Part shown: in pieces, positions 1 through 64,000 of the stretch | Numbering within the stretch: position 1 is the first letter of the stretch | Layout of the letters: every line of letters begins with the position of its first letter | Assembly: GCA_044221725.1 (NCBI GenBank) | Contig: JBGAON010000005.1 | Span: 269,344-333,343 of the forward strand | Length of the DNA: 64,000 nt | DNA from: Elusimicrobiota bacterium | Lineage (GTDB): Bacteria; Elusimicrobiota; Elusimicrobia; F11 | Direction of reading: 5' to 3' | Position numbers and translations under genes: made by a program | The notes under the pieces: generated by a model | What the model saw: the letters and a program-made list of their open reading frames with translations, nothing else | Database searches by the model: none | What the model was told of the DNA's origin: nothing

Positions 1-2
1 CG

Positions 3-3000
3 TGGTTTATTTCCGACGTGAACTGGGGACCGAGCGGTGCGCGGCTGTTCCCGCAACAGTCGTTTGGCGGATTCAACGCTTCCAATATCGCGCTCCAAAT
101 GATTTCCGATTACGGCGTGTCGCATCTCACGCCGGGCGGTGTGCAAATCGTAGCGGCGTCGGGCGACAACCGGTTCGATCCATTGTGGTATTTGCCGCCG
201 ACCGCGTGGTTGCCGGCCGGAGGTTACTTGTATCAAGTAACAGACACCGGACAACCGGGACGACCGCACATTTGGCAACCACGTAACCTGTATGCATTTT
301 CCGATGATGAAGGCGCTGCCGACGAAGAAGAGGTTGAACCGTTCAATCTGCTCGACCTGCCGAGCTTTGTCGCGCGCGCGGTAATTTTGGTGGCGCTGGT
401 GTGGGCCGGCGCGCCCGACGCGAGTTCGGCGGATAGCCAAGTGCAGCTGGCACCCACCGAGGACGGGCATTCCGAGAGAACGCCCGCCGCGGAGGAAGGA
501 AAGAATCCCGATGCACAGGCGAACCCGCAGGGCAACGGGCCAGCGGTCGGAAAAGCGCCGGATCGGCCACTGAAAATCGAAACGAACGGCACCGTGCCGT
601 TGAAGGACAACGAAGGCAAAGTGACGGAGACGCGAAGGGAAATTGTGAATGCACCGACCGAGCCGTCCGAGCCGAGCAAACCAAACTTCTTGTTTGCGGC
701 TATTAAAGGAGTGTTGGTGAATCTAATCGTCGTTGCGACCGCTGTTCTGAAATTTACCGAAGTGAAGCCGGCCGGCAAAGAGGTCGTGAAGCCCGCCGTG
801 CAGAACGATGCCCCCAAAATCGCAGGCGCAGTCGTTCGGAAGAAAGACCCTAATAATAAGGAGAGACATCCGGATAATAGGGAGAACGTGCGCAAAGACG
901 GCGAGAAATTCGAACTGAAGAAAGGCGCCATCGAAGTCGACAAGAATGGTCGCCTCCGATTGACGGCGGCCGAAGCGAAGAAATTCGCGCGCGGCAGCGA
1001 GATCAAACTGCTCGGCAAGAACGGCAAAGAGATCACGGTGACGGTTGGCCCGAACGGACTGCTTGTGTTCAAAGAAAAGAACAAACCGTCGGAGCAGCTG
1101 CTTAAGGAAATCTTCACGCCGCTGCTGAAACAAGATTTGAACGGGCGCGTAGAATTGCGCGCCATGGTTTCCAATCAAGGCCGCACGTGGTTTGTTCGCG
1201 CGCCGGACGCACCGGTGGTAAGACGCGCGCAAATCGACCGTGTTCTCGAACAGGTCAAGCTGGCGCCGGTTGGCGAAGGCGAGGAAAATCCCAACGTTGG
1301 GCCCGCGAAAGTGAACGGCAATCTCGAACAGAATCCGAAATTAGGAAAAGCGGGCGAGAAGCCGCAAACCGACGCGGTAGTAGCGCGCGGCCTCTTGTCG
1401 CGCTTGGCACAAGCGCTCAACGTGTCGCCGCGAGAATTGACGATATTGCTGACGAGAGCCGAAAAACGGGCCCTGGAAAAAGGTGGCGTTGGTCCCACCG
1501 TGTTGCTGCGCACCTTTCTGCAAGCCGTGAAACTTGGAGACCAGGTTTCTTCGGCAAAATTGTACGCGGCGCTCGTCACCGAATTAAAAGACGTGAAACG
1601 CGAAGCGAACATCGGTGCCGGCCCGGTCGCGAAACCAAACGTCGCGAAACCGCAAAACGAAGCGAAGGTGAATGCGGCGCAACCGAACGCGAACGAGAGG
1701 GACGAGAAACAAAAAGCCGAAGTGAAATTCCAAGCGCCGATGGTGAGTTTGTTGGGAGCGTTGCGGCAAATGTTGCGCGTGGAGGATAAGCAGCGCGGAC
1801 TCGATGCGCGCGCACCGCAACAAATCTCGCTAAACATTGATGAGAACGGAAAACCGTCGTTGATTGTGAACGTCGGGGGAAAAACCGTCACATACAAGGT
1901 CGGCGAGCAAGTTGTTCTCGCCGTGGCGGGCCAACGTTTGGTTGTGAAGATTGGCACCGATGGCTTCATCGTTCAAAATCCGAAAAACGTTTTCACGGTG
2001 GGCGCCGTACTGAGCGCGTTGTTGCCAAAAGGAGAAAAAGGCACAGCGCAGGTTATCGGTGTCACCAAAGACAACGCCGGTCAAACGGTGCTGCGCGTTG
2101 TGAACGCCACAGCCACCGATCTTGGATTGAAACTAACGTTTGCTGGGAAAAACGAAACTGTTCAATCGAACCAAATCGATTTGATTGCGCAAGCGCACCA
2201 CGTGAAAGCGACTGAAACACTCGATGGTCCGAAAATTGGCGAGAGAGTTTTCCAAATTTCCGCCGTCGTTGATCGCCGAACGGGTTTCGATGCCAAACAA
2301 TTTTTCGTCGAGAACTTGTTGGGGCGCCAAGTCGATCAGCAAGACGGAAATCGTATCACAGTGCTCGTGCTCGACACGAAAGGAAACGTGATCCGCGCGG
2401 CGTTCAATTACGACAAGCAGAATATCGAATTTAAACAGGACGCAAAGCCGGCCATCGGCTCGCTCGTTGTTGCAGCCGGATTTGGAACCGCGAAAGCGAC
2501 GCTGACCGCGGAGGGGAAGCCGGTGTTCGGTGTGGGCGGCAACGGTCCCATCGTAAACAAAGCGCCGGCCGCGAACAATTTCGTTAATAACGGAGCAAAG
2601 CCGGTGGGCAACAACGCGATCGCGGTACCGAACGCCGCCGCAGTGAAACCGAATTTTGTATCGCTCGTGGGCGTTTTCTCAGCGAATGTTTCGCCGATCG
2701 CTACGGCCACCGCCCACACGGCGGTGAAATTCTCGGAGTTGTTCGCCCGTTTCGTTGTCGGCGATAAGATTGGTGGAAGGGACTCGGTGGGTCTTGTGTC
2801 GCGATTCACCGGTTATCTTGTCGCGGTTGGCGACAAAACCGTTCAGTCGCTCATCACGCTCATCGCGCCGCGCACCCCGATGATTGTGAACGGTCGGTCG
2901 CCGTTCGTAATAACGGAAAATCCTCAGATTGGGCGCACGACGTTGAATATCAGCGAACTGAAAGAGTTGGCGAAAACCTTTGAAGGCCGCCTTTCTATTC

Positions 3001-3887
3001 TCGATCAGTTGGGAAATCTGAAAGTGGACACGAAGACCATGTCGCAGGTGCTCGGCTTGCTCGCGATGCCCGCGGTTCAAAGTCTGCAACAGCCGTTTAT
3101 CCGCGTCGATAAAAATGTGAACGGCACCTATATCGTTGAGGCGCGCGGCCGCGACAACGACGGAAACGCGATCCGCATCACACCGAACGGAAAGATGGAG
3201 CGCATTCCGGAACAAGAGATCCCGAAGAAAGTCCCGGCGCCAGGATTGTGGAAGCGGTTTGAGTCAACCAACGATAACAATCAAATCGATCTCAACAGAT
3301 TTCATTCGTTCGCTGTTGCGCCGACAGCGATTGCGAGGGAAACAGCGGGCGCGATCCTTGTGTCCGACGCCGGATCTGCGCTTATCGCACGCGAGATTCG
3401 CAATCTCACGCCGGCGTTTGCGACGGCGGACAGCATTGGAATTTCGGATGCGAGCTACGCGAAATTGCCGGGTCGGTTTGTTCCTTACCACACGCATCTC
3501 GGTTGGCCAAACACGTTTCATGGTTTGGCGCGGTTCGCACCGACGGCCGAAGACGTGCGTACGCACCGATCGCTCATGAACAAGTTCGCGAAAACGCACG
3601 GAACGGATTTGTCGTTGCCGGGCGTGATCTATTTTGCGTCGGGCGAGAAAACCTTATTCTGGGTCGGAGAAAGCGATCACGAGCTCGTGAAACTGGAAGT
3701 GCTCGATGCTGAGGGTGCACGACGCGTTGCACACGTGACGGTTCAACAATTGGAGCTTGCAGAGCTGACCGGCGAATTGAATGTTGTGAGCGACGATGGC
3801 GTGAGAGAACCGGCGGGTGTGGCAGCGTCGAACAAAATTGTAATGCTAAACCTTAGAATGGATTTGTGGGACAAGAAGAAAAGATAA
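3..3887 (+). CDS. Very large hypothetical protein, 5'-truncated by the window edge; C-terminal HTH...PTxxD (JAB/MPN-like) motif
   Basis: Frame is open from base 3 (track start at 18 is an internal GTG); >1289 aa; hydrophobic segments and Lys/Asn/Pro-rich linkers; YHTHLG...APTAED near the C-terminus. Confidence 0.75.
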   Translation, partial: WFISDVNWGPSGARLFPQQSFGGFNASNIALQMISDYGVSHLTPGGVQIVAASGDNRFDPLWYLPPTAWLPAGGYLYQVTDTGQPGRPHIWQPRNLYAFSDDEGAADEEEVEPFNLLDLPSFVARAVILVALVWAGAPDASSADSQVQLAPTEDGHSERTPAAEEGKNPDAQANPQGNGPAVGKAPDRPLKIETNGTVPLKDNEGKVTETRREIVNAPTEPSEPSKPNFLFAAIKGVLVNLIVVATAVLKFTEVKPAGKEVVKPAVQNDAPKIAGAVVRKKDPNNKERHPDNRENVRKDGEKFELKKGAIEVDKNGRLRLTAAEAKKFARGSEIKLLGKNGKEITVTVGPNGLLVFKEKNKPSEQLLKEIFTPLLKQDLNGRVELRAMVSNQGRTWFVRAPDAPVVRRAQIDRVLEQVKLAPVGEGEENPNVGPAKVNGNLEQNPKLGKAGEKPQTDAVVARGLLSRLAQALNVSPRELTILLTRAEKRALEKGGVGPTVLLRTFLQAVKLGDQVSSAKLYAALVTELKDVKREANIGAGPVAKPNVAKPQNEAKVNAAQPNANERDEKQKAEVKFQAPMVSLLGALRQMLRVEDKQRGLDARAPQQISLNIDENGKPSLIVNVGGKTVTYKVGEQVVLAVAGQRLVVKIGTDGFIVQNPKNVFTVGAVLSALLPKGEKGTAQVIGVTKDNAGQTVLRVVNATATDLGLKLTFAGKNETVQSNQIDLIAQAHHVKATETLDGPKIGERVFQISAVVDRRTGFDAKQFFVENLLGRQVDQQDGNRITVLVLDTKGNVIRAAFNYDKQNIEFKQDAKPAIGSLVVAAGFGTAKATLTAEGKPVFGVGGNGPIVNKAPAANNFVNNGAKPVGNNAIAVPNAAAVKPNFVSLVGVFSANVSPIATATAHTAVKFSELFARFVVGDKIGGRDSVGLVSRFTGYLVAVGDKTVQSLITLIAPRTPMIVNGRSPFVITENPQIGRTTLNISELKELAKTFEGRLSILDQLGNLKVDTKTMSQVLGLLAMPAVQSLQQPFIRVDKNVNGTYIVEARGRDNDGNAIRITPNGKMERIPEQEIPKKVPAPGLWKRFESTNDNNQIDLNRFHSFAVAPTAIARETAGAILVSDAGSALIAREIRNLTPAFATADSIGISDASYAKLPGRFVPYHTHLGWPNTFHGLARFAPTAEDVRTHRSLMNKFAKTHGTDLSLPGVIYFASGEKTLFWVGESDHELVKLEVLDAEGARRVAHVTVQQLELAELTGELNVVSDDGVREPAGVAASNKIVMLNLRMDLWDKKKR

Positions 3888-3931
3888 GCGTTAAGAATTA
3901 CACCTACTGTCGGGCCGGGATGACGGCTCTA

Positions 3932-4630
3932 TTATTCTTGCGCGAGGTAGCGATAACCGATGCGCTCGACGGTTTCGATCTTGTTTTCGTAGCGTCCGAG
4001 TTTTTTCCGCAGTCGACCGACGTGCACGTCGACGGTGCGCGTGTTGCCCACCAACTCATGGCCCCATACTGACTCGCACAGCACTTCGCGCGTTAACACC
4101 GTGTTCTTCGCGCGCATGAGAGCGGCCAACAAATCAAATTCTTTCGGGGAAAGATCCACCGGCTTCTTATCAATCTCAAGCCGATGTTGATCCAAATGGA
4201 TTTTGATGGTTCCGTCTTCGATCATGCCGTGCATCGGATCTTTCGGTTTGGAACGGCGGAGCACCGCGCGGATGCGCGCGACAAACTCGCCTTGGTTGAA
4301 CGGTTTCACAATGTAATCGTCGGCGCCGATTTCCAAGCCAGCGATTTTGTAGGAATCCACGGATTGAACGGTCAGCATAACGACCGAAAGGTTGGCCGTG
4401 TTCGGATTTGCGCGAAGTTTCTTAATGATGCCAAAGCCATCTTCATCGGGAAGTTGCAAATCGAGCACCACAAGATCCGGTTTAAAAGTGCCAACCAATT
4501 TGAAGAAGTCGGCGGCTGAGGACGCGGTTTCTACAATGAATCCTTCGCGTTCGAGAACCATTTCGACCAGGCGGCGAATATCCGGGTCGTCGTCGACAAC
4601 AATGATCTTTTGTTTAATTTCAGAAGCCAT
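3932..4630 (-). CDS. OmpR/PhoB-family response regulator
   Basis: IIVVDDD receiver, LDLQLP, GADDYIVKPF, C-terminal RTVDVHVGRLRKKL winged helix; AAGGAG RBS before ATG at 4630. Confidence 0.95.
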   Translation of the reverse strand: MASEIKQKIIVVDDDPDIRRLVEMVLEREGFIVETASSAADFFKLVGTFKPDLVVLDLQLPDEDGFGIIKKLRANPNTANLSVVMLTVQSVDSYKIAGLEIGADDYIVKPFNQGEFVARIRAVLRRSKPKDPMHGMIEDGTIKIHLDQHRLEIDKKPVDLSPKEFDLLAALMRAKNTVLTREVLCESVWGHELVGNTRTVDVHVGRLRKKLGRYENKIETVERIGYRYLAQE

Positions 4631-4639
4631 TTGCACTCC

Positions 4640-6133
4640 TTACTGAGGTCGAAGTACTTTTGCCTTTAGCTCTTCAGTCAACTTCGGTATCGTAAAAAAG
4701 AAAGCTGTTCCTTGCCCGGAGGGCGCGGGGCTTTTGATCCAAATTTTCCCGCCGTGCGCTTCAACAATTCCTTTCGCAATCGCAAGGCCAAGTCCAGTCC
4801 CTTTGTGTTTGCGGGCCATGCCTTGATTCGACTTCACCTGCTCGAATTTGCTGAACAACTTGTCCACCATGTCAGGCGGAATTCCTTCGCCGGTGTCGTG
4901 CACGCTGATCTCAAGATGATTTCCGCCTTCGGTCGCCTGAATTTCCACTTGGCCTTTTTCGGGCGTAAATTTGATGGCGTTCGACGTCAAATTAATAAGA
5001 ACCTCGGCAATTTTGTCTTTGTCCACAAACGCGGGCGCCAACTGCTTCGCGACCTTATTCTTGAACGTAATTTTCTTTTCTTCAAGCTGAGGTTTGAAAA
5101 GAGCTTCCATTTCGTGCGCGAGGTCCGCCATGTTCAGTTGCTCCGGCGTGAGCTTTAGCTTGTGCGCTTCGATCTTCGCGACGTCCAAAAGATTATCGAT
5201 AAATCGTCCCAGCCGAACCGCGCTGTTTTTGATCACGGATAAATAATCTTTTTGCTCCGCATTAATGGGTCCCGCCGCCCCCTGCAGCAAAAGGTCAATG
5301 TAGCCACGGATGGATGTCATCGGTGATCGCAATTCGTGCGTGACGTTTGAAACAAAGTCTTGCTTCATTTGGTCCAGTTCGCCCAACTTCGCCGCCATCA
5401 AGTTGAAATCGTCGGCCAGTTCCTTTAATTCGTCGTCGGTCGAAACGGCGATGCGGTGGTCCAATTTTCCTTCGCCGATTTTTTGCGCGCCTTCGCGCAA
5501 CGTCTCAATTGGTTTCGTAATAAACGCCGCCAACAAGAACGCGCCGAGCAAGCCGAGCACCAACGCGAAGAAAAAGGCGCTGCGAATGCGCTGGTCCATG
5601 ATCCGCAACGAATTCTTTATGTCGCGGTCGATCATGCTTTTGTCGAACCCAATGCGGGCCACGCCTTCGTATTTCGGGGGATTTAAGCCGATCATGATCG
5701 GGACCGATATATCAATAATGTCTTTGTTGTCCTTCGACTTGAGGTTTTGCGTGAACAATTCTTGGCGATCGCGGTTTTCGAGAACTTTTTGAGAAGCGGG
5801 ATCGTCCAGTTTCTTGCCGATTTGGGTGGCGTCGGTGTGCACGCGGACGCGGCCATCTTCGTAAAGCACCATCGCGTACGCCGTCGTCAGGGACTTTTGC
5901 AGCAAATTCACATAGTTAACAAGACCTGTTTCGTCATCGACGAGAATCGCCTCGCGCGCCACTTGGCGCAGCGCCCGCACCATGTCAGCGCGGTTCGTTT
6001 CCTGGGTTTCGATGATCGCCCGTTTCTGGCCGGACCGAAGGTAATAGCTGAAGGCTCCGGCCACAAACAGCACCAAAAGCGTCGCAAAAAAGGCCAGTTT
6101 GAACTTTAAAGGGGTTCGTTTTTTCGTCGGCAT
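4640..6133 (-). CDS. Membrane sensor histidine kinase (2 TM, HAMP, HisKA, HATPase)
   Basis: VTHELRSPMT H-box, NLTSNAIKFT N-box, DTGEGI, GTGLGLAI; start moved to ATG 6133 because the track start lies in a palindromic repeat. Confidence 0.93.
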   Translation of the reverse strand: MPTKKRTPLKFKLAFFATLLVLFVAGAFSYYLRSGQKRAIIETQETNRADMVRALRQVAREAILVDDETGLVNYVNLLQKSLTTAYAMVLYEDGRVRVHTDATQIGKKLDDPASQKVLENRDRQELFTQNLKSKDNKDIIDISVPIMIGLNPPKYEGVARIGFDKSMIDRDIKNSLRIMDQRIRSAFFFALVLGLLGAFLLAAFITKPIETLREGAQKIGEGKLDHRIAVSTDDELKELADDFNLMAAKLGELDQMKQDFVSNVTHELRSPMTSIRGYIDLLLQGAAGPINAEQKDYLSVIKNSAVRLGRFIDNLLDVAKIEAHKLKLTPEQLNMADLAHEMEALFKPQLEEKKITFKNKVAKQLAPAFVDKDKIAEVLINLTSNAIKFTPEKGQVEIQATEGGNHLEISVHDTGEGIPPDMVDKLFSKFEQVKSNQGMARKHKGTGLGLAIAKGIVEAHGGKIWIKSPAPSGQGTAFFFTIPKLTEELKAKVLRPQ

Positions 6134-6162
6134 AAATAGAAGGCGGGATGTTATCACATCAC

Positions 6163-6253
6163 CGTCGCCCCCGCGCAGGCGCGGGGCCAGGCACATGAAA
6201 TCGCGAGCGGATTGATTGACGGTGTCTAGGCCCCTGCCTGCGTGGCGGCGACG
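6163..6253. repeat. REP-like intergenic inverted repeat
   Basis: CGTCGCCCCCGCGCAGGCGCGGGGCC ... GGCCCCTGCCTGCGTGGCGGCGACG imperfect inverted arms between divergent genes. Confidence 0.6.
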
Positions 6254-6313
6254 ATCAAAAAACTTTAAATCGCATTGAATTTCATCGCTTCCTCCTTATA
6301 CTGGGATGGAAAT

Positions 6314-8047
6314 ATGGCGAAGAATCCGAACGTTTTGGGTCGTAAGACCATCAAAGACATCTTCCTCGAGCAAAAACTGCTCAAGCCCGACCAAGTAGAA
6401 AAAGCCATGGTCGAATCGAAAAACACGCAGAAGCCACTCCAACAGATTGTTGTCGACATGGGCATGGCCGAACGCGTCGATGTTTTGCAAATACTTTCCA
6501 AAGAATGGCGCGTGCGTGCCGTGGATCTCTCCGAAATGGATGTGGACCCCGACGTCGTAAAAATTGTGTCCGAACAAAACGCGCGCCGTCATTTGGCCAT
6601 TCCGTTTGCAAAAGAAGATCGTGTGCTGCTCGTGGCCATGGCCGACCCGCGCGATTTCTTCATCTCGGAAGACATTCATCTGCGAACCGGATTTGAAGTC
6701 CAAAGCTACTTGGCGCTTCCCGAAGACATTCTTCGCGAACTCGGCAAGGTGTACGGCATGGCGTCTGCCGTAAGCGCCGAAGACATGGTGAAAGGTATCA
6801 CCGATCAATTGCCCGGGGATGACACTGGAATTTCGCTTGAAAAGATGGAAGAGGCGGTGGACGTCACCGAAGTCGACGCGTCAGCGCCCGAAGTTGAACG
6901 TATCGTTAACGCGGTCATCGTCGGCGCGCTGCAAGCCAAAGCGTCCGATATTCACATTGAACCGTTCGAAAACAAATTTATTGTGCGTTACCGTGTGGAC
7001 GGCAACTTGCGCGAAGCAAACTTCCAGATTCCGATGTCCTACAAGAATGCCGTGATCGCGAAAATAAAAATCATGACGAACCAAATGGACATCACCGAGC
7101 GTCGAAAGCCTCAAGACGGCCGTATTCAAGTGAGTGCGAAAGGCAACCCGGTCGAATTCCGTGTGAACATTGTACCGACGGTGTTTGGAGAATCCTGCGT
7201 TATGCGCGTGTTGGACCGCGCGAGCGTGCGCGTTGATTTGAACAAGCTCGGATTTCACCCGGAGCTGCTGACGCAGTTCAAGGAAATCTTGCAGCGGCCC
7301 TACGGTCTCATGCTCGTCTGCGGGCCGACGGGTTCCGGAAAATCGACGACGCTGTATGCGGCGCTGAACTCGATCAATAATCCGGATACGAAAATTCTTA
7401 CAGCCGAAAACCCTGTCGAATACAATCTGTCTGGCATCATTCAAACAAACGTCAATCCGGATATCGGTTTTACGTTTGCCGAAGCGCTGCGCGCATTTTT
7501 GCGACAGGATCCGGACATCATCATGGTCGGCGAAATTCGCGATAAAGAAACGGCTCAGATTGCGATGGAAGCGGCCATGACCGGTCACTTTGTGTTTTCA
7601 ACAATTCATACAAACGATGCACCATCCGCGGTCGCGCGATTGCACGAGATGGGCGTGCCCTCATTTCTAATTGGTGGCACGCTCGAAGCGGTGCTCGCGC
7701 AACGGCTCGTGCGGCGCGTGTGCTCCGCATGCGCGAGGCCGATTCAAGCCACCGACGAAATGAAAGTCGTGTTTGATAAATATCAGATCGACATCAGCAA
7801 AGCGAAATTTATGCAAGGAAAAGGCTGCGACACGTGCAACAAAACCGGTTACAAAGGACGCGCCGGTATTCACGAGCTTCTTGTGATGGATAACGATATC
7901 CGTCGGATTCTATTGAGCGAAGTGTCGGCGCAGCCGATTCGTGAACAAGCTGTCAAAAGCGGAATGCGACTCATGTTGCTGGATGGTCTTATTAAAGTAA
8001 CGAACGGTGTTACCACGGTCGAAGAAGTGTTTGCGGCGACGCAATAA
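6314..8047 (+). CDS. PilB/GspE-family secretion or pilus assembly ATPase
   Basis: ASDIHIEP, GPTGSGKSTT Walker A, LRQDPDIIMVGEIRD, AMTGH, CSAC/CDTC zinc motif; degenerate MshEN-like N-terminus. Confidence 0.93.
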   Translation: MAKNPNVLGRKTIKDIFLEQKLLKPDQVEKAMVESKNTQKPLQQIVVDMGMAERVDVLQILSKEWRVRAVDLSEMDVDPDVVKIVSEQNARRHLAIPFAKEDRVLLVAMADPRDFFISEDIHLRTGFEVQSYLALPEDILRELGKVYGMASAVSAEDMVKGITDQLPGDDTGISLEKMEEAVDVTEVDASAPEVERIVNAVIVGALQAKASDIHIEPFENKFIVRYRVDGNLREANFQIPMSYKNAVIAKIKIMTNQMDITERRKPQDGRIQVSAKGNPVEFRVNIVPTVFGESCVMRVLDRASVRVDLNKLGFHPELLTQFKEILQRPYGLMLVCGPTGSGKSTTLYAALNSINNPDTKILTAENPVEYNLSGIIQTNVNPDIGFTFAEALRAFLRQDPDIIMVGEIRDKETAQIAMEAAMTGHFVFSTIHTNDAPSAVARLHEMGVPSFLIGGTLEAVLAQRLVRRVCSACARPIQATDEMKVVFDKYQIDISKAKFMQGKGCDTCNKTGYKGRAGIHELLVMDNDIRRILLSEVSAQPIREQAVKSGMRLMLLDGLIKVTNGVTTVEEVFAATQ

Positions 8048-8055
8048 AGGACCTC

Positions 8056-9132
8056 ATGAAAGCAAACGGTGCAAACGACGCTGAACCGAAAGAACACGAT
8101 GTTTTCGAGCTTGCAAAATCCTGGGCAACGAGCCAGGACGTGGACTCGCTGCTCGGCGAAATCAGCAAGGCCGTTGAGCGCATGACCGGTTCCGAAGCGG
8201 CATCGATCCTATTGCTGGATGCAAACAAAAAACAACTGGTTTTTAAGGTTGCAACCGGCGAAAAAGGCGCGTCCGTAAAAAGATTTTACGTCCCGCTCGG
8301 AAAAGGGGTGGCGGGGTGGGTGGCGGAGTACAAGGTGCCTGTCATCATCAACGACGTGCAATCCGATACTCGCTTTACAGGTCAAATTGATAAGTCGAGC
8401 GGATTTTCAACCCGGTCCATACTCGCGATGCCTATGATTGTGAACGATCAACTGATCGGCGTGGCCGAAGCGCTCAACAAGATTGACGGCGTTTATGGAG
8501 AAAGTGATCGCAAGATTCTCGAAAACTTGGGCGCGTTGGCCGCCACGACGATCGCCAATGCGCGGATGGCCGAGGATTATCGGAACTTCTTCGCGCACAC
8601 GATCGAAATTATCACGATGGCGGTTGAAGGATCCGACGGTCGGCTGACGGGGCATTCCTACCGAGTGGCGGAATTGGCCTGCCGGATTGGGCGCCAAATG
8701 GGTTTTGTCGGAAGCGAATACAAAAATCTTTACTACGGTGCGATCTTGCACGATATCGGTATGGTGGCCGTGCATGATTTGCGTTATCTGCCCAACGTGA
8801 TTTCGCACACGATTGAGCGCACGCCGGAGAAATTGCACACGCTGGTCGGATCCGAGTTGGTGAAGAACATCCGCCTTCTGGCCGATGTTGCTCCTATTAT
8901 TCTTTGTCACCATGAGTATGTGGACGGTACCGGTTTCCCCAACGGACTTGTTGGCGATGATATTCCGCTCGGCGCGCGCATCCTTTGCTTGGTCGAACAT
9001 CTGGACGAGCTGCACATCAATGGACTCGCCGGCGAACAATTCGATGAAGCGGCCGAAAAGATGGCACAAGAAGGAGCCGGCACCAAATTCGACAAAGACG
9101 TTGTTAATGCGTTCCTTTCGCTCCCCAAATAA
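8056..9132 (+). CDS. GAF + HD-GYP domain protein (putative c-di-GMP phosphodiesterase)
   Basis: GAF (GKGVAGWV...DTRF), GHSYRV, LHDIG, HHEYVDGTGFPNGL (GYP as GFP). Confidence 0.85.
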   Translation: MKANGANDAEPKEHDVFELAKSWATSQDVDSLLGEISKAVERMTGSEAASILLLDANKKQLVFKVATGEKGASVKRFYVPLGKGVAGWVAEYKVPVIINDVQSDTRFTGQIDKSSGFSTRSILAMPMIVNDQLIGVAEALNKIDGVYGESDRKILENLGALAATTIANARMAEDYRNFFAHTIEIITMAVEGSDGRLTGHSYRVAELACRIGRQMGFVGSEYKNLYYGAILHDIGMVAVHDLRYLPNVISHTIERTPEKLHTLVGSELVKNIRLLADVAPIILCHHEYVDGTGFPNGLVGDDIPLGARILCLVEHLDELHINGLAGEQFDEAAEKMAQEGAGTKFDKDVVNAFLSLPK

Positions 9133-9176
9133 ACTTCTATAATGGACCATCAAATTTTGACCCAAAGGGGGCGTCC

Positions 9177-9641
9177 ATGAAATCAACCAAAGAGCGTCGC
9201 AGAGGAAAACGGTGGAAGGTTGCTGTCTTGGTGCGCTGTTCGCTTCCAAAAGTTTCTGACGAAATGGTTGAGATGGAGATGTGGGCCAAAGATGTAAACG
9301 AGAAAGGCATGCAGCTCGAGCTCGCGCGCGGTTTAAACGTGATGCACTTGCAAGGCGCCGAAAAAGGTTCAAACCACCCCGTTCGATTTGATGACATCGA
9401 TTTTGCAAAAGGTTCGCCGGTGAAAGTTCAGGATTTGTTTTACGATGATGATGGCTCGCCTTTCATTGAAGGAAAAATCACGTGGGCGCGTCAGTCTTCA
9501 GCAAACGGCAATTGGGCGCTTGGTGTTCAGTTTGAAGACGCAAAGAAGCAACCCAAGGCGCTGCTCGGCGCGTTCAAAGATTTCATTAGCATCGTAAAAA
9601 ACCCCACCGTCGCGATCGCGAAGGCGTCTCGCCGCAAGTAG
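9177..9641 (+). CDS. PilZ-like domain protein
   Basis: ERRRGKRW (RxxxR), DVNEKGM (D-x-S-x-x-G variant), GKITWAR...LGVQF. Confidence 0.65.
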   Translation: MKSTKERRRGKRWKVAVLVRCSLPKVSDEMVEMEMWAKDVNEKGMQLELARGLNVMHLQGAEKGSNHPVRFDDIDFAKGSPVKVQDLFYDDDGSPFIEGKITWARQSSANGNWALGVQFEDAKKQPKALLGAFKDFISIVKNPTVAIAKASRRK

Positions 9642-9653
9642 CCCCGGCATTCC

Positions 9654-10676
9654 ATGGCGGGCCGCCCTGATTTTGACGAGTTCCTCACCGCACTAAACGG
9701 TTTTCTCGACAAAAAAGTCACGGTCCCGCAGGACCCAAGTTACCTCCGATTCCTCGAAATCTTCTGCCGCTCGGTCGGTTCGAGTGAAGGTCATTTGCTC
9801 GAGCATCTCGAAGGGAAAGGGCTTCAATCGATTGTCGCGTTCGGCATGCCATCGACCTTCGAGAAAGATTTCAACGGGACGGCTCCGCAAGCTCTGAAAG
9901 AACCGTCCCCGCTGGATTCCGCGTTTCGTGATCAACAAGTAATGGCCGTTGTTGAACTGAAGCGCGGTGTAGGAATCCCGCTGTGGTTTATGGATATTGC
10001 GGGCAAGTACAAATTCAAGTCACTCGTGGCGGTGCCGCTGATCGGTCAAACAAAACCCGTCGGAGTGTTGTGCGCGTATTACCGAGACGTGTGCTTGTTT
10101 GACCAAGGCACGTTGGACCGACTCATGACGATTGGGCGAATGGTGGGGACCGCGATGGAGAAAACCATGTCCGCGGGCGGTGCCACCGAAACCGATCATG
10201 CCACACCGGCCGTTGACGGTTTTCTGCAGCTTCTTACCACGCAGACGACAACCAAAGCGCACATTTTCGAAGCGCTCACGAAAATTCTTGTCAAAAACCT
10301 ACAGCCTTCCGGAATCATCAGCGGTCCGCTTCGCGTTGTGGGGCAAGACCTTATTCTGTCGGTCAGCGATGGAACGGGCGTTCCGCCGAACGCGCTCGGT
10401 CAACGTTATCCGTTGCCTCCGCTGCTCGCGAAAAAACTGTTGTTACCGCACGGAAGCCACCGGATTGAGACGTTGAAAGCCGACGAATGGGGGCAGCTGC
10501 GCCCGCTCATGAGCGGAAAATCGGCCACCGTGATCGCTCAGCCGATTATTTGGCAAAAGCAGCCGCAGGGGGCCATTGTCGTTTGGCGAAGCGAAGCAAA
10601 ACCGTTTACCGATGTGGATGACACGCTGCTCTCTCGACTGGCCGGCATTACGTCGCTCGCGCTGCGCACGAACTAA
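9654..10676 (+). CDS. Tandem GAF-domain protein
   Basis: SLVAVPLIGQTKPVGVL and AQPIIWQKQPQGAIVVWR...FTDVD GAF-like termini. Confidence 0.7.
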   Translation: MAGRPDFDEFLTALNGFLDKKVTVPQDPSYLRFLEIFCRSVGSSEGHLLEHLEGKGLQSIVAFGMPSTFEKDFNGTAPQALKEPSPLDSAFRDQQVMAVVELKRGVGIPLWFMDIAGKYKFKSLVAVPLIGQTKPVGVLCAYYRDVCLFDQGTLDRLMTIGRMVGTAMEKTMSAGGATETDHATPAVDGFLQLLTTQTTTKAHIFEALTKILVKNLQPSGIISGPLRVVGQDLILSVSDGTGVPPNALGQRYPLPPLLAKKLLLPHGSHRIETLKADEWGQLRPLMSGKSATVIAQPIIWQKQPQGAIVVWRSEAKPFTDVDDTLLSRLAGITSLALRTN

Positions 10677-10684
10677 ATCCTCCC

Positions 10685-10936
10685 ATGATCAATTATCTTC
10701 TTCTCGCGATTATCTTCTTCTTGCTCGGCATTATTGGCTGGTTTCTGTGGAAATCCGGATTCTTATTCGATGCGGAGACGCCAACGTCAATTATCGACAA
10801 ACCTGTCATGGACGCGAAGGAACGAAAGGCGTTTATGAAGCGACTGAAAAGGTGGCGCGCCGAGGGGAAAGTAACCTTGGCAGAGTTTGAAACAATTTTG
10901 AGATTGTGCGACGAAGAGTGGGACGCGCCTAGTTAG
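10685..10936 (+). CDS. Small single-TM hypothetical protein
   Basis: N-terminal hydrophobic helix; co-oriented end of the operon. Confidence 0.65.
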   Translation: MINYLLLAIIFFLLGIIGWFLWKSGFLFDAETPTSIIDKPVMDAKERKAFMKRLKRWRAEGKVTLAEFETILRLCDEEWDAPS

Positions 10937-12062
10937 CCAATTCCATCCATTTGTTGACAGCTTCTTCCGCGAGCTCCGCCGTTCCCGGGCTCGGATAGTG
11001 ATGCTTCTCGGTGACGTCGCGCAGTGCAATGCCCGCCCGCATCAATAGGTCAAAGTAAAGCACGAGCGCGTCGGCACCCTTTCCATAGATATGGGCGCCC
11101 AGCAACTCGGTCGTCTTCTTGCGTCCGACCAATTTGATGATGCCGCGTTCGTTTGAAACCGTCACCGCAATTGCGTCGCGAAATTTCGTTTTCGCGTCAC
11201 GCTCGAGCAATCCAATTCGCGCGAGCGGTGGATCAAACGGCAAAATCGACGGCACGGCTTCCGGAAACATTTTCTGGCGATTGAAGAACGGGGCGAGAAT
11301 ATTTTCCGCCACCAGCTGCGCCTGATAGTCTTCGTACGCGAGATTGAAATATGGCCCAAGCACCGGTCCCAACGCGTGAACCCGCGTGTTCGATGTGCGC
11401 AATTCGCTGTCCACAACCACTCGCACTTCCGGATGGACGTACACGCGCGCTTTGTCCAATCCAAAACCGACCACGTTCGGCTGAATGCCGGTGGCGAGAA
11501 CGGTCGCTTCGCTTTCTGCCGATTGTTTCACGTTCTCGATGCGCACGTTTAGGCTGCGCAAGTCCTCGGTGACACGTTGAGCCAATTCCGGCTCTTCGCG
11601 ATGAAGAATAAGGTCACGGTTTGATAGCACGGTCACGCCCGCGCCGCGTCGCGCCAAATGAAACGTGAGTCCAATGCCGACCGGTCCGGCTCCCACCACG
11701 GTGACCGTGCGCGGCGGCGTGCCTTCGAGCGCCTGGAAGGGAGACAAGCTTTTCCATCCGGCGTATTCGACCGGAAGTTTCGGCTCGCTGCCCGACGCCA
11801 GGACATAATGCGCCGCTTGGATTTCTTCCCCGCCCGTGCGAAGCGTCTTCGTATCAACAAAACGCGGAGTGTCCGTTGTGGTCGCCGGCATGCGCACCGA
11901 CGGTTTGCCCGTGGAAAGGGATTCCACAATGTTTCGGAAGTAATCTTCGGGCGCGCCGGGCAACGGAATGAGCAGGACGTCTTTTTTTTGGGCGCGCAGT
12001 TTGTCGGCAATCGTTTGAGCGGCACGGCCGCTTCCAAGGATCGCAACATCGGTCTTTTTCAT
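10929..12062 (-). CDS. Pyridine nucleotide-disulfide oxidoreductase-like flavoprotein, lacking the redox CxxxxC
   Basis: ILGSGRAA FAD motif, LASGSEP, VVGAGPVG NAD motif, LATGIQPN, LLGAHIYG interface domain. Confidence 0.75.
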   Translation of the reverse strand: MKKTDVAILGSGRAAQTIADKLRAQKKDVLLIPLPGAPEDYFRNIVESLSTGKPSVRMPATTTDTPRFVDTKTLRTGGEEIQAAHYVLASGSEPKLPVEYAGWKSLSPFQALEGTPPRTVTVVGAGPVGIGLTFHLARRGAGVTVLSNRDLILHREEPELAQRVTEDLRSLNVRIENVKQSAESEATVLATGIQPNVVGFGLDKARVYVHPEVRVVVDSELRTSNTRVHALGPVLGPYFNLAYEDYQAQLVAENILAPFFNRQKMFPEAVPSILPFDPPLARIGLLERDAKTKFRDAIAVTVSNERGIIKLVGRKKTTELLGAHIYGKGADALVLYFDLLMRAGIALRDVTEKHHYPSPGTAELAEEAVNKWMELAN

Positions 12063-12132
12063 GGATGAGGATCGTATCACATGCACATGCGCATGCAAAT
12101 TTGCTAACACTGGCGCCTTCGTAAACATATCT

Positions 12133-13362
12133 ATGAAAACATCTCCTAAAAAAATCGTTTTGGCTTACTCTGGCGGGCTTGATACGTCGGTCATCTTGAC
12201 CTGGTTAAAAGAGGAATACGAGTGCGACGTCGTTGCCTGTTACGTGGATGTCGGACAACCGCGAAAAAACCTGGCGGGCGAACGCGAAGACCGCGAAGCG
12301 ATCCGCAAAAAAGCGTTTCGAACCGGCGCTTCGGATTTCTTCGCGCCCGACGTTTCAAACGAATACGTTACCGATTACTTGTGGCCGGCGCTGCAGGCCC
12401 ACGCCACTTACGAACACAAATATTTGCTCGGCACCGCGCTCGCGCGTCCGCTGATTGCTCAGAAAGTTGTTGAAGTCGCGCGCAAGGTGAAAGCCGACGC
12501 GGTTTGCCATGGTGCGACCGGCAAAGGCAACGATCAGGTGCGTTTCGAGTTAACCTTTGCGGCGCTTGCGCCCGACCTGCAAATTATTGCGCCGTGGCGC
12601 ACGTGGAATTTCAAGGGCCGTGAAGATCTGCTCGATTTTGCAGCCCGTCACAACATTCCGGTCCCTGTGTCGAAAAAGCGTCCGTACTCGAGCGACGCAA
12701 ACCTTTGGCACATTTCACACGAAGGTGGAATCCTCGAAGAACTCGACAAGCCGGTGCCGGAAGATGTGTACGCGTGGACCGTGTCTCCGGAAAAAGCGCC
12801 ATCCAAGCCACAGGATGTGACCATTGGATTCGTGCGCGGCATTCCGATCACATTGAACGGCAAAAAGATTTCTCCGGTCGACATGGTGGTGACACTCAAC
12901 AAGCTTGGCGGCCAGCACGGCGTCGGTCGCGTTGACCTTGTTGAAAACAGGCTCGTCGGCCTCAAGTCACGCGGCGTTTACGAATGCCCGGCCGCAACAA
13001 TTCTGTACACGGCACACCGCGAATTGGAAACGCTTGCGCTCGATCGTGAGACGCTGCATTACAAGGAACAGATTGGTCCCAAGTTTGGCGAGATGACCTA
13101 TTACGGTCAGTGGTTCACGCCGCTGCGCAAGTCGCTGCAAGATTTCGTGGCCATGACGCAGAAAAACGTGACCGGCGAAGTAAAGCTGCGTCTGTACAAA
13201 GGAAACTTGGAAATCCGTTCACGCAAATGCGTGAAATCACTTTATTCTCAAGATTGGGTTACGTTTGAAGCCGATAGCTTCTACAACCAGGCCGACGCGA
13301 CGGGCTTTATTCGCTTGTTCGGTTTGCCCATCAAAATGCAGGCGCTGCTCCACCGGTCATGA
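12133..13362 (+). CDS. argG: Argininosuccinate synthase
   Basis: LAYSGGLDTS, HGATGKGNDQVRFE, ENRLVGLKSRGVYE. Confidence 0.98.
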   Translation: MKTSPKKIVLAYSGGLDTSVILTWLKEEYECDVVACYVDVGQPRKNLAGEREDREAIRKKAFRTGASDFFAPDVSNEYVTDYLWPALQAHATYEHKYLLGTALARPLIAQKVVEVARKVKADAVCHGATGKGNDQVRFELTFAALAPDLQIIAPWRTWNFKGREDLLDFAARHNIPVPVSKKRPYSSDANLWHISHEGGILEELDKPVPEDVYAWTVSPEKAPSKPQDVTIGFVRGIPITLNGKKISPVDMVVTLNKLGGQHGVGRVDLVENRLVGLKSRGVYECPAATILYTAHRELETLALDRETLHYKEQIGPKFGEMTYYGQWFTPLRKSLQDFVAMTQKNVTGEVKLRLYKGNLEIRSRKCVKSLYSQDWVTFEADSFYNQADATGFIRLFGLPIKMQALLHRS

Positions 13363-14711
13363 GTTCGGCCAGCTGGTCCGACGTCTCCGCTCCCCAAAAA
13401 TTCATCGAATCCTTTTCGTACGATGTGCGTCTTGCGCCGTACGATATTCAAGGCTCGATCGCGCACGCGACGATGCTGGGCCGAAAGAAAATTATTCCAC
13501 CGGCGCTCGCCAAAAAAATTGTGCGGGGACTCGAATCCATCCTTCGTGACTTGAACCGCGGGTGGCGCCTTCCTGTGGAAGAGGATATTCATTTTGCTAT
13601 GGAACGCGAACTCATCAGGCGCTTGGGTCCTTCGGGCGGCGCGTTGCACACGGGTCGTTCGCGCAACGATCAGGTCATTACGGACCTTTATCTTTATCTG
13701 CGCGATCATATCGATATGGTGGTAAAGGAAATTTCGCGCGTTCAAGTGGGAATTCTTACGGTGGCTCAGCGCTACCAGGACGCGGTGATGCCGGGCTTCA
13801 CGCATCTGCAACACGCCCAGCCGGTGCTTTTCGCGCATCATGTGCTCGCCTATGCGTGGATGCTCGAGCGCGACAAAGGCCGCTTTTTGGACGCCCGCAA
13901 ACGCCTCGAAGCGTTGCCGTTGGGATCGGCCGCTCTCGCGGGCACGTCGTTTCCCATCGATCGGGCGTTCGTGGCCAAACAGTTGGGTTTTAAAACGCTC
14001 AGCGAAAATTCCATCGATGCAACGGCGAGCCGCGACGGTGTTGTGGAATTTGTGTCGGCTTGCGCTATTTTGATGTCCAACTTGTCGCGCATGGCCGAAG
14101 AGCTGGTCATCTGGTCGAGCTCCGAATTTTCATTTATCGAACTCATTGCCGAATTTACCTCGGGATCTTCGATCATGCCGCAGAAGCGAAACCCGGACGT
14201 CGCCGAAATTGTGCGCGGCGAAACGGGCCGCGTGTACGGATCGCTCGTGGCGCTTCTCACAATTTTGAAAGGCCTGCCGCTCAGCTACAACCGCGATCTT
14301 CAGGAAGACAAGCCGCCGTTGTTTGACGCGATCGACACGGTCATGGGCTGTTTGTCGGTGATGGCGCCCATGATGGGCACGATGAAAGTGAATGTCGCGA
14401 CGCTAAAACACTGGTGCGACTATGGATTTCTTGCGGCGACCGAGCTTGCGGATTTCCTTGCGGAGCGCGGCGTTCCGTTTCGAACCGCGCACGGCGTTGT
14501 TCGCAAGCTGGTGGCCTATTGTCAGAGCAAGGGCGTTCGACTGGACCGTTTGTCGTTGTCCGAATTGCAACAATTTCATCCGAAATTTGATGCGCACGCG
14601 TTGGATTTGTTGGCGCCGGAAAAAGTGGTGCGCGCAAAAACCTCCTATGGCGGCACATCGCCGGCGAGTGTTGCCCGTCAGATTTCAAAACTCAAAAAAC
14701 TCATCAAGTAA
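13359..14711 (+). CDS. argH: Argininosuccinate lyase
   Basis: HTGRSRNDQ, MPGFTHLQHAQP, GSSIMPQKRNPD, YNRDLQEDK. Confidence 0.98.
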   Translation: MSSASWSDVSAPQKFIESFSYDVRLAPYDIQGSIAHATMLGRKKIIPPALAKKIVRGLESILRDLNRGWRLPVEEDIHFAMERELIRRLGPSGGALHTGRSRNDQVITDLYLYLRDHIDMVVKEISRVQVGILTVAQRYQDAVMPGFTHLQHAQPVLFAHHVLAYAWMLERDKGRFLDARKRLEALPLGSAALAGTSFPIDRAFVAKQLGFKTLSENSIDATASRDGVVEFVSACAILMSNLSRMAEELVIWSSSEFSFIELIAEFTSGSSIMPQKRNPDVAEIVRGETGRVYGSLVALLTILKGLPLSYNRDLQEDKPPLFDAIDTVMGCLSVMAPMMGTMKVNVATLKHWCDYGFLAATELADFLAERGVPFRTAHGVVRKLVAYCQSKGVRLDRLSLSELQQFHPKFDAHALDLLAPEKVVRAKTSYGGTSPASVARQISKLKKLIK

Positions 14712-14715
14712 CACC

Positions 14716-16020
14716 GTGCGCAAAGTAATCTTGGCCCTTAGTTTGATGTTGCCCGCCGCGAGTTTGGCCGAGGAACGTCTCACGTTGGCCACGAGCCTCG
14801 AACGCGCGCGCGCGAACAACCCGAAGATGTTGCTCGCGTCAAAAGAACTCTCCATCGCCAAGATGCAACTGCGCCAAGCCAAATCGCAGTACTACCCAAA
14901 AGTAAATTTAAATTTGGACTACGTGCGTTACCGAAACGAAACGCTCGGAATCACAGGGCCCGAGCTCGGAAACGTTATCCTCGAAGCACCGATCGCCGCG
15001 AACAAAGGCGAAGAGCGTGGCAACCCGCTCGCGAAGAACTTGTACCTCGGGCGCATCGGATTCTTGCAGACGTTGTATTCGGGCGGAAAGATCAACACCA
15101 CGTATCGCCTTTCACAGGCCAGTGTCCGACGCGCTGAAAGTTCCATCGAAACTATTCGCGCGGATGTGCAGTTCGAAACAACGCAGCTTTTCTACCGCCT
15201 TGTGGCGCTGCGCGATCAAAAGAAGATTTTCAACAACGAGCTCCTGGAGATCGACAAACTTGCGAAACAGGCCACCGGCGCGCACGCGCAGCTCCAGTTG
15301 GCTGCCGCCGAAGCCAACGTTCAAAAAAAGTTGAGCGACTTGAAACAAGAAGAGCAAACCGTTCGCTACCGCTACTTGCAGTCGATGGGACTTGAGCTGT
15401 TTACCGACGTGCAAGTTGAAGGCGAGCTAACGTTGTCGCCGGCGATCCCCGATTTGCAAACGGTGCTCGTGTGGGCCAAACAAAACCGAACGGAACTGAA
15501 AGAGACGCAAATTCAAGAAGAAGTGGACCAGCTTTCGGTGGAATTGTCGCGATCCGAGCGTTATCCGGTGTTTTTGTGGGGCGGCGGATACGAAGTACGA
15601 AACGAAGATTTCCCGTTGAAAGACACGAACTGGAATACGGCGCTTACAATGAACATTCCCATTTTTGATGGTTTCTCCGGGTACGCGCGTGTCAAAGAAA
15701 GTCGTTATCGCGCGGACCAGGGGCGACTCAAGCGTGTTCAACTTGAAGACCAAGTTGAAATTGAAGTTCGCACGGCGCATACCGATTGGCAGCACTGGAA
15801 AAATGAAATCGATTCGCGCCAAAAACAACTGGCCATGTTTGAGAAACTTCGACGCGAAGCTTTTGGTGGGAAGGATCGGGTGGGTGGCTCGACCGGTGAG
15901 CGCATTGAATACTTGAGCTGGCGGGCGGATTCAAGCGCGGGATTGGTCGAAGCGCAGTACCAACTTTGCGCCGCCGAAGCCCGACTGTCAAAAGCCGTTG
16001 GTCGTCCCATTAATCAATGA
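14716..16020 (+). CDS. TolC-family outer membrane protein
   Basis: Signal peptide from GTG 14716, LTLATSLERARANNP, YYPKVNL, NIPIFDG. Confidence 0.85.
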   Translation: MRKVILALSLMLPAASLAEERLTLATSLERARANNPKMLLASKELSIAKMQLRQAKSQYYPKVNLNLDYVRYRNETLGITGPELGNVILEAPIAANKGEERGNPLAKNLYLGRIGFLQTLYSGGKINTTYRLSQASVRRAESSIETIRADVQFETTQLFYRLVALRDQKKIFNNELLEIDKLAKQATGAHAQLQLAAAEANVQKKLSDLKQEEQTVRYRYLQSMGLELFTDVQVEGELTLSPAIPDLQTVLVWAKQNRTELKETQIQEEVDQLSVELSRSERYPVFLWGGGYEVRNEDFPLKDTNWNTALTMNIPIFDGFSGYARVKESRYRADQGRLKRVQLEDQVEIEVRTAHTDWQHWKNEIDSRQKQLAMFEKLRREAFGGKDRVGGSTGERIEYLSWRADSSAGLVEAQYQLCAAEARLSKAVGRPINQ

Positions 16021-16973
16021 AATTTCTTACCCGAGCATTGCTCGTTGCATCGCTGGTCGTCGGCAAAGCGGCCTTTGCTTTCGACTTCCCGACCGATGTT
16101 TCTGAAAAAAGATTCGCGACCGAGGTTCTCTGGAAGGGATTTCAGGGACTTAAGGTCGACGAGCGCCCCCGCGTCATTCTCGTGCTGGGCGGCGGTGGGG
16201 CCAAAGGTTTGGCGCACATCGGAGTGCTCCGCGTGCTGCGCGAAGAACACATTCCGGTGGATGAGGTGGTGGGGGTTTCGGTTGGTGCGTTGATCGGTTC
16301 GCTCACCGCGGCCGGTGTGACCGATATGGAACTCGAAACCATGGCCAACGAAATCGGCTGGAACAATTTAACGGCCACCTCCAAGGCATCCGCCGTGCGC
16401 ATGATTCTGAACGACGAATTGCTTTCGACGCAGGGCATGGAAGATTATTTGAGAAAACGGATTGGCGACAAAACCTTTAAAGACTTGCCGATTCCGTTTT
16501 CTTGCGTGGCGACCGATCTGCGCACCGGCGAAAAAATTGTGTTGCAAGAAGGATCGGTGGCGTTTGCCGCTCGTGCGAGCGCGACGATTCCCGGTTTGTT
16601 TCAACCGGTGCCGTTTCGGCAGCGGCTGCTCGTCGATGGCGGACTGGTCGATAATCTGCCGACGGATATTGTACCGAGAAAAAATGATTGGGACGTGGTG
16701 CTCGCCGTTCATCCGAAAGTCGAAAAACTTGCCGGCGATAAACTGACCGTTTTTAAGTCGCTCGTGCGCGCGATTGAAATTCAGGGCGGCGTGATCACGC
16801 AAGCGGGCAAGAAATCCGCTGACTTCGTGATTGAGCCGGAGGTTGGCGATGTTGGAATCGCCGATTTGCGGCGGTCGCGCGAGTGCATTGAGGCGGGGAC
16901 GTTGGCGGCGCACAAGTCGGTGTTGGCGCTCAAGCAGCTTTTGTTGAGTCGGCAGCGGGGGGTAAGGAAATGA
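16017..16973 (+). CDS. Patatin-like phospholipase with signal peptide
   Basis: GGGGAKGLAHIG, GVSVG nucleophile elbow, DGG. Confidence 0.93.
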   Translation: MKFLTRALLVASLVVGKAAFAFDFPTDVSEKRFATEVLWKGFQGLKVDERPRVILVLGGGGAKGLAHIGVLRVLREEHIPVDEVVGVSVGALIGSLTAAGVTDMELETMANEIGWNNLTATSKASAVRMILNDELLSTQGMEDYLRKRIGDKTFKDLPIPFSCVATDLRTGEKIVLQEGSVAFAARASATIPGLFQPVPFRQRLLVDGGLVDNLPTDIVPRKNDWDVVLAVHPKVEKLAGDKLTVFKSLVRAIEIQGGVITQAGKKSADFVIEPEVGDVGIADLRRSRECIEAGTLAAHKSVLALKQLLLSRQRGVRK

Positions 16974-17791
16974 GAATGAATTATTCCCCTCACCCTGCCC
17001 TCTCCCCGCTGACGCGGAGAGAGGGATTCGCGTTCGTTTGGGTCTATTTGATTTTTCTTTTTGCAGCGGCTTCAGTTTTCGCGGCGCCGCAGGATTCAGG
17101 GATGAATCTATATAAGCAGGGGAAATTTCCCGAGGCGGCGCAGGCATTTGAAGATGCACTGCAAAAAAGCACGACGCGCGGAGAGCGTCGCGTTATTTAC
17201 CTTTATATGGGCAAAAGCTATTTGTCGGCCGGTCGGCTCGACAAGGCGATCTCCGCCTACGAGCAAGCGCTGGATTACGACCCGCGTAATTGGCGTCGAC
17301 ATGGCGATCTGGCCGGGCTTTACGAACAGGCCGAACTTTATTGGAAAGCGGTCAACCTGTACAAAAGCGCACTGGCGCTTAACCCCAAAGATCCTTCGCT
17401 TTTTCTGTCGTTGGGCCGAATTTGGCGCAAAATCGGTATTTACGCGTACGCGCTGGCCGCGGTTGACAGCGCCGCTCTGAACGGAGGCCCGAACGACTTC
17501 GTCCAGCAAGAATTGTCACGCATTTACGAGGGACAAGGCCGCTTTCAAGACGCGGCCGCAGCCAGTCTCAAAGGCAACGACGACGCGCGGCGCGTGGTTT
17601 ACCTGGCCGCGCTGGCCGATGACAAGGGATTGCTCGACGAGGGCCTCAAAAAGATGAAGACCGAGCGGGTTTCACCCGAATCGATCCGAACGTACGAAAA
17701 TTTGGTTCAATTGCTCCAGCTCTCGCCACAAGAGATCCTTGCCGGTAAGACCAGCAGCACAACCCTCCAGGAGTTATTGAAGAAACAATGA
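16970..17791 (+). CDS. TPR-repeat protein
   Basis: Repeated TPR helices (YKQGKFPEAAQAFEDAL; AISAYEQALDYDP; ALALNPKD); ATGA overlaps at both ends. Confidence 0.85.
   Translation: MRMNYSPHPALSPLTRREGFAFVWVYLIFLFAAASVFAAPQDSGMNLYKQGKFPEAAQAFEDALQKSTTRGERRVIYLYMGKSYLSAGRLDKAISAYEQALDYDPRNWRRHGDLAGLYEQAELYWKAVNLYKSALALNPKDPSLFLSLGRIWRKIGIYAYALAAVDSAALNGGPNDFVQQELSRIYEGQGRFQDAAAASLKGNDDARRVVYLAALADDKGLLDEGLKKMKTERVSPESIRTYENLVQLLQLSPQEILAGKTSSTTLQELLKKQ
16986..17026. repeat. CCCCTCACCCTGCCCTCTCCC palindromic repeat inside the TPR coding frame
   Basis: Matches the repeat at 21699-21733; read as PHPALSPLTRREG. Confidence 0.7.
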
Positions 17792-19050
17792 AGTCGAAGC
17801 ACGCCGTGTATCGCCGCGGCCAGCTATTTATCGAGAACGTGTCCGTTGCCGACATCGCCAAAAAGGTCGGCACGCCGTTTTATGCCTACACGCGCGCCGG
17901 CATTGAAGATGCCTTGGCGTCCTACGAAACCGCTTTTGCCAGCGTTCCGCACTTGATTTGTTATTCGCTGAAAGCAAATTCCAGCTTGAGCATCGCGCGC
18001 ATATTATCGAAAGCCGGTGGCGGAGTGGACATTGTGTCGGGCGGCGAGCTGCAACGCGCGCTTTTGGCGGGTTTTTCGCCGGACCGGATTATTTTTTCGG
18101 GTGTCGGTAAAACCAAAGATGAGCTGGCTCTCGCCATCAAGAAAGATATTCGGCTCATTAACGTGGAATCCGAAGAAGAACTGCGCGCGTTAAACGACGT
18201 CGCTAACACCTTGCGACGTCCCGCTTATTTTTCGCTGCGCGTAAACCCCGACGTTCGGGCTGGCGGTCACCCGCACATTTCGACGGGCACGCCGAAAAAC
18301 AAATTTGGTGTCTACCACAAAAACATTTTTCCACTGTATCAGTGGGCACAAAAACAAAAGTACTTACGACCAATTGCAATTCAGTCGCATATCGGTTCGC
18401 AAATCACGCGTGTTGCGCCTTACCGCCGTGCGTTGGCCGTTTTGTTGGATTTGGTCGACAACTTGCGCCGCATTGGAATTCGCATGGAAATCCTTGATTT
18501 GGGCGGAGGGCTCGGCGTCACCTACGACAACGAAACGCCGGAGACGCCGTCGCATCTGGCCGATGTGGTGTTACCGGCGCTCAAAGGGCGAGGGTTAACG
18601 CTTTTCTTGGAACCGGGACGCTCAATGGTGGCGCAGTCCGGAATTTTGGTGACCCGTGTTCTTTATCGGAAGCAGGCCGGCACGAAACAATTTGTAATCG
18701 TGGACGCCGCGATGAACGATTTGGCGAGGCCCGCGTTGTACGACGCGTATCACGAAATCATCCCGGTGCGCGAACGCAGCGGTCAGAAAATGGTGGTCGA
18801 CGTGGTGGGGCCCGTGTGCGAATCGAGCGATTACTTCGCGAAAGGGCGCGCGATCGTCATGCCAAACCAAGACGATCTTTTGGCCGTTCTCACCGCCGGT
18901 GCGTATGGGTTTTCAATGAGTTCGCAGTACAACTCGCGGCCGCGGGTGCCCGAGGTGCTTGTTTCGGGATCGCGCATCGACGTGGTTCGGAAACGCGAAA
19001 GTTTTGAGGATCTTATTAGAGGAGAGAGCGTTCCGGCATATTTACGGTAG
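17788..19050 (+). CDS. lysA: Diaminopimelate decarboxylase
   Basis: YSLKANS, DIVSGGEL, HIGSQI, EPGRS, GPVCESSD, YNSRPR. Confidence 0.97.
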   Translation: MKSKHAVYRRGQLFIENVSVADIAKKVGTPFYAYTRAGIEDALASYETAFASVPHLICYSLKANSSLSIARILSKAGGGVDIVSGGELQRALLAGFSPDRIIFSGVGKTKDELALAIKKDIRLINVESEEELRALNDVANTLRRPAYFSLRVNPDVRAGGHPHISTGTPKNKFGVYHKNIFPLYQWAQKQKYLRPIAIQSHIGSQITRVAPYRRALAVLLDLVDNLRRIGIRMEILDLGGGLGVTYDNETPETPSHLADVVLPALKGRGLTLFLEPGRSMVAQSGILVTRVLYRKQAGTKQFVIVDAAMNDLARPALYDAYHEIIPVRERSGQKMVVDVVGPVCESSDYFAKGRAIVMPNQDDLLAVLTAGAYGFSMSSQYNSRPRVPEVLVSGSRIDVVRKRESFEDLIRGESVPAYLR

Positions 19051-19121
19051 TCGCCCTGGAACGTTTTATTCCAGGGCCCATTTAACGTGGATTCTGGATA
19101 GAGACATTCCAGAATGACGAC
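19050..19121. repeat. REP-like hairpin pair
   Basis: CCCTGGAA...TTCCAGGG and ATTCTGGATAGAGACATTCCAGAATGACGAC; the latter is an inverted copy of 19971-20001. Confidence 0.65.
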
Positions 19122-19132
19122 CAGACACCCAA

Positions 19133-19957
19133 ATGAAAAAAATTCCATTTATAAAAATGCACGGGGCAGGGAACGACTTTGTGTTTCTGTCGCGCGATAA
19201 TTACAAGGGTGCGGTGACGCCGAAATTGGCGGAACGGTTGCTGGACCGGCACTTTGGTGTTGGCGGTGACCAACTTCTGTTGTTGTCGTCCGTGAAAACC
19301 GGGCAAGCGCCGCGGCTTGATTTCTTTAACTCGGACGGCTCCCGTGCCGAGATGTGCGGCAATGGTACGCGTGCCGTGGCCGCGTATCTGCGGGATCAAA
19401 AAGGGTTTCGCAGAGCGTTTCAAATCCGAACCCAAACGCGCATGATTGGTATTGGCTTTGCCGGCAAGAAGCTCGAAGTGGATATGGGCCATCCGATCTG
19501 GGACGGCCGTAAAATTCCAGTCAATGCCGACGGACCTGTTATCGGAAGAAAATTGAAAGTGGGCACCGAAACGTTCACGATCCACTGCGTTTCGATGGGG
19601 AATCCGCACTGCGTAATCTTTGTGAAAGACGTCGCAAAATTTCCGGTTCGCGAGATCGGTCCGCAAATCGAAAACCATTCGTTTTTTCCAAAACGCGTAA
19701 ACGTTGAATTTGTCGAAGTGAAAAGCGGCACGCGTGTGAAAGCGCGTGTGTGGGAACGCGGCGCCGGCGAAACTCTTGCCTGTGGAACCGGTGCTTGCGC
19801 GATTGGCGTCGTCGCTGCTCGCACCGGCAAAACCGCGCGCAACACAAAAATCGATTTGCCGGGCGGTGAACTGGGAGTTCGTTGGGGAAACGACGATCGC
19901 GTTTATCTGACCGGGCCGACCGAAGTCACGTACGCCGGAAATTTTTTACTGAAATAA
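19133..19957 (+). CDS. dapF: Diaminopimelate epimerase
   Basis: KMHGAGNDF, EMCGNG, SMGNPH, ERGAGETLACGTG. Confidence 0.98.
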   Translation: MKKIPFIKMHGAGNDFVFLSRDNYKGAVTPKLAERLLDRHFGVGGDQLLLLSSVKTGQAPRLDFFNSDGSRAEMCGNGTRAVAAYLRDQKGFRRAFQIRTQTRMIGIGFAGKKLEVDMGHPIWDGRKIPVNADGPVIGRKLKVGTETFTIHCVSMGNPHCVIFVKDVAKFPVREIGPQIENHSFFPKRVNVEFVEVKSGTRVKARVWERGAGETLACGTGACAIGVVAARTGKTARNTKIDLPGGELGVRWGNDDRVYLTGPTEVTYAGNFLLK

Positions 19958-19970
19958 AGTCGTCATCGTG

Positions 19971-20006
19971 GTCGTCACCCTGGAATGTCTCTATCCAGGA
20001 TGACGA
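19971..20006. repeat. REP-like hairpin
   Basis: GTCGTCACCCTGGAATGTCTCTATCCAGGATGACGA; near-identical to the reverse complement of 19091-19121. Confidence 0.65.
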
Positions 20007-20038
20007 AATTACGCGAGGGCGACAGATTTGGAGGGGAT

Positions 20039-20914
20039 ATGTTTGCTGGTTCCTTTGTAGCGCTGATCACACCATTTAAACGCGGCCGCATCGACGAGAA
20101 GAAAATTCAAGAGCTCGTTGAGTGGCACATCGCCGAAAAGACCTCGGGTCTCGTTCCTGTGGGGACGACCGGCGAGTCGGCGACGTTGTCGCACGCCGAA
20201 CATCGGCGCGTTATCGAAGTGGTCGTTCGCGCGGCGAAAAAACGGGTGCCCGTTATTGCTGGTGCCGGATCCAATTCCACGGACGAAGCGATTTCGCTCA
20301 GTGTTGAGGCGCGCAAGCTCGGGGCGGACGCGGTTCTGTCGGTCAATCCCTATTACAATCGTCCCACACAAGAAGGTTTGCGTGCGCACTTTTCGGCCGT
20401 CGCAAAAGCGGCTGGTTTGCCGGTCATCCTGTACAACATCCCGTCGCGCAGCGGTGTAAACGTCAACGTTGACACGATGGTTCGTCTCGCCGAGCAGCAC
20501 AAAAATATCGTTGGTGTAAAAGAGTCCAGTGGCAGCATGGACCAAGCAAGCGAAATTTTGCAGCGCATCGGAAAGAAGTTTTTTATTTTGTCAGGTGATG
20601 ATTCGCTGACGTTGCCGCTCATGTCCATCGGCGCATCCGGTGTGATCTCGGTGGCGGCCAACCTGGTGCCACGGGCCGTGTCGGACTTGGTGTTCGCGGC
20701 GCTCAACCAAGATTTTGGTCGCGCGCAGGAAATTCATTTGAAGCTTTTCCCGCTCGTGAAATCACTGTTCTTGGAGACAAATCCATCGCCGATCAAAGCG
20801 GCGATGAAAGAAGCGGGTATCATTACCGACGGGTCGTTGCGGTTGCCCATGGTGCGTGTCACGGACACCACGCGTCAAAAGCTTAAAGCGGCGATGAAGG
20901 AGTACGGGCTATGA
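20039..20914 (+). CDS. dapA: 4-hydroxy-tetrahydrodipicolinate synthase
   Basis: ALITPF, GTTGES, PYYNRPTQEG, LYNIPSRSG, GVKESSG; GGAGG RBS before ATG 20039. Confidence 0.97.
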   Translation: MFAGSFVALITPFKRGRIDEKKIQELVEWHIAEKTSGLVPVGTTGESATLSHAEHRRVIEVVVRAAKKRVPVIAGAGSNSTDEAISLSVEARKLGADAVLSVNPYYNRPTQEGLRAHFSAVAKAAGLPVILYNIPSRSGVNVNVDTMVRLAEQHKNIVGVKESSGSMDQASEILQRIGKKFFILSGDDSLTLPLMSIGASGVISVAANLVPRAVSDLVFAALNQDFGRAQEIHLKLFPLVKSLFLETNPSPIKAAMKEAGIITDGSLRLPMVRVTDTTRQKLKAAMKEYGL

Positions 20915-21651
20915 CCGCAAAAAAAATTAATCTCGCGGTGTGCGGGGCGGCAGGCCGTATGGGCACGCGCATTCTCGCGCTCGCTCACAACGATCTTCGG
21001 TTCAATGAAATCATCGGTGTCGACAAAGCCGATAACCTCGTCAATGTTCTCGTCGATGCCGATGTTGTGATTGATTTCACATCGCCCGAGGCGACGCTCG
21101 GGATTGCGCAGAAGGTTTCTTCTGCGAAGCGTGCGCTTGTTGTCGGGACAACCGGTCTCACGGACGGAACTTTGAGCAAACTGCGCGGCTTTTCGAAACG
21201 GATTCCGCTTGTGTTCTCGCCGAACATGAGCATTGGAATGAACATTTTGTTTGACCTTGTGCGACAGGCGGCGCAGTCGCTGAAAGGTTTCGACATCGAA
21301 GTGATTGAAGCGCATCACAATTTGAAGAAAGACGCGCCTTCCGGAACAGCGATGCGATTGGCGAATGTTGCGGCCGAAGGCTCATCGCGCCGTCCGCAAG
21401 ATTTTGTGTATGGCCGCAAAGGCATGATCGGGCCACGAACAAAAAAAGAAATTGGCATCTCAACGGTTCGGGCAGGCGATATTGTTGGAGACCATACGGT
21501 GATGCTGGCCGGTGCCGGTGAGCGTGTGGAACTTACGCACCGCGCGCACTCGCGTGACGCGTTCGCGGCGGGGGCCATCGCGGCGGCCGCGTGGGCGGTC
21601 GGCCAGAAGCCGGGGTTTTACAGCATGAAAGACGTTTTAAACATTCGTTAA
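20911..21651 (+). CDS. dapB: 4-hydroxy-tetrahydrodipicolinate reductase
   Basis: GAAGRMG, DFTSP, GTTG, EAHHNLKKDAPSGTA. Confidence 0.97.
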   Translation: MTAKKINLAVCGAAGRMGTRILALAHNDLRFNEIIGVDKADNLVNVLVDADVVIDFTSPEATLGIAQKVSSAKRALVVGTTGLTDGTLSKLRGFSKRIPLVFSPNMSIGMNILFDLVRQAAQSLKGFDIEVIEAHHNLKKDAPSGTAMRLANVAAEGSSRRPQDFVYGRKGMIGPRTKKEIGISTVRAGDIVGDHTVMLAGAGERVELTHRAHSRDAFAAGAIAAAAWAVGQKPGFYSMKDVLNIR

Positions 21652-21659
21652 ATCCCAGA

Positions 21660-21733
21660 TTCCCTCCCCCTTTAGGGGGAGGGTTAGGGAGAGGGGAACC
21701 CCTCACCCTGCCCTCTCCCTAAAGGGAGAGGGA
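21660..21733. repeat. Composite palindromic repeat (two inverted CCCTCTCCC-type units)
   Basis: TCCCTCCCCCTTTAGGGGGAGGGTTAGGGAGAGGGG-AA-CCCCTCACCCTGCCCTCTCCCTAAAGGGAGAGGGA. Confidence 0.75.
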
Positions 21734-21752
21734 TTAGGAGAAAAGATTATTT

Positions 21753-22922
21753 ATGAAAGTCCGTTCCTCGCTCAACCAACGCCTACAAAAACTTCCGCCG
21801 TATCTTTTTGCGGAGCTTGATCGCCGAAAAAAGGCGGTCATCGCTAGCGGTGTCGATTTGATCTCGCTCGGCGTTGGCGATCCCGATCGTCCGACGCCGT
21901 CCCACATTATTGAAGCAGCGAAAAAGGCCCTGGACAACCCGAGCCACCACAAATATCCGTTCGGATCGGGCTTGGCACCTTTCCGCGAGGCCGTTCGTGC
22001 GTTCATGAAGACACGATTTGAGGTTGATGTGGATGCGGCCACCGAAGTTTATTCGTTGATTGGATCCAAGGAAGGCATTGGCCATTTGCCACTCGGTGTG
22101 GTGGACGTCGATGACGTGGTGCTGGTTCCCGATCCGGGATATCCCGTTTATCAAGGGTCCACAATTCTTGCGGGCGCCGAGGTGTATTACATGCCTCTCT
22201 TGGAAGAAAACAATTTTCTGCCGGATTTGGACCGCATTCCGCTGGATGTGCTCGAACGTGCGAGCCTAATGTTTATCGGTTATCCCAACAATCCAACGTC
22301 GGCGTCGGCCACCGAAGAATTTTTCAAGAAGGTCGTGAAGTTCGCGCGGGATCACGAGATTGTGGTCGCTCACGACAACGCTTATTCCGAAATGTATTAC
22401 GGCAAACCACCGATCAGTTTTCTAAAGACTCCGGGAGCGAAGGACGTCGGCGTCGAGTTTCATTCGCTGTCGAAAACCTACAACATGACCGGCTGGCGAA
22501 TCGGCTGGATTTGCGGCAACAGAGATGTTGTGAAGCAGTTGGCCACCGTGAAAGACAATTTTGACTCTGGCGTTTTCGAAGTGGTTCAGGCGGCGGGCAT
22601 AGCGGCGCTCACCGGGCCGCAGTCCTGCGTGGAAGAAATGCGCAAGATGTACAAGAAGCGTCGCGACGTTTTTGTGCCGGCGCTGAAAAAACTTGGTTGG
22701 AATCTCAACACGCCGGACGCGACGTTTTATGTGTGGGCGCACACGCCGAACGGTCTTTCTTCAATGGAAACGGTGTCGCACATTCTCGACAAAACCGGAG
22801 TTCTCTGCACGCCGGGCAACGGTTTCGGCCCCTCGGGCGAAGGCTTTGTGCGCTTCGCTCTGACCGTCGAAGAATCCCGCCTCGAAGAAGCGATTCAGCG
22901 CCTATCCAAACTTACGTGGTAA
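21753..22922 (+). CDS. dapL: LL-diaminopimelate aminotransferase (class I/II PLP aminotransferase)
   Basis: LPPYLF, GSKEG, YPNNPT, HSLSKTYNMTGWRIG, PGNGFG; position in the dap operon supports DapL. Confidence 0.85.
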   Translation: MKVRSSLNQRLQKLPPYLFAELDRRKKAVIASGVDLISLGVGDPDRPTPSHIIEAAKKALDNPSHHKYPFGSGLAPFREAVRAFMKTRFEVDVDAATEVYSLIGSKEGIGHLPLGVVDVDDVVLVPDPGYPVYQGSTILAGAEVYYMPLLEENNFLPDLDRIPLDVLERASLMFIGYPNNPTSASATEEFFKKVVKFARDHEIVVAHDNAYSEMYYGKPPISFLKTPGAKDVGVEFHSLSKTYNMTGWRIGWICGNRDVVKQLATVKDNFDSGVFEVVQAAGIAALTGPQSCVEEMRKMYKKRRDVFVPALKKLGWNLNTPDATFYVWAHTPNGLSSMETVSHILDKTGVLCTPGNGFGPSGEGFVRFALTVEESRLEEAIQRLSKLTW

Positions 22923-22970
22923 TTACATCATTCCGATCGGTTTAACTCGGGATTATAGTCGCGCTTCAGA

Positions 22971-23216
22971 CTACTTTCGCTTCTTCAGGTGTCGCCATAC
23001 CTGTTCATGGGAGAGGGCATGGGCTCTGTCGAAAGTTTTTTCGCGTTCGCGAGCGAAACGAAGCAGTTCTCGATCTTCATGTTTTTCGATTGCCTCTTTT
23101 ACGAGGTCTCGAACTTTAAGTGAGAGAGAAATTCCTTGTTTTTTGGCCATAGCTTCCACCAATTTGAATAAATATTTATCCAATACGACGTGTATTCGAG
23201 GGTTTGTCGCTGGCAT
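22971..23216 (-). CDS. Ribbon-helix-helix antitoxin-like protein
   Basis: NPRIHVVL...GISLSLKVRDLVKEAIE...LSHEQVW; no toxin gene adjacent. Confidence 0.65.
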   Translation of the reverse strand: MPATNPRIHVVLDKYLFKLVEAMAKKQGISLSLKVRDLVKEAIEKHEDRELLRFAREREKTFDRAHALSHEQVWRHLKKRK

Positions 23217-23264
23217 AACGGGGGTAGGCGCAGTGTAACAGAAGTGCTGCACCGCAGCAAGAAA

Positions 23265-23657
23265 TTATTTCTTGCCGTAAGTCGCTTCGATCGAGCTGTG
23301 GATGCCGCCGCGGGAGGAGAAATCGCCGCGCACGGTGCACCATTTTGGTTTCGCCGCTCTCACCACGTCTTTTAATATCCGATTGACCGCGTTTTCGTAG
23401 AAGATTCCCAGCTCGCGATAGGCGAGCATGTACATCTTAAGCGATTTCAATTCCAAGCACTGTTTGTTCGGGCGATAAACGATCGTGATGGCTCCGAAAT
23501 CGGGCAGTTGGGTTTTTGGGCAAATCGACGTGTATTCGGGGACGGTGATGGTGATATCGTACGCGGGAAATTGGTTCGGCCAGCATTCGATGTCAGGAAG
23601 TTTCGCGTCAATTCCGGAAATCGCGTGGCGGTCGGTGTAGCCTAGCTTCGTCTTCAT
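23265..23657 (-). CDS. queF: NADPH-dependent preQ0 reductase (short type)
   Basis: EYTSICPKTQLPDFG, CLELKSLKMY, RGGI. Confidence 0.93.
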   Translation of the reverse strand: MKTKLGYTDRHAISGIDAKLPDIECWPNQFPAYDITITVPEYTSICPKTQLPDFGAITIVYRPNKQCLELKSLKMYMLAYRELGIFYENAVNRILKDVVRAAKPKWCTVRGDFSSRGGIHSSIEATYGKK

Positions 23658-24034
23658 TTCTTTCTATTTCTCCTCATGTTGGCGCGAATCTTTTTCTCGC
23701 GGGCTTTTAATTCATCCCAGCGGTCGACGACGTCTTGCGCGCTCCATTTTTCGCCTTTCGCATCGCCAAACACATGCGGGTGGCGTAGCGTTAACTTAAT
23801 TTTCAACGTTTCGAGCACATCATGGATGTCGAAGCGGCCTTTTTCTTCGGCAATCTTCGCGTGAAACAAAATTTGCAACAGCACGTCACCGAGTTCTTCC
23901 TCGAGGTTGTTCCAGTCCTTTTTCTTGACCGCCTGCTGCATTTCGGCGGTTTCTTCTTTCAGATATTTGAGCAGCGACTCGTGCGTCTGTTTGCGGTCCC
24001 ACGCACAGCCACCGGGTGCCCGGAGCGTGTTCAT
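23654..24034 (-). CDS. mazG: Single-domain MazG nucleotide pyrophosphohydrolase
   Basis: LRAPGGCAWDRKQTHESL, EEELGDVLLQ, RHPHVFG; true start may be CTG at 24070. Confidence 0.88.
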   Translation of the reverse strand: MNTLRAPGGCAWDRKQTHESLLKYLKEETAEMQQAVKKKDWNNLEEELGDVLLQILFHAKIAEEKGRFDIHDVLETLKIKLTLRHPHVFGDAKGEKWSAQDVVDRWDELKAREKKIRANMRRNRKK

Positions 24035-24066
24035 GACCTCAATCAGATCAGAAAAAGTTGTCTTTT

Positions 24067-25509
24067 TCAGAGCAAAGATCCCTTCAGGATAAGCATCGAA
24101 ACAGAAAAATAGATGACGAGGCCGGTCACATCAACGAGCGTGGCGACGAACGGCGCGGAAACAACGGCCGGGTCAAGACCGATTTTCATAAGGATGATCG
24201 GCAAAATGGAACCGGACAAAGAACCCCAGAGAACTACGAGCACGAGCGCCGCGGCCACCGCGGCCGCGACGAGCATGTAGTGCGGTCCGTAAATCGACGT
24301 GAATTGTGCCCACACAAAGATTCGGAAAAAGCCAATGCTGCCAAGGATTAGGCCGAGCACGAGACCTGAGAAAAATTCCCGCCGCATCACGCGCCACCAG
24401 TCGCGAAAGGTGATTTCTTTAAGCGCCAGCGCGCGCACAATGAGCGTTGCAGCCTGAGAGCCGGAATTGCCGCCGCTCGAGATAATGAGCGGAATAAAAA
24501 GGGCGAGCACGACCGCGCGTGCAATTTCCTTTTCGAAGAAAGCCATTGCGGTTGCTGTGAGCGTTTCTCCGACGAACAACACGCACAGCCAGGTTGCGCG
24601 TTTGCGCACCATGTCTTTGAACGGGGTCAGGAAATACGGATCTTCCAGCGCTTCGACACCAGCGAGCTTTTGGATGTCTTCGGTGGTTTCTTGTTCAATG
24701 ACCTGAATCACGTCGTCGGCATCGAGTACGCCCACCAGTCGATTGTCGGCGTCGACGACCGGGGCCGACATCACTTTGTACCGCGAAAATATCTCGGCCG
24801 CAGCTTCACGGTCCATCGTCACGAGAATGCGGATCGGCGACATCGGTGACATAATTTCTCGCATCTTTATGTCGTTCGGCGCCGCAATCAACGTGCGCAG
24901 CGCCACACCGCCGAGGAGCCGACGGTTACCGTTCGTCACGAAGATCATGTGAATATCTTCTTCGATGCGCACGCGCGATCGCGCTTGCAGCAACGCCATC
25001 GTTGCTTTGGCCGTGCTGTCGGGCCCCACATTAATGAAGTTCGTGCGCATAATAGCGCCCACCGTTTCGGCCGGGTATTCCAAAATTTCGCGAATTTCGC
25101 TCACGCGTTCCTTGTTCATGAGCGTCGACATTTTTTTGACCATTTTCTCGGGCAATTTCTTGAACAGTTTTGCGGTGACTTCGGTGGGCACTTCTTGAAG
25201 CAGAGGCGCCAGAAACGTGTCGTCCAAGTGGCCAAGAATCGTTTGTTGCTCCGGAAGCTCGAGTTCCTCGAAAACTTCCATCATGCGGGCCTGGGGGAGC
25301 AGCATGAACATGAGCACTTGCTGCTCCGGCGTGAAATTGTTGAACCCGTCCGCGAGATCGATCGGATTTATCTCGGAGAGCAAGTCTTGCAGCGCTTCGA
25401 GCGAGCGTGCCTCAAGCAACTGTTTGATTTCCGGAACAAACAGTTCGATTGGCCGGCAATCCGCGCGCGGCTGGCGCGGTGATATGCTTTTCGGAGCGTT
25501 ATCGTCCAT
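24067..25509 (-). CDS. mgtE: Magnesium transporter MgtE
   Basis: N domain, CBS pair, RATWL, GGNSGSQA, DPAVVSAPFVATLVDVTG. Confidence 0.96.
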   Translation of the reverse strand: MDDNAPKSISPRQPRADCRPIELFVPEIKQLLEARSLEALQDLLSEINPIDLADGFNNFTPEQQVLMFMLLPQARMMEVFEELELPEQQTILGHLDDTFLAPLLQEVPTEVTAKLFKKLPEKMVKKMSTLMNKERVSEIREILEYPAETVGAIMRTNFINVGPDSTAKATMALLQARSRVRIEEDIHMIFVTNGNRRLLGGVALRTLIAAPNDIKMREIMSPMSPIRILVTMDREAAAEIFSRYKVMSAPVVDADNRLVGVLDADDVIQVIEQETTEDIQKLAGVEALEDPYFLTPFKDMVRKRATWLCVLFVGETLTATAMAFFEKEIARAVVLALFIPLIISSGGNSGSQAATLIVRALALKEITFRDWWRVMRREFFSGLVLGLILGSIGFFRIFVWAQFTSIYGPHYMLVAAAVAAALVLVVLWGSLSGSILPIILMKIGLDPAVVSAPFVATLVDVTGLVIYFSVSMLILKGSLL

Positions 25510-26164
25510 GGCTCATTTCATTGATAAGTGCATGTTTAAATTGTGATGTATGGAAACCGGAAGTGCCATGCAGGGTTCCCTGATAGAGTACGGCTTCTTT
25601 TGTGATACGCAAGGCGCCACCAATAATTTTTTTCTCGCCGATCATGACGTCGTTGCAGACCGGTTCTTCAAAGCAAACGGAAAAAGTTTTTCGGGGGGTA
25701 ATATTTTGAGCGCAGCGTTCGGTGGAGGCAGAGTGAAGAGAAAGAACGCCTCGCCCCGCACCGCGAAGCGCGTTCAACAAGATGGCATGAATTTCCGCGT
25801 AGCATTCGCGCGGACGGTTCGAGAAAATCTTTGACGCGCGCGACCACAAGAACGAGAAGCTTAAATCGTGTTCCGAGTGCAACACGGCTCCGCCGCCGGT
25901 GGGACGCTTAGCGCGGTCGATGGTCGAGAGGCTTTGGTCCATAGATGAAATCCATTCTTCCACTTGCTGTTCGTTCAGAAGATAGCCGTAAGTGACCGTT
26001 GGGCGAATCCATTGGAAGAAGCGTAGCGTCGGGGAGGATAAGCCGGATTGCGCCGCCGCGAGCGCAGCGCGGTCGATTTCCATGTTGACGGTGCCCTCGA
26101 GAGGGCCACAGTCAACGACGTTCCACGTGCGTTCGATTGTCTGTTGAGAATTGAAGGGGTTCAT
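25499..26164 (-). CDS. Lipoate-protein ligase / octanoyltransferase (LipM/LplA-like)
   Basis: NMEID, PTLRFFQW, KRPTGGGAVLH, KIIGGA; next to the gcv genes. Confidence 0.8.
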   Translation of the reverse strand: MNPFNSQQTIERTWNVVDCGPLEGTVNMEIDRAALAAAQSGLSSPTLRFFQWIRPTVTYGYLLNEQQVEEWISSMDQSLSTIDRAKRPTGGGAVLHSEHDLSFSFLWSRASKIFSNRPRECYAEIHAILLNALRGAGRGVLSLHSASTERCAQNITPRKTFSVCFEEPVCNDVMIGEKKIIGGALRITKEAVLYQGTLHGTSGFHTSQFKHALINEMSHGR

Positions 26165-27626
26165 CCCATCCGTTCCATTTGAGCACCGGCTCGCGTGCGG
26201 CTTTCACTTCGTCGAGGCGCCGGACCGGTGTCGTGTGGGGAGCTGTTTTCACGAGCTCTGGGGTTGTTTTGATCTCCGCGAAGATTTTTTCGATTGTTGA
26301 GCAGAATTCGTCCAATGTTTCCGGCGTTTCGGTTTCGGTCGGCTCGATCATGAGCGCCTCGGGTACGATGAGCGGGAAATAAATAGTGGGCGCATAATAC
26401 CCATAGTCGAGCAATCGTTTTGCCAGATCCAGAGTCTTCACGCCGTGCTCCTGGAGCGTTACGCCGGAAAACACCGCTTCGTGCATGCACGGCTCCGAAA
26501 GCACGGCTTTAAACATTTTTGAAAGTCTCACGCGGATGTAGTTCGCGTTTAGAATCGCGCGGCGGCTCATTTCTTTCACGCCGTCTTCGCCCATCGCGAG
26601 CATGTAGGTGTACGCACGAATGAGAATGCCTGTGTTGCCAAAGAAACTGCGCAGTTGACCGATGGATTGGGGAAACTGATGTTTCGAATCCTGCAGATGA
26701 TACATGCCGTCCTTCTTTATAACGCGCGGCACCGGTAAGAACGGCTCCAATTCCTTCTTGACGCCGACGGGCCCCGCGCCCGGACCACCGCCACCGTGGG
26801 GCGTCGAGAACGTTTTGTGCAAATTGATGTGGCAAATGTCGAAGCCAAGGTCTCCCGGTCGAATTAGTCCTGCCAGCGCGTTGAAGTTGGCGCCGTCCAA
26901 ATAAACCAGCGCGCCTTTCGCGTGCGCCTCGCGTGTGAGCGCTTCGGTTTCTTCTTCAAACAGGCCGAGCGTGTTCGGAAGCGTCATCATGATGAGCGCC
27001 ACGTCTTCGTTCAATTTCGAGCGGAAATCCGTCATGTCGATGTGACCGTTTGGCTGTGATTTCACTTGCACCACATTCAAACCGGCGAGCGCGGCGCTGG
27101 CCGGGTTTGTGCCGTGCGCCGAATCCGGAACAAGAACCGTCGATTTCTTGTGGCCTTTCGAGCGGTGATACGCTTGCGCGATGAGAATGCCGGTAAATTC
27201 GCCGTGCGCACCGGCGGCCGGGTGCAGCGTGAACGCGTCCATGCCGGCCATTTTGCACAGCCACTGTTCCAAATTGTGCAGCAATTCGAGTGTTCCTTGG
27301 CTCACCGTGTCGGGCGCGAGCGGATGGTTCAAGCGAAACCCCGGAAGCCCGGCAACCAATTCGTTGGTCTTCGGGTTGTATTTCATCGTGCAACTTCCGA
27401 GCGGATAAAAGTTCGCATCGATCGAGAAATTGAGATGCGAAAGACGCGTGAAATGCCGCACAATCTGAAATTCCGTCACTTCTGGCAGGTGCGGTTTCTT
27501 CTTTCGCAACAAATGGGAGGGGATCAATTTCTCAATTGGCTGGGACACCGGCGACGCCGGAATGCGCGCCGCGCGCCGCCCTTTCACGGATTCATCGATG
27601 AGCAGAGATTCTTGTTGTTGATTCAT
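26112..27626 (-). CDS. gcvPB: Glycine decarboxylase subunit 2
   Basis: YPLGSCTMKYNPK, AHGTNPASA, NLHKTFSTPHGGGGPG, EPTETE. Confidence 0.97.
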   Translation of the reverse strand: MNQQQESLLIDESVKGRRAARIPASPVSQPIEKLIPSHLLRKKKPHLPEVTEFQIVRHFTRLSHLNFSIDANFYPLGSCTMKYNPKTNELVAGLPGFRLNHPLAPDTVSQGTLELLHNLEQWLCKMAGMDAFTLHPAAGAHGEFTGILIAQAYHRSKGHKKSTVLVPDSAHGTNPASAALAGLNVVQVKSQPNGHIDMTDFRSKLNEDVALIMMTLPNTLGLFEEETEALTREAHAKGALVYLDGANFNALAGLIRPGDLGFDICHINLHKTFSTPHGGGGPGAGPVGVKKELEPFLPVPRVIKKDGMYHLQDSKHQFPQSIGQLRSFFGNTGILIRAYTYMLAMGEDGVKEMSRRAILNANYIRVRLSKMFKAVLSEPCMHEAVFSGVTLQEHGVKTLDLAKRLLDYGYYAPTIYFPLIVPEALMIEPTETETPETLDEFCSTIEKIFAEIKTTPELVKTAPHTTPVRRLDEVKAAREPVLKWNGWDEPLQFSTDNRTHVERR

Positions 27627-27685
27627 AGGTGTTTGTTGTCGCTCCTGCCTTTGCGGGGGCGGCGTTTGGGTAACTCCTTAATAAA

Positions 27686-29023
27686 TTATTTAAAGCTCCG
27701 AAGAACACTCACGAGCCGATCGATATCTTCTTTCGATTTTTTCTCGGTTACATTAATCAACAAATGATGCTCGAGCTTTGGATAGAAATTTTTGAGCGGC
27801 AGACCGACAAGGACGCCGAGATCCAACAGTTTCTTTTGAAGTGTTTCGACATCGAACGGTGTCTCGAGCACAAACTCGTTGAAAAAGGGCGCCGCGAATC
27901 GAAGTTTGAATCCGGGAATGCGGGTGAGCTGATCGGCAGCGTAATGCGCGAGTTGCAAATTCAATTCGCCGAGTTCGCGCAAACCATCCGGGCCCAGCAT
28001 CGCCGTGTGAACCGTGAACGCGGTCGCGCACAAGTTTTGGTTGGTGCAAATATTCGAATTGGCTTTTTCGCGGCGGATGTGCTGTTCGCGCGCTTGCAGC
28101 GTGAGCACATAGCCGGTTTTCCCATCCACATCCACGGTTTTTCCGCAAATGCGACCGGGCATTTTGCGCATCAGCTCCTGTTTGCACGCGAAAAGACCAA
28201 CGTAAGGTCCGCCAAACGAAACCGGCAGTCCGAGTGGCTGGCCATCGCCGACCGCTATATCAGCGCCGAACTCACCCGGAGGCGCGATGACGCCCAGCGA
28301 AAGTGGGTTTGATGAAGCAATGACGAGAGCGCCGGCCGCGTGGGCTTTCGCGGCGATGGACGCGCTGTCCTCAATACAGCCAAAGAAATTTGGTGTTTGT
28401 ATGACCACGCCGGCCACATTGCCCGCGTTCTGTTTGATTTTTGCGTCAAGATCGTTTGGATCAATGGTTCCTTCCGGGCACGCGACCGTTACAAGGCGGT
28501 AGGGCGTGTTTTCGACGAAATACGTTTCGAGCGTGCGGCGCGAATGCGGGTGGAGCGCGTCCGGAATCAGCAAAACGGTTCGCTCGGTGTGGCGGAAAGC
28601 GACCAGCGCTGCTTCGGCGAGCGCGGTAGCTCCGTCATAAAGCGATGCGTTCGCGATGTCCATTCCGAAAATTTCGGCGACCATACTTTGAAATTCAAAA
28701 ATAACTTGGAGTGTGCCTTGGCTCGCCTCGGGTTGATACGGCGTGTAGGCGGTCGCAAATTCTCCGCGCGATGTGATCGCACCGACGACGGCCGGAACAA
28801 AATGATCGTACGCTCCGGCGCCGAGAAAGCTTAGCAGCTGCGAATTTTTGTTCGACAGTTCGGTGAGCGTGCGCGTGAGCGCCATTTCGGACATTTCATT
28901 CGGAAGTCCGAGGCCCGGGTTAACGTATTTTTTTGGAAGCCGTCCGATCAGTTCGTCGAACGACGCGACGCCAATGGCGTCGAGCAATTTCTTTTCGTCG
29001 GCAGCGGCGTTCGGATGAAACAT
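27686..29023 (-). CDS. gcvPA: Glycine decarboxylase subunit 1
   Basis: FLGAGAY, TAYTPYQPEASQG, QAREQHIRREKANSNICTNQ. Confidence 0.97.
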   Translation of the reverse strand: MFHPNAAADEKKLLDAIGVASFDELIGRLPKKYVNPGLGLPNEMSEMALTRTLTELSNKNSQLLSFLGAGAYDHFVPAVVGAITSRGEFATAYTPYQPEASQGTLQVIFEFQSMVAEIFGMDIANASLYDGATALAEAALVAFRHTERTVLLIPDALHPHSRRTLETYFVENTPYRLVTVACPEGTIDPNDLDAKIKQNAGNVAGVVIQTPNFFGCIEDSASIAAKAHAAGALVIASSNPLSLGVIAPPGEFGADIAVGDGQPLGLPVSFGGPYVGLFACKQELMRKMPGRICGKTVDVDGKTGYVLTLQAREQHIRREKANSNICTNQNLCATAFTVHTAMLGPDGLRELGELNLQLAHYAADQLTRIPGFKLRFAAPFFNEFVLETPFDVETLQKKLLDLGVLVGLPLKNFYPKLEHHLLINVTEKKSKEDIDRLVSVLRSFK

Positions 29024-29026
29024 CGA

Positions 29027-29404
29027 TTAATGTTCGTCGCCGAGCGAGCTTTGATACGCGGTGTGGGACATGAGATTCGTTTCTTCGTCGGGATTCTTTT
29101 TATCGATCGAGAAAAGCCAACCGTTCCCGTAAGGGGATTGGTTCACGAGCGCCGGATTCTTCGAAACGTCAGAATTCACTTTGGAAATTTTTCCGGATAC
29201 CGGCGCATAGATGTCGAACGCGGCTTTTACCGATTCGACAACGGCCACCGCTTCACCGGCTTTTACTTCTTTGCCCACTTTGGGCAGGTCGACAAACACG
29301 ACGTCGGTAATTTCCTTCTGCGCATGGTCGGATATGCCAACCGTCCCATCGGTCGCCAACCATTCGTGGGACTTCGTAAATTTCAGTTCATCGGGGTTTT
29401 TCAT
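29027..29404 (-). CDS. gcvH: Glycine cleavage H protein
   Basis: [27 protein letters not shown] lipoyl-Lys motif. Confidence 0.97.
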
Positions 29405-29411
29405 ATGTCTC

Positions 29412-30509
29412 CTAATTATTCTGAGGCACGGTTTCAGATTTCTTATAAAACGGCATCTTCACTATCTTCGCTTGTAGCTCACGGGTTCCTTGGCGAATTG
29501 TTAACGCCTCGCCTTCGCGCGCGATTGTGTTCGGAACATAGGCCATTCCAATCGCATAACCGAGCGTGGGTGCAAAGGTCCCGCTGGCGACGGGGCCAAT
29601 CTCTTTTCCATTGTGAATGAGCGTGCCGCCGTTGCGCGCAACACCGCCCGCTTCCACTTTAAAGCCAATGAGCTGATTCGGAATTCCGGATTTTTTCTGC
29701 TGCACCAGCGCGCTGTGACCGACGAAGGTCCCTTTATCCAATTTCACTACCCAGTTCAAGCCCGCCTCGAAAGGAGTGTGGTTTTCGTCGAGCTCATGAC
29801 CGTAAAGGGGATAGGCCACCTCGGTGCGCAGCGTGTCGCGCGCGCCCAATCCGCACGGAACAAGTCCGAATTCGGGTCCTACTTGGAATATTTGATCCCA
29901 AACCATCAGCAAGTGGCCGGCCGGTGCAAAAAATTCGAAACCATCCTCTCCCGTGTAACCGGTGCGCGCCACGTGTACCGAGAGATCCCCAATTTCAAAT
30001 TCGTTGATGCCGAAGCGTGGAAGATTAGCAATTGCCGGGTTGAGCTTCGCCACAATGTCTTTCGCGCGTGGGCCCTGCAACGCGAACGCTGCCGCGTAGG
30101 GCGCTTCGATAATGTTTGCATCAAACTTTTCGCGGTGACCATTTATCCACGCAAGGTCGGCTTCGCGGCGGGACGCGTTCACGATGACGAGAAATTTGTC
30201 GTCTTCGAGACGGTAAACGAATATATCGTCGATCACGCCGCCTTTTTCGTTTAACAGATGCGCGTAAATACCTTTTCCTATCGTGGCACGGTTCAAGTCG
30301 TTCGTGATGAGATATTGCAGGAAGTCGAAGGCTTGCGGGCCCCACACGAACACTTGGCCCATGTGGGAAATATCGAAGATTCCGGCAGCGGAGCGCACGG
30401 CCGTGTGTTCGAGCGTGATCGTTGAATACTGCACCGGCAGTTCCCAGCCGTAAAAGTCGACGATTTTACCGCCGAGCGCGATGTGTTTATCGAAAAATGG
30501 AGTTTTCAT
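29412..30509 (-). CDS. gcvT: Glycine cleavage aminomethyltransferase T
   Basis: [29 protein letters not shown]. Confidence 0.97.
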
Positions 30510-30520
30510 GGCTATAAGCT

Positions 30521-31438
30521 CTAAGCTGTAGGCTTTAAGCGCGGCTTACGGCTTACAGCGATTTGTTCGTCGGCATGATAGGAGCTACGTACAAGCGGTC
30601 CCGCGGCAACGTCAACGAAGCCGCATTGTAAAGCTTCTTGTCGCAGTTGGTCAAATTCCTCGGGCGTGTAAAACCGGTCGATGGGTAGATGGCGTGGCGA
30701 CGGTGCCAAATATTGTCCGAGCGTCAGCATTTTGCAGCCGACGGCCACCAAATCGCGAAAAGTTTCGACGAGCTCGGTTGTCGTTTCGCCGTGGCCCACC
30801 ATAACGCCGGATTTCGCTACGAGCCCTGCGTCGTTGGCGCGTTTGAGCACGCTGAGCGTACGATCGTAAGTTGCTTTGCTGCGAACCTTGGGCGTTAAGC
30901 GCCGCACCGTTTCAATATTGTGATTGAAAATATCGGGATGGCTTTCGAAAACCGTTTTTAAACAATCGTCTTTGCCGCGGAAATCTGGTGTTAGGATTTC
31001 AACGGTCACGTGCGGCAATTCTTTGCGAAACAACTTCACAACGGCGGCGAACTGACCGGCGCCGTCGTCTTGCAAATCATCGCGTGCCGGAGAGGTGATC
31101 ACCACGTGTTTGAGTTGCAGTTTGCGCGTTGCGTCCACAATGCGTTGCGGCTCTGCCTCATCAACGAGGCCGAACGGTCTTCCAAAGGTTTCCGCGCAGA
31201 AACCGCACGAGCGCGTGCAAATCCGCCCAAGGATTTGGAACGTGAGCGTTCCGCGGGCGTAACAATGCGTCCGGTTGGGGCATTTCGCCTCTTCACAAAC
31301 GGTGTTCAGTTTAAATTCTCGGATCGAGTCCTGCACCGCAACAAACGCTGGTCCCTGCGGCACCGTCTGCTTCAAATACGACGGTAACCGCGGTCGAAAC
31401 GACCGATTGTCAACTTTGATGGGGATTAAGGCGGGCAT
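30521..31438 (-). CDS. lipA: Lipoyl synthase
   Basis: CEEAKCPNRTHC, CTRSCGFC, NHNIETV, PLVRSSYHA. Confidence 0.96.
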   Translation of the reverse strand: MPALIPIKVDNRSFRPRLPSYLKQTVPQGPAFVAVQDSIREFKLNTVCEEAKCPNRTHCYARGTLTFQILGRICTRSCGFCAETFGRPFGLVDEAEPQRIVDATRKLQLKHVVITSPARDDLQDDGAGQFAAVVKLFRKELPHVTVEILTPDFRGKDDCLKTVFESHPDIFNHNIETVRRLTPKVRSKATYDRTLSVLKRANDAGLVAKSGVMVGHGETTTELVETFRDLVAVGCKMLTLGQYLAPSPRHLPIDRFYTPEEFDQLRQEALQCGFVDVAAGPLVRSSYHADEQIAVSRKPRLKPTA

Positions 31439-31442
31439 GAAT

Positions 31443-32768
31443 TTAACGTTTGGTGGCGTCTTTAATGGTTTCGGCGAGTGTGGGATGCGCGAACATTACA
31501 GTCGAGAGATCTTTTAGCGTCATCTGCGCTTTTAGCGCCACGGAAATAATGTGGATAAGCTCGGTCGCGTGAGCACCGATAATTTGCGCGCCCAAGATTT
31601 TCCCCGAGTCCGGCTCGCTAATAATCTGCACAAATCCTTCGGATTCTTTGGCCGCGAGTGCTTTGGAGGAGCCTTTAAAAAAGGCACGGGTCGCTTTCAC
31701 CGGTTTGTCCGCTTGTTCGAGCTGATAGCGCCATTGTCCAACGCTGGCCACTTCGGGCCAACTGTACAAGCAGCGCGGCACAAACCGATCGTCAAAGCGT
31801 TCATTGCCGCCGAGCGCGTTGGCGGCGGCCACTTCGCCTTGCGCGGCGGCCGCGTGCGCGAGACGGGTTGTTGCGGCATCGCCCGCCGCAAAGATTTTCG
31901 GATTTGTGGTTTGCAGGCGCTCGTTCAACACGAGCGAACCTTTTTCGGTGCGGACGCCCGCGGCCTCGAGGTTCAAGCCTTCAAAGGACGGTGTTCGCCC
32001 GACGCACACCAGCACTTCCTCGGCCACGAGAATCGTTCCACCCGATAGCGCGAGTTGCCAGCCGTCTTTGTTCTTCTCGATCGCTACCACTTTGTTGCCG
32101 GTCAAAACTTTGATGTCGCGTTCCTCGAACGCGCGTTGGAGCGCGGCCGAAATAGCAGGGTCTTCGCCGGGCAACAAGTTTTCTTTAAGTTCGATCAACG
32201 TGACTTCGCTGCGGGCGGCATTCATGAGGCACGCAAATTCGCAGCCCACGGCGCCGCCACCGATAATCGCAATACTCCGCGGCGTTCGATCGATGTTTAA
32301 AACCTTATCGCTGTCCCATAGAAATTCGCGAAATTGATCAAGCGGCGGAGGAAAAAATGATTTCGTGCCGGTCGCGAGGATGGCCTGATCAAAACCAATT
32401 GTTTGAACGCCGTTTTTCGTTTCGACTTCAACGGAGGATGGCCAATTAAAGCGGGCGGTGCCGCGGATCAAATTAATTTTTAGGGATTTGAGCGACGCTT
32501 CCAGCTGCGAGCGAATTCCGGACACCACCTCCGCTTTGTACGGTTGAGCCTTTGCAAAATTAATTGGCAAGTCGCACTTCCAGCGTTTGTGAGCTTCCTC
32601 GAGCAACGTTTTTGATGGAATGCACCCTTTGTTCAGGCACAGGCCGCCCGCTTCTTCTTTCTCGATCAGTGTGATGTCGACCGGTGTGTTTGACGCGGCG
32701 CTCAGGCGTCGCGCGGCTTTTGCGGCCGCTTCGCCCGCCGGTCCGGCCCCAATAATAAGGAGGTTCAT
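31443..32768 (-). CDS. lpdA: Dihydrolipoamide dehydrogenase
   Basis: GAGPAG, GGLCLNKGCIPSK, GGGAVGCE, AHPTLAE. Confidence 0.93.
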   Translation of the reverse strand: MNLLIIGAGPAGEAAAKAARRLSAASNTPVDITLIEKEEAGGLCLNKGCIPSKTLLEEAHKRWKCDLPINFAKAQPYKAEVVSGIRSQLEASLKSLKINLIRGTARFNWPSSVEVETKNGVQTIGFDQAILATGTKSFFPPPLDQFREFLWDSDKVLNIDRTPRSIAIIGGGAVGCEFACLMNAARSEVTLIELKENLLPGEDPAISAALQRAFEERDIKVLTGNKVVAIEKNKDGWQLALSGGTILVAEEVLVCVGRTPSFEGLNLEAAGVRTEKGSLVLNERLQTTNPKIFAAGDAATTRLAHAAAAQGEVAAANALGGNERFDDRFVPRCLYSWPEVASVGQWRYQLEQADKPVKATRAFFKGSSKALAAKESEGFVQIISEPDSGKILGAQIIGAHATELIHIISVALKAQMTLKDLSTVMFAHPTLAETIKDATKR

Positions 32769-32851
32769 AGCGGCGCAGTGTAATAAATAACCTCGCGGAG
32801 CGTCCGTCGTTTCTATTGACGGTGATTTGGGCGGTCTGTTAAGCTCGGGGC

Positions 32852-33127
32852 ATGTCCAATACGGTAAAAATTAACGACGCCGAGAAACCCACGTCACCCA
32901 CCGGCAAAAAGCCATCGCCGCGCGTGGCGTTTGTTAATTTCGATCAATGCACCGGCTGCGAAGCGTGCATTGCGGTCGCGCCGTGGGACAACTGCCTCCT
33001 CCGCCAAAGTGACCTGCCCGAAACGTCCCACGTAAAAACAAACAACGAGGCCTGCACCGGTTGCACGCTTTGCATGAAGATTTGTCCGTGGGATGCCATT
33101 ACGATGGTTCCGCGGCCTTCGGCCTAA
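32852..33127 (+). CDS. 4Fe-4S dicluster-type ferredoxin; integration target of the element
   Basis: CTGCEACIAVAP and CTGCTLCMKICPWDAI; the last 15 codons are duplicated in recoded form at 63537-63581. Confidence 0.9.
   Translation: MSNTVKINDAEKPTSPTGKKPSPRVAFVNFDQCTGCEACIAVAPWDNCLLRQSDLPETSHVKTNNEACTGCTLCMKICPWDAITMVPRPSA
33083..33093 (+). other. attL core TGTCCGTGGGA
   Basis: Identical 11-mer at 63537-63547; both open the same CPWDAIxMxPRP reading frame. Confidence 0.85.
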
Positions 33128-33360
33128 GATTTTTTCGCGTCCTATTTCCCGCCGAATTAGCCTCCACTAAAGTCCGTCCCCAAAAACTCGATTCGCCCGA
33201 CGGAAAACGCCAACGTCGTCGATAAAATGCAACACGTTTGACAGTTCGTTGGTGAGCTTTTCTGCCCAAAACCAACCGATTTTATGGCTTGCCCAACGGG
33301 GTCTGATTCAAATGCCGCATGTGGGCGAATGTGGGTCATTGTTGCTCTTGTGAGACAAGG

Positions 33361-33444
33361 TGTATGGCAGTTTGTATGGCATTGCTCTGGAATCTGCCAT
33401 CAAAAGTGTATGGCAATTCGGATTTGTTGGCAGAGGTGATGGCA
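33361..33444 (+). repeat. Putative integrase arm-type sites (TGTATGGCA direct repeats)
   Basis: TGTATGGCA at 33361, 33373 and 33407; variants TGTTGGCA 33425 and TGATGGCA 33437. Confidence 0.7.
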
Positions 33445-33545
33445 ATCTGAGCCAGGTTGTGATTGCCGAGGTGCGAGTGAGTGTTTCCATCGAATGGCCC
33501 GGACTATATTCGGCGAATGGGTTGTCGTGCTAGAATGCGGTTCTA

Positions 33546-34364
33546 ATGTTGCCCAATCCCCTCTATGCTAAAGAGTCCAGCGAATTCTGGGCTCTCGTCA
33601 GATCTTCTTCTGAGAAGTTCGGCTATTCGAAACGGAAAGATAATCTATTGAAGCGATTTTCAATTGAGGACCTCGATGTTTTTAAAGAGCGTTTTCCCAT
33701 CGATTCCAAACTATGCAAAACGGTTGTAGATTATTTGAACTTTCGAGCTGAAGTGTTGGAGAAAAAGGTGCTCCCCAATCTGATGGATCGGCTTGAAGCT
33801 AAGAAAGAGTTTGAGAAATTATTGGGCAAGTATAAGCCCAAATTTCCTTTGGTGATGAATAAACAGAAGGGAGAGAAGCGTCATTACAATTATCTTTCCT
33901 GCATGGTGAATATTATCGCTGAAAAGCTCTTAGCTGATAAACCCTGCAACTTTAGCCCACGAGGGTTGTGTGTTCTGACCGACAAAGAAGGAAGACCAAT
34001 TAAGGTTTTATCTCGATGGTTGGATGGCGCGTATCCAGACGTCATAAATCCAGTAGCTATTTGGGAGATCAAGGAATATTACGGAACAACCACATTTGGA
34101 AGTCGCGTTGCGGATGGTGTTTATGAAACCCAGTTGGACGGATATGAGATCAATGAGGCTGAAAAAATATCCAACAAACGGATAAAACATTATTTATTCG
34201 TCGATGATCGGCGAACTTGGTGGGACATGGGAAAATCATATCTTTGTCGTATGATCGACATGTTGCACATGGGTTTTGTTGACGAAATAATTTTTGGAAG
34301 GGAAGTGGTTACTCGTTGGCCCGAAATTGTCCGATCTTGGGATTGCGAATCACCAAGTAAGTAA
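33546..34364 (+). CDS. Putative restriction endonuclease (PD-(D/E)xK-like)
   Basis: LDGAYP...AIWEIKEYY motif; converges on and overlaps a DNA methyltransferase gene. Confidence 0.6.
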   Translation: MLPNPLYAKESSEFWALVRSSSEKFGYSKRKDNLLKRFSIEDLDVFKERFPIDSKLCKTVVDYLNFRAEVLEKKVLPNLMDRLEAKKEFEKLLGKYKPKFPLVMNKQKGEKRHYNYLSCMVNIIAEKLLADKPCNFSPRGLCVLTDKEGRPIKVLSRWLDGAYPDVINPVAIWEIKEYYGTTTFGSRVADGVYETQLDGYEINEAEKISNKRIKHYLFVDDRRTWWDMGKSYLCRMIDMLHMGFVDEIIFGREVVTRWPEIVRSWDCESPSK

Positions 34365-35204
34365 CAACCTTTCTTTTACATCTTCGCCGATCATTACCTC
34401 GCCGCCATTCTGAAATCTTTTTAGCATCGAACTGCTTCCTCCAATCAAGATTTCTCGTTCGAATAGGCCCTCTGGAATGCCCAAGTTAATTACTTTCTTC
34501 CCTGATTTTTTGTGCCCGTCAATTGAGAGGGCCACCTTTGCACCGCGATCCTTGCAATCAATAATTGACTCAATAAGATCGGGAAGTTTAAACGATTGAG
34601 CGCCGTAAAGTATTGCCTGTGAATCCACATAAGGAGGGTCGCAGTAAATCAGGTCGCCTGATTTTGCCATGTTCATTGTTTCGGTAAATGGCTGATTAAT
34701 AAAACGTGTGAACTGAACACGTTCTTGCCATTCAAAAGCTCTTTGCGCAAATGATTCCGGGGGAATAGGTTTATGAGGGCCCACCGGAGTGCTGATGGTT
34801 CCTTGTTTTGTGAATCGAATCACGCCCCCGTAACACGTTCTGCTGATAATCAGTAGGTCGCAGGGGTTGGGATTGGCATTGTATCGAGCCAAGGTCTCAC
34901 GATAAATTACTTCCTTGTTTTCCAGTAGTTTCGGAATTACATCAGAATAATAATTGATTAATGTCTCCGGCTCCCTTTGGATGAGTTGCCAGAGGTCAAT
35001 CAATGGCGACAGCGTATCGCCTGCGATTGCTTTATCTGGTGAGAGTGTTGCCAGAATTGCGCCAGTCCCAATAAATGGCTCTATGAATGTTTCGTATGAG
35101 TCTGGGAAATGAGAAACGATTTCGTGCGCGTATTTGTATTTGCTGCCAATCCATTTTAGAAGTTGTCCATTCGGCTTGCTTGGGACGAATACTGCTGGTG
35201 TCAT
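34350..35204 (-). CDS. Dam-like (D12 class) N6-adenine DNA methyltransferase
   Basis: LKWIGSK, FIEPFIGTGAI motif I, IYCDPPY motif IV. Confidence 0.92.
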   Translation of the reverse strand: MTPAVFVPSKPNGQLLKWIGSKYKYAHEIVSHFPDSYETFIEPFIGTGAILATLSPDKAIAGDTLSPLIDLWQLIQREPETLINYYSDVIPKLLENKEVIYRETLARYNANPNPCDLLIISRTCYGGVIRFTKQGTISTPVGPHKPIPPESFAQRAFEWQERVQFTRFINQPFTETMNMAKSGDLIYCDPPYVDSQAILYGAQSFKLPDLIESIIDCKDRGAKVALSIDGHKKSGKKVINLGIPEGLFEREILIGGSSSMLKRFQNGGEVMIGEDVKERLLLTW

Positions 35205-35363
35205 AGGGAATCCTTATTAAAGTCAGAGGAGGGTTTGACCGAGTACGAGGGGTTTGAAGGGAGAACCAGACGATGATGAACACTATCACCGTTGATTGGG
35301 AATGAAATTAACAATATTCGTTGCATGCGTCAATTATAAACGTTCCTTCTGGCAAATTGAAAA

Positions 35364-36392
35364 CTAAACCGGGATTTTGCTGATATTTTTTAGATTCGGT
35401 AGATATGTCACAGCTTCTTTCAGGCTCGACGGCAACAAATGCGCGTAAATCTGTGTCGTGACGACAGTCGAGTGTCCCATCATCCGGCCAATTCGTAAAA
35501 GATCGACCCCCGCCATCGCCAAATGCGACGCAAACGTGTGCCTCAGCGAGTGGAGTGATCCCTTATTGATTCCGGCGCGCTTAAGTATTCGCGAGTAGGA
35601 TTGGGAGAACGCGATCTCTTTGTAGTACCAGGGGATAACGCGGCCCTCTCCGTTTTGTGAGGCAGCGCGCCAAATTTTGAGATGTTCGATCAACGCCGGG
35701 TGCATGGGAATTTCGCGCTCCTCCCGGTCCTTCGGGTGCCACTCTTCGTTCGGCTTGATACGCACAATCCCCGCTTGGAAATCCACGTCTTCCCACTTCA
35801 AGTTAAGCATCTCGCCACGCCGAAGCCCCAGATAGACCCCCAGATTAATGGCCGTTTGCCATAACGGATCCGCCGCCTTGAGAAGCGAATCGATTTCCTC
35901 CAGAGTGTAGAACACGGGGCGCTTTTTTACAGTCGGCATTTTTCGAACGCCCCAAATGTTGGAAGAGGCGTAGCTCCATTCGCCAGCTTTCTTCATGGCG
36001 GACTTGACCGTGACCAATTCGCGGTTGATGGTGGAGGCTTCAATCCCTTGATTCTTTCTGGTGAGCTTGAAGTCTTCCAAGTACTCTGGCGTCAAATCTC
36101 GTAACGTCCTTATAGGCATATATTTTCTGATGTTGGAAAAGACGACCCGAACTCGCACCACAGATGCGGGGGCCATGTTGGCCTCGCAATAGTTCATGTA
36201 TTGAGCTACAAAATCCTCCCAGAGGATTTCTTTTTCCGCTCCGTTCTTTTTGGCGTCGAGCCTTTTCTCGATGTCAGCCATTTCAATCCGCGCCAGGCGG
36301 ATATTGCTTCCCAGTGATTTTTCCTTCACCTTCCCGTCTTCCCGCCAATAGGCGGAATACGAATTTCCTCGTTGCCGTAATGCGACTGCCAT
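35364..36392 (-). CDS. Tyrosine integrase
   Basis: N-terminal arm-binding-like domain, STINREL, GLRRGE, HSLRHTFAS, MGHS, TQIYAH; catalytic R-H-R-H-Y set intact. Confidence 0.96.
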   Translation of the reverse strand: MAVALRQRGNSYSAYWREDGKVKEKSLGSNIRLARIEMADIEKRLDAKKNGAEKEILWEDFVAQYMNYCEANMAPASVVRVRVVFSNIRKYMPIRTLRDLTPEYLEDFKLTRKNQGIEASTINRELVTVKSAMKKAGEWSYASSNIWGVRKMPTVKKRPVFYTLEEIDSLLKAADPLWQTAINLGVYLGLRRGEMLNLKWEDVDFQAGIVRIKPNEEWHPKDREEREIPMHPALIEHLKIWRAASQNGEGRVIPWYYKEIAFSQSYSRILKRAGINKGSLHSLRHTFASHLAMAGVDLLRIGRMMGHSTVVTTQIYAHLLPSSLKEAVTYLPNLKNISKIPV

Positions 36393-36395
36393 AAG

Positions 36396-36599
36396 TCAGA
36401 CCCCCCGTTTTATTATTCGATGCAGACGAACCCACTGCTCCAACGCCTCCATCTCGACGCGAATAATCCGCTCTCCGGATTTTACCGCCCGAATTTTTCG
36501 AAGGCGAATCCATTCCCTCAACGTGTAGGGGGAAACGCGAAGCCATGCGGAGGCTTCTTTAACGGTGAGTAGTTTGTTCGTCTGCCCTGTTGTTTCCAC
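36396..36599 (-). CDS. Excisionase-like HTH protein
   Basis: LLTVKEASAWLRVSPYTLREWIRLRKIRAVK; directly upstream of the integrase. Confidence 0.85.
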   Translation of the reverse strand: METTGQTNKLLTVKEASAWLRVSPYTLREWIRLRKIRAVKSGERIIRVEMEALEQWVRLHRIIKRGV

Positions 36600-36653
36600 T
36601 CAGACCTACCTTCTTCTGATCAAGGCCATCAAGTCAAAGATTTTCAACGGAGG

Positions 36654-38021
36654 CTATGCCAAGTCTTCGACGTAGCTGATTCGCGGAGCAATTCGCATTT
36701 CCTGGACCGCCTGAAGGCTCATATATAGCGCGTCCAGGAGATCGTCGCGGCCGCGGGGAAAATTGACGAGTTCCTCTTCCAAATCCGGCAAGCTCTCCGG
36801 CAACCGAATGGCTCCATTTTCAAAGAGGACAGCGAGGCTTCGGATGCGCCGCTGTTTGTCGCCCGTGGTCGTGATGCCTTTGATGGGCAGGCGGGCGGTC
36901 GCCTCATCGACGCGCAACACCTGAAGCATGGATTGTTGGTAAGCGTTATTCTCTATGCAAACCAAGGTTGGTTTCCAAATGTGGCAGAACCGCTTGATAG
37001 TTGTGACTTGTTCCGGGAATTGAATATGAGCTCGGGTTGCTTCTAAGACGTAGGCATCCTTTTCGCCTTTTGGAATGCCGACAACAACGTATCCAAACCT
37101 TGAATGGGACTCCTTGGATCCGGACGCCAAATCAACGCCGATGTAAATATTCATGTCTTCGGGCCGCACGGTATAACGGCAAGAGCGAAGCCATTCCTGC
37201 TTAAACTCACTTTCCTGTACGGCGACATCGTTCAGCATTTGTAGGGAATAAGAACTGGCTCCCATCATGTTCCTTAACTCTTCCAGCTTTTGTTCCGAGA
37301 ACCGTTCGGGGAAAAGAAAATGTTTCTTGCCCTCTTCGTCTTTCCACTCGGCGCGCTGGACAATCTTTTTCCAATGATTAAATCCAGGCGTGCTGAGTAT
37401 GTGGCCGTAAAGGTCCTGCTGGTGCCATCGTGTGCCCACGATGCAAAGCTGACCGTCAGGCTCAAGCGATGGAAGGATGACACCGGTAAACCAGTCCAGT
37501 AATTTCTCTCGTTGCCCGGGCGCGTAGGATTTGGTGTTGGCCACCACGTCGTCCAGAATGATGAGATCGTTGTGCATGGAAACCAGATTGCCCATCACAC
37601 CGCCACAGGCAATGGATGGTTCCTTCACAACACGGGACCGAGGAATGGTGATGCTGTCTTCCGTCCACTTGGCGGCATTGGCATCCCAAGTGCCGTGGAG
37701 CTTTCGGAAGTTCTCATTCATGGTGATGTGCTGTTTGATCGCGTCCAATAGCTTCCGCGCAATCCCTTGCGTTTCGGCGATTATGAGAACGCGCAGATTG
37801 AGGTTTCTGGCCAGCCGCCAAAGCGGATAGCACGTGGTGACGACGGTCGACTTGAGATGGCCACGTGGAGCCAACAATAGGAGGTATTGGTTCTCCAACA
37901 ACGCTTGGTACCAGTCGATGTGAAGTCGAGTGAGCGCCTTGTAATCCAACACGTCCCGGCTGAACGCGAAAAGATCCTCAAGATGATCCACCGGCAGGTT
38001 TATTTTCTCTGGCTGTTTCAT
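36654..38021 (-). CDS. Phage terminase large subunit
   Basis: APRGHLKST Walker A, LIILDD Walker B, VGTRWH, GVDLA and DDLLDAL nuclease acidic residues. Confidence 0.9.
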   Translation of the reverse strand: MKQPEKINLPVDHLEDLFAFSRDVLDYKALTRLHIDWYQALLENQYLLLLAPRGHLKSTVVTTCYPLWRLARNLNLRVLIIAETQGIARKLLDAIKQHITMNENFRKLHGTWDANAAKWTEDSITIPRSRVVKEPSIACGGVMGNLVSMHNDLIILDDVVANTKSYAPGQREKLLDWFTGVILPSLEPDGQLCIVGTRWHQQDLYGHILSTPGFNHWKKIVQRAEWKDEEGKKHFLFPERFSEQKLEELRNMMGASSYSLQMLNDVAVQESEFKQEWLRSCRYTVRPEDMNIYIGVDLASGSKESHSRFGYVVVGIPKGEKDAYVLEATRAHIQFPEQVTTIKRFCHIWKPTLVCIENNAYQQSMLQVLRVDEATARLPIKGITTTGDKQRRIRSLAVLFENGAIRLPESLPDLEEELVNFPRGRDDLLDALYMSLQAVQEMRIAPRISYVEDLA

Positions 38022-38257
38022 GATTCGGCCCCCTCGATCAATGGTTGTTCAAAGAATCGTTCTAAATGTTGGTCCGCGTTTTCATAGGGAGAAATTCGTG
38101 AGTTAGAACGCTGTGGGAAACGGTTACCCCTTTGTGTTCGAGAGGCGGGCGAGAGGGGAGCATCCCCGCATCGATGGGCAAAATTTACGCTTTTCAAAAT
38201 GCCCTCCTCGAAATTCCTCTTTCCCGACGGAGAAATGTCAATTGAATGTGCATTCAA
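38018..38257 (-). CDS. Small hypothetical protein
   Basis: ATGA overlaps with both neighbours; no recognisable motif. Confidence 0.4.
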   Translation of the reverse strand: MNAHSIDISPSGKRNFEEGILKSVNFAHRCGDAPLSPASRTQRGNRFPQRSNSRISPYENADQHLERFFEQPLIEGAES

Positions 38258-38850
38258 TTGCCTCCAGGCGCACCACGTTGCGCCGTTTCGGTGGTGTTGC
38301 CGATGGATTTTGGGCCGGCGGGATCAGCGGCCGCCTCCCTTTTTTGTGGTTCGAGACCAGAGGCGCCTAGGTTCGTTTCGACGATTTTTTCTTTCAGGGG
38401 GTCGGCGGATTTCACTTCCTTGTGCTGGCGAAGGATCATGAGCGTATCCTCGCTCGCCGACCAGCCTGAAGAAGCAGGAGCGCTTTGGGCCTTGAGGGCT
38501 TGCGCGGCCTGGGACATTTTGTCGGCCAAAACCGCAATGGTGAGCGCCAAATCGCGGATGCCCTGCGGTTTTTCTTTTTTGAGTTCGCCATCAAGCCGAT
38601 GGAAGGTCAATCCAATGCTTGTCCAGCAGTGATCGATGAACGCTTTTGACCGCTTGTCTGTTTTGGATTGGAGGGAGGTCGGCATGCGGGACGTTAGGGA
38701 TTGATCCGCGTGACTCTTCCAATAAGACAGAAGCCCCTTGCTGATGCCCAACTCTTTGGCAACGTCGGTGAGAGGTTTGCCCGCGGCCAATTTCGCCAAT
38801 GCTCCTTTGATTTTTTCCGGGCTGTGACGCTGGGGACTTTTATTTTTCAT
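38254..38850 (-). CDS. HTH protein, terminase small subunit-like
   Basis: GKPLTDVAKELGISKGLLSYWK HTH, helical IRDLALTIAVLADK segment; upstream of terL. Confidence 0.6.
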   Translation of the reverse strand: MKNKSPQRHSPEKIKGALAKLAAGKPLTDVAKELGISKGLLSYWKSHADQSLTSRMPTSLQSKTDKRSKAFIDHCWTSIGLTFHRLDGELKKEKPQGIRDLALTIAVLADKMSQAAQALKAQSAPASSGWSASEDTLMILRQHKEVKSADPLKEKIVETNLGASGLEPQKREAAADPAGPKSIGNTTETAQRGAPGGN

Positions 38851-40748
38851 TGGGGTTGGCCTCCATTTGGTTTGGGAGGAGGCAGAACAACGCGTGACCC
38901 GGGGAAGTGATCTTGCGCCATTTTGATCACTTCGACGGATTTTTCGTCGTAATACTGGCGAAGCACTTTCTCGTGGTCATCAGAACCATTTTCCAGCGCG
39001 GTGGGGATATCAAGAGGAAGTGAACCTGTGAACCTAGGTGAACTATTCTCCCTCGTCCTATTATTGGACTCATCAAGGAGGTCCGATTTAGGTTGGGGTG
39101 AAAAAGGTTCACTGACGTTCACAGGTTCACTTTTGGGGGAGGGGGCTTTTTCCCCATTTCCCCCTTTTACCCCTACCGCATACCAACGCTCAGCGGATCG
39201 TCCCGCCGTGGGAACTTGTCTGAAGTACACTAAACCGCGGGTTTGTAGAAGGCCAAGGGCGGAACCGAGACTCCCGGATTTGTGGTGACCAAAAAGACGA
39301 GAACTGATTTCGGTCCGGGTCAAACCTTCGGGAGATGAGCGCAAAATGGAGAGGACTTCATCCGCCAATGGATTTCCGAGACTGTCGCCAAATATGTACA
39401 AGGCTGATTCTTCCGCGTAGCGCCACACTTCGAGCGCAGCTTCAAGGTGTTCTTTTCTGATGACGGTTGATTGATCGAGGAGCGCATAGATCAGCGCCAA
39501 ACGCATCACCTGAGCCTCGGCGCGAGAGATCACAGCGCCGAACAGACCTGGCTTACCCTCCGACAGTTTCTCGTATACCTCACGCCACAGCTTTCGAGCC
39601 TCAGGATCGCGCACAATGCACGTGCGCCCCAATTGTTGAGCAAACATCGCCGCTTTTTCAAACGCGAGATCCAATGGGCCAAAATCGACCGACCCAATGT
39701 CTCCACCCTCCGGCAGAACTTTTGACCGGCGGACACAGAAGAAAAGAATGCGGTTTGCAAAGCCATTGCCGATCTCCGTTCGATCCAAATAACGGCACAA
39801 CTCCTCCTTGGTAATGTGACCGCACATACTGATGTGAGCCTCGGTGGCTTTGGCGGGGGTGTTTTTGGTGAGAATACGAAGCCCACCGGTGTCCCACGCC
39901 TGGCGCACGACACCTGAGAGGCTGTTGCCATCGCGTTCCAGGACTCGCAACGTGGTGGCGAATTCCGGCTGAAGAGCCATGAGCCTCTTGTCAGAGACAC
40001 CAGGATCAACTTCAACCATCTGGTAATCTTCAACTTTCCCTTTCTTTTTGATGGGTTCTCGCTGCTGCACCGCGTCACGCACTGCATAGATGAGTCCTTC
40101 ACCGGAAGAAAGTCCTGTTTGTACGCAGTCGTCGACCCAATGACCGTCTATGGCTCTCATTCGTTCGCGGACATGTCCCCAAGACGTTCCTTTCCGGCCC
40201 TTCGCTGTCTCGCCGACCAAAACCGCGAAGAGGTTGGTGAAGTGACAGTCGGCTTCTGCTCTAAAGTGCGCCCCTCGGCCCACCACATTGCCGAAGGCTA
40301 CGAGTAGCTGGCTAAGGAGACCGACACGATCCGCCTCGGTATGAGGCTCCACCAAACGGACAAATTGTCCAGCAAGACCATGGAAGGCCTGCTCGCCCAA
40401 GGGTGACGGCCATTTTTGAGAAAACACTGTGGGGGAAGAAGGGGGATATGGGGAATAAGGGTCTGGTGCGTAGCGGCTGATGCTTTCGGAAATGGTTTTA
40501 ATCTCTTTTTCAGGGAGCGGTGGAGAGCAGTGGTGTTTATTTTCTTCCATCAGCGCGGCCAGGATGGCCTCTTGACCCATCCCTTTCCGGCGCATAGCGC
40601 CCGCCATGCTGGCAAGGCTTGCGTTTCTAGACCCTTCTGGAATCAATGCCGCCCCATTCATGGCCGGATGTGGCGCGGTTGGGAGTAAAAGCCCGTTTGT
40701 GAGCCAAGCGGGAGCCGGGGCCAGTGGCGTTAAATCGTTGGTTTCCAT
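38847..40748 (-). CDS. PriCT-like + DUF3987-like primase/helicase-associated replication protein
   Basis: IPEGSRNASLASMAG...PPLPEKEIKTISESI (PriCT), VGETAKGRKGT P-loop-like, NGFANR, C-terminal winged helix. Confidence 0.75.
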   Translation of the reverse strand: METNDLTPLAPAPAWLTNGLLLPTAPHPAMNGAALIPEGSRNASLASMAGAMRRKGMGQEAILAALMEENKHHCSPPLPEKEIKTISESISRYAPDPYSPYPPSSPTVFSQKWPSPLGEQAFHGLAGQFVRLVEPHTEADRVGLLSQLLVAFGNVVGRGAHFRAEADCHFTNLFAVLVGETAKGRKGTSWGHVRERMRAIDGHWVDDCVQTGLSSGEGLIYAVRDAVQQREPIKKKGKVEDYQMVEVDPGVSDKRLMALQPEFATTLRVLERDGNSLSGVVRQAWDTGGLRILTKNTPAKATEAHISMCGHITKEELCRYLDRTEIGNGFANRILFFCVRRSKVLPEGGDIGSVDFGPLDLAFEKAAMFAQQLGRTCIVRDPEARKLWREVYEKLSEGKPGLFGAVISRAEAQVMRLALIYALLDQSTVIRKEHLEAALEVWRYAEESALYIFGDSLGNPLADEVLSILRSSPEGLTRTEISSRLFGHHKSGSLGSALGLLQTRGLVYFRQVPTAGRSAERWYAVGVKGGNGEKAPSPKSEPVNVSEPFSPQPKSDLLDESNNRTRENSSPRFTGSLPLDIPTALENGSDDHEKVLRQYYDEKSVEVIKMAQDHFPGSRVVLPPPKPNGGQPQ

Positions 40749-41266
40749 TTATAGATGCCTCCGCTGATGTGGACGCTGGGTGGAGCCACCACATAGCCAC
40801 CATCTCCTCGGATGTCGATCCCCGGCAAGAGGTCGACCCTGTTTTTCATCGGTTTATCGCACGGATGGAGAAAATAAAGGTGTCGCCCTCCACCACCGGT
40901 GGCGCATTCAAGCGTGGCCGTCAACGGGCCTTTGCTGACCTCAAGCTCGGCCAGCGACACATCTCCGCCCCGCGCTGGGTCAATATCCAACACGACAATA
41001 TTGCTGACCATGCCTGTCGCAATGCCGATGTTCGCTTCCGGCCAACGACCCCACCAATTAAGGATGCGGGCCTCGTTGGTGGTGGCCTCCAACACCCCGT
41101 GTTTAACCCGTGGGTGTTTGGCTGGGCTCGAGCATTTGGGATTCCCGCAGGCGCACCCGCCACGGCCGTCCGGTTCGTAAACCGGAAAAATTGGCCAGCC
41201 CTTCCGATTGATGTAATCGAGGGCGGCCTCGCGCTTGGTGATCGCTGTTTTAATCGATATTTGCAT
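40730..41266 (-). CDS. Bifunctional DNA primase/polymerase (prim-pol) domain
   Basis: GWPIFP, CACGNPKCSSPAKHP, NIGIATG, VLDID, TGGGGRHLYF, DIRGDGGYVVAPPS; GGAGAGGAG RBS before ATG 41266. Confidence 0.92.
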   Translation of the reverse strand: MQISIKTAITKREAALDYINRKGWPIFPVYEPDGRGGCACGNPKCSSPAKHPRVKHGVLEATTNEARILNWWGRWPEANIGIATGMVSNIVVLDIDPARGGDVSLAELEVSKGPLTATLECATGGGGRHLYFLHPCDKPMKNRVDLLPGIDIRGDGGYVVAPPSVHISGGIYKWKPTI

Positions 41267-41279
41267 TCTCCTCTCCCAC

Positions 41280-41351
41280 AAAAAAAGGCGCTGTCATCGG
41301 CGGATCAAATAACCCGCCAACAACAGCGCCTCGGTTTGTCCGACAACGCTA
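41280..41351 (-). promoter_or_regulatory. Antiterminator-like hairpin overlapping an intrinsic terminator (copy 1)
   Basis: Minus strand TAGCGTTGTCGGACAAACCGAGGCGCTG..., then a 20-bp stem with G-U pairs, TATTTG loop and T run. Confidence 0.75.
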
Positions 41352-41356
41352 AATAG

Positions 41357-41533
41357 CTATTGTTTTTTTGATAATTCTCGTTTCAATTCTTCCAACTTCA
41401 TGCTCCGTTCTTCTTGGATCCGGCAGATGCGGCCATCCTCCCAGCTTAGAACCACTTTCCCATAGAAGCGACGCTGGCGCATAAGGCGAACCCACTCAAG
41501 TAAAATTTCCTCAGGGATGGGCCCACCGCTCAT
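41357..41533 (-). CDS. 58-aa YezD/DUF2292-like small protein (below the ORF-track cutoff)
   Basis: MSGGPIPEEILLEWVRLMRQRRFYGKVVLSWEDGRICRIQEERSMKLEELKRELSKKQ; GGAG RBS; FYG-V-x-x-x-x-DG-I-x-x-I-x-x-E pattern. Confidence 0.7.
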   Translation of the reverse strand: MSGGPIPEEILLEWVRLMRQRRFYGKVVLSWEDGRICRIQEERSMKLEELKRELSKKQ

Positions 41534-41629
41534 TTGATGCTCCGCATGTTCATAGTTCTCATATTCAACTCCAAATCCCTATATGTTAGCGATATATGTA
41601 CAAAAGCTACCTCAAAAGGCAAAAAAATA

Positions 41630-42631
41630 TCAGGCCGTATAAAGCTCAAGTCCCTCCGGGGTATAAACCTCAGACAAAGTCCAGGACTCGAGCGCTTTTT
41701 TCAATTTTTTATCGCCCTTCGCAGCCCACCCCAGCGACCGGCACAGTGTCCGCGCCAGCAATGCGCTAAGCGTGGCCTGAGCCCCGCTGTAGGCTTCGAT
41801 GGTTTCTTCCCGGTTTCTCTCTTTGGCAACGTACAAGTCATAGTGGATGCGGGAGGTGACGTCCTCCCAACTTTTTTGAAAGCGGAGAAGATAGCGTGGA
41901 TCAACATCCAGTTTTCCTTTGGACCGGACAAAGCAAACCATGTCCAATAATTGGAGGAAGGCGACGCGGGAATCGACGGCATGCCCAGACGTATTGAGTA
42001 TCCGAAGCGGAACATCCGACAACTCATTGCGAAGTTTCTCGCTTTCGATTCGAGCGATTTCCTCTTCCTTCATTCGCGGGAGGTTCTGTTTATGGGAGAG
42101 ATCGTTTATGGCTTTTTGAATTCGTTTGTGCGCTTCCTCTTGAATAAGCCATCCCCACCGGTCGTCAGCGAGTCGGATCTGCAATGTCAGCCGCTTTAAA
42201 CTCATAGCCTCATAGTCCCGCGTATAGTTATCCTTTCGCCCGTTGATCCCGACGAAGGCATAGAAGTGATTGAGATCGTCGAGGAAAATCTTAAAAAAGG
42301 CGTCGAGGTATTCGTCTCGTAATTGAATGATTCCTTGTTTGAATAGGTATTCGGCCAGCCACTTCCGAATCTGCGTATCGGAGCATCCCACGATGCGACC
42401 GATCTCGGCCAGCGTCCGGCGCCGCGTTGATTTCCAAAGAAGCATTTGGAGTTGAGCATTGAATTTCTTCTGTGTCAGTGGCCGAGTTTCATCGCGGGGA
42501 ATACCGGTGCGGGGTTGTTCTTCGAATGATTCTGACTTGCGCTGCATAAATAGAAGAAGATCAACGTCGGAGAAAAAATCCCGACGCGTTTTGTATTGGG
42601 GTGGAAGAAATCGGTCCGGCCCATTAACCAT
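41630..42631 (-). CDS. Hypothetical protein with an HTH
   Basis: TLAEIGRIVGCSDTQIRKWL; 333-aa ORF co-oriented with the module. Confidence 0.65.
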   Translation of the reverse strand: MVNGPDRFLPPQYKTRRDFFSDVDLLLFMQRKSESFEEQPRTGIPRDETRPLTQKKFNAQLQMLLWKSTRRRTLAEIGRIVGCSDTQIRKWLAEYLFKQGIIQLRDEYLDAFFKIFLDDLNHFYAFVGINGRKDNYTRDYEAMSLKRLTLQIRLADDRWGWLIQEEAHKRIQKAINDLSHKQNLPRMKEEEIARIESEKLRNELSDVPLRILNTSGHAVDSRVAFLQLLDMVCFVRSKGKLDVDPRYLLRFQKSWEDVTSRIHYDLYVAKERNREETIEAYSGAQATLSALLARTLCRSLGWAAKGDKKLKKALESWTLSEVYTPEGLELYTA

Positions 42632-42685
42632 AGTAGCGATAAACTACTATACGCTACTAAATATGTCAATTGAAAATATTGAGAG

Positions 42686-43570
42686 CTAAAACCGTGGGTG
42701 AGCTTGCTGGCAGGTTTCTCGAAGGGCTTGATGATTGAGATTCAAATAGCGTTGTGTTGACGTCAGATTGGAATGCCCCAACAATAATTGAAGCGAACGC
42801 AGATCCGCTTTTCCCTGGAGCATGTGCACGGCGAACGAATGGCGCAATAAATGAGGATAAACGCGTCGCGTTATCCCAGCGCGGGCCGAATACCGTTTGA
42901 ATTTTCGCCAAAATCCGTTCTTTCCAAGCCGGGTCCCGGATCGCGTTAAGAACAGTGCGCTACACCCATTCCCGGATTTGTCGGTTCTTCTTTGCAGATA
43001 AGCTCGCAGTGACTTAATCGCCTTCGTTCCAATCGGGACCAACCGTTCCTTTGATCCTTTGCCTTTCACTTTGATGTAGCCATCGTCCAAGTGGAGATGT
43101 TCGACGTTCAGACCGATAGCCTCGCCGATACGAAGTCCGCAATAAAGAATTTCCAGAATCGCCTGATCTCTCGTCCCCAAGAAAGTCGACTGCGAAGGAG
43201 CCGAAAGTAATCGCTCAACTTCCTCCACCGACAAGGGTTCCACAACGGAGATCTTCAATTCGGGCAATATCAGCCCGACCGTTGGGTCAAATTCCGCGTA
43301 ACCCTTTTCAACCAGAAACCGATGAAATGATCGAATCGCGATGGTGGCGCAGAATCGGGTGGTTGGGCTCAACCCACGATGGCTCAACTCTCCAACGTAT
43401 CTATTTGTCAACTTGCTGGTAGCAATAATGGGACCCGAATTCGCTTCTTGAAGGAATCGGCCATAAGCCTCCAGGTGATGGCTGTAGGTGATGGCAGTAT
43501 TTTCGGAGAGCCCGCGATCACTCCGTAGATGATTTAGAAATTCGGACAGATATTCTTTATGAAAGTTCAT
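42686..43570 (-). CDS. XerD-like tyrosine recombinase
   Basis: RGLSENT SAM-like domain, RDQAILEILYCGLRIGE, GKGSKERLVP, PHLLRHSFA, LLGHS, TQRY. Confidence 0.92.
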   Translation of the reverse strand: MNFHKEYLSEFLNHLRSDRGLSENTAITYSHHLEAYGRFLQEANSGPIIATSKLTNRYVGELSHRGLSPTTRFCATIAIRSFHRFLVEKGYAEFDPTVGLILPELKISVVEPLSVEEVERLLSAPSQSTFLGTRDQAILEILYCGLRIGEAIGLNVEHLHLDDGYIKVKGKGSKERLVPIGTKAIKSLRAYLQRRTDKSGNGCSALFLTRSGTRLGKNGFWRKFKRYSARAGITRRVYPHLLRHSFAVHMLQGKADLRSLQLLLGHSNLTSTQRYLNLNHQALRETCQQAHPRF

Positions 43571-44033
43571 GGCCGTTTGCCTTGGGCTTGAGGACTCGAA
43601 CGTGTTTCTTGTCGTCCTTTTCGATTTTCCATGCCTTACGAGAGAAGGAAACCATGCGGGCGCGCACGTTGGCCTCAACATCTTTGCCCTTGGCGAGATC
43701 CGCCGCCTGTTTGATGGCGAGCGCGGCGATTTCCTTCACGGTTTTTCCGCCAGCGAATAGCATCGGATCGATAGTCGCCGAGAGAGATTCTTTGTTCGAT
43801 TTTCGACCGCCTTTGCTCCGACCGCCCCCATTGGCGCGGATCAAGGTTTTCGCTTCCTTGCTGATCTGCGATTCCTTGTAGGATTTTAGTTCGTAGTTTT
43901 TAGAGACTTCGATGTCGTTTTCCGATCCGCCGATCTTCAAAACCACCTTATCGTTTTTGTGACCGACAACGGTGACCGGCGTCCCTTTTTTTGACAGATA
44001 CTTTTGACCTACTTTTGCGTCGATGGCGTTCAT
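43557..44033 (-). CDS. Basic hypothetical protein, possible DNA-binding
   Basis: 158-aa Lys-rich ORF with GGAGG RBS. Confidence 0.65.
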   Translation of the reverse strand: MNAIDAKVGQKYLSKKGTPVTVVGHKNDKVVLKIGGSENDIEVSKNYELKSYKESQISKEAKTLIRANGGGRSKGGRKSNKESLSATIDPMLFAGGKTVKEIAALAIKQAADLAKGKDVEANVRARMVSFSRKAWKIEKDDKKHVRVLKPKANGHELS

Positions 44034-44034
44034 A

Positions 44035-44272
44035 TTAGCGCCCTCCTTTTTTTGTTGTGACTGTTTTCTTGAAAACGGCGAAGTTCACACCTTCGCATTT
44101 CGGGCCTTCGATTTTTCGGATGACCCTGCGTAGATGGGGCGATCCATTCTTTGTCTTGCCCGGACCGATCCTCCGGCGCGAGCTGGCCCGATTGGATCAT
44201 GTGGATCTTTGATCCCAGCGCCTCGACGATTTCTACCCAGTCGGCCATTTCGAATTTGATGGTGTTCTGCAT
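44035..44272 (-). pseudogene. Small hypothetical gene with a probable frameshift
   Basis: MQNTIKFEMADWVEIVEAL...KEWIA then reads as amphipathic HLRRVIRKIEG in a shifted frame at the G4 run 44136-44139. Confidence 0.35.
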
Positions 44273-44592
44273 ACCCCTAGTTGCCTCCTTATCTCGCCCA
44301 CGTTGCGCCGTTCGTGCAACCCGTTGCCCTGTTTGGGCTATTTTTGCCGCTTTGTCCGGACCCAAGTACAGCGAGTTCGCGAATCAATCAAGGCCTTTTG
44401 TCGTCGACATCGCGCAATAAATCAAATCGATTCCGAGTCATCGAAATTTGGCGATTTGAGGTTTGTTTGGATAGGGAAGGACTACCTTCTTCAAAATAGG
44501 AAGCCAAGTCGAAGATCAAGTTAAAAGTTTTCAGGCGTGGCAATCTTCGATTCCTTCATGAAACCGGACAAGGTAAACTCACCTCTTAATCT

Positions 44593-46425
44593 ATGAGTGA
44601 AGAAATTCCCAGAAAAGACATTGTTTATTTTTCGTCGGCCAAATATCTGATCGGGTGTGCGGTGGCGGCTGTCGTCTTCCTATTGATCGGGAAAATTAAT
44701 CCATTTCCGGCCTGGTTTATTGCAGTGGAAGTGTTTGTGGCGGTGATTGCGCTTTTTGTCTTTGGGTCCATCCGTGACCGCCTGGACAAAAATGCGCTGA
44801 CCTATGGCGCGGTTCTCATCATCACAGCGACGTTTTGGGAATCGTGGTGGAGAGAATCGGGATTGAGAACCGATTTTTCAGCCGAAGGTTTTGGCGCGAT
44901 CCTTCGGTTTTTTCAGCACCATTTCCTGTCACTGCATGGCTTAGATGAGATCGTTCACGCCGATACCATGTTGTTTATTTTAGGCCTAACGTTTTTTGTC
45001 GCGGTCATAGCTCAGACCCGTATTCTCGAAACGATTAGTTTTTCCATCCTCAATAAGTTCAAAGGAAACGTTGTGCCAACGGTGGCGCTTCTCGCGGCCA
45101 TCGTCTCATTCTCATCGGGTATTTTGGATGGTGTTTCCATGATCGGCCTGATGATCCGGACGCTTGTGATCATCCTCTTCCTGGCCAGAATTAAGGATGA
45201 AGCTGTTGTGTATGCGGTGGTGGTATCGACGGTGGTCACAACGGTGTGCGGAATGTGGCTGGCCTATGGAGAACCACCCAACCTCATCATGAAATCCAAT
45301 CTCTCGCCGCATCTGAATGACGCGTTCTTCCTGCGATATTGCTTGCCGGTTGCCATCGGCGCTTATTTCATCGTGCTTTGGAACATCAAGCGAAAACTCA
45401 AGGGTCAGAAAGTCGACATATCGAAACTGGATGTGCTTGACCTCAATACGGCGGATGTACGGTTCATTCAGGCGCAACGGCATGGCAAAGTTTTAACGCC
45501 GATAGAGTTTGCTGAAGAGCACCGCCAGCAACTGGCCGAGCATTACGAACCGTTGATTCGCCGGCTTCATCAGGGTGAGACGCTTGGCGACGCTTTGACG
45601 GCCGAGCATATTCCACAAAGTGTCCGGCAATATCTAATGGGGCAATATGTGTCGGAAGATCTTGCGGAGGCGCTGGATCACCATTACTCAGTCGTGTTGA
45701 AAGATGATGCGCTTAATAACGATGATTCCATGCGCAAGATATCCAAGGCGCTGGCATGGATCCGCCAACGTCGAGTGCGTACACAATGGATTGGCGGCAT
45801 TTCGTTTATCCCATTTATCGGACTCTTGGTCTGGCATGCGATTGACCATGACGTTCCACTTTTTCTGGCATCTTTCGCCGGATTCGCAGTCGCCTTCTTA
45901 GGTATTCTAGGGATCACCAATATGCGGAGATTGGCTTTGCGCGAGGCCCGCCACGAATATGCGGAGTACCTTTTTCTTTTCCCGCTTTTCTTCTCGATAA
46001 CCCTGCTTCAAAAGACCGGTTTCTTTCAGCAGCTTGCGGATTTGCTCCATCACGGCGTCGAAAAATTGGGCCCACCACACATGGCCTTTCTTCAATTTAT
46101 CGGGACGGGATTTTTGTCTGCGATGTTGGACAACAACGTCGTAGCGGATTTCGCGGGCCGGGCGATTATGGGATTGGAATTAAGCGTTCTTCACCTTTTC
46201 GCCATGGCCCAGATTGCAGGATACGCGGTGGGGGGATGCTGGACACACATCGGTTCGGCCCAATCGGTTGTGGCTTATTCGTTCATTCGAAATGAAGTCG
46301 ACGAACACTTCACGCCGTTTCAGTGGATCAAAGCCATGACCCCTATCGTCTTAGAAATTTCGGTTTGGGTGACCGTGGTTATCTATGGCGAGGCTCTCCT
46401 TTTGCAATATCTTCCGGAGCATTAG
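44593..46425 (+). CDS. Ion transporter superfamily permease (SLC13/ArsB/NhaD-like)
   Basis: Many TM segments, GILDGV, YGEPPNLIM, SAMLDNNV, THIGSAQSVVA. Confidence 0.8.
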   Translation: MSEEIPRKDIVYFSSAKYLIGCAVAAVVFLLIGKINPFPAWFIAVEVFVAVIALFVFGSIRDRLDKNALTYGAVLIITATFWESWWRESGLRTDFSAEGFGAILRFFQHHFLSLHGLDEIVHADTMLFILGLTFFVAVIAQTRILETISFSILNKFKGNVVPTVALLAAIVSFSSGILDGVSMIGLMIRTLVIILFLARIKDEAVVYAVVVSTVVTTVCGMWLAYGEPPNLIMKSNLSPHLNDAFFLRYCLPVAIGAYFIVLWNIKRKLKGQKVDISKLDVLDLNTADVRFIQAQRHGKVLTPIEFAEEHRQQLAEHYEPLIRRLHQGETLGDALTAEHIPQSVRQYLMGQYVSEDLAEALDHHYSVVLKDDALNNDDSMRKISKALAWIRQRRVRTQWIGGISFIPFIGLLVWHAIDHDVPLFLASFAGFAVAFLGILGITNMRRLALREARHEYAEYLFLFPLFFSITLLQKTGFFQQLADLLHHGVEKLGPPHMAFLQFIGTGFLSAMLDNNVVADFAGRAIMGLELSVLHLFAMAQIAGYAVGGCWTHIGSAQSVVAYSFIRNEVDEHFTPFQWIKAMTPIVLEISVWVTVVIYGEALLLQYLPEH

Positions 46426-46447
46426 CCGAAACCGTAGGTGTACTGGC

Positions 46448-47059
46448 TTATTCAAGCGCAGTGAGGATTTTTTTCTGAATTTCTTCGCCATCGATTGAAA
46501 GACTTAACTTTTTGTGAAACAAGCGGTAGTGATTAATGAGGCCTGTCGAATAAGAAGCAAGTGATAGAGCCATTGTTCTTGCCTTCTCAGCTTGGCGGGA
46601 GGACCCACCTAGGGATCGAATCAAAAGATCTGCCAGTTGAAGGAGATAGTCTCCGTAGATTTCCTTAAGATTCGCAGAGATTCCCTGCTTAAGCTGAAGC
46701 AAACCTCTGACTTGATGAAAAATAAGAACAAATGATTCTTCTCTCAATAAAAAATCAACATGGGCTTTTACGAGTGCCTTTAAGGCATCTTGATGGTTGT
46801 CGTTTTTTTGAACCGACAACTGGCATCGAGCCATAAGCTTGTCGAGTCCGTCTCTGAGGAGGTTTTCGAGCAGTTCGTCTTTCCCAGAGAAATACTGATA
46901 GAAGGTGCCCTTTCCAATATCCGCCTTCTCGGTGACGTCTTCAATGGTTGTTACGTAGATACCTTGTCTTGAAATGATATCGAGAGCTACGGCCATGAGC
47001 GTTTCGCGCGTTAGTTTTTTCTTTCGTTCCCGCCTCGTCAAATCTTCCGTTGCTTCCAC
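46448..47059 (-). CDS. TetR/AcrR-family regulator
   Basis: RRERKK...TTIEDVTEKADIGKGTFYQYFSGKDEL. Confidence 0.93.
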   Translation of the reverse strand: MEATEDLTRRERKKKLTRETLMAVALDIISRQGIYVTTIEDVTEKADIGKGTFYQYFSGKDELLENLLRDGLDKLMARCQLSVQKNDNHQDALKALVKAHVDFLLREESFVLIFHQVRGLLQLKQGISANLKEIYGDYLLQLADLLIRSLGGSSRQAEKARTMALSLASYSTGLINHYRLFHKKLSLSIDGEEIQKKILTALE

Positions 47060-47116
47060 GTTTCCTCCCCAGTACGGGTTATCAAGATAATTACGTGTGA
47101 GAATCCTTGCATAATC

Positions 47117-47150
47117 TTGACCGGTCAGTCAATTTTGACTACTGTGTCAA
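47117..47150. promoter_or_regulatory. Two tandem TTGAC-N6-GTCAA operators
   Basis: TTGACCGGTCAGTCAA (47117-47132) and TTGACTACTGTGTCAA (47135-47150) between divergent tetR and otsA. Confidence 0.7.
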
Positions 47151-47205
47151 AAATGGGACCCGCACACGTATTTTTCCTAAAAAAAGCTGATTCGACGGAG
47201 TCAAA

Positions 47206-49461
47206 GTGAAGATCACGCTCCGTCTTGTTTTATCGCTGGTGGCCGTCATAACGATGGTGGTCGCTCTATTCACGTTTTTGCAAGTCCGGCATGAAGAAAA
47301 AGTGATGCTGGAAGAAATGGAACGAAGGGGCGCGCTTCTGGCGGAAAGTCTTCAGGATTCTATTGAGCCCCATCTTGCTCCCCGCAATGAAAAGGGACTT
47401 GCGAGAATTGTTGAGAAATTCGGGAATCGTGAACGCGTGGCTGGAATTGCGGTTTACGGTCCTGACAAATCAATTGTTGCCATGACGAAGAGTCTCGCAG
47501 CCTGGCTTCCCGATCCGCCCTCTGCGGTCGCCACCTCTCTTGCCGAAGGAACGGCGCGGGGTGAGCTTTTCAGTCCTTCAAAAGAAAAAGCAATTTACGG
47601 ATATTTCTTTCCTTTCACTTCCCCGGACGGCTCCTCCTACTTATTGGCATCCTATCATCCCGCCAATCACATTCGCACACGTCTTAGAGACTTGTACCAA
47701 CAAGGGTTTATCCGCCTGTTCTTACAGGCATTTCTCATTTCGCTTGTAACGATTTTCATTATTCGATGGAACGTCATGGCCCCGCTCCATAAGGCCGCTG
47801 ATTGGATTAAGAAGCTTCGCCTGGGAGAAGAAGGACCCCACGCCTCTCTTCCGAAAGAACTTTTTGGTCCCCTGGAAAAAGAAGTGACTCGCTTAGCGAA
47901 GAGTTTTACGACCGCTCGGGCCGCCGCTGAAGAAGAGGCCAAGCTCCGCCAGCAAGCCGATTCCATTTGGACCTCCGACCGCCTGCGTGAGTATGTTCGC
48001 ACGAAACTGCCGGATCAAAAGCTTCTAGTGGTTTCTAACCGCGAGCCCTACATGCATGTCCGAAAAGGAAAAGACGTTGACTGCATCATGCCGGCCAGCG
48101 GTCTTGTCACGGCGCTTGAACCCATATTGAGAGCCTGTGGTGGCACGTGGGTGGCGCATGGAGCCGGAGGCGCTGATAAGGAAATGACCGGTACAGACAA
48201 TCGGCTAAAGGTTCCACCGGATGAGCCCCAGTACCTCCTTCGCCGAGTTTGGCTTTCGAAAGAGGAAGAAGATGGCTATTACTACGGATTTTCCAATGAA
48301 GGGTTTTGGCCTCTATGTCACATCGCTCATAATCGTCCCGTTTTTAAGCCTGAAGACTGGGACTATTATCAAACTGTCAACGGCAAGTTCGCTGACGCCG
48401 TTTTGGAAGAAATTGAAAATGACGAAGAGCCTTTGATTCTAATTCAGGACTATCATTTTGCTCTCCTCCCCCGGTTGATCAAGGATAAGCGCCCGGATGC
48501 GCGTATCGCTCTTTTCTGGCATATCCCTTGGCCTAATCCTGAATCATTTGGCATCTGCCCGTGGCAGCGCGAAATCGTTCATGGAATGCTGGGCGCGGAC
48601 CTCATTGGATTTCACATCCAACAACACTGCACCAATTTCTTAGACACCGTGGACCGAACGGTTGAATGCCGGATCGATTGGGAACGATTCGTTGTTAATC
48701 GGCAAGACCACAAAACGCTCGTCAAACCGTTTCCCATCAGTGTTGCGTTAACACCCTCGGCGACAAATGGATCACCGGCCCCTAAACCTTCCGCTGATAA
48801 AGAAGCGATCTTCAAGCAACTTGGGATTAAAGGGCAATATCTTGCCGTGGGAGTGGATCGAATTGACTACACCAAAGGCATTATCGAACGGTTCCGGGGC
48901 ATCGAACGTTTCTTGGAAAAAAACCCCAATTATCAAGGCAAGTTCGTGTTTGTGGAATTGGGCGCGCCGAGCCGCACCCTTATCAAACGCTACCACGATC
49001 TGATGGCGGAAGTGGAAGAGGAAGCCGAGCGGATCAATTGGAAGTTCAAGTCAAAAGAATGGCAGCCCATCGTGTTTTTAAAGAAACATCACAGTCATCA
49101 AGACATTGAGCCTTTCTACAAAACGGCTGACCTGTGTCTTGTCACCTCGTTGCACGATGGAATGAATTTGGTCGCCAAAGAATACATTGCCGCCCGCGAC
49201 GATGAAGATGGCGCTCTGATACTAAGCCGGTTCACTGGCGCTTCGCGAGAACTTCCTGATGCTTTCATCATTAATCCCTACGACGTGGATAGAACCGCCG
49301 ATGCGATACGGGCCGCGTTGGAAATGGAACCCGAGGAACGCCGAAAAAGAATGCGGCGAATGAGAACAGTGGTGATGGGAAACAACATTTATAAGTGGGG
49401 CGCCAACTTGATCGAAGATCTTTCGCAAATCAGATTGGAAACCAACACGCCGGTCGCTTAA
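47206..49461 (+). CDS. otsA: Trehalose-6-phosphate synthase with N-terminal 2-TM sensor/HAMP-like fusion
   Basis: VVSNREP, ASGLVTAL, IQDYH, HIPWP, VDRIDYTKG, DGMNLVAKEY; about 270 extra N-terminal residues with two TM helices. Confidence 0.92.
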   Translation: MKITLRLVLSLVAVITMVVALFTFLQVRHEEKVMLEEMERRGALLAESLQDSIEPHLAPRNEKGLARIVEKFGNRERVAGIAVYGPDKSIVAMTKSLAAWLPDPPSAVATSLAEGTARGELFSPSKEKAIYGYFFPFTSPDGSSYLLASYHPANHIRTRLRDLYQQGFIRLFLQAFLISLVTIFIIRWNVMAPLHKAADWIKKLRLGEEGPHASLPKELFGPLEKEVTRLAKSFTTARAAAEEEAKLRQQADSIWTSDRLREYVRTKLPDQKLLVVSNREPYMHVRKGKDVDCIMPASGLVTALEPILRACGGTWVAHGAGGADKEMTGTDNRLKVPPDEPQYLLRRVWLSKEEEDGYYYGFSNEGFWPLCHIAHNRPVFKPEDWDYYQTVNGKFADAVLEEIENDEEPLILIQDYHFALLPRLIKDKRPDARIALFWHIPWPNPESFGICPWQREIVHGMLGADLIGFHIQQHCTNFLDTVDRTVECRIDWERFVVNRQDHKTLVKPFPISVALTPSATNGSPAPKPSADKEAIFKQLGIKGQYLAVGVDRIDYTKGIIERFRGIERFLEKNPNYQGKFVFVELGAPSRTLIKRYHDLMAEVEEEAERINWKFKSKEWQPIVFLKKHHSHQDIEPFYKTADLCLVTSLHDGMNLVAKEYIAARDDEDGALILSRFTGASRELPDAFIINPYDVDRTADAIRAALEMEPEERRKRMRRMRTVVMGNNIYKWGANLIEDLSQIRLETNTPVA

Positions 49462-49463
49462 CG

Positions 49464-50237
49464 ATGCAGTATTTGTTTTCGGATTGGCCGGACATCTCTA
49501 AGCGGCTTCGTTCTGCGTCTCATAGGCTTTATCTTTTCGACATCGACGGAACTCTGGCGTCGATTGAAAAAGTTCCACAGGCTGCGCGAATTCATGCGCC
49601 ATTGCGGCGGCTCTTATATTCCCTTTCCGTCACGCCTCGATCAACCGTGGGAATTATTTCTGGCCGTCAGCTTGATGACGCCAGGGAGATGGTCGGGTTG
49701 CAGCACCTAATTTATGCCGGGAATCATGGGTTGGAAGTGTGTTTTAACGGAAGCAGGCATATTGAACGACAGGCTAGAAATCACGCACACGCGCTTGAGC
49801 TTATTTACCGTGATGCCAAACAAGCATTTGGCGATGTGCCAGGAGCCATCGTCGAGTGGAAAGGGCTCACCATGAGTTTGCATTACCGGATGGTCGAGAA
49901 GAAAAATATGGCGAAGTTTGAACGAATTTTTCAAGAGGACATCGTCCCGCTTTTGGCGCGCGATAAATTTCAGCATCGAAAAGGAAAGAAGGTAATCGAA
50001 ATTATTCCCTTCGGCGATTGGAGTAAGGGAACCGTTGTCGAAATGCTGGCAAAACATTTCCGAAAGCCAGTGACGATTTTCATTGGAGATGATGTGACCG
50101 ACGAGGGAGCTTTCGGTGTCATGGGGCCTGATGATGTCTCCGTCCGAGTTGGACACAAGGATGATTCGAAAGCTCTCTACTACTTAAAAAACCAGGGAGA
50201 GGTAAAAAAACTTCTTCAGCGCTTGGTTAAATTGTAA
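49464..50237 (+). CDS. otsB: Trehalose-6-phosphate phosphatase
   Basis: FDIDGTL, ISGR, GNHGLE, IGDDVTDEGAF. Confidence 0.93.
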   Translation: MQYLFSDWPDISKRLRSASHRLYLFDIDGTLASIEKVPQAARIHAPLRRLLYSLSVTPRSTVGIISGRQLDDAREMVGLQHLIYAGNHGLEVCFNGSRHIERQARNHAHALELIYRDAKQAFGDVPGAIVEWKGLTMSLHYRMVEKKNMAKFERIFQEDIVPLLARDKFQHRKGKKVIEIIPFGDWSKGTVVEMLAKHFRKPVTIFIGDDVTDEGAFGVMGPDDVSVRVGHKDDSKALYYLKNQGEVKKLLQRLVKL

Positions 50238-50626
50238 TGCCGATCCCAAACGAAATTAAATTGTTCATCAGTCAGTATATTGGATCAATTCAGCAGTTGG
50301 AGGTCTTGCTGGCCGTTAGCTCTGAGCCGGAACGCAATTGGAGCCCTGAAGAAATCAGCAAAAAGCTTGGGTTGGATGTAACGGCGGTGACCAACCGGCT
50401 CCTGAGCCTCTGCGTCAAGGGATTGGTTCGTTCAGATGAAAAGCAGGCTCGCACGTTCTGCTATCAGCCCGAGGGAACCGTCGCGGACATCATGGTGAAA
50501 AAGCTTGCGTCGCTCTATAGAGAACACCCGGCGCCCTTGGTGGAATTTATTTGCTCCCGGGCTGAGAGCCGATTGCGAGATTTTTCAGACGCTTTCAAGC
50601 TAAATCAGGAAGAAGAAAATGATTAA
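50237..50626 (+). CDS. Hypothetical winged-helix-like protein
   Basis: SIQQLEVLL...WSPEEIS...FSDAFKL; overlapping start and stop codons. Confidence 0.7.
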   Translation: MPIPNEIKLFISQYIGSIQQLEVLLAVSSEPERNWSPEEISKKLGLDVTAVTNRLLSLCVKGLVRSDEKQARTFCYQPEGTVADIMVKKLASLYREHPAPLVEFICSRAESRLRDFSDAFKLNQEEEND

Positions 50627-50876
50627 GGCTATTTACATGCTGTGCGGCCTCACAAGCGTTGGCTGCGCAATTCTGTTGGTAAGGCGTTATCTCCGCACAA
50701 AAACCAAGCTTCTTCTTTTGAGCAGCGTTTTCTTTATGACGCAAGCCGTGACGAATATTCTTCTTTTTGTTGATCTCGTTGTGGTGCCTGATATCGATTT
50801 GTCCCCGCTGCGAAGTCTCATCGCTATTATCGGGCTCGTTTTTCTTCTATTCGGCTTGATCTGGGAAACTTCATGA
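50619..50876 (+). CDS. Small 3-TM protein (DUF5985-like)
   Basis: IYMLCGLTSVGCAILL...NILLFVDL...GLIWE. Confidence 0.75.
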   Translation: MIKAIYMLCGLTSVGCAILLVRRYLRTKTKLLLLSSVFFMTQAVTNILLFVDLVVVPDIDLSPLRSLIAIIGLVFLLFGLIWETS

Positions 50877-51142
50877 CCTTATTTCTCTCAGGCGTGATAA
50901 TGGCTCTATATTGGGCTGCCGCTCTTTTCTTTTTCCGGTTTTGGAACAAGACCTATGACCGTCTTTTTGGAGCATTCGGTTTGGCGTTATGGCTTCTTGG
51001 CCTGGAGCGATTGATTTTTCTTTTTGTTCCTCAAGCGCACGAGGCTCAGCCTTATATTTATTTGGTCCGGCTTATGGCCTTCATTTTGATCCTCATTGCG
51101 ATTGTGGACAAAAATGTGAAACACGGAGACGAACAATCCTAA
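50873..51142 (+). CDS. Small 3-TM protein (DUF5985-like)
   Basis: FFFRFWNKTYDRLF...YLVRLMAFILILIAIVDKN. Confidence 0.75.
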   Translation: MTLFLSGVIMALYWAAALFFFRFWNKTYDRLFGAFGLALWLLGLERLIFLFVPQAHEAQPYIYLVRLMAFILILIAIVDKNVKHGDEQS

Positions 51143-51147
51143 AAGTT

Positions 51148-51837
51148 ATGGATCTTACGCAGGCTACTCATCCATTTCAATTCGAAACTCAGGTTAATCT
51201 GGTCAAGCTAACGGGCCGGCAAGCGAAAAATCTGCAGGAGCTGATTACTTACCTCAAGGAAGCCTCTCCATCCGTTATCTATTACCACACGCATCATTTT
51301 CTAAAGCAACATCAATTCTTGTCGCCGGAGCCGCCGAATGATTTTGCGTTCTGGGTGACGAATGTTCTTCAGGAAGATCGTCTGGGAGAAAAATTGGCGG
51401 CTATCGATACGGTGCGATTTGGCTCCATTCACGAACTCGGCAAGAAGATCGTCGATTTGATTGAACAATACCTCGAATCGCGCGGATCGGACCGGAAAGC
51501 TCCTGAAGGCGAAGAATTTCATTTCAGAGAATCAATCGGGTTCATTCTATCCACGCCTTATCAAGCGCATGATCTTGAATCCTTCGCGGAAGGCGTGAAA
51601 AAAGTCAGCGCTCACTCGCTTTATCACCATATTTTTGAAGCGCGACTACGATTGGAGAAAGGCCAAAACGATTTCTCGAAATGGCTAACCGACGAATTGG
51701 GCGAAAAACAATTGGCCAAGTCGATTGCAAGACTTGATCCGTACACCCACACGTCCGAAGGCTTAAGAGAGCGCATGTTGGAGCTTGTCGTAACACGAAT
51801 ACAGGAATTAACTGCGGGAGAGTCGCATGCATCTTGA
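51148..51837 (+). CDS. DUF5752-like protein (TreT-associated)
   Basis: Internal repeat SVIYYH...NDFAFW / SLYHH...NDFSKW; precedes treT. Confidence 0.75.
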   Translation: MDLTQATHPFQFETQVNLVKLTGRQAKNLQELITYLKEASPSVIYYHTHHFLKQHQFLSPEPPNDFAFWVTNVLQEDRLGEKLAAIDTVRFGSIHELGKKIVDLIEQYLESRGSDRKAPEGEEFHFRESIGFILSTPYQAHDLESFAEGVKKVSAHSLYHHIFEARLRLEKGQNDFSKWLTDELGEKQLAKSIARLDPYTHTSEGLRERMLELVVTRIQELTAGESHAS

Positions 51838-53047
51838 CGATTATCGCCCGATCGTAGGCGACTCCGTCATCGATGAGCTTTTGCTCATCGCGCGAAAATT
51901 AAACGGACGCGTCGTCAAAAATATCAATTCCACGGCCGTGGGAGGCGGGGTGGCAGAAATATTGAACCGGATGGTGCCTCTGTTAAAGGAATTGGGGATT
52001 CAGGCTCAATGGGACGTGATCCGCGGCGGCGATCAATTCTTCGATGTCACCAAGAAAATTCACAACGCCCTTCAGGGGGCGGATTTGGAATTTACCGAAA
52101 AAGACAAACAAGTCTATTGGGAATCCCAAGAAGAAAATTTGAAGATGATGAATTTCGATGCCGACGTTATTTTTATACACGATCCCCAACCGGCAGGGCT
52201 CATCAAAAAGAGAGTGGAAATCAAAAGCCGTTGGATCTGGAGATGTCACATAGATCTCTCAAACCCCAATCCGGCTGTTTGGAATTTCCTAAAGCCTCTC
52301 GTCGATAACTACGATGCCAGCGTTTTTTCTGCTCCGCCGTTTGCGCGTCAATTGGACATTCCTCAAATTATGATTTGTCCCTCCATTGATCCGCTGAGCG
52401 ATAAGAACAAGGAACTCGAACCTTCCTTTATTCAATCTGTGTTGGATCGTTTTGGAATTTCAAAAAAGAAGCCGCTCGTGACACAGGTATCACGGTTTGA
52501 CTATGCAAAAGATCCGGTGGGCGTCATCAAAGCCTATCGCATGGTGAAGTCGTATATCGATTGCCAGTTGCTCTTGGTGGGCGGTTCTGCCACCGATGAC
52601 CCGGAAGGCGCTCAAGTCCTTGCCGATGTAAAAACTGAGGCCGCAGACGATCCTGATATTCATATTCTGGAGCTTCCGCCGACAAGCCATCTTGAGATCA
52701 ACGCGCTTCAGCGGGCAAGTACCGTAATTTTTCAGAAGTCTCTGAAGGAAGGATTTGGCCTTACCGTGTCGGAAGCTTTATGGAAAGGAAAACCAGTGAT
52801 TGCAGGCGCCGCAGGAGGAATCCCGCTCCAGATCACGCACAAGTATTCCGGCGTCTTGACGCATTCTGTTGAGGGGGCCGCTTATTGGCTGAAACAACTT
52901 TTGCATGCCCCCGCCTTTGCAAAAAAACTTGGCGAAAATGGGCGAGAGCATGTGCGCGAGAATTTTTTACTGACGAGACATTTAAGGGAATATCTTCTGT
53001 TGTTTTTGTCTTTGGAACATCCTGGCGAAGGAATGATCCGCTTATAG
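51827..53047 (+). CDS. treT: TreT-like glycosyltransferring trehalose synthase (GT4)
   Basis: NSTAVGGGVAEIL, IHDPQP, WRCHID, VSRFDYAKDP, EGFGLTVSEALWK. Confidence 0.88.
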   Translation: MHLDDYRPIVGDSVIDELLLIARKLNGRVVKNINSTAVGGGVAEILNRMVPLLKELGIQAQWDVIRGGDQFFDVTKKIHNALQGADLEFTEKDKQVYWESQEENLKMMNFDADVIFIHDPQPAGLIKKRVEIKSRWIWRCHIDLSNPNPAVWNFLKPLVDNYDASVFSAPPFARQLDIPQIMICPSIDPLSDKNKELEPSFIQSVLDRFGISKKKPLVTQVSRFDYAKDPVGVIKAYRMVKSYIDCQLLLVGGSATDDPEGAQVLADVKTEAADDPDIHILELPPTSHLEINALQRASTVIFQKSLKEGFGLTVSEALWKGKPVIAGAAGGIPLQITHKYSGVLTHSVEGAAYWLKQLLHAPAFAKKLGENGREHVRENFLLTRHLREYLLLFLSLEHPGEGMIRL

Positions 53048-53093
53048 GAGGAGGTCATTCGGAACAATTGAAAGCGCTACAAACTCCAACTTG

Positions 53094-53372
53094 ATGACGA
53101 ATAAAAACGAGGTGGGTATAGAGAAGACTGCGCCGCTAATGAACACTTCGGAACTCGCAATATGGCTCAACATAAAAGAATCAACCATTCGAAAATGGGT
53201 TTGCTATCGCAAAATTCCATACATTTCGGTGGGACGTGCTGTTCGATTTCGAAAACAGGATATCGAAACGTGGCTGAATGAACGCACGATGATGCCGACG
53301 GGCTTCTCAGGCCAGAGGAAAAATAAAGAGCCAACACCTATCGCACCCTCTGGCCTGAATTCATTTCGATAA
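53094..53372 (+). CDS. Excisionase-like HTH protein
   Basis: LMNTSELAIWLNIKESTIRKWVCYRKIPY...VRFRKQDIETWL. Confidence 0.85.
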   Translation: MTNKNEVGIEKTAPLMNTSELAIWLNIKESTIRKWVCYRKIPYISVGRAVRFRKQDIETWLNERTMMPTGFSGQRKNKEPTPIAPSGLNSFR

Positions 53373-53407
53373 AGGCGTGATAACCTCTATAATTGAGCAG
53401 TAAATCT

Positions 53408-53468
53408 TAACGTTGTTGGGCAAACCAAGGCGTTGCTGTTCCCATCTGGGATCGGCGACGCCTTTTTT
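53408..53468 (+). promoter_or_regulatory. Antiterminator-like hairpin overlapping an intrinsic terminator (copy 2)
   Basis: TAACGTTGTTGGGCAAACCAAGGCGTTGCTGTTCCCATCTGGGATCGGCGACGCCTTTTTT. Confidence 0.75.
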
Positions 53469-53522
53469 ATTTTCAGGAGGCAACGTTGGGATCGCGCTAG
53501 CCGACTAATTTGGAATTTTTAC
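53411..53522 (+). repeat. ~112-bp degenerate direct repeat of 57569-57680 (RNA motif + dead cyclase 5' end)
   Basis: GGAGGCAACGTTGGGATCGCGCTAGCCG versus GGAGGCGACGATGGGATCGCGCAAGCCG. Confidence 0.8.
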
Positions 53523-53609
53523 TTCTCGGTTGTATTTTCTGAGAATCTATGCGGATATATTCGCTCTCGAGGGTTAAAATATCTCTACGCACTCACTAAA
53601 GGAGGAGAC

Positions 53610-54893
53610 GTGGAACCTTTGCCGGCCGTTATTCATTGGCCTCCGCTTCTAACCTTATATCGTCTTATGATCGCTTTAGCGCTTGGACTTTTTATTGGCC
53701 TGGAGCGCGAATGGCGTGGAAAGGAAGCTGGTCTTCGAACGTTCGGTCTATCGGCGCTGATGGGCGGAATCGGAGGACTCATTGGTGCTTCATTTTCTTT
53801 GCTTTGTGTTGCGCTTCTTGCTGTTCTCGTTGTCTTCCTCAACATTCAATCATTAATGAAGGAAAAAAGCGCCGAACTAACAACCTCCGTCGCTCTTCTT
53901 ATAACGGGGCTCACCGGTGTCCTATGCGGCATGGGACACGTGATCACGCCGACTGCTGTGATCGTTGTTAGCGCAGGCCTTCTCACTTGGAAAGAGAAGA
54001 TGGCTGGATTTAGTCACAACTTAAGCGCAGAAGAATTAAGAGCGGCCATTCTTCTCGGAATATTGACGTTCGCGATTTATCCTGTTCTTCCGACGTCGTC
54101 CATTGATCCTTGGGGCCTTCTTAGCCCGCGCGGTGTGTGGATGACGGTGATCCTCGTGGCTGCGATTGGATTCATCAACTATATCTTTTGGAAAAGCATG
54201 GGCAACCGGGGGATGGAACTGATGGGATTTTTCGGCAGCCTTGTTAACAGTTCAGTCGTTGTTATAGAAATCGCCACGCGTGTTAAAGAAGCTCCAGAAG
54301 AACTTCTCGAGATCGCTTACCGGGCGGTTATCTGGGCGACTGCTGCGATGGTCTTGCGAAATGGAATTATTCTCGGTCTTTTAGGGTGGAAAGTTTTGGG
54401 CGGCGCACTTCTACCGTTTTCGTTGTTGCTGATTGGCTGCGCCGTTTTTGTAAATAAACGGCAGACGCCGATTCATAAGTCCGCTCCGGGAGAAGTGAAG
54501 CCTCTTCCGCTCAAGTCGCCTTTCTCGCTAACTTCTGCTCTAAAGTTCGGACTAATTTTCCTTGCGTTGGAAGTCGCAGGGACGCTGGCGCAGCGTACTA
54601 TCGGGAATGGTGGATTTTACGCGGTGAGCCTTATAGGTGGAGTGATTTCGAGCGCATCGGCCGTCGCATCTGCGGCGAGTCTTTTCACCACAAACCAAAT
54701 CTCCGCGAACACGGCTGCAAACGGCGCGATCTTAGCGTCACTCGCAAGTGCCGCCGTTAATGTCGCCTTTGTAGCACGCTATTCCAAAAATAGATCACTC
54801 GTGATCCGATTATCTCGAGCGCTTGGCATCATTTTCATCCTGACCCTCGCAGGGTTAATCGTTCAAATAACCTTCATGGGTCGGATCGGTTAA
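53610..54893 (+). CDS. MgtC/SapB + DUF4010-type membrane protein
   Basis: LGLFIGLERE, AGLRTFGL, ELTTSVA, GSLVNSS, SPFSLTSALKFG; GGAGG RBS before GTG 53610. Confidence 0.88.
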   Translation: MEPLPAVIHWPPLLTLYRLMIALALGLFIGLEREWRGKEAGLRTFGLSALMGGIGGLIGASFSLLCVALLAVLVVFLNIQSLMKEKSAELTTSVALLITGLTGVLCGMGHVITPTAVIVVSAGLLTWKEKMAGFSHNLSAEELRAAILLGILTFAIYPVLPTSSIDPWGLLSPRGVWMTVILVAAIGFINYIFWKSMGNRGMELMGFFGSLVNSSVVVIEIATRVKEAPEELLEIAYRAVIWATAAMVLRNGIILGLLGWKVLGGALLPFSLLLIGCAVFVNKRQTPIHKSAPGEVKPLPLKSPFSLTSALKFGLIFLALEVAGTLAQRTIGNGGFYAVSLIGGVISSASAVASAASLFTTNQISANTAANGAILASLASAAVNVAFVARYSKNRSLVIRLSRALGIIFILTLAGLIVQITFMGRIG

Positions 54894-54896
54894 AAA

Positions 54897-55295
54897 TTAA
54901 TCGCGAGCCGCGTCCACGGAGCAACCACCGCCACCAACCCAGATCAGAAACAGAAGACCTAAGGACATTGTGTAATCCACTCGCGCTTCATGCGCGGCTT
55001 TCCAAAACCCATCGTGAATAAGCATAGGGACTTTTGTCGTAATGATCGCCACGGCAATATCGATTAGAAGGGGAATAGCAGCCAGCCGCGTAAAAAGTCC
55101 GATGATCAGCATTGCTCCACCTAGGATCTCGACCACACCAACAAAGGGTGCCATGATGCTGGGGGCTGGAATGCCGATTTTTATGAAACGACCAACACCT
55201 AGCGCGTCGGGAAAAAGGAATTTCTGAATCCCCTCGGATAAAAACACCGCGCCAACCGCAAGCCGAATCAGAACAATGGGCTTGGAATCTCTCAT
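54897..55295 (-). CDS. DoxX-family membrane protein
   Basis: LIRLAVGAVFLSEGIQKF, GLFTRLAA, GGGGCSVD. Confidence 0.88.
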   Translation of the reverse strand: MRDSKPIVLIRLAVGAVFLSEGIQKFLFPDALGVGRFIKIGIPAPSIMAPFVGVVEILGGAMLIIGLFTRLAAIPLLIDIAVAIITTKVPMLIHDGFWKAAHEARVDYTMSLGLLFLIWVGGGGCSVDAARD

Positions 55296-55387
55296 GCAGG
55301 CTCCAATTAAATGATTCTTGTTTTCGATAACGAAATTCGATATTAACAATACAATAATACGTAGCGATAGAGGGCTGGTTCGCCAAG

Positions 55388-55690
55388 ATGGAAAAAGAAT
55401 TTTACACAGGCTTCATTCGCCTTCACATTCTCTATCACGCGACGAAAGAGCCAATCTTCGGTTTGGGAATTATCGAGGAATTGTCTCACCACGGCTATCG
55501 CCTAAGTCCTGGAACGCTGTATCCGATTTTGCATGGTCTCGAGGGCAAAGGATACTTGAGGTCCAAGATGGCAAGAATAGGCAAACGAGGTCGGCGAGTG
55601 TATAGAGCCACATCTAAGGGCCGAAAGGCGTTGAGCGAAGCAAAATCCAAAATTCGCGAGATCTTCTTTGAAATATTGGAGGAGACATGA
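55388..55690 (+). CDS. PadR-family regulator
   Basis: LHILYHA, LSPGTLYPILHGLE, RRVYRATSKG. Confidence 0.92.
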   Translation: MEKEFYTGFIRLHILYHATKEPIFGLGIIEELSHHGYRLSPGTLYPILHGLEGKGYLRSKMARIGKRGRRVYRATSKGRKALSEAKSKIREIFFEILEET

Positions 55691-56265
55691 AAAATAAGAC
55701 GGTATCTATTTTGTGGGGATTTATTATTGCGGGATCGTTCACGTCTTCACTTAGAGCGGCTCATAACGACAACGTTCCAGTCCGTTATTTTCTCCCTGAC
55801 GCGGCGGGTTCTGCAATCGTGACCATATCAACTGAGAATGTCCCATCAGCCTCAGCGTCCATTACTATTCTAACGCAAGCCGTGTCCATAATGGAAACGG
55901 GACCCGCTGCAACGATCAAGGCGTTCGGTGAAGTATATGCGTTCTCGCCATCTTTCTTCATGTTAAGAAAGGATGTCCCAACGCGATTAGAATTCTGGAA
56001 TCTTCAGCCCGACGATGTGCATCAATTTTTTCTGGTTGGTCCGAACTCAGAATCGTTGCTGTTTGTGGAACTGCCTGCTCTAAGGAAAACCTCTTACGTA
56101 CTTACATTTCATCGAGAAGGGCTTTATTCCTTTCAATGCCCAGTGCATGGAGCGGCGATGTCTGGGCAACTTTTCGTACTTCCTCCGGAGAAAAATTCGA
56201 CGGATTCAGAGGGATCTCGTTCGACAGGGTTAGGCGCATGGTTGAGGCATCACATAGGAAAATAA
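55687..56265 (+). CDS. Exported cupredoxin-domain protein
   Basis: Signal peptide, DVHQF, GLYSFQCPVHGAAMSG type-1 copper ligand pattern. Confidence 0.8.
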   Translation: MKNKTVSILWGFIIAGSFTSSLRAAHNDNVPVRYFLPDAAGSAIVTISTENVPSASASITILTQAVSIMETGPAATIKAFGEVYAFSPSFFMLRKDVPTRLEFWNLQPDDVHQFFLVGPNSESLLFVELPALRKTSYVLTFHREGLYSFQCPVHGAAMSGQLFVLPPEKNSTDSEGSRSTGLGAWLRHHIGK

Positions 56266-57458
56266 GCGGCGGTTATCGCCTTTTTGCTTCATCGGCATTC
56301 ACATTTGTGTTCACGATGGGCATCGTGAATCTTTTTGCCGACATGACTTATGAAGGCGGGGCAAGCCTAAATGGTCCCTTCATGGGATCTCTCGGCGCAA
56401 GCGCAGCGATCATCAGCATCGTGGCGGGAGTCGGCGAGTTTTTGGGATACACGCTGCGGTTTGTGTCGGGTTATTTTAGCGACAAGACCGGCAAACATTG
56501 GTTGATAACGTTTGTTGGCTACACCATAAATTTATTGGCTGTTCCTGCAATGGCTCTGGCCGGACATTGGAAAGTGGCGGCTGGCCTTATTCTGTTGGAA
56601 CGCATTGGCCGAGCAATTCGCAAACCAACAGTGGAAGCAATGCTCTCCTACACGACACACGAACTGGGTAAAGGTTGGGTCTATGCGCTGAACACCGCGC
56701 TTGATGAGATTGGAGCCACTCTGGGACCGCTTGTGGTCGCACTCGTTTTATTTCTTAAAGGAACCGAGCGGACGGCGTACGCATCTCTTCTTATCACGGC
56801 GATGCTGACGTTGGCTACTCTATCGGCGGCGCGATTCATCTTTCCGTTGCCAGCCGATTTAGAGAAAGGGCGTACAGCTACCACGAAAGGATTTACGAAG
56901 CGTTATTGGTTTTTGATGGTGGCTGGAGTTTTTTTCGCAGCGGGTCTGCTAAGTTATGAACTGATCGCGTATCACTTGGCCAGCGCGAAGGTGGTTCCCA
57001 GAGCGTTTGTCCCGGTTTTGTTGGCCTTTTCCACGGGGTTTGGGGTGATAGCAAGTTTGGTGTTCGGTAAAGCCTATGACAGGAAAGGATTGCCCATATT
57101 GCTTTTAGCGGTTTTTCTCTCCTCACTTTTCGCGCCCGCCGTGTTCCTCGGAAAATTCCTGGGATTGATTTTTGCGATGGTCTTTTGGGGGATCGGCTAT
57201 GCAACTCAGGATACATTGCTCAAGGCTCTTATTGCGAGTGAACTGCCAGAAGGAAAGCGAGATTTTGCTTTCGGACTTTTTTATATCGGTTACGGCGTCG
57301 GATGGTTGATCGGCAGTATTGTGAGTGGACTTCTATATCGAGATCACCAAACATCCCTGATTTTATTCGCCAGCGTTGTACAGCTTTGCTCGATTCCTTT
57401 TTTCATTATCGCTGAGAGATCGAGCGCAAGCGATCCTGGAATCGCTCAACCGTACTAG
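56238..57458 (+). CDS. MFS transporter
   Basis: LFADMTYEG, SGYFSDKTG, ERIGRAIRKP; about 12 TM; start uncertain. Confidence 0.9.
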   Translation: MVEASHRKISGGYRLFASSAFTFVFTMGIVNLFADMTYEGGASLNGPFMGSLGASAAIISIVAGVGEFLGYTLRFVSGYFSDKTGKHWLITFVGYTINLLAVPAMALAGHWKVAAGLILLERIGRAIRKPTVEAMLSYTTHELGKGWVYALNTALDEIGATLGPLVVALVLFLKGTERTAYASLLITAMLTLATLSAARFIFPLPADLEKGRTATTKGFTKRYWFLMVAGVFFAAGLLSYELIAYHLASAKVVPRAFVPVLLAFSTGFGVIASLVFGKAYDRKGLPILLLAVFLSSLFAPAVFLGKFLGLIFAMVFWGIGYATQDTLLKALIASELPEGKRDFAFGLFYIGYGVGWLIGSIVSGLLYRDHQTSLILFASVVQLCSIPFFIIAERSSASDPGIAQPY

Positions 57459-57565
57459 CGTTTGGATGATAAGATCCATAGCGCATCTCTCGCCTGAATC
57501 CATTTCGAAAAGAGATAATGCGATAGATATTTAATGGATTGCCGGTCAAGGTAGACGCCAATCCA

Positions 57566-57626
57566 TAGCGTTGTTGGGCAAACCAAGGCGTTGCTTTTCC
57601 CATGTGGGATTTGCGACGCCTTTTTT
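57566..57626 (+). promoter_or_regulatory. Antiterminator-like hairpin overlapping an intrinsic terminator (copy 3)
   Basis: TAGCGTTGTTGGGCAAACCAAGGCGTTGCTTTTCCCATGTGGGATTTGCGACGCCTTTTTT. Confidence 0.75.
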
Positions 57627-57643
57627 ATTTTAAGGAGGCGACG

Positions 57644-58342
57644 ATGGGATCGCGCAAGCCGCTTGATTTGGAATTTCTACAACGGGGGCCACGGATACGC
57701 GCGGGCCGGGTGAAAGTGTTGGTCGCGTTTGGTGACGTGACTGGTTTCGGCGCATGGACACGCCGAGGCAGCAATTCGCCGGAGGAGTTCAAAGACTTCA
57801 TGGTGCATCTTTACAAGGAATTCATCCGATTCAGAAACGGCAATGGATATTTCGTGAAGCTCATGGGCGATGGATTCATGTGTATAACCGAACTCGATCA
57901 GAGAAACGCCAAGGCGAAGACGCTTGAATTCTTGAGTCATGCCGTTGACCTCGAATCAGCCATTCAAAAGATCGTGACAAGTACATTCCCCGCACCTGGA
58001 TCATTCAGAATTCGGATCGCGGCCGGACATGTTTGGAAAATGGTGGCCAGCCGGCCGGGGCAAGTAACGGCGCAGACCGATTATTTGGGATACGCAATAA
58101 ATCTGGCGGCGCGCCTTTTGGAGATAGATCGTGAATCACCGATTTTGTGCCATGAGAGTGTTCGTAAGATTTTGAATGGAGCGATTCGAGGTGGCGCGGA
58201 GTTCGGCCTTAAGCCAGTCCAGATCCGAAGCCGATGTCCCCGAGGCGTGGATCCGGAAGACATCCGTACGTTGTGGAAGGTCTATCCTTTGATCGCTTCG
58301 AAAATGGCCATGCCCACCAACAATAAAACCATCCCCAGGTAG
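57644..58342 (+). CDS. Stand-alone class III nucleotidyl (adenylate-type) cyclase
   Basis: FGDVTGF, VKLMGDGFM, DYLGYAINLAARL; AAGGAGG RBS before ATG 57644. Confidence 0.8.
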   Translation: MGSRKPLDLEFLQRGPRIRAGRVKVLVAFGDVTGFGAWTRRGSNSPEEFKDFMVHLYKEFIRFRNGNGYFVKLMGDGFMCITELDQRNAKAKTLEFLSHAVDLESAIQKIVTSTFPAPGSFRIRIAAGHVWKMVASRPGQVTAQTDYLGYAINLAARLLEIDRESPILCHESVRKILNGAIRGGAEFGLKPVQIRSRCPRGVDPEDIRTLWKVYPLIASKMAMPTNNKTIPR

Positions 58343-58631
58343 AACAGGACGACGCTGTCGAACAATTCGTAGTAATTGCGGGCCCACCATTTTCGAAATT
58401 CGCAGCAAATTGAGCCATTACTATCCATTGTTGCCCACCTCCTTTGATTCGGCGATGTGTCGCCTATCACGACTGGGACAGTGGTAGGACTTCGCGGGAC
58501 AATCAAGTCATTCGTGGACTCTGTGCCAGAGAATGTTGGTCGGGCCTACTTCGCTTAATGTCAAAACTCGATCGTGACATTGGTTCAAAGCGGGCAGTCA
58601 CAATCGCTATCGCGATGGAGGGAATTGCTTT

Positions 58632-59519
58632 TTAGCGATTAAGTCTGAAATTTCGGAGAAGGTATTGAACCAGAGCGGTGTGGCGCCGGCGTTTGTTAAC
58701 TATCAACCAATCCGTTTTCACGATCCCTGTTGGATGTCGCCCCAATCGGACGAGCCTTCCTTGCCGCAAATCGTCATCGGCTGATACCCTGAGAAGAGGC
58801 GCGGCTCCGAGTCCCCTCACAGCGGATATACGCAATACGCCGTCGTCCTCAATCGTGGCGACGACCTGCCCTGCTATTTTGTGGCGTGCCAGAAAGCGTT
58901 CCACGCTTTGCGAAATCGTGTTGGCGGATGTGGGCATCAACAAAGGGATTTTGGATAAATCTTTCGGGAATACTTTTACCTGGCGGGCAAGGTCAGGGGT
59001 TGCCATGAAGTCTACCTCGAGCTCACCAATCTTTATGCTCACGAATTGTTCTTTCTGCGCTCTCACTCCTCGATCCAACAGGACCACATCCACGGAATAA
59101 GTTCGCAATTGGTCCAGAAGTTTATCTTCCGGACTTACCTGCATTTCGACTCGTGTTCCGGGCTTGTGACGATGAATTGTTTCAATGAGACTTAGCGATA
59201 CCTGTTTGGAAACTTGCGTGCCCACTCCGATAATCAATGCTTTTTTCTGTGCTGGTCGCGTCTTCAATGAATCCAGTAATTCCTCCGTGACTCCAAAGAT
59301 CTCACTCGCATAATCCAGAACCATCCTTCCTTCCGCAGTGAGCGCGTGCGGTTTTTTATCGCGATCAAACAGTTTTGTCCCCAAGAATTTCTCCAGCTGG
59401 ATAATCTGTGCGCTGACCGTCGGTTGGGCGAGGTGAAGTTTCTCGCACGCCCTGGCAATGCTGCCTTCCTTGGCCGCGACCCAAAAGTAATAGAGATGTT
59501 GATGGTTCAGAAGGATCAT
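58632..59519 (-). CDS. LysR-family regulator (NhaR-like)
   Basis: LNHQHLYYFWVAAKEGSIARACEKLHLAQPTVSAQI. Confidence 0.9.
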   Translation of the reverse strand: MILLNHQHLYYFWVAAKEGSIARACEKLHLAQPTVSAQIIQLEKFLGTKLFDRDKKPHALTAEGRMVLDYASEIFGVTEELLDSLKTRPAQKKALIIGVGTQVSKQVSLSLIETIHRHKPGTRVEMQVSPEDKLLDQLRTYSVDVVLLDRGVRAQKEQFVSIKIGELEVDFMATPDLARQVKVFPKDLSKIPLLMPTSANTISQSVERFLARHKIAGQVVATIEDDGVLRISAVRGLGAAPLLRVSADDDLRQGRLVRLGRHPTGIVKTDWLIVNKRRRHTALVQYLLRNFRLNR

Positions 59520-59610
59520 TGGTTTAACCTATATTAGACCAAGTTATTATCCATTTGGCAGATAAATAGTTGTGTGGGAGAATGCCTTTGAATGAAAGGA
59601 GAACGTAACC

Positions 59611-59967
59611 GTGCTTAAAGTCAAACGAGCTTACGAACCACCCACGAAAGGAGACGGGTACCGTGTTTTGGTCGACAGAATATGGCCGCGAGGGCTGAAG
59701 AAAGAGCAACTCTCGTTGAATGAATGGGCAAAAGTCCTCGCTCCGAGTTCGGAATTGCGCAAGTTTTTTGCTCACGATCCTAAGCGATGGGAGATTTTTC
59801 AGTCTCGTTACCACCGGGAGCTCCATTCTAGCGCCGAAGCAATTGAAAAACTGCATGCTTTGACGCAACTCGCGCGAAAGAGAACGGTCACCTTGATATA
59901 TAGCGCGCACGATGAGAACTATAACCAGGCCGTTGCCTTGAAGAGAGTCATAGACGGCCAAGAATAA
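59611..59967 (+). CDS. DUF488/YeaO-family protein
   Basis: KRAYE, DGYRVLVDRIWPRG, APSSELRKFF. Confidence 0.9.
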   Translation: MLKVKRAYEPPTKGDGYRVLVDRIWPRGLKKEQLSLNEWAKVLAPSSELRKFFAHDPKRWEIFQSRYHRELHSSAEAIEKLHALTQLARKRTVTLIYSAHDENYNQAVALKRVIDGQE

Positions 59968-59986
59968 GGGACAGAAGGAGGACGCA

Positions 59987-60514
59987 ATGAAACTGGGATT
60001 ATTTTATGGAACCACAACCGGATTCACGGAGACAGCAGCGGAAACTGTGCGCGGTTTGCTAGGAGACTCGCTATCGGTCTATAAGAACATCAGTGAATCA
60101 TCTCCAGAGGACCTGGCGTCCTGCGACAATCTTATTCTTGCCATTCCCACTTGGGACGTCGGCCAGCTGCAATCGGATTGGTGGGCCTTTTTTCCGAAAC
60201 TGGACTCCATCGATTTCCACGGAAAGAAAGTCGCCTTCATTGGCGTCGGTGACCAATATGGTTATCCGGACACCTTTCTGGACGCCATGGGGGATCTCTG
60301 GAAGAAAGTTGAGGAGCGCGGCGGCCAGTTGATTGGGCAATGGCCCACCGAAGGGTATGACTTCTCAAGTCCCAAACCTGTCGTAAATGGAAAATTCATC
60401 GGGCTTGCGTTAGATCCCGTGAATCAAGACGAAATGAGTGGTGAGCGGATAAAGAAATGGGTGGACCAACTTAAGGCTGAGCTTCAGCTTGGTGCGGTCG
60501 TAACCTCAAAATAA
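59987..60514 (+). CDS. Long-chain flavodoxin
   Basis: YGTTTGFTE, IPTWDVG, GDQYGYPDTFLDAMG, GLALD. Confidence 0.93.
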   Translation: MKLGLFYGTTTGFTETAAETVRGLLGDSLSVYKNISESSPEDLASCDNLILAIPTWDVGQLQSDWWAFFPKLDSIDFHGKKVAFIGVGDQYGYPDTFLDAMGDLWKKVEERGGQLIGQWPTEGYDFSSPKPVVNGKFIGLALDPVNQDEMSGERIKKWVDQLKAELQLGAVVTSK

Positions 60515-60529
60515 AAAAGGAGAAAAATC

Positions 60530-61183
60530 ATGACACAGACATTGCAGATTCCCTATGCGGCTTACCAAGTCCGGCAAGACTTGAAGCCAAAAGACGTTGA
60601 AGGATTGTCGGAAAAGCTTATAGATCAGCATTGGAAACTTTACGAAGGCTATGTAACGAATACCAATCTGCTCAATAAGCTGATTTGGGATACCGCCGAC
60701 GCCAACAAAGAGCTGAACAACGCGGAACATTCCGAAATTCAGCGGCGGCTCGGATTCGAATACAACGGGATGGTTTTGCACGAATATTATTTCGGCGCGT
60801 TGCGAAAAGGAACCACGCTTCCATCCTCATCGGAGCTGAGATCAAAACTTGCCGAAGATTTCGGAAGCTTTGAGCGTTGGAAGAAACAATTCACGGAAAT
60901 TGGAAAATTCAGAGGCGTAGGATGGGTCATCCTGAACTACGATCCCGCCTCAAAAAGGCTTAACAATTTCTGGGTTACGGATCATGAAATTGGAAACGTC
61001 GCTGGTTTTCTCCCGATTCTCGCGATGGACGTCTGGGAACATGCATATGTCCTCGATTATGGATCTTCCTCAGCGGCAGGAACCGGAAGAGCGGCGTATC
61101 TGGAAACGTACTTCAAGAATATTGATTGGGACGTCGTTTCTGAGAGGTTGGCGGTCGCTCAAGCGCAGAAATCAACGAGATAG
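60530..61183 (+). CDS. Fe/Mn superoxide dismutase family protein
   Basis: HWKLYEGYV, LHEYYF, MDVWEHAY. Confidence 0.9.
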   Translation: MTQTLQIPYAAYQVRQDLKPKDVEGLSEKLIDQHWKLYEGYVTNTNLLNKLIWDTADANKELNNAEHSEIQRRLGFEYNGMVLHEYYFGALRKGTTLPSSSELRSKLAEDFGSFERWKKQFTEIGKFRGVGWVILNYDPASKRLNNFWVTDHEIGNVAGFLPILAMDVWEHAYVLDYGSSSAAGTGRAAYLETYFKNIDWDVVSERLAVAQAQKSTR

Positions 61184-61192
61184 GGTATCGCC

Positions 61193-61642
61193 ATGGCGGA
61201 GAGAATTGATTACAAAAAATCGCCCGGATTCGGCGCCATGGCCGGTCTGGAAAGATATGTGCGCCAATGCGGATTGGAAACCCGGCTTTTGGAATTGGTG
61301 AGGCTTCGCGCCTCACAAATCAACGGCTGTGCCTATTGCGTGGATATGCACACCAAAGACGCGCGATCGGAAGGCGAAACTGAGCAACGGCTTTACGCGG
61401 TTTCTGTGTGGCGAGAGGCGCCATTTTTCACGGAACGTGAACGGATGGCGCTCGAATGGACAGAATCATTGACGCTTATTGCCGAGCGAGGCGTTCCCGA
61501 TCAATTGTATGAGAAGGCGCGTCAGAGTTTCAGCGAAAAAGAGATCGTCGATCTTTCACTAGCGATTATCGCGATTAACGGATGGAATCGCTTGGCCATT
61601 GGTTTCCGTTCTGTTGTGGGATCTTATGAGCGGAGCGCATAA
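61193..61642 (+). CDS. Carboxymuconolactone decarboxylase/AhpD-family protein
   Basis: RASQINGCAYCVDMH, INGWNR. Confidence 0.92.
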   Translation: MAERIDYKKSPGFGAMAGLERYVRQCGLETRLLELVRLRASQINGCAYCVDMHTKDARSEGETEQRLYAVSVWREAPFFTERERMALEWTESLTLIAERGVPDQLYEKARQSFSEKEIVDLSLAIIAINGWNRLAIGFRSVVGSYERSA

Positions 61643-61752
61643 AAATTGGATTGATAATGAACACATCTACAATCGCGTTGTTGGATCTTCCGCAGCGGCT
61701 GCAGAAATCAACCCGATAGGCGAAGGCTACGTCCCGAAAGGAGAAAATCACC

Positions 61753-62337
61753 ATGAAATCAAAATCAATCTTTGCTGGAGTTGCATCGGCGATTATTGCT
61801 GTTGGGATAAACTCATCGGCTGCTGATAAGAGCGATCTTCATTCCCATGAAGGCCATTCGTCGGGGCCGACGTCATCATTGACAATTCCCCAATCGCTTC
61901 GTGTAGAGCATGAGCATCTCCATCAGAGACTTGAAGCGCTTGTTAATAAGACCGGCACCGTTGGGCAATCCGCCAAAAAGCTGGCGGCCGTTCTGGATCC
62001 ACATTTTGAAAAAGAGAATGCCGAAGCCCTTCCTCTCCTTGGATTGTTGGCGCCAGTTGGCCGCGGGGAAATAAGCGAAACGATGCGGCCGGCCATAGAG
62101 GCAAGCAGAACGCTCAAGGCTGCCATGCCCCAAATGATTGCCGAGCACAAGGCGATTAAACTAGCGCTGGATGACCTGCGGAAGGCGGGCGAGAGTTCCA
62201 AAGACAACGACGCAACGAAGTTTGCGGAAGAGCTGTCGCTTCACGCGCAGACGGAAGAGGATGTTCTTTATCCAGCGGCGATTCTCGTTGGAGCTTACAT
62301 CGAAACGCAGTTGCGCTCTTCGATACCAAGAAAATGA
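61753..62337 (+). CDS. Exported hemerythrin-like (HHE) protein
   Basis: Signal peptide, EHEHLH, HFEKEN, EHKAI, HAQTEE. Confidence 0.75.
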   Translation: MKSKSIFAGVASAIIAVGINSSAADKSDLHSHEGHSSGPTSSLTIPQSLRVEHEHLHQRLEALVNKTGTVGQSAKKLAAVLDPHFEKENAEALPLLGLLAPVGRGEISETMRPAIEASRTLKAAMPQMIAEHKAIKLALDDLRKAGESSKDNDATKFAEELSLHAQTEEDVLYPAAILVGAYIETQLRSSIPRK

Positions 62338-62792
62338 GCACACCAACGATTAGTGAGTTTTATTCAGACGATCACACTCGGCTTGATGGCTTGTTCGAAC
62401 AGTATCTTAAGCTGAAGGAAAACGAGCCAGACCGAGCGATAAAGGTTTTGGAGGAGTTCAAATTCGGCCTTGAACAACATATGGCATGGGAAGAGGCGAT
62501 TCTTTTTTCTGAGTATGACGCCCGAATTGCTTCGGCGGAAGACGAGAGCCCAACCGTTGATTTGACGTTCGAGCATCAGCAATTGCGCGATTATCTTGAG
62601 AGTATACAGCGGAAGTTGAAAGAAAAGGATCAAGGTTTGGAACTGGAAAAGGATGAAGCGCGCTTCGCTGAGCTATTGGCGGCCCACAACTTTGCTGAGG
62701 AAACGGGACTCTACGTAAAGCTCGACGAAGCCCTCACCGATGAGGACCGTTCCGAAATCCATAAGCGGATGAGAGACGCCGCCTTAACTTAG
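62334..62792 (+). CDS. Hemerythrin-like (HHE) protein
   Basis: DHTRLD, HMAWEE, EHQQL, HNFAEE. Confidence 0.85.
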   Translation: MSTPTISEFYSDDHTRLDGLFEQYLKLKENEPDRAIKVLEEFKFGLEQHMAWEEAILFSEYDARIASAEDESPTVDLTFEHQQLRDYLESIQRKLKEKDQGLELEKDEARFAELLAAHNFAEETGLYVKLDEALTDEDRSEIHKRMRDAALT

Positions 62793-62801
62793 CGGAAAGG
62801 A

Positions 62802-63263
62802 TTACTGTTCCTCCGACAGGCCCTTCGCTATTGACTTCGACCAAATCCGAAGGGCATCTATATCGTTTTGGGAGAGACGAGCGTCCGGATGAGGTGGACG
62901 GTAGAACCAGGGTGGCATCTCTCGCTCGGCTACTTGGTCCCAGCTTTCTTTCAAATTTTTCGTCTGCTGCTTCGTGGTGTAGCGATTCCAACTAGAGAAG
63001 TTGAGTTCCTCGCGACCCACGCGCACGTCCCGCTCGATAAGCCATGACACCGGTGCGAGCCGGCTATACCAGGGCCAAACGGTTTCATTCGAGTGGCAGT
63101 CGTAACACGCTCGGCGGAGAATCGATCGCACTTCCGGCGACGCCGGAATTTCGGTTTCAACCGGAGGATTGGTTCGATCGACCGGCACAAATTGTATCGC
63201 AACGAAGGCGAAAATCGCCACGATAGCGGTCCACTTAACGGCTCGTCTCATCGGTGATCCCAT
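62802..63263 (-). CDS. Haem-binding domain (cytochrome c-like) protein
   Basis: ACYDCHS CxxCH, WPWYS, LNFSSW, MPP; start uncertain. Confidence 0.85.
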   Translation of the reverse strand: MGSPMRRAVKWTAIVAIFAFVAIQFVPVDRTNPPVETEIPASPEVRSILRRACYDCHSNETVWPWYSRLAPVSWLIERDVRVGREELNFSSWNRYTTKQQTKNLKESWDQVAEREMPPWFYRPPHPDARLSQNDIDALRIWSKSIAKGLSEEQ

Positions 63264-63459
63264 AGGCACATGATAGTTTCTTCATGGGCATCGACGTATG
63301 AGCGCCATCATAGTGAATGGTTGGCTTAGAAGTTTAACGGCCTCGCACGGTTTAAGGCGAGAAAACGTATAATTTCCTGGCTGATCGATCGAAATTTCGT
63401 GACTGCACCATCAGGAATCGAGTCGAAGATTATGCACTTGCCGAATTTGGCAGGCGAAG

Positions 63460-63480
63460 TGGATGGCAGTTTATATGGCA
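63460..63480 (+). repeat. Putative arm-type site pair at the right end
   Basis: TGGATGGCA-GTT-TATATGGCA; same 12-bp period and GTT spacer as 33361-33381. Confidence 0.7.
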
Positions 63481-63536
63481 AGGATGAAAAAATGCATCGA
63501 AAATCATTGATAATCAAATATCGCCGTTTTCGTGAC

Positions 63537-63581
63537 TGTCCGTGGGACGCTATCGTTATGATTCCCCGTCCAACCACGTAA
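63537..63581 (+). pseudogene. attR core plus displaced ferredoxin 3' end (CPWDAIVMIPRPTT*)
   Basis: Same length and 10 of 14 residues identical to the ferredoxin C-terminus CPWDAITMVPRPSA*. Confidence 0.88.
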
Positions 63582-64000
63582 GAAAATTTGTGTGCTCAAG
63601 AAATCGCCGAATAATCGCCCGTTAACATCCCACCCCAAAAACTCACTTCTTCCGTCGGAAAACGCAAACGTCGCCGAAAAAACGCGAACCATTTTCATTT
63701 CATCAGAAAAAAATTTCCCTGAATATCCGGCAAAGGTTACGAGCTGCAATAGTTCCGAACTGCCATTGCACAAAGTGGGCAAAAGACCGCAGTTGTCAGC
63801 ACAAGTGAGCACGAATGTATGGGAAAACGTATGGGAAAAATTCGGAATCTGCCAGCACAATGGGATTGACCCGTTTCAGTAGACAGTTTTGTTAAGCCGC
63901 CTGAGACTTTAGATCTCCGGCGTTGCGTTCGTATTCTGCTGGACTGACATAGTCCAACGAAGAATGCCGACGCTTTTGATTGTAGAACACTTCGATGTAA
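63537..64000. mobile_element. Left end of a second related element in tandem (runs off the window)
   Basis: 63582-63855 is colinear with 33128-33400 (CGCCGAAT, CCCCAAAAACTC, CGGAAAACGC, GTATGG pair, GGAATCTGCCA). Confidence 0.7.

Follow-up and report, generated by a model that had tools for sequence, protein, structure and literature searches.

The gene for a ferredoxin serves, very probably, as the attachment site in the Elusimicrobia for lambda-type tyrosine integrases of a single clade, which recombine at the heptamer CGTGGGA within the coding sequence, restore the tail of the gene and build a tandem array behind it. The case is laid out here for a window of 64,000 nucleotides, the whole stretch of DNA that was analysed, from an Elusimicrobiota bacterium (genome G000; contig JBGAON010000005.1, positions 269,344 to 333,343), together with related genomes. 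Restoration of a target gene in this way is known from other genes; ferredoxin as the target looks undescribed.

The initial annotation had noticed two copies of a repeat, and the pair is real: TGTCCGTGGGA occurs at 33083-33093 and 63537-63547, against a chance mean of 0.03 matches, and two matches were reached in 0 of 100 shuffles. The copies lie, as had been supposed, near the limits of an element of 30.5 kb (element 1, approximately 33087-63540), and they run into coding ends of equal length, CPWDAITMVPRPSA and CPWDAIVMIPRPTT, which share 10 of 14 residues while 9 of the 11 third positions past the shared 11-mer differ. The left copy forms the end of the ORF at 32852-33127, and homology extends beyond both copies (left-end motif, Table 1), which had been missed. 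The crossover, on the other hand, had been placed at the codon of an Fe-S ligand Cys, and the junctions place it just past that codon. An identical CGTGGGA is found within coding sequence at both ends of element 1 (33087 and 63541), surrounded by an imperfect inverted repeat, and it is invariant in all 24 junctions compared (18/18 silent, 6/6 attached to a gene), with the preceding base differing in 3 of the 18 silent ones. The exact cut positions are deduced from these junctions rather than observed, and the first ~7 bases past the core are probably a core-type binding half-site. As the Cys codon is missing from 12 of the 18 silent copies, the ligand Cys comes from the host.

G000 holds one full-length copy of the ferredoxin gene, in whose product ten residues (C33, C36, C39, C48, C68, C71, C74, C78, P79 and W80) are invariant among 29 orthologs. 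The ORF is intact, with a full tail, while the site is occupied, and to judge from the junction sequence its final 11 codons are contributed by element 1.

Table 1. Features of the ferredoxin locus, element 1 and the start of element 2 (positions in the window)
Feature	Position	Strand	Remarks
Target ferredoxin gene	32852..33127	+	91 aa, 2[4Fe-4S]-type; Pfam Fer4_21 E 1e-12, also Fer4
Cys78 codon, host side of putative crossover	33083..33085	+	Ser/Thr codons instead in 12/18 silent junctions
attL core CGTGGGA, putative 7-bp overlap region	33087..33093	+	invariant across family junctions
Putative replacement tail from element 1 (…DAITMVPRPSA*)	33094..33127	+	from sequence; followed by element-type left end, as after silent tails
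Family left-end motif, conserved	33150..33239	+	74% to 63605-63694; 76-85% to G002 and G004 left ends
Three TGTATGGCA direct repeats, left arm	33361..33415	+	+274, +286, +320 from core; putative arm-type integrase sites
DUF7687 protein (+) and Dam-family adenine methyltransferase (-)	33546..35204	both
Tyrosine integrase, 342 aa	35364..36392	-	Pfam Phage_integrase + SAM_5; PHROG 1; directed toward ferredoxin
Excisionase-like HTH_17 protein	36396..36599	-	phrog_66
Satellite-like backbone	36654..42631	-	terminase large subunit, two small/HTH ORFs, PriCT/DUF3987 primase-helicase, Prim-Pol, HTH protein
Second tyrosine recombinase, XerD-like	42686..43681	-	TIGR02225 274 bits, under 329.6 cut-off
Cargo	44593..63269		transporter, trehalose synthesis, MgtC, MFS, regulators, flavodoxin, Fe/Mn SOD, CMD, two hemerythrins, haem-binding protein
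Right-arm repeats TGGATGGCA, TATATGGCA	63460..63480	+	-81/-69 from core
Second core, attP-like; element 1 right end meets element 2 left end	63541..63547	+	from junction comparison
Element 2 left end	63548..63836	+	silent tail (…DAIVMIPRPTT*), left-end motif, TGTATGGGA arm repeats at 63816, 63828
Insertion sequence end inside element 2	63861..64000	+	assembly break; array resumes on contig C5

Element 1 resembles a phage satellite with a large cargo. The catalytic residues of its integrase (R191, K221, H281, R284, H307 and Y316) are intact, and the offsets of the TGTATGGCA-position repeats are identical in G001-G004, G005 and G007. The gene order of the backbone is repeated on contig C69 of G030, where the XerD-like recombinase, possibly a dimer resolvase, also stands at the equivalent position. 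The large terminase subunit matches phrog_38 (E 5e-86); no capsid, tail or conjugation genes were detected among 43 ORFs compared with Pfam and 14 compared with PHROGs, and no tRNA or Rfam match was found in the region. The score against the integron integrase IntI model TIGR02249 (74.6 bits) falls below the cut-off of 265. The DUF7687 protein and the Dam-family methyltransferase probably form a restriction-modification pair. The cargo region has a GC content of 0.49 vs 0.54 left of element 1, and parts of it are 78-84% identical to DNA of contig C12 in the genus-mate G002.

It had been proposed that the right copy is the original chromosomal tail, so that 33083 and 63537 would be the attL and attR of a single element with its crossover at the Cys codon. 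Although both copies and the limits are real and GC falls inside, we regard this reading as very improbable: the right copy is followed by the left end of another element, which resembles that of element 1 (Table 1) and matches an internal array unit of G002 (C12:94631) at 89% over 280 nt, three further tails lie on contig C5 of G000, and silent junctions commonly lack the Cys codon. The right copy is instead the tail and left arm of element 2; consequently, removing element 1 would not yield an empty site.

The array in G000 comprises five tail copies, two in the window and three on contig C5 (cores at C5:5436, 8141 and 9589), and an nhmmer search at E<=1e-5 gave no sixth (next match 0.026). 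The TGTATGGGA repeats recur at the right end of element 2 (C5:5382). The insertion sequence at the break has inverted ends and a 3-bp CAA duplication common to the start of C5, not that of C1, and its two flanks are contiguous in G002 (C12:94488-95073). Thirteen tail copies occur in G002, whose array covers well over 100 kb of the DNA examined, and four in G036; in all three genomes the units are co-oriented behind one target, each flanked by att copies. Tail 5 of G000 was considered as the original host tail and rejected; because it is frameshifted and its type occurs three times in G002, no G000 copy can be named ancestral. G000 and its relatives were assembled from mixed samples and the array crosses a contig break, as would suit an error of assembly or binning in a metagenome-assembled genome; however, the copies differ from one another, G002, G036, G023, G244 and G230 each have an array on one contig, and the same junction types recur in contigs of three other studies, which makes such an error extremely improbable.

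The clade comprises 18 integrases, 17 at E<=1.2e-73 and the partial one of G086. Ferredoxin or a tail copy is faced by 13 of them, at a distance of 0.4-4.4 kb, which supports across the class Elusimicrobia the earlier suggestion of a ferredoxin-targeting tyrosine integrase family; the expectation that all close homologs would sit there did not hold. The G005 integrase has no downstream tail and a tail 3.5 kb away on its opposite side, those of G030 and G184 have none before their contigs end at 1.3 and 6.4 kb, that of G019 has none within 14 kb, and that of G073 is at a tRNA-Gly, 5.6 kb on, with an element-like end. In a quick tree the 13 fall in one 19-row branch (SH-aLRT 83) apart from 16 lower-band homologs; of these 16, which were examined out of 57 listed, 11 lie within 1.5 kb of a tRNA and none has a tail. 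Integrases of one subclade serve both short- and long-tail targets. Of 161 more distant loci listed, L194 alone has this ferredoxin next to its integrase, and L194 belongs to the clade. L126 encodes a distant integrase with a ferredoxin 2.9 kb away and was rejected, being at a tRNA-Val beside a kor-type operon.

The site pattern was found in 48 of 301 genomes of the class, in multiple copies in 8, against 0 for a reversed-pattern control, and genus g48 (38 genomes) added 2 multi-copy genomes. A search of 401 genomes of the phylum added no strong member to the clade, and the top match outside the class (G338) is at a tRNA-Leu. A viral collection gave two weak integrase matches, and its tail patterns (1 and 20 loci) were accompanied by a clade integrase at none and by ferredoxin at L310 only. 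Scans of genome and metagenome contigs with the clade alignment picked up generic motifs among the matches listed and serve as controls, not as a census; the site may be in use outside the Elusimicrobia as well.

The tails range from 11 to ~75 residues according to host lineage, and where the host ferredoxin is long, the elements carry tails of ~70 residues. For long tails, compared over 68 codons, dN/dS is 0.06-0.23 in 7 of 10 same-genome pairs and 3 are saturated at synonymous sites, while the 60 nt past the stop are just 23-45% identical; for short tails, the six distal codons give pS 0.68 vs pN 0.11. The replacement tails are conserved as protein, under purifying selection. The initial annotation had concluded as much, on the ground that the core Cys is a cluster ligand; the selection stands and the reason does not, as a host-supplied Cys cannot explain selection on the tails. 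Conservation due to DNA binding at the att site would fit the probable half-site past the core, but it is highly unlikely to be the cause, since the codon-patterned conservation reaches far beyond the half-site and identity is low past the stop. In G230 the genus-typical tail has been displaced by a divergent one, so that two clearly different tails of ~70 residues are present. Structure predictions were weak (pLDDT 40.8 and 56.7) and were left out of the evidence; a fold search gave 0 matches at E<=0.001, the rows at 1e-3 and above all being ferredoxin domains.

Insertion between the ferredoxin gene and its normal neighbour is seen in one genus. Five g48 genomes have ferredoxin joined straight to an RRM gene, i.e. 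an empty site, and in G230 a single contig has the two genes ~18 kb apart, one full and one degenerate silent tail lying between them; no silent tail abuts the neighbour gene of the empty site in G156, G089 or G230. Elsewhere, G116 and G086 have no clear ortholog of the RRM gene and that of G112 is at a contig edge. Joined flanks are thus seen in g48, a join at the core itself in none of these genomes; in the window's own family no empty site was found, the six ortholog-bearing genomes all being occupied. The predicted attP circle or excision join was not seen among the 18 loose ends listed, out of 28, from contigs of four runs, contigs being prone to drop rare forms.

In the mechanism that we propose, the integrase at 35364-36392 would recombine at the 7-bp core, which lies in Pro-Trp-Asp codons and directly follows the final Cys codon, with the arm repeats as its likely arm-type sites. 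The attP would carry an in-frame substitute for the remainder of the gene immediately to the right of the core, and integration would preserve a complete gene, now with a new tail, and recreate attB. With attB recreated, the next element could enter at the same point and shift older ones downstream, which would produce junctions of right arm, core, silent tail and left arm. The window would then hold the newest element, integrase-bearing and satellite-like, plus the start of a second, and the system may still be active. Excision of a proximal block would join the next tail to the gene, so all tails would have had to be functional.

No integrase match is found in elements 2-4 of G000, in 8 of the 9 units on C12 of G002, or in single units of G023, G244, G230 and G036; most units lack an integrase yet have matched arm-type repeats. 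The same arm-repeat variant stands at both unit ends in elements 1 and 2 of G000 and in four G002 units, and element 2 has both its ends in common with a G002 unit of 1.5 kb (89% and about 81% alike), the cargo between them being different. It is possible, though we do not consider it the better bet, that such units are not merely decayed but actively shuffled cassettes, excised and inserted by a cognate integrase variant that acts in trans. Left-arm repeats are, however, gone from elements 3 and 4 of G000 and from several G002 units, tail 5 is frameshifted, erosion after accretion would yield the same picture, and no circle was seen among the loose ends listed from the four runs. Going further, one might speculate that the array keeps C-terminal domains of the ferredoxin, as well as cargo, in reserve for exchange: integrase variants, each reading its own version of the arm repeat, would shift cassettes that lack an integrase, and every shift would alter the final 11 to 75 residues and so yield isoforms that differ in their partners or redox properties; we think this rather unlikely.

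Within the reading of serial integration at the ferredoxin core, these results add, for a phylum that is little studied and mostly uncultured, a class-wide integration hotspot and a new attB/integrase pair whose core is 7 bp long, and they present a clear natural case of host protein C-termini exchanged through integration. Since tail length varies by host lineage and one integrase subclade serves both kinds, the protein domain that a mobile element brings along has to match its host and be maintained. The arrays are probably one of the main routes by which these bacteria acquire accessory genes, and most units would escape island-calling tools that need one integrase per island.

A ferredoxin gene is also the insertion point of the fdxN element of heterocyst-forming cyanobacteria, which uses the serine recombinase XisF, interrupts the gene until developmental excision, and is not known to bring a replacement tail or to form arrays; here, in contrast, the gene is intact with a full tail while occupied. 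Phage-inducible chromosomal islands (PICI) typically measure about 15 kb or less, have AlpA or divergent regulators and encode the small terminase only. Element 1 is like PICI and other phage satellites in its integrase, excisionase-like HTH protein, Prim-Pol, primase-helicase and terminase without structural genes, and unlike PICI in its 30.5 kb, large cargo, large terminase subunit and second recombinase.

Other protein genes used as targets are dusA, prfC, trmE and yicC, and phage 21 targets the 3' end of icd. The same end is the target of e14 in E. coli, where the gene runs into the element, an icdC fragment lies at the far end, and the changes brought by the tail swap are mostly synonymous and leave the enzyme functional (PMC13626634). 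The present system is like e14/icd in targeting the 3' end of a protein gene with a tail copy at the far end, and differs in its target, its integrase (best phage-collection match 28.7%), its stacked units, and its tails of up to ~70 residues that differ by up to tens of residues. Tyrosine integrases also target guaA and the Fis gene, and coding targets make up 39.9% of mapped provirus sites (PMC13626063); such elements likewise integrate site-specifically in coding sequence and restore the gene. Ferredoxin is not named as a target in the main text of PMC13626063, PMC12884075, PMC12424338 or PMC9580842, and no ferredoxin att site is described in the literature searched. The ssrA islands of Dehalococcoides stand in tandem behind a single-copy gene, bounded by repeats and often without integration modules (PMC3146451). 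The arrays described here are like them, and like accretion with cis-mobilisable elements of the ICESt family, in having tandem units of which many lack an integrase; the Dehalococcoides islands involve tmRNA and serine recombinases, whereas here the target encodes a protein, the integrase is of the tyrosine type and the tails are coding.

The ferredoxin gene of the window ends in one of two copies of an 11-mer, at 33083 and 63537 (two matches against 0.03 expected from the window sequence), which encode the terminal peptides CPWDAITMVPRPSA and CPWDAIVMIPRPTT, each followed by a stop. As the initial annotation had described, the peptide is kept while third positions change: 10 of 14 residues are identical, and 9 of the 11 third positions past the 11-mer differ. 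GC content falls from 0.54 outside to 0.50 within the interval between the copies. The first Fe-S motif of the ferredoxin is CTGCEACIAVAP, with Ala43 where a fourth Cys is usual; Cys48, invariant in 29 orthologs, may serve as the substitute ligand. The dihydrolipoamide dehydrogenase gene adjoins the ferredoxin gene in three other genomes (G001, G003 and G007) too.

Features of the window and of the array behind the ferredoxin gene
Feature	Position	Remarks
Glycine cleavage genes, lipoyl synthase, dihydrolipoamide dehydrogenase	27686-32768	divergent from ferredoxin
Ferredoxin	32852-33127	91-aa 4Fe-4S dicluster protein; C-terminal end is the left 11-mer copy
Element 1	33087-63540, after ferredoxin	30.5 kb; bears integrase
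Tyrosine integrase	35364-36392	intact; points toward ferredoxin
33-nt inverted repeat	39018-39132	in primase-helicase gene
115-nt repeat	53408-53522; 57566-57680	related inverted copy near 41319-41351
XerD-like second recombinase	42686-43681	relatives: this genome (G000), C3:98574-99619; genus-mate G002, C12:12650-13695
Element 2	after element 1	about 5.9 kb plus insertion sequence
Element 3	after element 2	2.7 kb
Element 4	after element 3	1.4 kb
Final tail	distal end of array, after element 4	frameshifted

The window terminates at the end of its contig, C2, within an insertion-sequence end; a further contig of the genome, C5, opens with the opposite insertion-sequence end and repeats the CAA duplication of 3 bp, and the flanks of this break are contiguous in G002. 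C5 holds three further tails, i.e. in-frame replacement 3' ends of the ferredoxin gene, with cores at 5436, 8141 and 9589, and a profile search found exactly five tail copies in the genome. From these five copies and the C2/C5 join, the locus consists of the ferredoxin gene, elements 1-4 and the last tail, whose type occurs three times in G002, so that no copy can be called ancestral. The right copy had been taken for the original gene end, but it is not the host's own tail: the DNA 3' of the two copies is homologous, and past 63547 a stretch of 280 nt shares 89% identity with a unit inside the G002 array. A repetitive gene region extending over the C2 start (window about 1-13700) and the end of contig C1 contains long internal repeats, 70-89% identical over about 1 kb.

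The limits of the core were taken from 24 junctions in the window's own family (18 silent tails, not joined to the gene, and 6 gene-attached ones), across which nothing but CGTGGGA and parts of the tail is invariant. The usual overlap of tyrosine integrases is seven bases, and Cys78 is the remote ligand of the CxxCxxCxxxCP pattern in this fold. Among the silent copies, the Cys position holds Ser ten times, Thr twice and Cys six times, and the first base of the Pro codon deviates in three. Cys78 therefore remains on the host side, and the crossover first placed at the ligand codon is better placed at CGTGGGA. Putative arm-type sites are 9-base direct repeats (TGTATGGCA, -GGA and -CCA variants) at fixed offsets in both arms (+271 to +362; -54/-42 or -81/-69); the variant agrees between both ends in elements 1 and 2 and in four G002 units, and the left-arm repeats are lost in other units.

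Own-family tails measure 13-16 residues from the Cys position in 22 of 24 cases, two being frameshifted or extended. Over six codons past the likely binding half-site, pS is 0.68 and pN 0.11 (21 distinct sequences, pairs non-independent). In families with an extended ferredoxin, the silent tails are about 74 residues long (three in G036; also G023, G030, G244, G114 and G086); among ten same-genome pairs (68 codons; two pairs left out for length difference), dN/dS is 0.06-0.23 in seven and synonymous sites are saturated in three. The tail is thus conserved as protein, as proposed, and the signal is one of selection during attachment to the gene, not during the silent phase. Because a single integrase subclade serves short tails (G000, G001) and long ones (G036, G114), tail type follows the host.

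With the window integrase as query, 75 matches were found in 62 of 301 genomes of the class. The class itself was assigned from the best homologs that carry a name (L115, at 48%, and P0005 and P0007). The top band (17 matches, E<=1.2e-73, identity 44% or more) and a partial match in G086 (56%) form a clade of 18, of which 13 (four in G002, two in G036, and those of G000, G001, G004, G114, G156, G116 and G086) point at a ferredoxin or silent tail 0.4-4.4 kb away. The tail lies on the opposite side in G005, and in G030 and G184 the contig ends before any tail could be seen; the final cargo gene of G184 is 85% identical to the gene adjoining a silent tail in G230. Two counter-examples limit the expected adjacency: the G019 integrase has no tail within 14 kb, and that of G073 lies 5.6 kb from a tRNA-Gly, with an element-like end. 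By comparison, none of 16 inspected lower-band matches (of 57; 1.5-kb flanks, three widened) had a tail nearby, and 11 had a tRNA. Among 161 more distant integrase loci listed (of which 92 had at least 3 kb downstream), eight had a 4Fe-4S motif, and a window-type ferredoxin adjoined only L194, itself a clade member. In a quick tree all 13 fall within one 19-row branch (SH-aLRT 83; subclades 98 and 99), which excludes the lower-band homologs. Of the 301 genomes, 48 carry the site pattern, eight of them at least twice, and none a control pattern. The observation is real, and a ferredoxin-targeting element family, as first suggested, is well supported. The tRNA-Gly element of G073 (contig C124; L076, L331), with a 48%-identical integrase homolog and its own repeat variant TGTTAGCA, indicates a target switch near the clade base. 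A 6.9-kb viral contig (L310) without an integrase encodes a related ferredoxin that ends in …CPWDAIEM… and shares the CGTGGGA core; phage-like genes come immediately after it, and the site may also be in use beyond Elusimicrobia.

In five genomes of another genus, g48 (G124, G216, G250, G258 and G152), an RRM gene lies 20-150 bp past the ferredoxin. G230 shares both flanks (73-80%), but about 18 kb separates the two genes. This stretch holds a pst-type unit and further cargo, together with one full silent tail and one degenerate tail. The full silent tail agrees with the empty-site type over 229 nt (82% to G250); the gene-attached tail departs from it past about 105 nt and is instead similar to the tails of elements in G116 and G156, a C-terminal swap. 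The joined flanks in the five genomes are a candidate empty site; no tail was found abutting the RRM gene, a join at the core being presumed, and all six own-family genomes with a ferredoxin ortholog are occupied. Four other g48 genomes (G146 C75, G089 C13, G234 and G112) have foreign genes after the ferredoxin, with no recognisable second tail, probably eroded array remnants; in G146, 2.7 kb separates ferredoxin and RRM gene. Contigs of four sequencing runs gave the same junction types, one with an alternative …PAQ-stop left end, and the anticipated attP circle of element 1 was absent among the loose ends listed, 18 of 28; one of the runs, X1, is possibly the source.

Integration at the core would rebuild the ferredoxin gene and recreate attB, and elements would consequently accrete in tandem behind it; excision of a proximal block would join the next tail to the gene. 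Most units lack an integrase, i.e. elements 2-4 here, eight of nine on G002 C12, and units in G023, G036, G244 and G230. They may be remnants; that they are active cassettes moving in trans is possible, though less likely than not.

The backbone of element 1 is satellite-like and is also seen in G030. Its 115-nt intergenic repeats (89% identical, upstream of cargo genes) have no Rfam match and may represent a regulatory RNA or a promoter module, and the inverted repeat of GTGAACCT-type units may be the element's origin. The close relatives of its XerD-like recombinase (79-85% DNA identity) suggest the same backbone at another site.

Comparison cases include the fdxN element, phage 21 and the dusA, prfC, trmE and yicC targets. 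Among the papers listed in the literature search, none describing a ferredoxin att site was found, although the survey of Mageeney et al. 2020 may list one; in a term search, ferredoxin was unnamed in the main texts of PMC12884075, PMC13626063, PMC12424338 and PMC9580842 and in one supplement of PMC12884075. Coding sequences are common integration targets according to PMC13626063. The mode of action is of a known kind, with a target for which we found no description: the ferredoxin elements operate like e14 at icd, as presented in PMC13626634, and their arrays resemble the tandem ssrA islands, which in PMC3146451 likewise include integrase-less members.

Follow-up and report, generated by a model that had tools for sequence, protein, structure and literature searches.

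Can an integrated element that carries its own terminase and no capsid gene be a phage satellite, or is it the remains of a prophage? This question is raised by a run of minus-strand genes in a 64,000-nucleotide stretch of an Elusimicrobiota genome (the window). The original prediction described the run, at 35364..41533, as a tightly coupled replication, packaging, and integration operon belonging either to an undescribed satellite type or to a reduced prophage. The operon is real, and its gene order and coordinates (58-aa ORF, Prim-Pol, PriCT plus DUF3987 protein, HTH protein, TerL, Xis, and Int, all on the minus strand) were as predicted, but the operon forms only the core of a far larger element, a 30.45-kb island (33084-63574) bounded by att sites and running from attL at 33084 to attR at 63538. 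Nor is the run tight throughout, as a conserved 232-bp spacer separates terS from terL and a strong terminator precedes the Prim-Pol gene. The features are as follows.

33084..33120, plus strand: attL core, within the 3′ end of a ferredoxin gene (32852-33127)
33361..33415, plus: putative arm-type integrase sites, three TGTATGGCA copies
33546..34364, plus: Type II restriction endonuclease, defence cargo (PADLOC REase_II, E 2e-71)
34350..35204, minus: Type II adenine methyltransferase (Pfam MethyltransfD12, PADLOC MTase_II)
35364..36392, minus: tyrosine integrase, Int (phrog_1, E 5e-62)
36396..36599, minus: excisionase-like HTH protein, Xis (HTH_17, phrog_66)
36654..38021, minus: large terminase, TerL, intact (phrog_38, E 5e-86)
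38022..38260, minus: conserved terS-terL spacer, candidate packaging (pac/cos-like) site
38254..38850, minus: putative small terminase, TerS (N-terminal HTH, helical centre), of a satellite-specific clade
38847..40748, minus: replication protein with PriCT and DUF3987 domains, putative helicase (Pfam PriCT_1, DUF3987)
39018..39132, inside the 3′ end of the rep gene: candidate replication origin, inverted GTGAACC-type repeats
40730..41281, minus: Prim-Pol, bifunctional primase/polymerase N-terminal domain (Pfam Prim-Pol, E 2e-43)
41280..41350, minus: RNA leader, intrinsic terminator with an overlapping competing hairpin
41357..41533, minus: 58-aa protein, weakly DUF2292/YezD-like, candidate antiterminator
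41630..42631, minus: 333-aa HTH protein (orf333), putative regulator (HTH_28; Atlas leads below 0.9 to XRE/HTH regulators)
42686..43570, minus: XerD-like tyrosine recombinase (matches below curated cut-offs)
43557..44365, minus: two small ORFs of the Xer module
44593..63269, no single strand: cargo, about 19 kb (many matches below curated cut-offs)
63460..63574, plus: arm-type repeats and attR core (63538), the junction to older units of a tandem array

An att-bounded island and its relatives

Four further copies of the att core, which have GTCCGTGGGA in common with it, lie downstream of attL (63538; C5:5433, 8138, and 9586), and arm-type-like repeats border all of the copies. The pair was located by genome BLAST and pattern search, having been missed by a direct-repeat search because the copies diverge after 10 bp. 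A tRNA or tmRNA gene as the att site was rejected, none lying within the window. Full prophages with related integrases occupy the identical ferredoxin site in two other genomes (G282 and G350). For most of the other capsid-less elements discussed below, a search found no att pair. The Xis-like protein had no AlpA match.

As the original prediction had it, virion and conjugation genes are missing. PHROGs gave no portal, capsid, tail, or lysis match for the 14 core and 24 cargo ORFs, and general Pfam, PHROG, and NCBIfam scans returned no conjugation family. The portal, protease, capsid, tape measure, tail, and amidase proteins of a prophage resident in the same genome had no tblastn match in the 30.5-kb element, in a screen that was positive for two control prophage regions. 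No capsid-resizing gene was seen in the island. A complete or recently broken prophage should show a head/tail module or its remnants 3′ of terL; none is found there, and terL ends 54 bp before xis (36654 versus 36599), the distance predicted.

The layout is not confined to this genome. TerL matches in 401 genomes of the phylum numbered 35, comprising 12 capsid-less loci in which TerL is followed by an integrase, 22 in which it is followed by a portal, and 1 without a class. The 12 capsid-less loci (five of them on contigs of 15 kb or less, one starting at a contig edge) are spread over 10 genomes and at least five host families, and no helper structural gene was found in any of the 12 regions, which span 6.5-59 kb. 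The same gene order thus recurs elsewhere, where the original prediction had proposed to look for it. Closest relatives with portal and capsid genes after terL would, on its terms, have indicated simple deletion; neither is present after the two closest TerLs for which context is available (82-83% identical, in G371 and G350:C14). The next-closest TerLs (55-66%) come from full prophages, and the terminase is therefore phage-derived. Various integrases and insertion sites are found across the family, homologs of orf333 occur in other capsid-less elements, and the XerD-like recombinase is present in eight such elements and at the ends of full prophages.

Outside these genomes, a single-sequence TerL search of IMG/VR gave no match, and an alignment search gave 255 relatives, of which 80 were kept. 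Among the best 22 of these 80 (L149-L170), all with sequence after terL had a portal; the other 58 IMG/VR loci were left unclassified, as were 77 of 80 metagenome loci (25-41% identity). The satellite TerS was found neither in IMG/VR nor in GenBank phages, orf333 was not found in IMG/VR, and TerL matches in GenBank phages and plasmids were distant (at most 31% among the best matches listed).

Terminase, candidate packaging site, and RNA leader

The TerL motifs, which we take to be Walker A/B, motif III, and the acidic nuclease motifs, agree with those in the family's full prophages, bearing out the prediction that they are intact. Within the clade of the island TerL, pN is 0.11-0.14 against a saturated pS of 0.76-0.80. 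Six unsaturated pairs of capsid-less TerLs gave dN/dS values of 0.052-0.085, and six prophage pairs gave 0.042-0.068. By this measure, TerL in the capsid-less clades is under purifying selection, as it is in phages. The C-terminal tail is likewise conserved with prophage TerLs.

The protein encoded before terL yielded weak HTH and TerS profile matches and no significant family, structure, or PDB sequence match, and its single-sequence model (pLDDT 44) was unusable. We call it a putative TerS on the basis of position, homology, and co-variation with a site rather than of a significant TerS family match. Leaving out the outgroup, the tree set has 45 loci, and a homolog precedes terL in 42 of them. 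Eight homologs from capsid-less elements form one clade (support 100) with no prophage members; across the 401 genomes, the seven TerS-profile matches at E<1e-60 all fall in capsid-less elements. The terS-terL spacer, a single-copy sequence in the genome, contains a palindrome (38239-38260), shared core motifs, and TAGAAC/GTTCTA repeats. All eight satellite spacers have TTGAATG-N2-(C/T)ATTCAA and two to six TAGAAC/GTTCTA copies; among 31 prophage spacers, one has a single copy of the repeat. Palindrome and repeat type track the TerS clade, not the TerL clade: the eight elements with their own TerS clade and matching site carry TerLs of two lineages, and a single TerL clade for seven of the eight was rejected (AU p 0.006), pointing to a TerL swap. 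(TerL trees were quick trees; TerS and portal trees were made with FastTree.) A 79-codon ORF overlying the spacer had no Pfam or PHROGs match and is read as non-coding.

Upstream of the replication genes, the RNA leader likely acts as an attenuator. In BglG/SacY RAT antitermination, a small hairpin overlaps the 5′ arm of an intrinsic terminator, and the leader has the same arrangement; unlike in BglG/LicT systems, no CAT-domain protein is present, and the candidate reader is the 58-aa DUF2292-like protein. That protein (Atlas lead of 0.81 to a cluster with 30% DUF2292) has 22 distinct homologs among the loci retrieved, most of them encoded immediately 5′ of the RNA motif. Rfam gave no family at gathering score; E-value mode returned sub-threshold matches, with bglG-cis-reg at 18.8 bits against a gathering score of 80. 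The competing hairpin is supported by covariation only, the window's 5′ leader fragment alone not scoring above shuffles (z 0.03), and a promoter scan was at chance level. In 20 prophage loci, the motif lies directly 5′ of the head protease; in four capsid-less elements, the only ones to have it among the 10 with a visible replicase start, it precedes the primase. An inverted repeat like that of the candidate origin was present in 5 of the 10 capsid-less elements checked.

A candidate helper lies in the same genome, namely the resident prophage, which looks complete (~65 kb) and belongs to the same family. The small-protein/RNA terminator motif that precedes the island operon also precedes its head genes. 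Its TerL is only 47% identical to the island TerL. Its portal shares 88.5-89.4% identity with portals from G282 that go with a TerL of the island's lineage, and near-identical portals occur with both TerL lineages. A prophage with portal-linked TerL was found in only 3 of the 10 genomes with capsid-less elements, by a search that also missed two prophages in G282.

A probable satellite that brings its own motor

Given the recurring layout and the intact terminase, we consider the island likely to be a parasite of phages that would pack its DNA into helper heads: probably a PICI-like satellite equipped with a full terminase and dependent on a helper for both heads and tails. We lean slightly, and more cautiously, toward an undescribed satellite class between PICIs and cf-PICIs, which would combine a whole terminase with its own packaging site, plug into helper portals, have acquired TerL from helper phages on three or more occasions, and be induced by the late antitermination signal of the helper. 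In such a cycle, Int and Xis would excise the island from the att copies at the ferredoxin 3′ end. The leader shared with prophage head genes suggests that read-through is tied to the helper's late programme, and induction would therefore be tied to it too. Prim-Pol and the DUF3987 protein would replicate the island from the inverted repeats. Judging from the co-variation of protein and spacer, the putative TerS would bind the terS-terL site and the island's own TerL would cut and pump the DNA; the conserved tail, and portals paired with both TerL lineages, suggest that TerL would dock on a helper portal. Phage lambda offers a precedent in its C-terminal portal tether and TerS-based DNA specificity, according to the relevant parts of PMC9026076. 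The helper would be a siphophage of the co-occurring prophage family, supplying heads and tails; speculatively, two 30.45-kb copies would amount to 93-95% of its 64-66-kb length.

Of the two readings in the original prediction, recurrence, selection, and operon orientation favor the satellite, and the capsid-less state of the closest relatives argues against simple deletion. Repeated loss of head, tail, and lysis genes might nevertheless have left immobile or integrase-mobile remnants in which TerL has not yet decayed. The capsid-less TerLs form three clades, interspersed with or adjacent to those of full prophages. Int shares 71.6% identity with that of the full prophage occupying this site in G282; both kinds of element have integrase and Xer modules in common, and the island and full prophages share the att-int-xis...Xer-cargo-att frame. 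Broken copies also exist (TerL is interrupted in G144, and L005 holds a 79-aa remnant). We nonetheless regard such an origin as unlikely. Synonymous sites are saturated, or dN/dS is about 0.05-0.085, in capsid-less clades across several host families; the island operon points toward xis-int, whereas that of the full prophage at the same site points away; the similarity of the replicase to prophage primases is limited to Prim-Pol and PriCT; and the island has its own TerS clade and site.

An element retained by its host would fit the restriction-modification genes and the large adaptive cargo: the terminase could compete for the proheads of invaders as a defence, or package in place, transducing cargo and flanking chromosome instead of spreading an excised element. 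The contigs of a run that may be the source show an even depth of about 29 across host and element, with no excision joint or circle, an outcome that also counts against the satellite reading; an induction likely tied to a phage late signal would suit defence equally well. We give this explanation a small chance, since Int, Xis, both att sites with their arm repeats, the replicase, and the candidate origin are intact, and the variety of integrases and insertion sites in the family implies mobility; it is compatible with the satellite reading, and the two are not mutually exclusive. Less probable still would be a TerL that serves mainly as a nuclease resolving replication products, with packaging by the helper terminase or absent. 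TerS-only sister elements with related integrases do exist in the phylum, making TerL dispensable for some relatives, but the ATPase motifs and C-terminal tail are conserved as strongly as the nuclease residues, and the island already has a Xer-like recombinase. Pieces from an RNA run on int, rep, and orf333 (contigs only) were not counted as expression.

Known satellites and cargo

How does such a satellite compare with described systems? Classical PICIs, in the available parts of PMC10085698 and PMC13612085, lack TerL and have a 9.5-kb median core. Like them (SaPIs and Gram-negative PICIs), the island combines an integrase with att sites, an excisionase/regulator, primase-type replication, a putative TerS, and accessory defence genes, and has no structural or lysis genes. 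Unlike them, as far as those parts describe them, it has an intact TerL, measures 30 kb from att to att, shows no capsid-morphogenesis gene, and has an operon likely gated by a terminator common to helper head genes. With the cf-PICIs of the same sources it shares TerL, a putative TerS, an integrase, and a primase, and the absence of tails and lysis genes; unlike them, it has no capsid, portal, protease, or head-tail genes, and heads as well as tails must therefore be borrowed.

In the literature as far as it was accessible, we found no described family of capsid-less TerL satellites, the sole precedent being NitKor-E1 of Ca. Nitrosopumilus koreensis AR1, a single archaeal case that the sections of PMC6563490 at hand present as a cryptic element and likely relic, an interpretation that would favor a reduced prophage here as well. 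It too is integrated, with TerS-TerL, a tyrosine integrase, a restriction endonuclease, and no other virion gene; the island differs in belonging to a family with a selection analysis, of which those sections contain none. A looser analogy is provided by pSSVx and SRCEs, described in the excerpted text of 10.1101/2025.02.15.638363 as plasmid-derived satellites of spindle-shaped archaeal viruses with their own replication module, their own virus-type ATPase, and borrowed capsids, although that AAA+ ATPase and the virion type are unrelated to those considered here. PICMIs (PMC10803314), VEIMEs (PMC9618062), and EPIPs (PMC12822802) are also capsid-borrowing integrative satellites, and PICMIs package concatemers without capsid remodelling; the portions of these papers available mention no TerL, with TerS in some VEIMEs and all EPIPs. 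Going by the same portions, the island is not a PICMI, having a ferredoxin site and a terminase in place of fis-adjacent integration, three core proteins, and Vibrionaceae hosts, nor an EPIP, lacking a tape measure protein, a head-tail adaptor, and a serine integrase.

In current satellite models, the presence of TerL marks an element as capsid-forming or as a phage, and islands with TerL and an integrase are therefore classed as relics or as viruses. The whole family described here retains TerL under selection in the absence of a capsid, and TerS-only, TerS-plus-TerL, and full-phage forms coexist in one phylum. If the satellite reading is right, replacing the motor and borrowing the shell would be an added packaging strategy, and TerL would be unsafe as a phage marker. 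Because several TerL lineages occur with portals of one family, these elements also provide a natural test of terminase-portal compatibility.

In a phylum that has received little study, the island would also give about 20 kb of stress and defence cargo a means of transfer. The cargo genes encode a transporter and TetR, trehalose synthase/phosphatase/TreT-like, MgtC-like, PadR, MFS, LysR, flavodoxin, SOD-like, and AhpD-like proteins. The distal small ORF of the Xer module is frameshifted relative to its C3 copy, to which it gives a two-piece tblastn match, and two more copies of the RNA leader lie within the cargo (about 53386-53492 and 57544-57650).

Gene content and boundaries of the element

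The att-bounded element carries, all on the minus strand, the gene order proposed in the original prediction: a 58-aa ORF, Prim-Pol, PriCT+DUF3987, a 198-aa HTH protein, TerL, Xis, and a tyrosine integrase. The TerL matches phrog_38 (E = 5e-86), its gene ends 54 bp from xis as claimed, and its ATPase and nuclease motifs are indeed intact, agreeing with the ones seen in the family's full prophages (portal after terL). The capsid-less reading also held in a profile search, where 38 element ORFs gave zero matches to PHROGs virion families. Upstream, the operon is flanked by a 333-aa HTH protein (orf333) and a Xer-like module, and downstream by a type II R-M pair. Among the 19 kb of cargo are genes related to transport, trehalose, and oxidative stress. 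The host is likely a member of Elusimicrobiota, the label borne by both named loci and by those close TerL homologs that have a name. Features of the window (G000:C2:269344-333343, G000 being its own genome) are as follows.

19047-19127, 19961-20001, and 21659-21761: REP-like short palindromic repeats with many genome copies
33084-33120: att core, formed by a ferredoxin gene's 3' end
42686-44365: Xer-like recombinase and two small ORFs
53386-53492 and 57544-57650: RNA leader before cargo genes
63538: further att copy

The element measures 30.45 kb. GTCCGTGGGA is common to four further att copies (63538, and 5433, 8138, and 9586 on contig C5), with arm-like repeats alongside. Because insertion-sequence-like termini, sharing a 3-bp duplication, are present at the end of C2 and the start of C5, the two contigs are likely joined, and the element is therefore likely the gene-proximal, newest unit of a tandem array. 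This array at the ferredoxin 3' terminus spans window position 63538 to the end plus G000:C5:1-9630; short integrase-less units between its att copies carry cargo such as an antitoxin/toxin-like pair and a helicase (by eye). The att cores keep an in-frame ferredoxin end, CPWDAI-type in four of five and SPWDAI in the fifth. The Xer-like recombinase with its two small ORFs marks the core/cargo border in prophages and satellites (also at C3:98.3-100.4 kb and in locus L245).

An iterative search for the RNA motif returned 35 matches: 20 immediately 5' of a prophage head protease, 4 before a primase in a capsid-less element, 1 preceding a terL, 5 within cargo, and 5 self matches on the reverse strand. 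Most homologs of the 58-aa protein are encoded just upstream of the motif. In an alignment of 25 copies, compensatory changes affect 11 of the 16 pairs of a terminator fold. A competing hairpin that overlaps the terminator 5' arm shows 94.8% pairing and 18 double changes, beating all 500 shuffles on both measures and all slid controls, a comparison that favours the structure, as it was derived from the sequences used for scoring. We infer that the motif works by antitermination. Among the 10 capsid-less elements whose replicase start can be seen, 6 lack the motif, which is therefore not a family-wide trait. The same phage late-type leader precedes cargo genes (MgtC-like, one unannotated) in the window, at C3:78228 and 85191, and in L245, suggesting that cargo expression is tied to the same signal.

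Recurrence of the layout and the question of deletion

Searching 401 genomes of the phylum with TerL gave 35 matches in 26 genomes; flanks were fetched for the 33 matches outside G000, and both G000 matches were read directly. A portal follows terL in 22, and one distant match was left unassigned. At the remaining 12, terL is followed by an integrase module (tyrosine, n = 3; serine, n = 9). Of these, 5 are on contigs of ≤15 kb, one begins at the edge of a contig, and in one the TerL is interrupted, with L004 and L037 counted once as a single element. Structural proteins of the candidate helper matched 0 of these 12 capsid-less regions (6.5 to 59 kb), with 2/2 controls positive.

Simple deletion from a prophage had been named as the reading to expect if the closest relatives carried portal and capsid genes after terL. 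The next-closest TerLs (55 to 66%) do belong to full prophages, but the two closest (82 to 83%) are capsid-less. Moreover, a G282 prophage in the same ferredoxin site has a replication-terminase-portal operon with int and xis pointing away, whereas terL runs into xis-int in the capsid-less elements, and similarity between the window replicase and prophage primases is confined to Prim-Pol and PriCT. One deletion alone would not give this layout.

Some capsid-less relatives have defence-like cargo by eye: a BREX-like cluster in L238 (G054), and nucleotidyltransferase and type III R-M-like genes in L235/L036 (G371).

Terminase history and a candidate packaging site

A quick IQ-TREE phylogeny of 49 TerLs places 11 capsid-less rows in three clades (support 100, 100, and 99) among or beside prophage lineages. 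Nei-Gojobori dN/dS is 0.052 to 0.085 for capsid-less TerLs (6 unsaturated of 10 pairs) and 0.042 to 0.068 for prophage TerLs (6 of 8), the pairs sharing branches and so not being independent; in the window's clade, pN is 0.11 to 0.14 and pS is saturated (0.76 to 0.80). Among 42 putative TerS (FastTree), eight capsid-less rows form a clade with support 100 and zero prophage members, and two other capsid-less ones group with a different prophage type. A profile of this satellite TerS had 7 matches at E < 1e-60 in the 401 genomes, every one capsid-less; neither it nor orf333 had a match in IMG/VR. A single TerL clade for 7 of the 8 satellite-TerS elements was rejected (AU p = 0.006; 22 rows, LG+G4; the group came from the TerS tree but was named with the TerL tree already known). 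The window's lineage thus likely retained its putative TerS and exchanged TerL.

A terminal cysteine-rich (zinc-ribbon-like) extension is common to certain TerLs near the window's and to those of the second capsid-less clade (P0007, P0009; L046, L048, L049, L051), a hint that the TerL body was swapped with the tail kept. The prophage TerL frame at L153:9980-12166 continues to 728 codons and lacks the C-terminal tail otherwise present, through either a frameshift or an assembly error.

The terS-terL spacer is conserved family-wide, with short core motifs common to all. Spacers of the eight satellite-TerS elements carry TTGAATG-N2-(C/T)ATTCAA plus 2 to 6 copies of TAGAAC/GTTCTA; among 31 prophage spacers, 23 have a CATAAT...ATTATG-type palindrome, none the satellite palindrome, and one a single TAGAAC/GTTCTA, the motifs having been picked after sequence inspection and one spacer placed ad hoc. 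The site tracks TerS rather than TerL, as expected of a TerS binding site, for which lambda offers a precedent in the available part of PMC9026076, and we regard the spacer as a candidate packaging site. Alternatively, the site may act as an operator. Within G000, each of the palindromes occurs a single time. Three TerS-only, PICI-like elements (L247, L248, L250), with integrases 42 to 48% identical to the window's, keep a similar spacer; two have a family A DNA polymerase-like replicase.

Known satellites and a candidate helper

In the parts available of the sources, TerL is assigned to cf-PICIs and classical PICIs are said to be without it (PMC10085698, PMC13612085), some VEIMEs (PMC9618062) and all EPIPs (PMC12822802) carry TerS, and NitKor-E1, with TerS-TerL, integrase, and restriction enzyme but without virion genes, was judged a likely relic (PMC6563490). 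The element works like a classical PICI but differs in its TerL, and it lacks the capsid and portal of a cf-PICI; pSSVx and SRCEs offer a working analogy in the accessible text (10.1101/2025.02.15.638363). Searches of largely open-access literature yielded neither this element nor a described family of capsid-less TerL-bearing satellites, with nothing specific in the portions seen of PMC11389934 and a 2026 transductomics preprint; supplementary variant lists (e.g., SatelliteFinder's) may bear on novelty. We consider it probable that the element is a satellite variant that supplies terminase and packaging site itself and relies on borrowed heads and tails.

The candidate helper, a complete-looking ~65-kb siphoviral prophage (G000:C3:76707-142350; L001-L003, L260), encodes a serine integrase, repressor, primase, TerS, TerL (47% identical to the window's), portal, protease, capsid, adaptor, neck, tail, tape measure, and amidase. 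A 27-bp repeat suggests ~65.6 kb att-to-att; a related G282 prophage has ~63.9 kb. In the C3 prophage, the portal carries a fused minor-head domain, the head module contains a double methyltransferase, and there are also an AAA ATPase-peptidase pair and a kdp operon as cargo. Residues 1 to 400 of the C3 portal are 88.5 to 89.4% identical to G282 portals paired with window-lineage TerL (58 to 60% identical to the window TerL, 48 to 49% to that of C3). The TerL C-terminal tail reads IAPRISYVEDLA in the window, KIEPCINFVEDLA in C3, and KGRISFVEDLA in G282. Given these portal pairings and tails, it is plausible that the window TerL could dock on a C3-type portal. More speculatively, two element copies would make 93 to 95% of helper length, and two 25.4-kb G350 elements 77 to 80% (two sizes only). 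G282, of the same genus, has six prophages of the family (L041-L043, L249, L251, L040), in which similar portals are combined with two TerL lineages.

Contigs of a possible source sequencing run had a depth of about 29 over host and element alike, and no excision joint was seen in them. A run from another study contained near-identical pieces across the element core at low depth.

Follow-up and report, generated by a model that had tools for sequence, protein, structure and literature searches.

A hairpin roughly 28 nt long, which shares sequence with the base of a predicted intrinsic terminator, occurs three times in the 64,000-nt window (the whole stretch of Elusimicrobiota DNA analysed here), and very likely constitutes an antiterminator/terminator RNA switch, termination in vivo being predicted from the folds. 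The antiterminator that binds the hairpin is probably a small protein encoded immediately upstream of the first copy. Primary sequence, alternative folds (in silico), covariation, two-way gene linkage and genomic contexts were computed directly, while for binding, termination, the sign of regulation and action in trans we infer from these data.

The three copies lie where the initial annotation had placed them, as exact matches to its consensus, which had no match in 100 shuffles (Table 1). As had also been proposed, each hairpin and its terminator are mutually exclusive, with one strand common to both. The terminators are strong in silico (–38.8, –28.1 and –23.9 kcal/mol for copies 1, 2 and 3; z –8.2, –7.0 and –6.2), and the 5′ hairpins fold at –12.4, –9.7 and –9.6 kcal/mol, with z of only –2.4, –1.3 and –1.0. 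In all three window copies, the terminator state lies 7.9–8.1 kcal/mol below the hairpin state (median 5.7 among 65), a modelled gap that is narrow in part because the overlap is short, and that could be closed by protein binding. Two structural details required revision: the "bulged G" between the stems is a 2 × 1 internal loop (5′ UG / 3′ G in the window), and the AACG versus AGCG variation in the lower stem, read as covariation, is a one-sided A–U/G–U change and thus not compensatory. An RBS does follow each copy, but that of copy 2 opens onto a dead remnant of four codons.

Table 1. Features in the window (positions count from its first nucleotide)
Feature	Position	Strand	Remarks
Tyrosine integrase	35364..36392	-	PF00589, E 2.8e-26; last gene of co-oriented run
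Terminase large subunit	36654..38021	-	phrog_38, E 5.2e-86
HTH protein	38254..38850	-	HTH_Tnp_1, E 6.3e-06; putative small terminase subunit, from position
PriCT-1 / DUF3987 primase-helicase-like gene	38847..40748	-	Profile match
Prim-Pol primase	40730..41266	-	PF09250, E 1.9e-43; first gene after copy 1
Copy 1, predicted intrinsic terminator	41280..41332	-	22-pair stem, U7; 5′ base common to hairpin
Copy 1, putative antiterminator hairpin	41324..41351	-	UCGG/CCGA upper stem, loop ACAAA; 5 nt past small ORF stop
Small ORF P0001	41357..41533	-	58 aa; distant DUF2292/YezD/OscA-like; candidate antiterminator protein
Sigma-70-like promoter match	53366..53393	+	10/12; 14 nt before copy 2
Copy 2, putative antiterminator hairpin	53408..53435	+	UUGG/CCAA, loop GCAAA
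Copy 2, predicted terminator	53428..53468	+	U6
RBS and decayed duplicate of cyclase-like gene start	53475..53522	+	4 codons, stop at 53500
MgtC/DUF4010 membrane protein	53610..54893	+	Nearest intact cargo gene downstream of copy 2
Copy 3, putative antiterminator hairpin	57566..57593	+	UUGG/CCAA, loop GCAAA
Copy 3, predicted terminator	57586..57626	+	U6
Single-domain class III nucleotidyl-cyclase-like gene	57644..58342	+	PF00211, E 1.1e-10; putative target of promoter-proximal copy

Copy 1 precedes a co-oriented primase–helicase–terminase–integrase run. Of the control over a replication–packaging–excision operon that had been suggested, the replication and packaging part fits this order, and an integrase closes the run, but an excisionase is absent from it.

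Copies 2 and 3 go back to a single duplication (115 nt, 88.7% identity, with weaker similarity extending further upstream), so the window holds only two independent sites; the upper stem varies within the window, as had been stated, but only between these two. Both copies flank inserted cargo, and relatives lack the cargo from 44.5 to 57.5 kb; the postulated element-wide regulon of three sites therefore fell away. The same applies to the proposed control of some cargo: ancestrally, the second site served a nucleotidyl-cyclase-like gene rather than the cargo. The dead remnant at 53486–53500 corresponds to the start of the gene after copy 3, the next real start being a GTG at 53610, and the pairing of a copy with a cyclase-like gene recurs in related elements. 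There, TATAAT or TAGAAT also lies upstream of cyclase-linked copies; the promoter match before copy 2 is weak when taken alone, as shuffles average 0.3 such matches. No small ORF accompanies the cyclase-linked, promoter-proximal copy. An integron-like role of the repeats was dropped, as the left cargo junction (about 44510) carries no copy, and a search between 32000–36700 and 44000–64000 returned no attachment-site repeat of at least 13 nt.

The small ORF 5 nt upstream of copy 1 had been missed in the initial annotation. Its product, P0001, alone matched no Pfam family and neither PF10055 nor NF033785. By profile comparison, P0001 is distantly related to DUF2292/YezD/OscA: a profile of 46 relatives aligned with 21 Pfam DUF2292 proteins in hhalign with a probability of 96.6 (E 6.4e-10, 46 columns). 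PF10055 was matched by 9 of 23 relatives at E up to 1 (best 5.6e-05), and the relatives P0024 and P0028 carry this domain. The AF2 model of P0001 is a helix–hairpin–helix (pLDDT 91.8), and the core kept across proteins runs helix, aromatic-G, strand, turn-G, strand, with a G-x8-G hairpin. Small partner proteins span 43–65 aa and have no sensing domain. Fold comparisons of the small protein, a 58-residue monomer being a very small query, gave no clear match to a known RNA-binding fold (Foldseek, nothing at E up to 0.001; a second comparison, best Z 2.9), a sequence search of solved structures gave nothing below E 0.098, and a comparison of a 43-aa member with annotated phages no match. The homodimer prediction scored 0.32 (mark 0.42). 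A leaderless start of the small ORF found no support, with GGAG preceding the ATG and upstream DNA not conserved in five relatives. In the accessible sections of the respective papers, yezD is termed "unknown" (PMC6385201) and oscA a sulfur starvation protein (PMC10433965), and a mechanism is given in neither.

Protein and RNA are linked in both directions. Starting from 26 homologous ORFs chosen by protein profile, a hairpin follows the stop codon in 19 (18 begin 4–17 nt past it, one at 128 nt) and a related hairpin of the chromosomal type in two more; the remaining five have none, three of them leading directly into an excisionase-like gene. In the reverse direction, an RNA-only pattern yielded 35 viral loci, 20 with a small ORF within 30 nt. 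The protein profile matched 24 of 27 whole hairpin-bearing viral records versus 0 of 27 control records, including 7 of 10 records without an adjacent ORF and without a row in the profile; one of the three records lacking a protein match is rated complete. In phages and phage-like elements, the hairpin and its terminator stand ahead of genes for replication and capsids, in most cases right after the small-protein gene; in full prophages the same module lies before the head genes. Annotation of one prophage revealed no regulator of the Q, N or RinA type.

The upper-stem covariation claimed from the window extended to a larger alignment of 46 sequences, in which one pair is C–G in 31 and U–A in 15 cases and another A–U in 24 and G–C in 22, with zero mismatches. 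Double-sided changes occupy 44 cells of this alignment versus 17.5 ± 5.6 after shuffling, a comparison made on pattern-selected, hand-filtered rows that are related to one another. An internal-loop purine covaries with its terminator partner (G–C 43, A–U 20, G–U 2; n = 65), unpaired bases within the hairpin are conserved, and the alignment of relatives contains no conserved block flanking it. An RNA model recovered four held-out loci with further stem variants.

Loops measure 5 nt in the window and 5–6 nt in relatives. In seven two-copy elements, the loops agree within each element, a result equalled by 8 of 5040 permutations; the agreement could alternatively stem from duplication or conversion. 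On the protein tree, loop length shifts at least three times and close proteins pair with different loops, which weakens strict loop specificity.

Membership in a wide family before phage head genes, with a chromosomal counterpart before sulfur genes, had likewise escaped the initial annotation. Downstream of chromosomal DUF2292 genes, and ahead of sulfur genes, lies a related hairpin-terminator. In its strict form it was present after 12 of 29 such genes (0.91 expected) and absent after 17, some of which have near matches, as well as after the one Pseudomonas gene examined; in one genome, the pattern matched 10 times versus 0 for the control, with a terminator-like stem at 9 of the 10. The PF10055/NF033785 families resemble the window's system in profile-level homology and in preceding such a hairpin-terminator, whereas the chromosomal RNA has A opposite A where the phage-type RNA has a U–A pair.

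Broader scans were less productive. In the GTDB contig pattern scan, 1 of 120 loci among the matches listed was clearly real and 1 more doubtful, the matches being mostly conserved coding sequence, sigma-54 activator-like by eye; in a metagenome scan, 5 of 9 loci were real. The RNA model matched 30 of 150 genomes at E up to 0.05; a terminator was present at only 5 of 18 further loci inspected, and weak matches are thus mostly chance. Across a deltaproteobacterial phylum (151 genomes), the protein profile gave two matches. A shorter, 18-nt pattern was discarded, as all 25 loci on viral contigs were coding or chance and had no terminator; these loci then served as the negative control.

In the proposed mechanism, the ~28-nt hairpin would be a protein-binding antiterminator overlapping the terminator base. 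Without ligand, the terminator would form and transcription would stop; with the small ORF upstream of copy 1, the protein would be made even then. The element's own DUF2292-like protein would bind the hairpin and keep the 5–7 nt common strand from the terminator base, whereupon RNA polymerase would read into the primase, helicase, terminase and integrase genes. Acting in trans, the same protein would also serve the promoter-proximal copy that precedes the cyclase-like gene, and in full prophages the same module would gate the head operon. Metatranscriptome contigs (four runs, one study) are scattered fragments from which ends, strand and level cannot be read; one spans copy 3 without differences and is neutral on termination.

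It is unlikely that a host factor (Nus, ribosomal, ANTAR or other RNA-binding protein) binds the hairpin, with the small protein otherwise employed in the operon. Two chromosomal proteins in the host exceed the ANTAR cut-off (none in the element), some 6-nt loops of relatives have a purine first and G fourth, and some small ORFs lack a hairpin; however, the window has a single hairpin with 5-nt loops (an upstream A..G hexaloop occurs at copy 3 only), the gene–hairpin link is two-way and spans phyla, and three loop classes occur together in one host genome. Rather improbable is ribosome-coupled attenuation, in which the ribosome ending the small ORF would cover the hairpin's 5′ strand and the protein product would be irrelevant. 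The 18 of 19 protein-selected hairpins close to a stop codon do fall inside a ribosome footprint, but the spacing is 99–911 nt in other phages, copies without an upstream small ORF (window copies 2 and 3) retain both folds, and the protein has a structured core with its G-x8-G hairpin and no regulatory codon run.

We consider the opposite sign, with the small protein promoting termination, quite improbable: the hairpin is finished before RNA polymerase has transcribed the 3′ strand of the terminator, making kinetic read-through a possible default, yet on its own the hairpin folds weakly (–9.6 to –12.4 kcal/mol), the terminator state is more stable by 8 kcal/mol, and the conserved unpaired bases fit a stabilising ligand. 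Control by RNA only, whether as a small-molecule riboswitch or as an RNA that, like HK022 put, targets RNA polymerase directly, matches the conserved internal loop and the cis position before operons, but is very improbable for so short an element (about 28 nt), whose loop varies, whose downstream genes are mutually unrelated (primase, head protease, cyclase, sulfur enzymes) and whose overlap with a single terminator accounts for the effect locally.

The proposed binding of the small protein to the hairpin resembles known antitermination systems. RAT is a 23–30 nt hairpin partly overlapping an intrinsic terminator, and protein binding has been proposed to stabilise it (PMC4347634, in the part available). 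The present element resembles BglG/SacY/LicT RATs in hairpin size (within that range), internal loop, terminator overlap and exclusive folds, but differs in its phage and sulfur targets, as opposed to sugar operons, and in sequence: the bglG-cis-reg Rfam model scored 18.8 bits where 80 are required (E 0.6). CAT_RBD (PF03123) had no match in the element's own genome (94% complete; control matched in 4 of 14) or in 23 small proteins. In our best model, the logic would be RAT/BglG-like, with an RNA and a protein unrelated to either. According to the accessible part of PMC3369931, an ANTAR target needs a pair of hexaloop hairpins (A1, G4) joined by a linker of 5–12 nt. Hairpin–terminator overlap and several target leaders per regulator are common to ANTAR systems (EutV, AmiR, NasR) and the present one, whereas each window copy has just one hairpin, its loop 5 nt long, in place of the tandem hexaloops. 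Rfam score, absent CAT domain and single non-hexaloop hairpin thus agree with the earlier view that the sequence is neither RAT nor ANTAR.

In phage lambda, N acts with Nus factors and boxA to make RNA polymerase capable of processive read-through, and nut is not known to overlap the terminators concerned. Lambda N/nut boxB likewise combines a small phage protein with a small hairpin whose loops seemingly differ between elements; in the present system, however, every hairpin shares sequence with a single terminator, and the presumed targets are late or replication genes.

The Rfam search, foreseen as a possible refutation, gave no family match at gathering score. Literature on DUF2292/PF10055/COG5583 offered no mechanism, including the accessible part of PMC7921472, and that on yezD, oscA, the cysH leader and phage antitermination did not describe the RNA, including the accessible part of PMC4342826. 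No such motif appears in the available text of PMC11109978, PMC8632094 or PMC6429828, and the names are absent from the supplements of the latter two; supplements of PMC11109978 and PMC5737381 might list it. Within Rfam and the searched literature, no family or paper matched the RNA.

More generally, it seems to us an evenly balanced proposition that DUF2292/YezD/OscA-like proteins form a hitherto unrecognised, minimal class of RNA-binding antiterminators, acting in chromosomal sulfur regulons of Bacillota and other phyla and, in numerous phages and satellites, as the switch for late or replication genes, with element-specific loops that separate co-resident prophages and satellites or let one trigger another. 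The RNA adds a family absent from Rfam. If the proposal is true, a widespread uncharacterised protein family (YezD of Bacillus subtilis, OscA, DUF2292) would gain a cheaply testable function, and phages of uncultured phyla a mechanism of late-gene control; synthetic biology would moreover gain a compact set of transcription switches, made of a 45–60-residue protein and a 28-nt target whose loops vary.

The consensus search returned exactly three copies in the window (see table), at the positions proposed in the initial annotation, and none in 100 shuffles. Folded alone, each copy forms a hairpin with a 5-nt loop and the two stems originally described, joined by a 2×1 internal loop instead of a bulged G. 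Antiterminator hairpin energies for copies 1, 2 and 3 are –12.4, –9.7 and –9.6 kcal/mol (z –2.4, –1.3, –1.0), and the downstream terminator hairpins with their U6–7 tract reach –38.8, –28.1 and –23.9 kcal/mol (z –8.2, –7.0, –6.2). The alternative folds postulated earlier were reproduced in all three copies: both structures use the same strand, the terminator being much the stronger, and forcing the antiterminator fold costs 8.1, 8.1 and 7.9 kcal/mol. Over 65 matches, about 3 of them probably chance, this cost had a median of 5.7 kcal/mol (range 0–9.0; total stability –16 to –44), and a purine unpaired in the hairpin is paired in the terminator, covarying with its partner (G-C 43, A-U 20, G-U 2; n = 65). 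The Rfam search suggested at the outset matched no family at gathering score, either in the window or to the switch in 20 related loci, where two unrelated SAM riboswitches were the only matches; the best relevant sub-threshold match of copy 1 was bglG-cis-reg (18.8 of 80 bits).

Locations of the features discussed
Feature	Location	Strand	Remark
Copy 1	41351–41324	–
Copy 2	53408–53435	+
Copy 3	57566–57593	+
P0001	41533–41357	–	58-aa ORF
Cyclase-like gene	57644–58342	+	intact, single domain, after copy 3
Cyclase-like genes elsewhere	L101:11756–12451; L260:7542–8237; L384, L360, L390–L392
MgtC/DUF4010 gene	start 53610	+	next intact gene beyond copy 2
HTH_17 excisionase-like ORF	53091–53372	+	ends 35 nt 5′ of copy 2, within cargo
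Second tyrosine recombinase (XerD-like) module	42686–44365	–	includes two upstream genes of unknown function
Dam-like methyltransferase and convergent DUF7687/DUF7690 gene	33546–35204		beside integrase
Window cargo	44593–57458		trehalose synthesis, MgtC, DoxX, PadR, MFS
C3 cargo (own genome)	about 78.3–98.3 kb		Kdp potassium transport, TonB receptor
Hairpin-terminator, provirus (G438)	L102:1536–1591
SAM-I riboswitch, DUF2292 gene, hairpin-terminator	L316:1290–1660		before cysH
SAM-I riboswitch, DUF2292 gene, hairpin-terminator	L320:1235–1760		before thrC-like gene

The upper-stem covariation first seen in three copies extended to an alignment of 46 distinct sequences (45 of 58 listed plus one window copy counted there under another id; the other 13 were removed by hand, 7 as near-duplicates and 6 as doubtful or chance-like). 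Pairing was present in 93.8% of cells, compared with 21–47% in slid controls. Neither columns 18–29 (C-G 31, U-A 15) nor columns 20–27 (A-U 24, G-C 22) contained a mismatch, and 44 cells were changed on both sides versus 17.5 ± 5.6 upon shuffling; the outer lower-stem pairs were poorer, being unpaired in 14 and 8 of the 46 sequences. Because the sequences are related, this covariation is strong but not formal. A covariance model recovered four loci that had been held out, and these showed new stem variants.

The initial annotation overlooked the small ORF P0001, which ends 5 nt before copy 1. Its product had no match in Pfam, PHROG or NCBIfam, yet a profile of 46 relatives aligned with a profile of 21 Pfam DUF2292 proteins (probability 96.6, E = 6.4e-10), and the AlphaFold model predicts a helix, β-hairpin and helix (pLDDT 91.8). 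A 14-row protein profile was run against 401 genomes of the phylum, probably Elusimicrobiota to judge by the names of homologous proteins, and gave 40 matches in 29 of them. Subtracting 6 RNA-found seeds and 8 weak matches (long frames, internal stop, unlike the family, or near-duplicate) left 26 ORFs, after whose stop codons the hairpin was sought by a sequence anchor with no pairing requirement. It followed 19 of them (18 at 4–17 nt, one at 128 nt), with A-U closing the loop in 14 and G-C in 5; two further ORFs preceded the related hairpin found after chromosomal DUF2292 genes, and five had neither type. In a subclass of these small ORFs (L074, L081 and L093), the ORF leads straight into a gene that resembles, by eye, an excisionase gene, with no hairpin. 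Conversely, an RNA-only pattern retrieved 35 viral loci. At 20 of them, with some redundancy, the small ORF lay no more than 30 nt away; another 10 had a good terminator but no ORF next to it, 1 was doubtful and 4 were chance-like. After removal of duplicates and chance-like loci, the protein profile matched 24 of 27 whole viral records. Seventeen of the 27 belong to the profile or lie near it, so that only the remaining 10 make a fair test; 7 of them matched. The small gene lay 99–911 nt upstream on the same strand in six of these; in the seventh it was 40 kb distant and had a hairpin-terminator of its own. Control records with chance matches only gave 0 of 27. Linkage of the RNA to the small DUF2292-like protein is tight. 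One provirus rated complete (L102) carries a pattern-fitting hairpin-terminator of low model score and does not match the small-protein profile, representing either chance or an exception.

Copy 1 precedes co-oriented genes for Prim-Pol, PriCT/DUF3987, an HTH protein, terminase large subunit and tyrosine integrase. We infer a satellite-like element because a scan of the 45 ORFs lying between 31.4 kb and the end of the window found no capsid, portal or tail gene. The collinear satellite-like element L098 (G001:C14) has a serine recombinase in place of the tyrosine integrase, and its cyclase gene is reduced to the 3′ end. The Dam-like methyltransferase and its neighbor are possibly a restriction-modification pair. 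Copies 2 and 3 share 115 nt at 88.7% identity, spanning hairpin, terminator, RBS and the first cyclase-like codons, and are one duplication. Of the RBS originally assigned to every copy, that of copy 3 serves an intact gene, and that of copy 2 a cyclase-like start with a stop at codon 5. A promoter-like match lies 14 nt upstream of copy 2; none was found before copy 3. The cargo was inserted later, since in relatives the counterpart of 43580–44512 directly adjoins hairpin and cyclase, and two RNA-library contigs of related elements also skip these 13 kb. Both cargo blocks occupy one spot, between the XerD-like integrase module (79–83% DNA identity across satellite-like elements and full prophages) and the hairpin-cyclase unit, and each contains a duplicated or broken hairpin copy.

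In the organism's own genome, the covariance model found six copies (E up to 0.011), three in the window and three in or beside the complete prophage on contig C3. There, a homologous small ORF and hairpin lie between portal and head protease, ahead of major head, connector, tail and lysis genes; another copy has a broken terminator, and one precedes a cyclase homolog. In other records, downstream translations resemble, by eye, head protease, scaffold, small terminase, primase or tail genes. At the loci listed in the table, prophages and satellites repeatedly carry the single-domain class III nucleotidyl-cyclase-like gene, each time preceded by a promoter-proximal copy; by eye, its acidic metal-binding and N/R motifs appear intact. 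Among seven two-copy elements, whose copies were paired manually and three of which come from a single genome, loop length was identical within each, and loop-sequence agreement was equalled or beaten in 8 of 5040 permutations. In the single informative case, the C3 cyclase is 72% identical to that of the window. The hairpin before it nevertheless carries the same 6-nt loop as the prophage's head copy, although the group with 5-nt loops is the more similar one. However, the protein tree shows at least three changes of loop length, and proteins close to each other on it are paired with different loops, which argues against strict loop specificity.

Chromosomal counterparts were sought in the phylum of a Clostridia record, where PF10055 occurs in 26 of 151 genomes. 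A strict hairpin (Y-G-A, paired stem, loop, stem, A-G-G) lay within 300 nt of the stop at 12 of 29 loci versus 0.91 expected from shuffles, nearly always overlapping a terminator-like stem; one genome had 10 pattern matches (9 with such a stem) against 0 in the reversed control. Genes downstream include cysK, cysH, cysteine desulfurase-like, sulfonate-type ABC permease, pdxS, NifB-like and nitrite/sulfite reductase-like genes. The phage-type covariance model did not detect this type, whose kinship rests on a core common to both types in a separate alignment and on homologous proteins. At L316 and L320, a SAM-I riboswitch upstream of the DUF2292 gene and hairpin-terminator suggests tandem control. 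Some Bacillota (L333, L345, L335, L331, L332) encode tandem or fused double DUF2292 proteins with a conserved ‘DGDGI/DGEGI’ tail, several with variant hairpins.

We infer that termination would be the default state, and that the small protein, by binding the hairpin, would withhold the strand of the terminator base, separating the remaining stem from the U tract and relieving termination. Because its gene lies upstream of the terminator, the protein could accumulate before read-through and act on distant copies. Competing explanations are a host factor, ribosome coupling, a switch of opposite sign, or an RNA-only mechanism. Lambda N/nut and HK022 put are further systems for comparison. In its proposed mode of working the switch resembles RAT/BglG (PMC4347634), in line with the logic initially suggested, but neither its RNA family nor its protein domain places it there. 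It likewise falls outside the ANTAR definition (PMC3369931), although the host encodes two ANTAR proteins. No description of this RNA was found in the literature searched, which excluded two key supplements and the majority of papers behind subscription. The RNA is a real, conserved antiterminator/terminator, apparently new to the literature, and the switch a putative variant of protein-mediated attenuation.

Follow-up and report, generated by a model that had tools for sequence, protein, structure and literature searches.

A DUF2292-like small protein gene and its hairpin-terminator switch in a mobile element of Elusimicrobiota: a candidate RNA-binding antiterminator

The window, by which we mean the whole 64,000-nt stretch of Elusimicrobiota DNA that was analyzed, contains a 58-codon gene followed by an RNA element with two mutually exclusive folds, a small hairpin (hairpin A) and an intrinsic terminator, each supported by compensatory base changes. 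Taken together, the comparisons of sequences and predicted folds make it fairly probable that the 58-aa protein on its own serves as an antiterminator and binds RNA sequence-specifically, in the manner of BglG or LicT on their RAT hairpins, while not being a CAT protein itself. The elements concerned are the following, all within the window.

41357–41533, minus strand: gene for a 58-aa DUF2292-like protein (“RFYG” group), with an ATG start, a candidate RNA-binding antiterminator containing RQRRFYGKVVLSWEDGRICRIQEERS
41540–41543, minus strand: candidate ribosome-binding site GGAG, 6 nt before the ATG of the 58-aa gene
41325–41350, minus strand: hairpin A of switch copy 1 (antiterminator fold), 26 nt, with a 6-bp lower stem, one bulged purine, and a 4-bp upper stem
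41280–41330, minus strand: intrinsic terminator of switch copy 1, stem 41330–41287, followed by T7
53409–53468, plus strand: switch copy 2, with hairpin A at 53409–53434 and the terminator at 53429–53468
57567–57626, plus strand: switch copy 3, with hairpin A at 57567–57592 and the terminator at 57587–57626

An unannotated 58-aa ORF with a GGAG ribosome-binding site had been proposed here by an earlier note made from the sequence alone, and both are present (ORF 41533–41357, GGAG 41543–41540, minus strand). The TAG stop codon ends at 41357 and hairpin A starts at 41350, leaving a gap of 6 nt, or the 5 nt of that note if the preceding T is counted. Over 52 codons, 22 of the gene's differences from its orthologue in genome G350, the nearest one with DNA available, are synonymous and 10 are non-synonymous, with a dN/dS of approximately 0.04 at a dS near saturation; it is a real gene, under purifying selection. 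Four close relatives of the protein are found, at 73–83% identity, and 18 cluster representatives match it at E ≤ 0.001. The protein is mildly basic (8 R, 5 K, 9 E, and 1 D; net +3), and in an alignment of 37 rows G25 and G34 are invariant, with basic residues maintained at R22 (31/37), R35 (31/37), and K46 (28/37). The Arg-rich core emphasized earlier is present in the window protein, with its eight arginines, but the R-Q-R-R run is not conserved, positions 19–21 being basic in 8, 9, and 11 of the 37 rows, respectively, and R22 alone being maintained, so that neither a conserved arginine-rich RNA-binding helix nor binding in the mode of an arginine-rich motif is supported by this alignment. 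The Pfam scan recognized no further domain in the protein, scans of the ORF against PHROGs, NCBIfam, and PADLOC gave no informative match, and sequence profile searches of the PDB gave chance-level matches only. Likewise, tblastn against annotated phages produced no match, and locus searches by protein, run with the five closest sequences on contigs from viruses and metagenomes, produced no confirmed one. The ESM Atlas search returned leads only (0.81–0.82), one of them a cluster with 30% DUF2292, and a search with a canonical DUF2292 member as the query, clusters of PF10055 being excluded, returned nothing. Public RNA contigs from four runs, all of one study, are scattered at a depth of 2–9, and one of them, of 151 nt, spans most of the ORF; such contigs carry no strand, end, or termination information, and may represent DNA.

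As to the family, the likeness to DUF2292/YezD/OscA suggested earlier holds as a distant kinship, but not as formal membership. The window protein finds no match in PF10055 at E ≤ 1 (gathering cut-off 22 bits), and a PF10055 search of the whole genome did not report the locus. Its relatives do provide the connection: seven of the 23 match PF10055 at E ≤ 1, the best at 5.6e-5, and an hhalign comparison of the 37-row RFYG profile with a 24-row canonical DUF2292 profile gives a probability of 94.9% (E 4.6e-8, 41 columns), or of 28.8% with the five closest sequences alone. A tree of 46 columns, from a short alignment whose two sets were gathered by different searches, places the RFYG group apart from canonical DUF2292 at 100/100, with most inner forks open. 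By these sequence measures the 58-aa protein is a member of a sister group, “RFYG,” of the DUF2292/YezD/OscA proteins. The OscA equivalog model NF033785 (at least 85 bits) does not match it, and scores a paralogue on contig C3 of the same genome at 12.7 bits. The superfamily appears wider than either profile, as small ORFs with a similar strand-turn-strand pattern, each followed by a canonical-type hairpin and terminator, occur at two loci (L222 in G282:C2 and L211 in G350:C19) and are detected by neither the RFYG nor the canonical profile. Both groups also include forms with two repeats of the domain (L144, L147, L148, L150, L152, L153, L158; L238–L240), which hints that the single-domain protein may work as a dimer. 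Of the canonical relatives, oscA is co-transcribed with cysP and has a role in sulphur starvation and chromate resistance, according to the text available for PMC3596284; yezD is up in starvation, and its deletion produced no survival phenotype, in the available part of PMC6385201; and a DUF2292 gene is listed among down-regulated genes in the accessible portion of PMC7921472. The literature covered, which leaves most subscription journals and bioRxiv supplements aside, contains no description of the hairpin, nor of RNA binding or termination by DUF2292/yezD, and a printed description or an entry in a supplementary RNA-motif table may exist.

The second component is the RNA. Six bases (41330–41325) are common to the 3′ arm of hairpin A and the 5′ arm of the terminator, and the 121-nt region folds at z = −6.7, with 0 of 200 shuffles being as stable. 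The apical loop of hairpin A, of 5–6 nt, is variable in length and sequence, the lower stem and the bulge being kept, and the 26-nt hairpin of G350 differs from that of the window in the loop only. In an alignment of 20 copies, pairing reaches 93.5% for hairpin A and 99.4% for the terminator, and both partners of a pair have changed at 4 of 10 and 5 of 9 pairs, respectively. For both, the percentage paired and the covariation score lie above all 500 shuffles, results that are not to be read as probabilities, the aligned sequences being related, and slid controls of the alignments are 24–72% paired; one measure, that of further pair types, was not above the shuffled values. One example of compensation is a shared position at which C is replaced by T in copies 2 and 3: its terminator partner co-changes in both, and its hairpin A partner is changed in copy 2 and forms a G-U pair in copy 3. 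When hairpin A is imposed on copies 1–3, the fold is less stable than with the terminator by 10.3, 8.8, and 8.8 kcal/mol, respectively, and with the terminator thus favored by approximately 9–10 kcal/mol the default should be termination, unless something holds hairpin A. No match to Rfam at the gathering level was found in the whole window, and none at E ≤ 1 over the hairpin at 10 loci.

The gene and the switch are linked across genomes, as the earlier note would have predicted. A broad profile, in the making of which seven of the loci had been used, produces 35 homologue matches in 24 of the 401 genomes of the phylum, own genome included (a false match inside a long ORF, L010, from the first phylum search was dropped), and a hairpin and terminator follow downstream in 25 of these, or in 24 of 34 if the window is not counted. 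The distance from stop codon to hairpin is 3–16 nt at 24 of the 25 linked loci and approximately 118 nt at one. Judging from translations, six of the linked genes head operons of the primase/replication type, and 19 those for prohead protease and capsid. The 10 matches without a downstream switch include seven longer proteins, apparently with two repeats, whose genes have an HTH_17-like gene immediately behind them; at four of these loci a similar hairpin-terminator is placed upstream (two detected by script, two near-identical by eye), and for the other three none was found within the DNA fetched. Of the remaining three matches, one is truncated, one, encoding a canonical DUF2292, shows a hairpin of the canonical type but no evident terminator, and one (G010:C5) gives no pattern match. 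At canonical DUF2292 loci, mostly from two other phyla, a related hairpin is found within 250 nt in 14 of 31 cases, with controls at 0/31 for the opposite strand and 0/31 upstream; the other 17 have no match to the strict hairpin pattern. The count of 31 retains a Firmicutes-set locus (L252) without a DUF2292-like translation, which was left out of the 24-row canonical alignment. A scan of the species-genome collection with the motif alone gave 114 matches, four of them with a terminator, and all four have the stop of a homologue (62–95 bits) 6–7 nt upstream; the other 110 have no homologue above 2.8 bits. A homologue 3–10 nt upstream likewise accompanies 10/10 hairpin-plus-terminator matches in metagenomes and 8/8 in viral contigs, many of which are near-duplicates or repeats of the phylum loci. 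The DNA patterns were designed from gene-adjacent copies and the loci belong to related mobile elements, so these counts overstate independence.

Some of the individual loci deserve mention. Two of the Firmicutes type (L225:1290–1398 and L244:1170–1341) have the DUF2292 gene behind a SAM or cobalamin riboswitch and ahead of a hairpin-terminator, which suggests a relay from riboswitch to antiterminator. In G298 (L188, G298:C60:113811) a switch stands before a primase operon, and upstream of that switch only 9 codons of the small gene survive, together with promoter-like DNA that is conserved. The capsid-operon paralogues (L134–L143, L146, L155–L157, L159) have, by eye, a TGGAC-type −35 and a −10 a few bases before the ATG, giving them a leaderless look, and often a palindromic AACAG/CTGTT-type repeat upstream.

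In the window, the gene and its switch reside within what is probably an integrated element of approximately 30.5 kb, the ends, or attachment site, of which would be a pair of 47-nt repeats.

33083–33129, plus strand: 47-nt repeat, left copy, at the 3′ end of a ferredoxin-like gene (identity by eye)
63537–63583, plus strand: 47-nt repeat, right copy, 70% identical to the left copy
40730–41266, minus strand: first gated gene, bifunctional primase/polymerase (Prim-Pol, PF09250), ATG at 41266
38847–40748, minus strand: gated PriCT_1 and DUF3987 primase/helicase-type replication protein
38850–38254, minus strand: HTH protein, downstream of the replication genes, closely packed
38021–36654, minus strand: terminase-like nuclease, closely packed
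36599–36396, minus strand: HTH_17 excisionase-like gene, closely packed
36392–35364, minus strand: tyrosine integrase, closely packed
41586–41622, minus strand: weak promoter-like pair, −35 TTGCCT, 16 nt, −10 TACATA, overlapped by an imperfect inverted repeat GTAGC-N15-GCTAA (41610–41586), a putative operator
41630–42631, minus strand: 333-aa protein with an N-terminal HTH (HTH_28 E 7.7e-5, below cut-off), candidate regulator of two operator-like repeats
42633–42657, minus strand: perfect inverted repeat GTAGC-N15-GCTAC over the TTGACA-type promoter of the 333-aa gene

The order on the minus strand is XerD-like recombinase, 333-aa HTH protein, 58-aa gene, switch, Prim-Pol, PriCT/DUF3987, HTH, terminase-like nuclease, HTH_17, and integrase, and the same order is found in G350; the genes of 35364–38850 would be co-transcribed with the gated operon. 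Among the element ORFs scanned, which represent part of the element, no capsid or tail gene was recognized, and the element thus looks like a satellite or a defective prophage. Its cargo (44593–63269, approximately 19 kb) includes a CitMHS-type transporter, trehalose-synthesis-like genes (by eye), DUF4010/MgtC, MFS, LysR, a flavodoxin-like gene, superoxide dismutase, and a haem-binding protein, and its left end encodes a Type II restriction enzyme paired with a D12 adenine methyltransferase (33546–35204). A 33-nt inverted repeat with internal GTGAAC-type repeats (39018–39132), in the 3′ part of the DUF3987 gene, is a possible replication origin.

The small gene plausibly heads the operon. In the 96-nt gap on its 5′ side the consensus scan recognized no promoter, and it recognized no terminator after the preceding gene; the gap does contain the weak −35/−10 pair, conserved in G350. 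Genome-wide, the pattern GTAGC-N15-GCTA[C/A] is restricted to two sites, both conserved in G350, a lead rather than a result, the pattern having been derived after the fact from these same two sites. The arrangement suggests that the 333-aa HTH protein may set the input of the circuit, and its own mRNA may be leaderless, as the gene starts approximately 9 nt after its −10 box. The positive-feedback switch envisaged by the earlier note is, as a direct loop, not supported by the layout. The 58-aa gene lies upstream of the terminator and its mRNA is complete regardless, so read-through cannot raise it, and the circuit is a delay or threshold gate. Feedback could only be indirect, through replication of the excised element, or through the two-repeat forms with the hairpin upstream. 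At two such loci (L150/L152) the gene is preceded by two promoter-hairpin-terminator units, and true positive autoregulation would be possible with this arrangement.

Switch copies without the small gene provide a different line of evidence. With a covariance model, the own genome yields six copies, five strong and one partial, and G282 yields 14 matches. Twelve copies without an upstream homologue were read, nine of them directly before an intact-looking class III nucleotide-cyclase gene (PF00211), represented in the window by the following.

57644–58342, plus strand: class III nucleotide-cyclase gene (PF00211), directly behind switch copy 3

The other three are copy 2, a partial copy without a terminator, and a copy before a tail-region gene in the G282 prophage. 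Upstream of copy 2 are an HTH_17 gene and a perfect TATAAT box, and downstream come the decayed 5′ end of a cyclase gene and the DUF4010/MgtC gene; copy 3 has neither an upstream small ORF nor a good −10 box. A TATAAT-like box (at least 5 of 6) is present 3–18 nt upstream of 10 of the 12, the exceptions being copy 3 and the tail-region copy. This leaves no room for a leader ORF and would require a diffusible factor, and the lone copies thus favor one acting in trans. A search for the cyclase itself gives 11 matches in 5 of the 401 genomes: the hairpin immediately precedes all nine short forms (window 57644–58342; G000:C3:77542–78237; L215–L219, L221, L189), and in the 1.5 kb upstream of the two long forms (G314, G298) no hairpin pattern is present. 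The short cyclase gene appears as a recurring passenger of these elements. Its likeness to PADLOC PycC is weak (E 1.2e-5), no Pycsar-type effector was seen beside it by eye, and two of the copies are, by eye, divergent from a PilZ-like gene. Copies 2 and 3 were also considered as attachment sites, and rejected, as both folds are kept, the same cyclase gene lies behind them in three genomes, and the ends of the element map to other repeats.

The earlier note had the window protein acting in trans on copies 2 and 3, and the part of this claim that stands is the trans-acting factor, but not this protein in particular. A second paralogue in the own genome (G000:C3:123281–123448), with its own switch, heads a prohead protease/capsid/tail operon, and in G282, which has six cyclase-linked lone hairpins, all six homologues are of the capsid-operon type. 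With the conserved part of the RNA being the lower stem and the bulge, and not the loop, cross-recognition is plausible, and copies 2 and 3 might just as well be targets of the C3 paralogue. In G392 a lone hairpin occurs with no homologue found (the genome being 85% complete, in 530 contigs), and in G298 the hairpin is present along with truncated homologues only. The C3 region (G000:C3:77500–142400; L160, L161, L263) is large and prophage-like, with terminase, capsid, and tail genes, a recombinase, and the paralogous small gene with its switch, and it also encodes homologues of the 111-aa, 158-aa, and XerD-like genes of the window; it may be a helper or parent of the window element. A more speculative scheme, and a rather improbable one, is that the DUF2292-like proteins of the prophage late operon and of the element open each other's gates through a shared RNA code, the element thereby sensing induction of the helper, with the lone hairpins turning on the cyclase only when such a protein appears, as a phage-triggered signaling or defence output.

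The mechanism that we favor would proceed as follows. A promoter in the 96-nt gap, probably controlled by the 333-aa HTH protein, would switch on the 58-aa gene. The RNA beyond the stop codon would form either hairpin A or the terminator, as folding and covariation indicate, with transcription stopping by default. Once accumulated, the protein would bind the lower stem and bulge of hairpin A and hold the six shared bases, and the polymerase would then continue through to the genes for primase, replication, terminase, excisionase, and integrase. The lone, cyclase-side copies would be opened in trans, by either the 58-aa protein or its prophage paralogue. The antiterminator reading is suggested by the variable loop and by the lower stem and bulge that are kept, as these resemble the protein-read RAT hairpins described in the available text of PMC5393181. 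The most likely reading, and a fairly probable one, is that a new protein family is combined here with a mechanism of a known kind, local antitermination at an overlapping hairpin.

The same arrangement can be read in other ways, one of which makes the protein incidental, or gives it some other job. A ribosome finishing the ORF would cover the 5′ arm of hairpin A and let the terminator form, and an uncoupled or stalled one would let hairpin A form. Such a translation-coupled attenuator agrees with the stop codon being 3–16 nt before the hairpin in 24/25 linked phylum loci and 3–10 nt before it in 18/18 collection matches, a spacing that lies within a ribosome footprint. We consider it decidedly unlikely, however, because the lone copies keep both folds without an upstream ORF, 10 of the 12 with a −10-like box 3–18 nt upstream, because the stop codon is 118 and 141 nt away in two cis cases and the hairpin precedes the gene at four loci, and because residues are selected along the whole length of the protein, unlike those of a leader peptide; moreover, without a ligand hairpin A is 9–10 kcal/mol less favorable than the terminator fold.

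Several observations would speak for another opener of hairpin A, such as a host RNA-binding protein, another protein of the element such as the HTH_17 protein, an antisense RNA, or a small ligand such as a cyclic nucleotide made by the cyclase, with the small gene traveling along for another reason: the hairpin is directly upstream of 9/9 short-form cyclase genes in the 401 genomes, copy 2 follows an HTH_17 gene, and no intact homologue was found for the hairpins of G392 and G298. This too is unlikely, as the adjacency of gene and hairpin recurs before unrelated operons (primase, prohead protease/capsid, loci of the Firmicutes type) and an HTH_17 gene adjoins only 1 of the 12 lone copies. As to a ligand, the hairpin is a single one of 26 nt without an Rfam match, to our knowledge smaller than known riboswitch aptamers. 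Processive antitermination like that of lambda N, with the hairpin as a loading site from which the modified polymerase would ignore several downstream terminators, could be argued from a small phage-type protein heading long operons, from the Arg run of the window copy, and from a second hairpin inside the G282 tail operon (L213). We regard it as very unlikely: the hairpin overlaps the terminator in every aligned copy, with covariation in both, as expected of structures that compete locally, the run of arginines is not maintained, and a second copy within an operon makes better sense with a separate site required for each terminator.

If local antitermination by the 58-aa protein is correct, it would provide a function for a widespread but functionally uncharacterized family, represented by YezD in Bacillus subtilis and OscA in Pseudomonas, and would add a class of RNA-binding antiterminators that have no sensor domain and are controlled by their own concentration. 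It would also provide temperate elements with a means to time their replication and late genes. As the parts are tiny (58 aa and approximately 70 nt of RNA), the pair could serve as a compact synthetic switch.

Among the known systems, the closest parallel is with BglG/SacY/LicT. Their RAT hairpins, as described in the part of PMC5393181 available, are of 29–33 nt, with a variable apical loop and 6–10 nt in common with an intrinsic terminator, and are read by an RNA-binding unit of approximately 55 aa. A small RNA-binding unit and an overlapping hairpin are likewise what we find here (58 aa, putatively RNA-binding; 26 nt, 6 nt shared). However, the window family has no homology to the CAT domain (hhalign probability 0.1%; CAT_RBD in Pfam matches 0/23 family members and nothing in the genome), the 58-aa protein lacks the PRD sensor domains, hairpin A has one bulge in place of two internal loops, and the gene lies upstream of its switch, in a mobile element. 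Lambda N with its nut sites, and related arginine-rich-motif antiterminators, share with this system a small protein of a temperate element, expected here to switch on replication or late genes by read-through, but lambda N employs an arginine-rich motif and a distant loading site, whereas here the run of arginines is not maintained across the family, and the hairpin and the terminator overlap. The regulator gene of the hut operon likewise lies ahead of the terminator. Neither the 58-aa protein nor its relatives match HutP or ANTAR in Pfam, the feature in common with these being protein-dependent read-through of a leader terminator, putative here (PMC12591593, in part). In the available text of this 2025 review of RNA-binding antiterminators, CAT, ANTAR, and HutP are covered, with no mention of DUF, YezD, or OscA, and ANTAR is described with dual hairpins (PMC12591593), unlike the single hairpin of the window switch. 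With the canonical DUF2292/YezD/OscA proteins (PF10055, NF033785) the protein shares a helix and a [YF]G-x8-G strand-turn-strand pattern, and many canonical genes have a related hairpin downstream, with A/A where the hairpin of the RFYG group has T-A; the context differs, OscA being found in a sulphate-uptake operon and the 58-aa gene in a primase operon. As to the element as a whole, PICI-type phage satellites are the known class for comparison, with which it has in common the integrase, the excisionase, the primase/replication module, and the terminase-like gene, along with no capsid or tail gene recognized in the part scanned and a capsid-encoding prophage elsewhere in the same genome; as a putative satellite, or possibly a defective prophage, it differs in carrying approximately 19 kb of stress and metabolic cargo.
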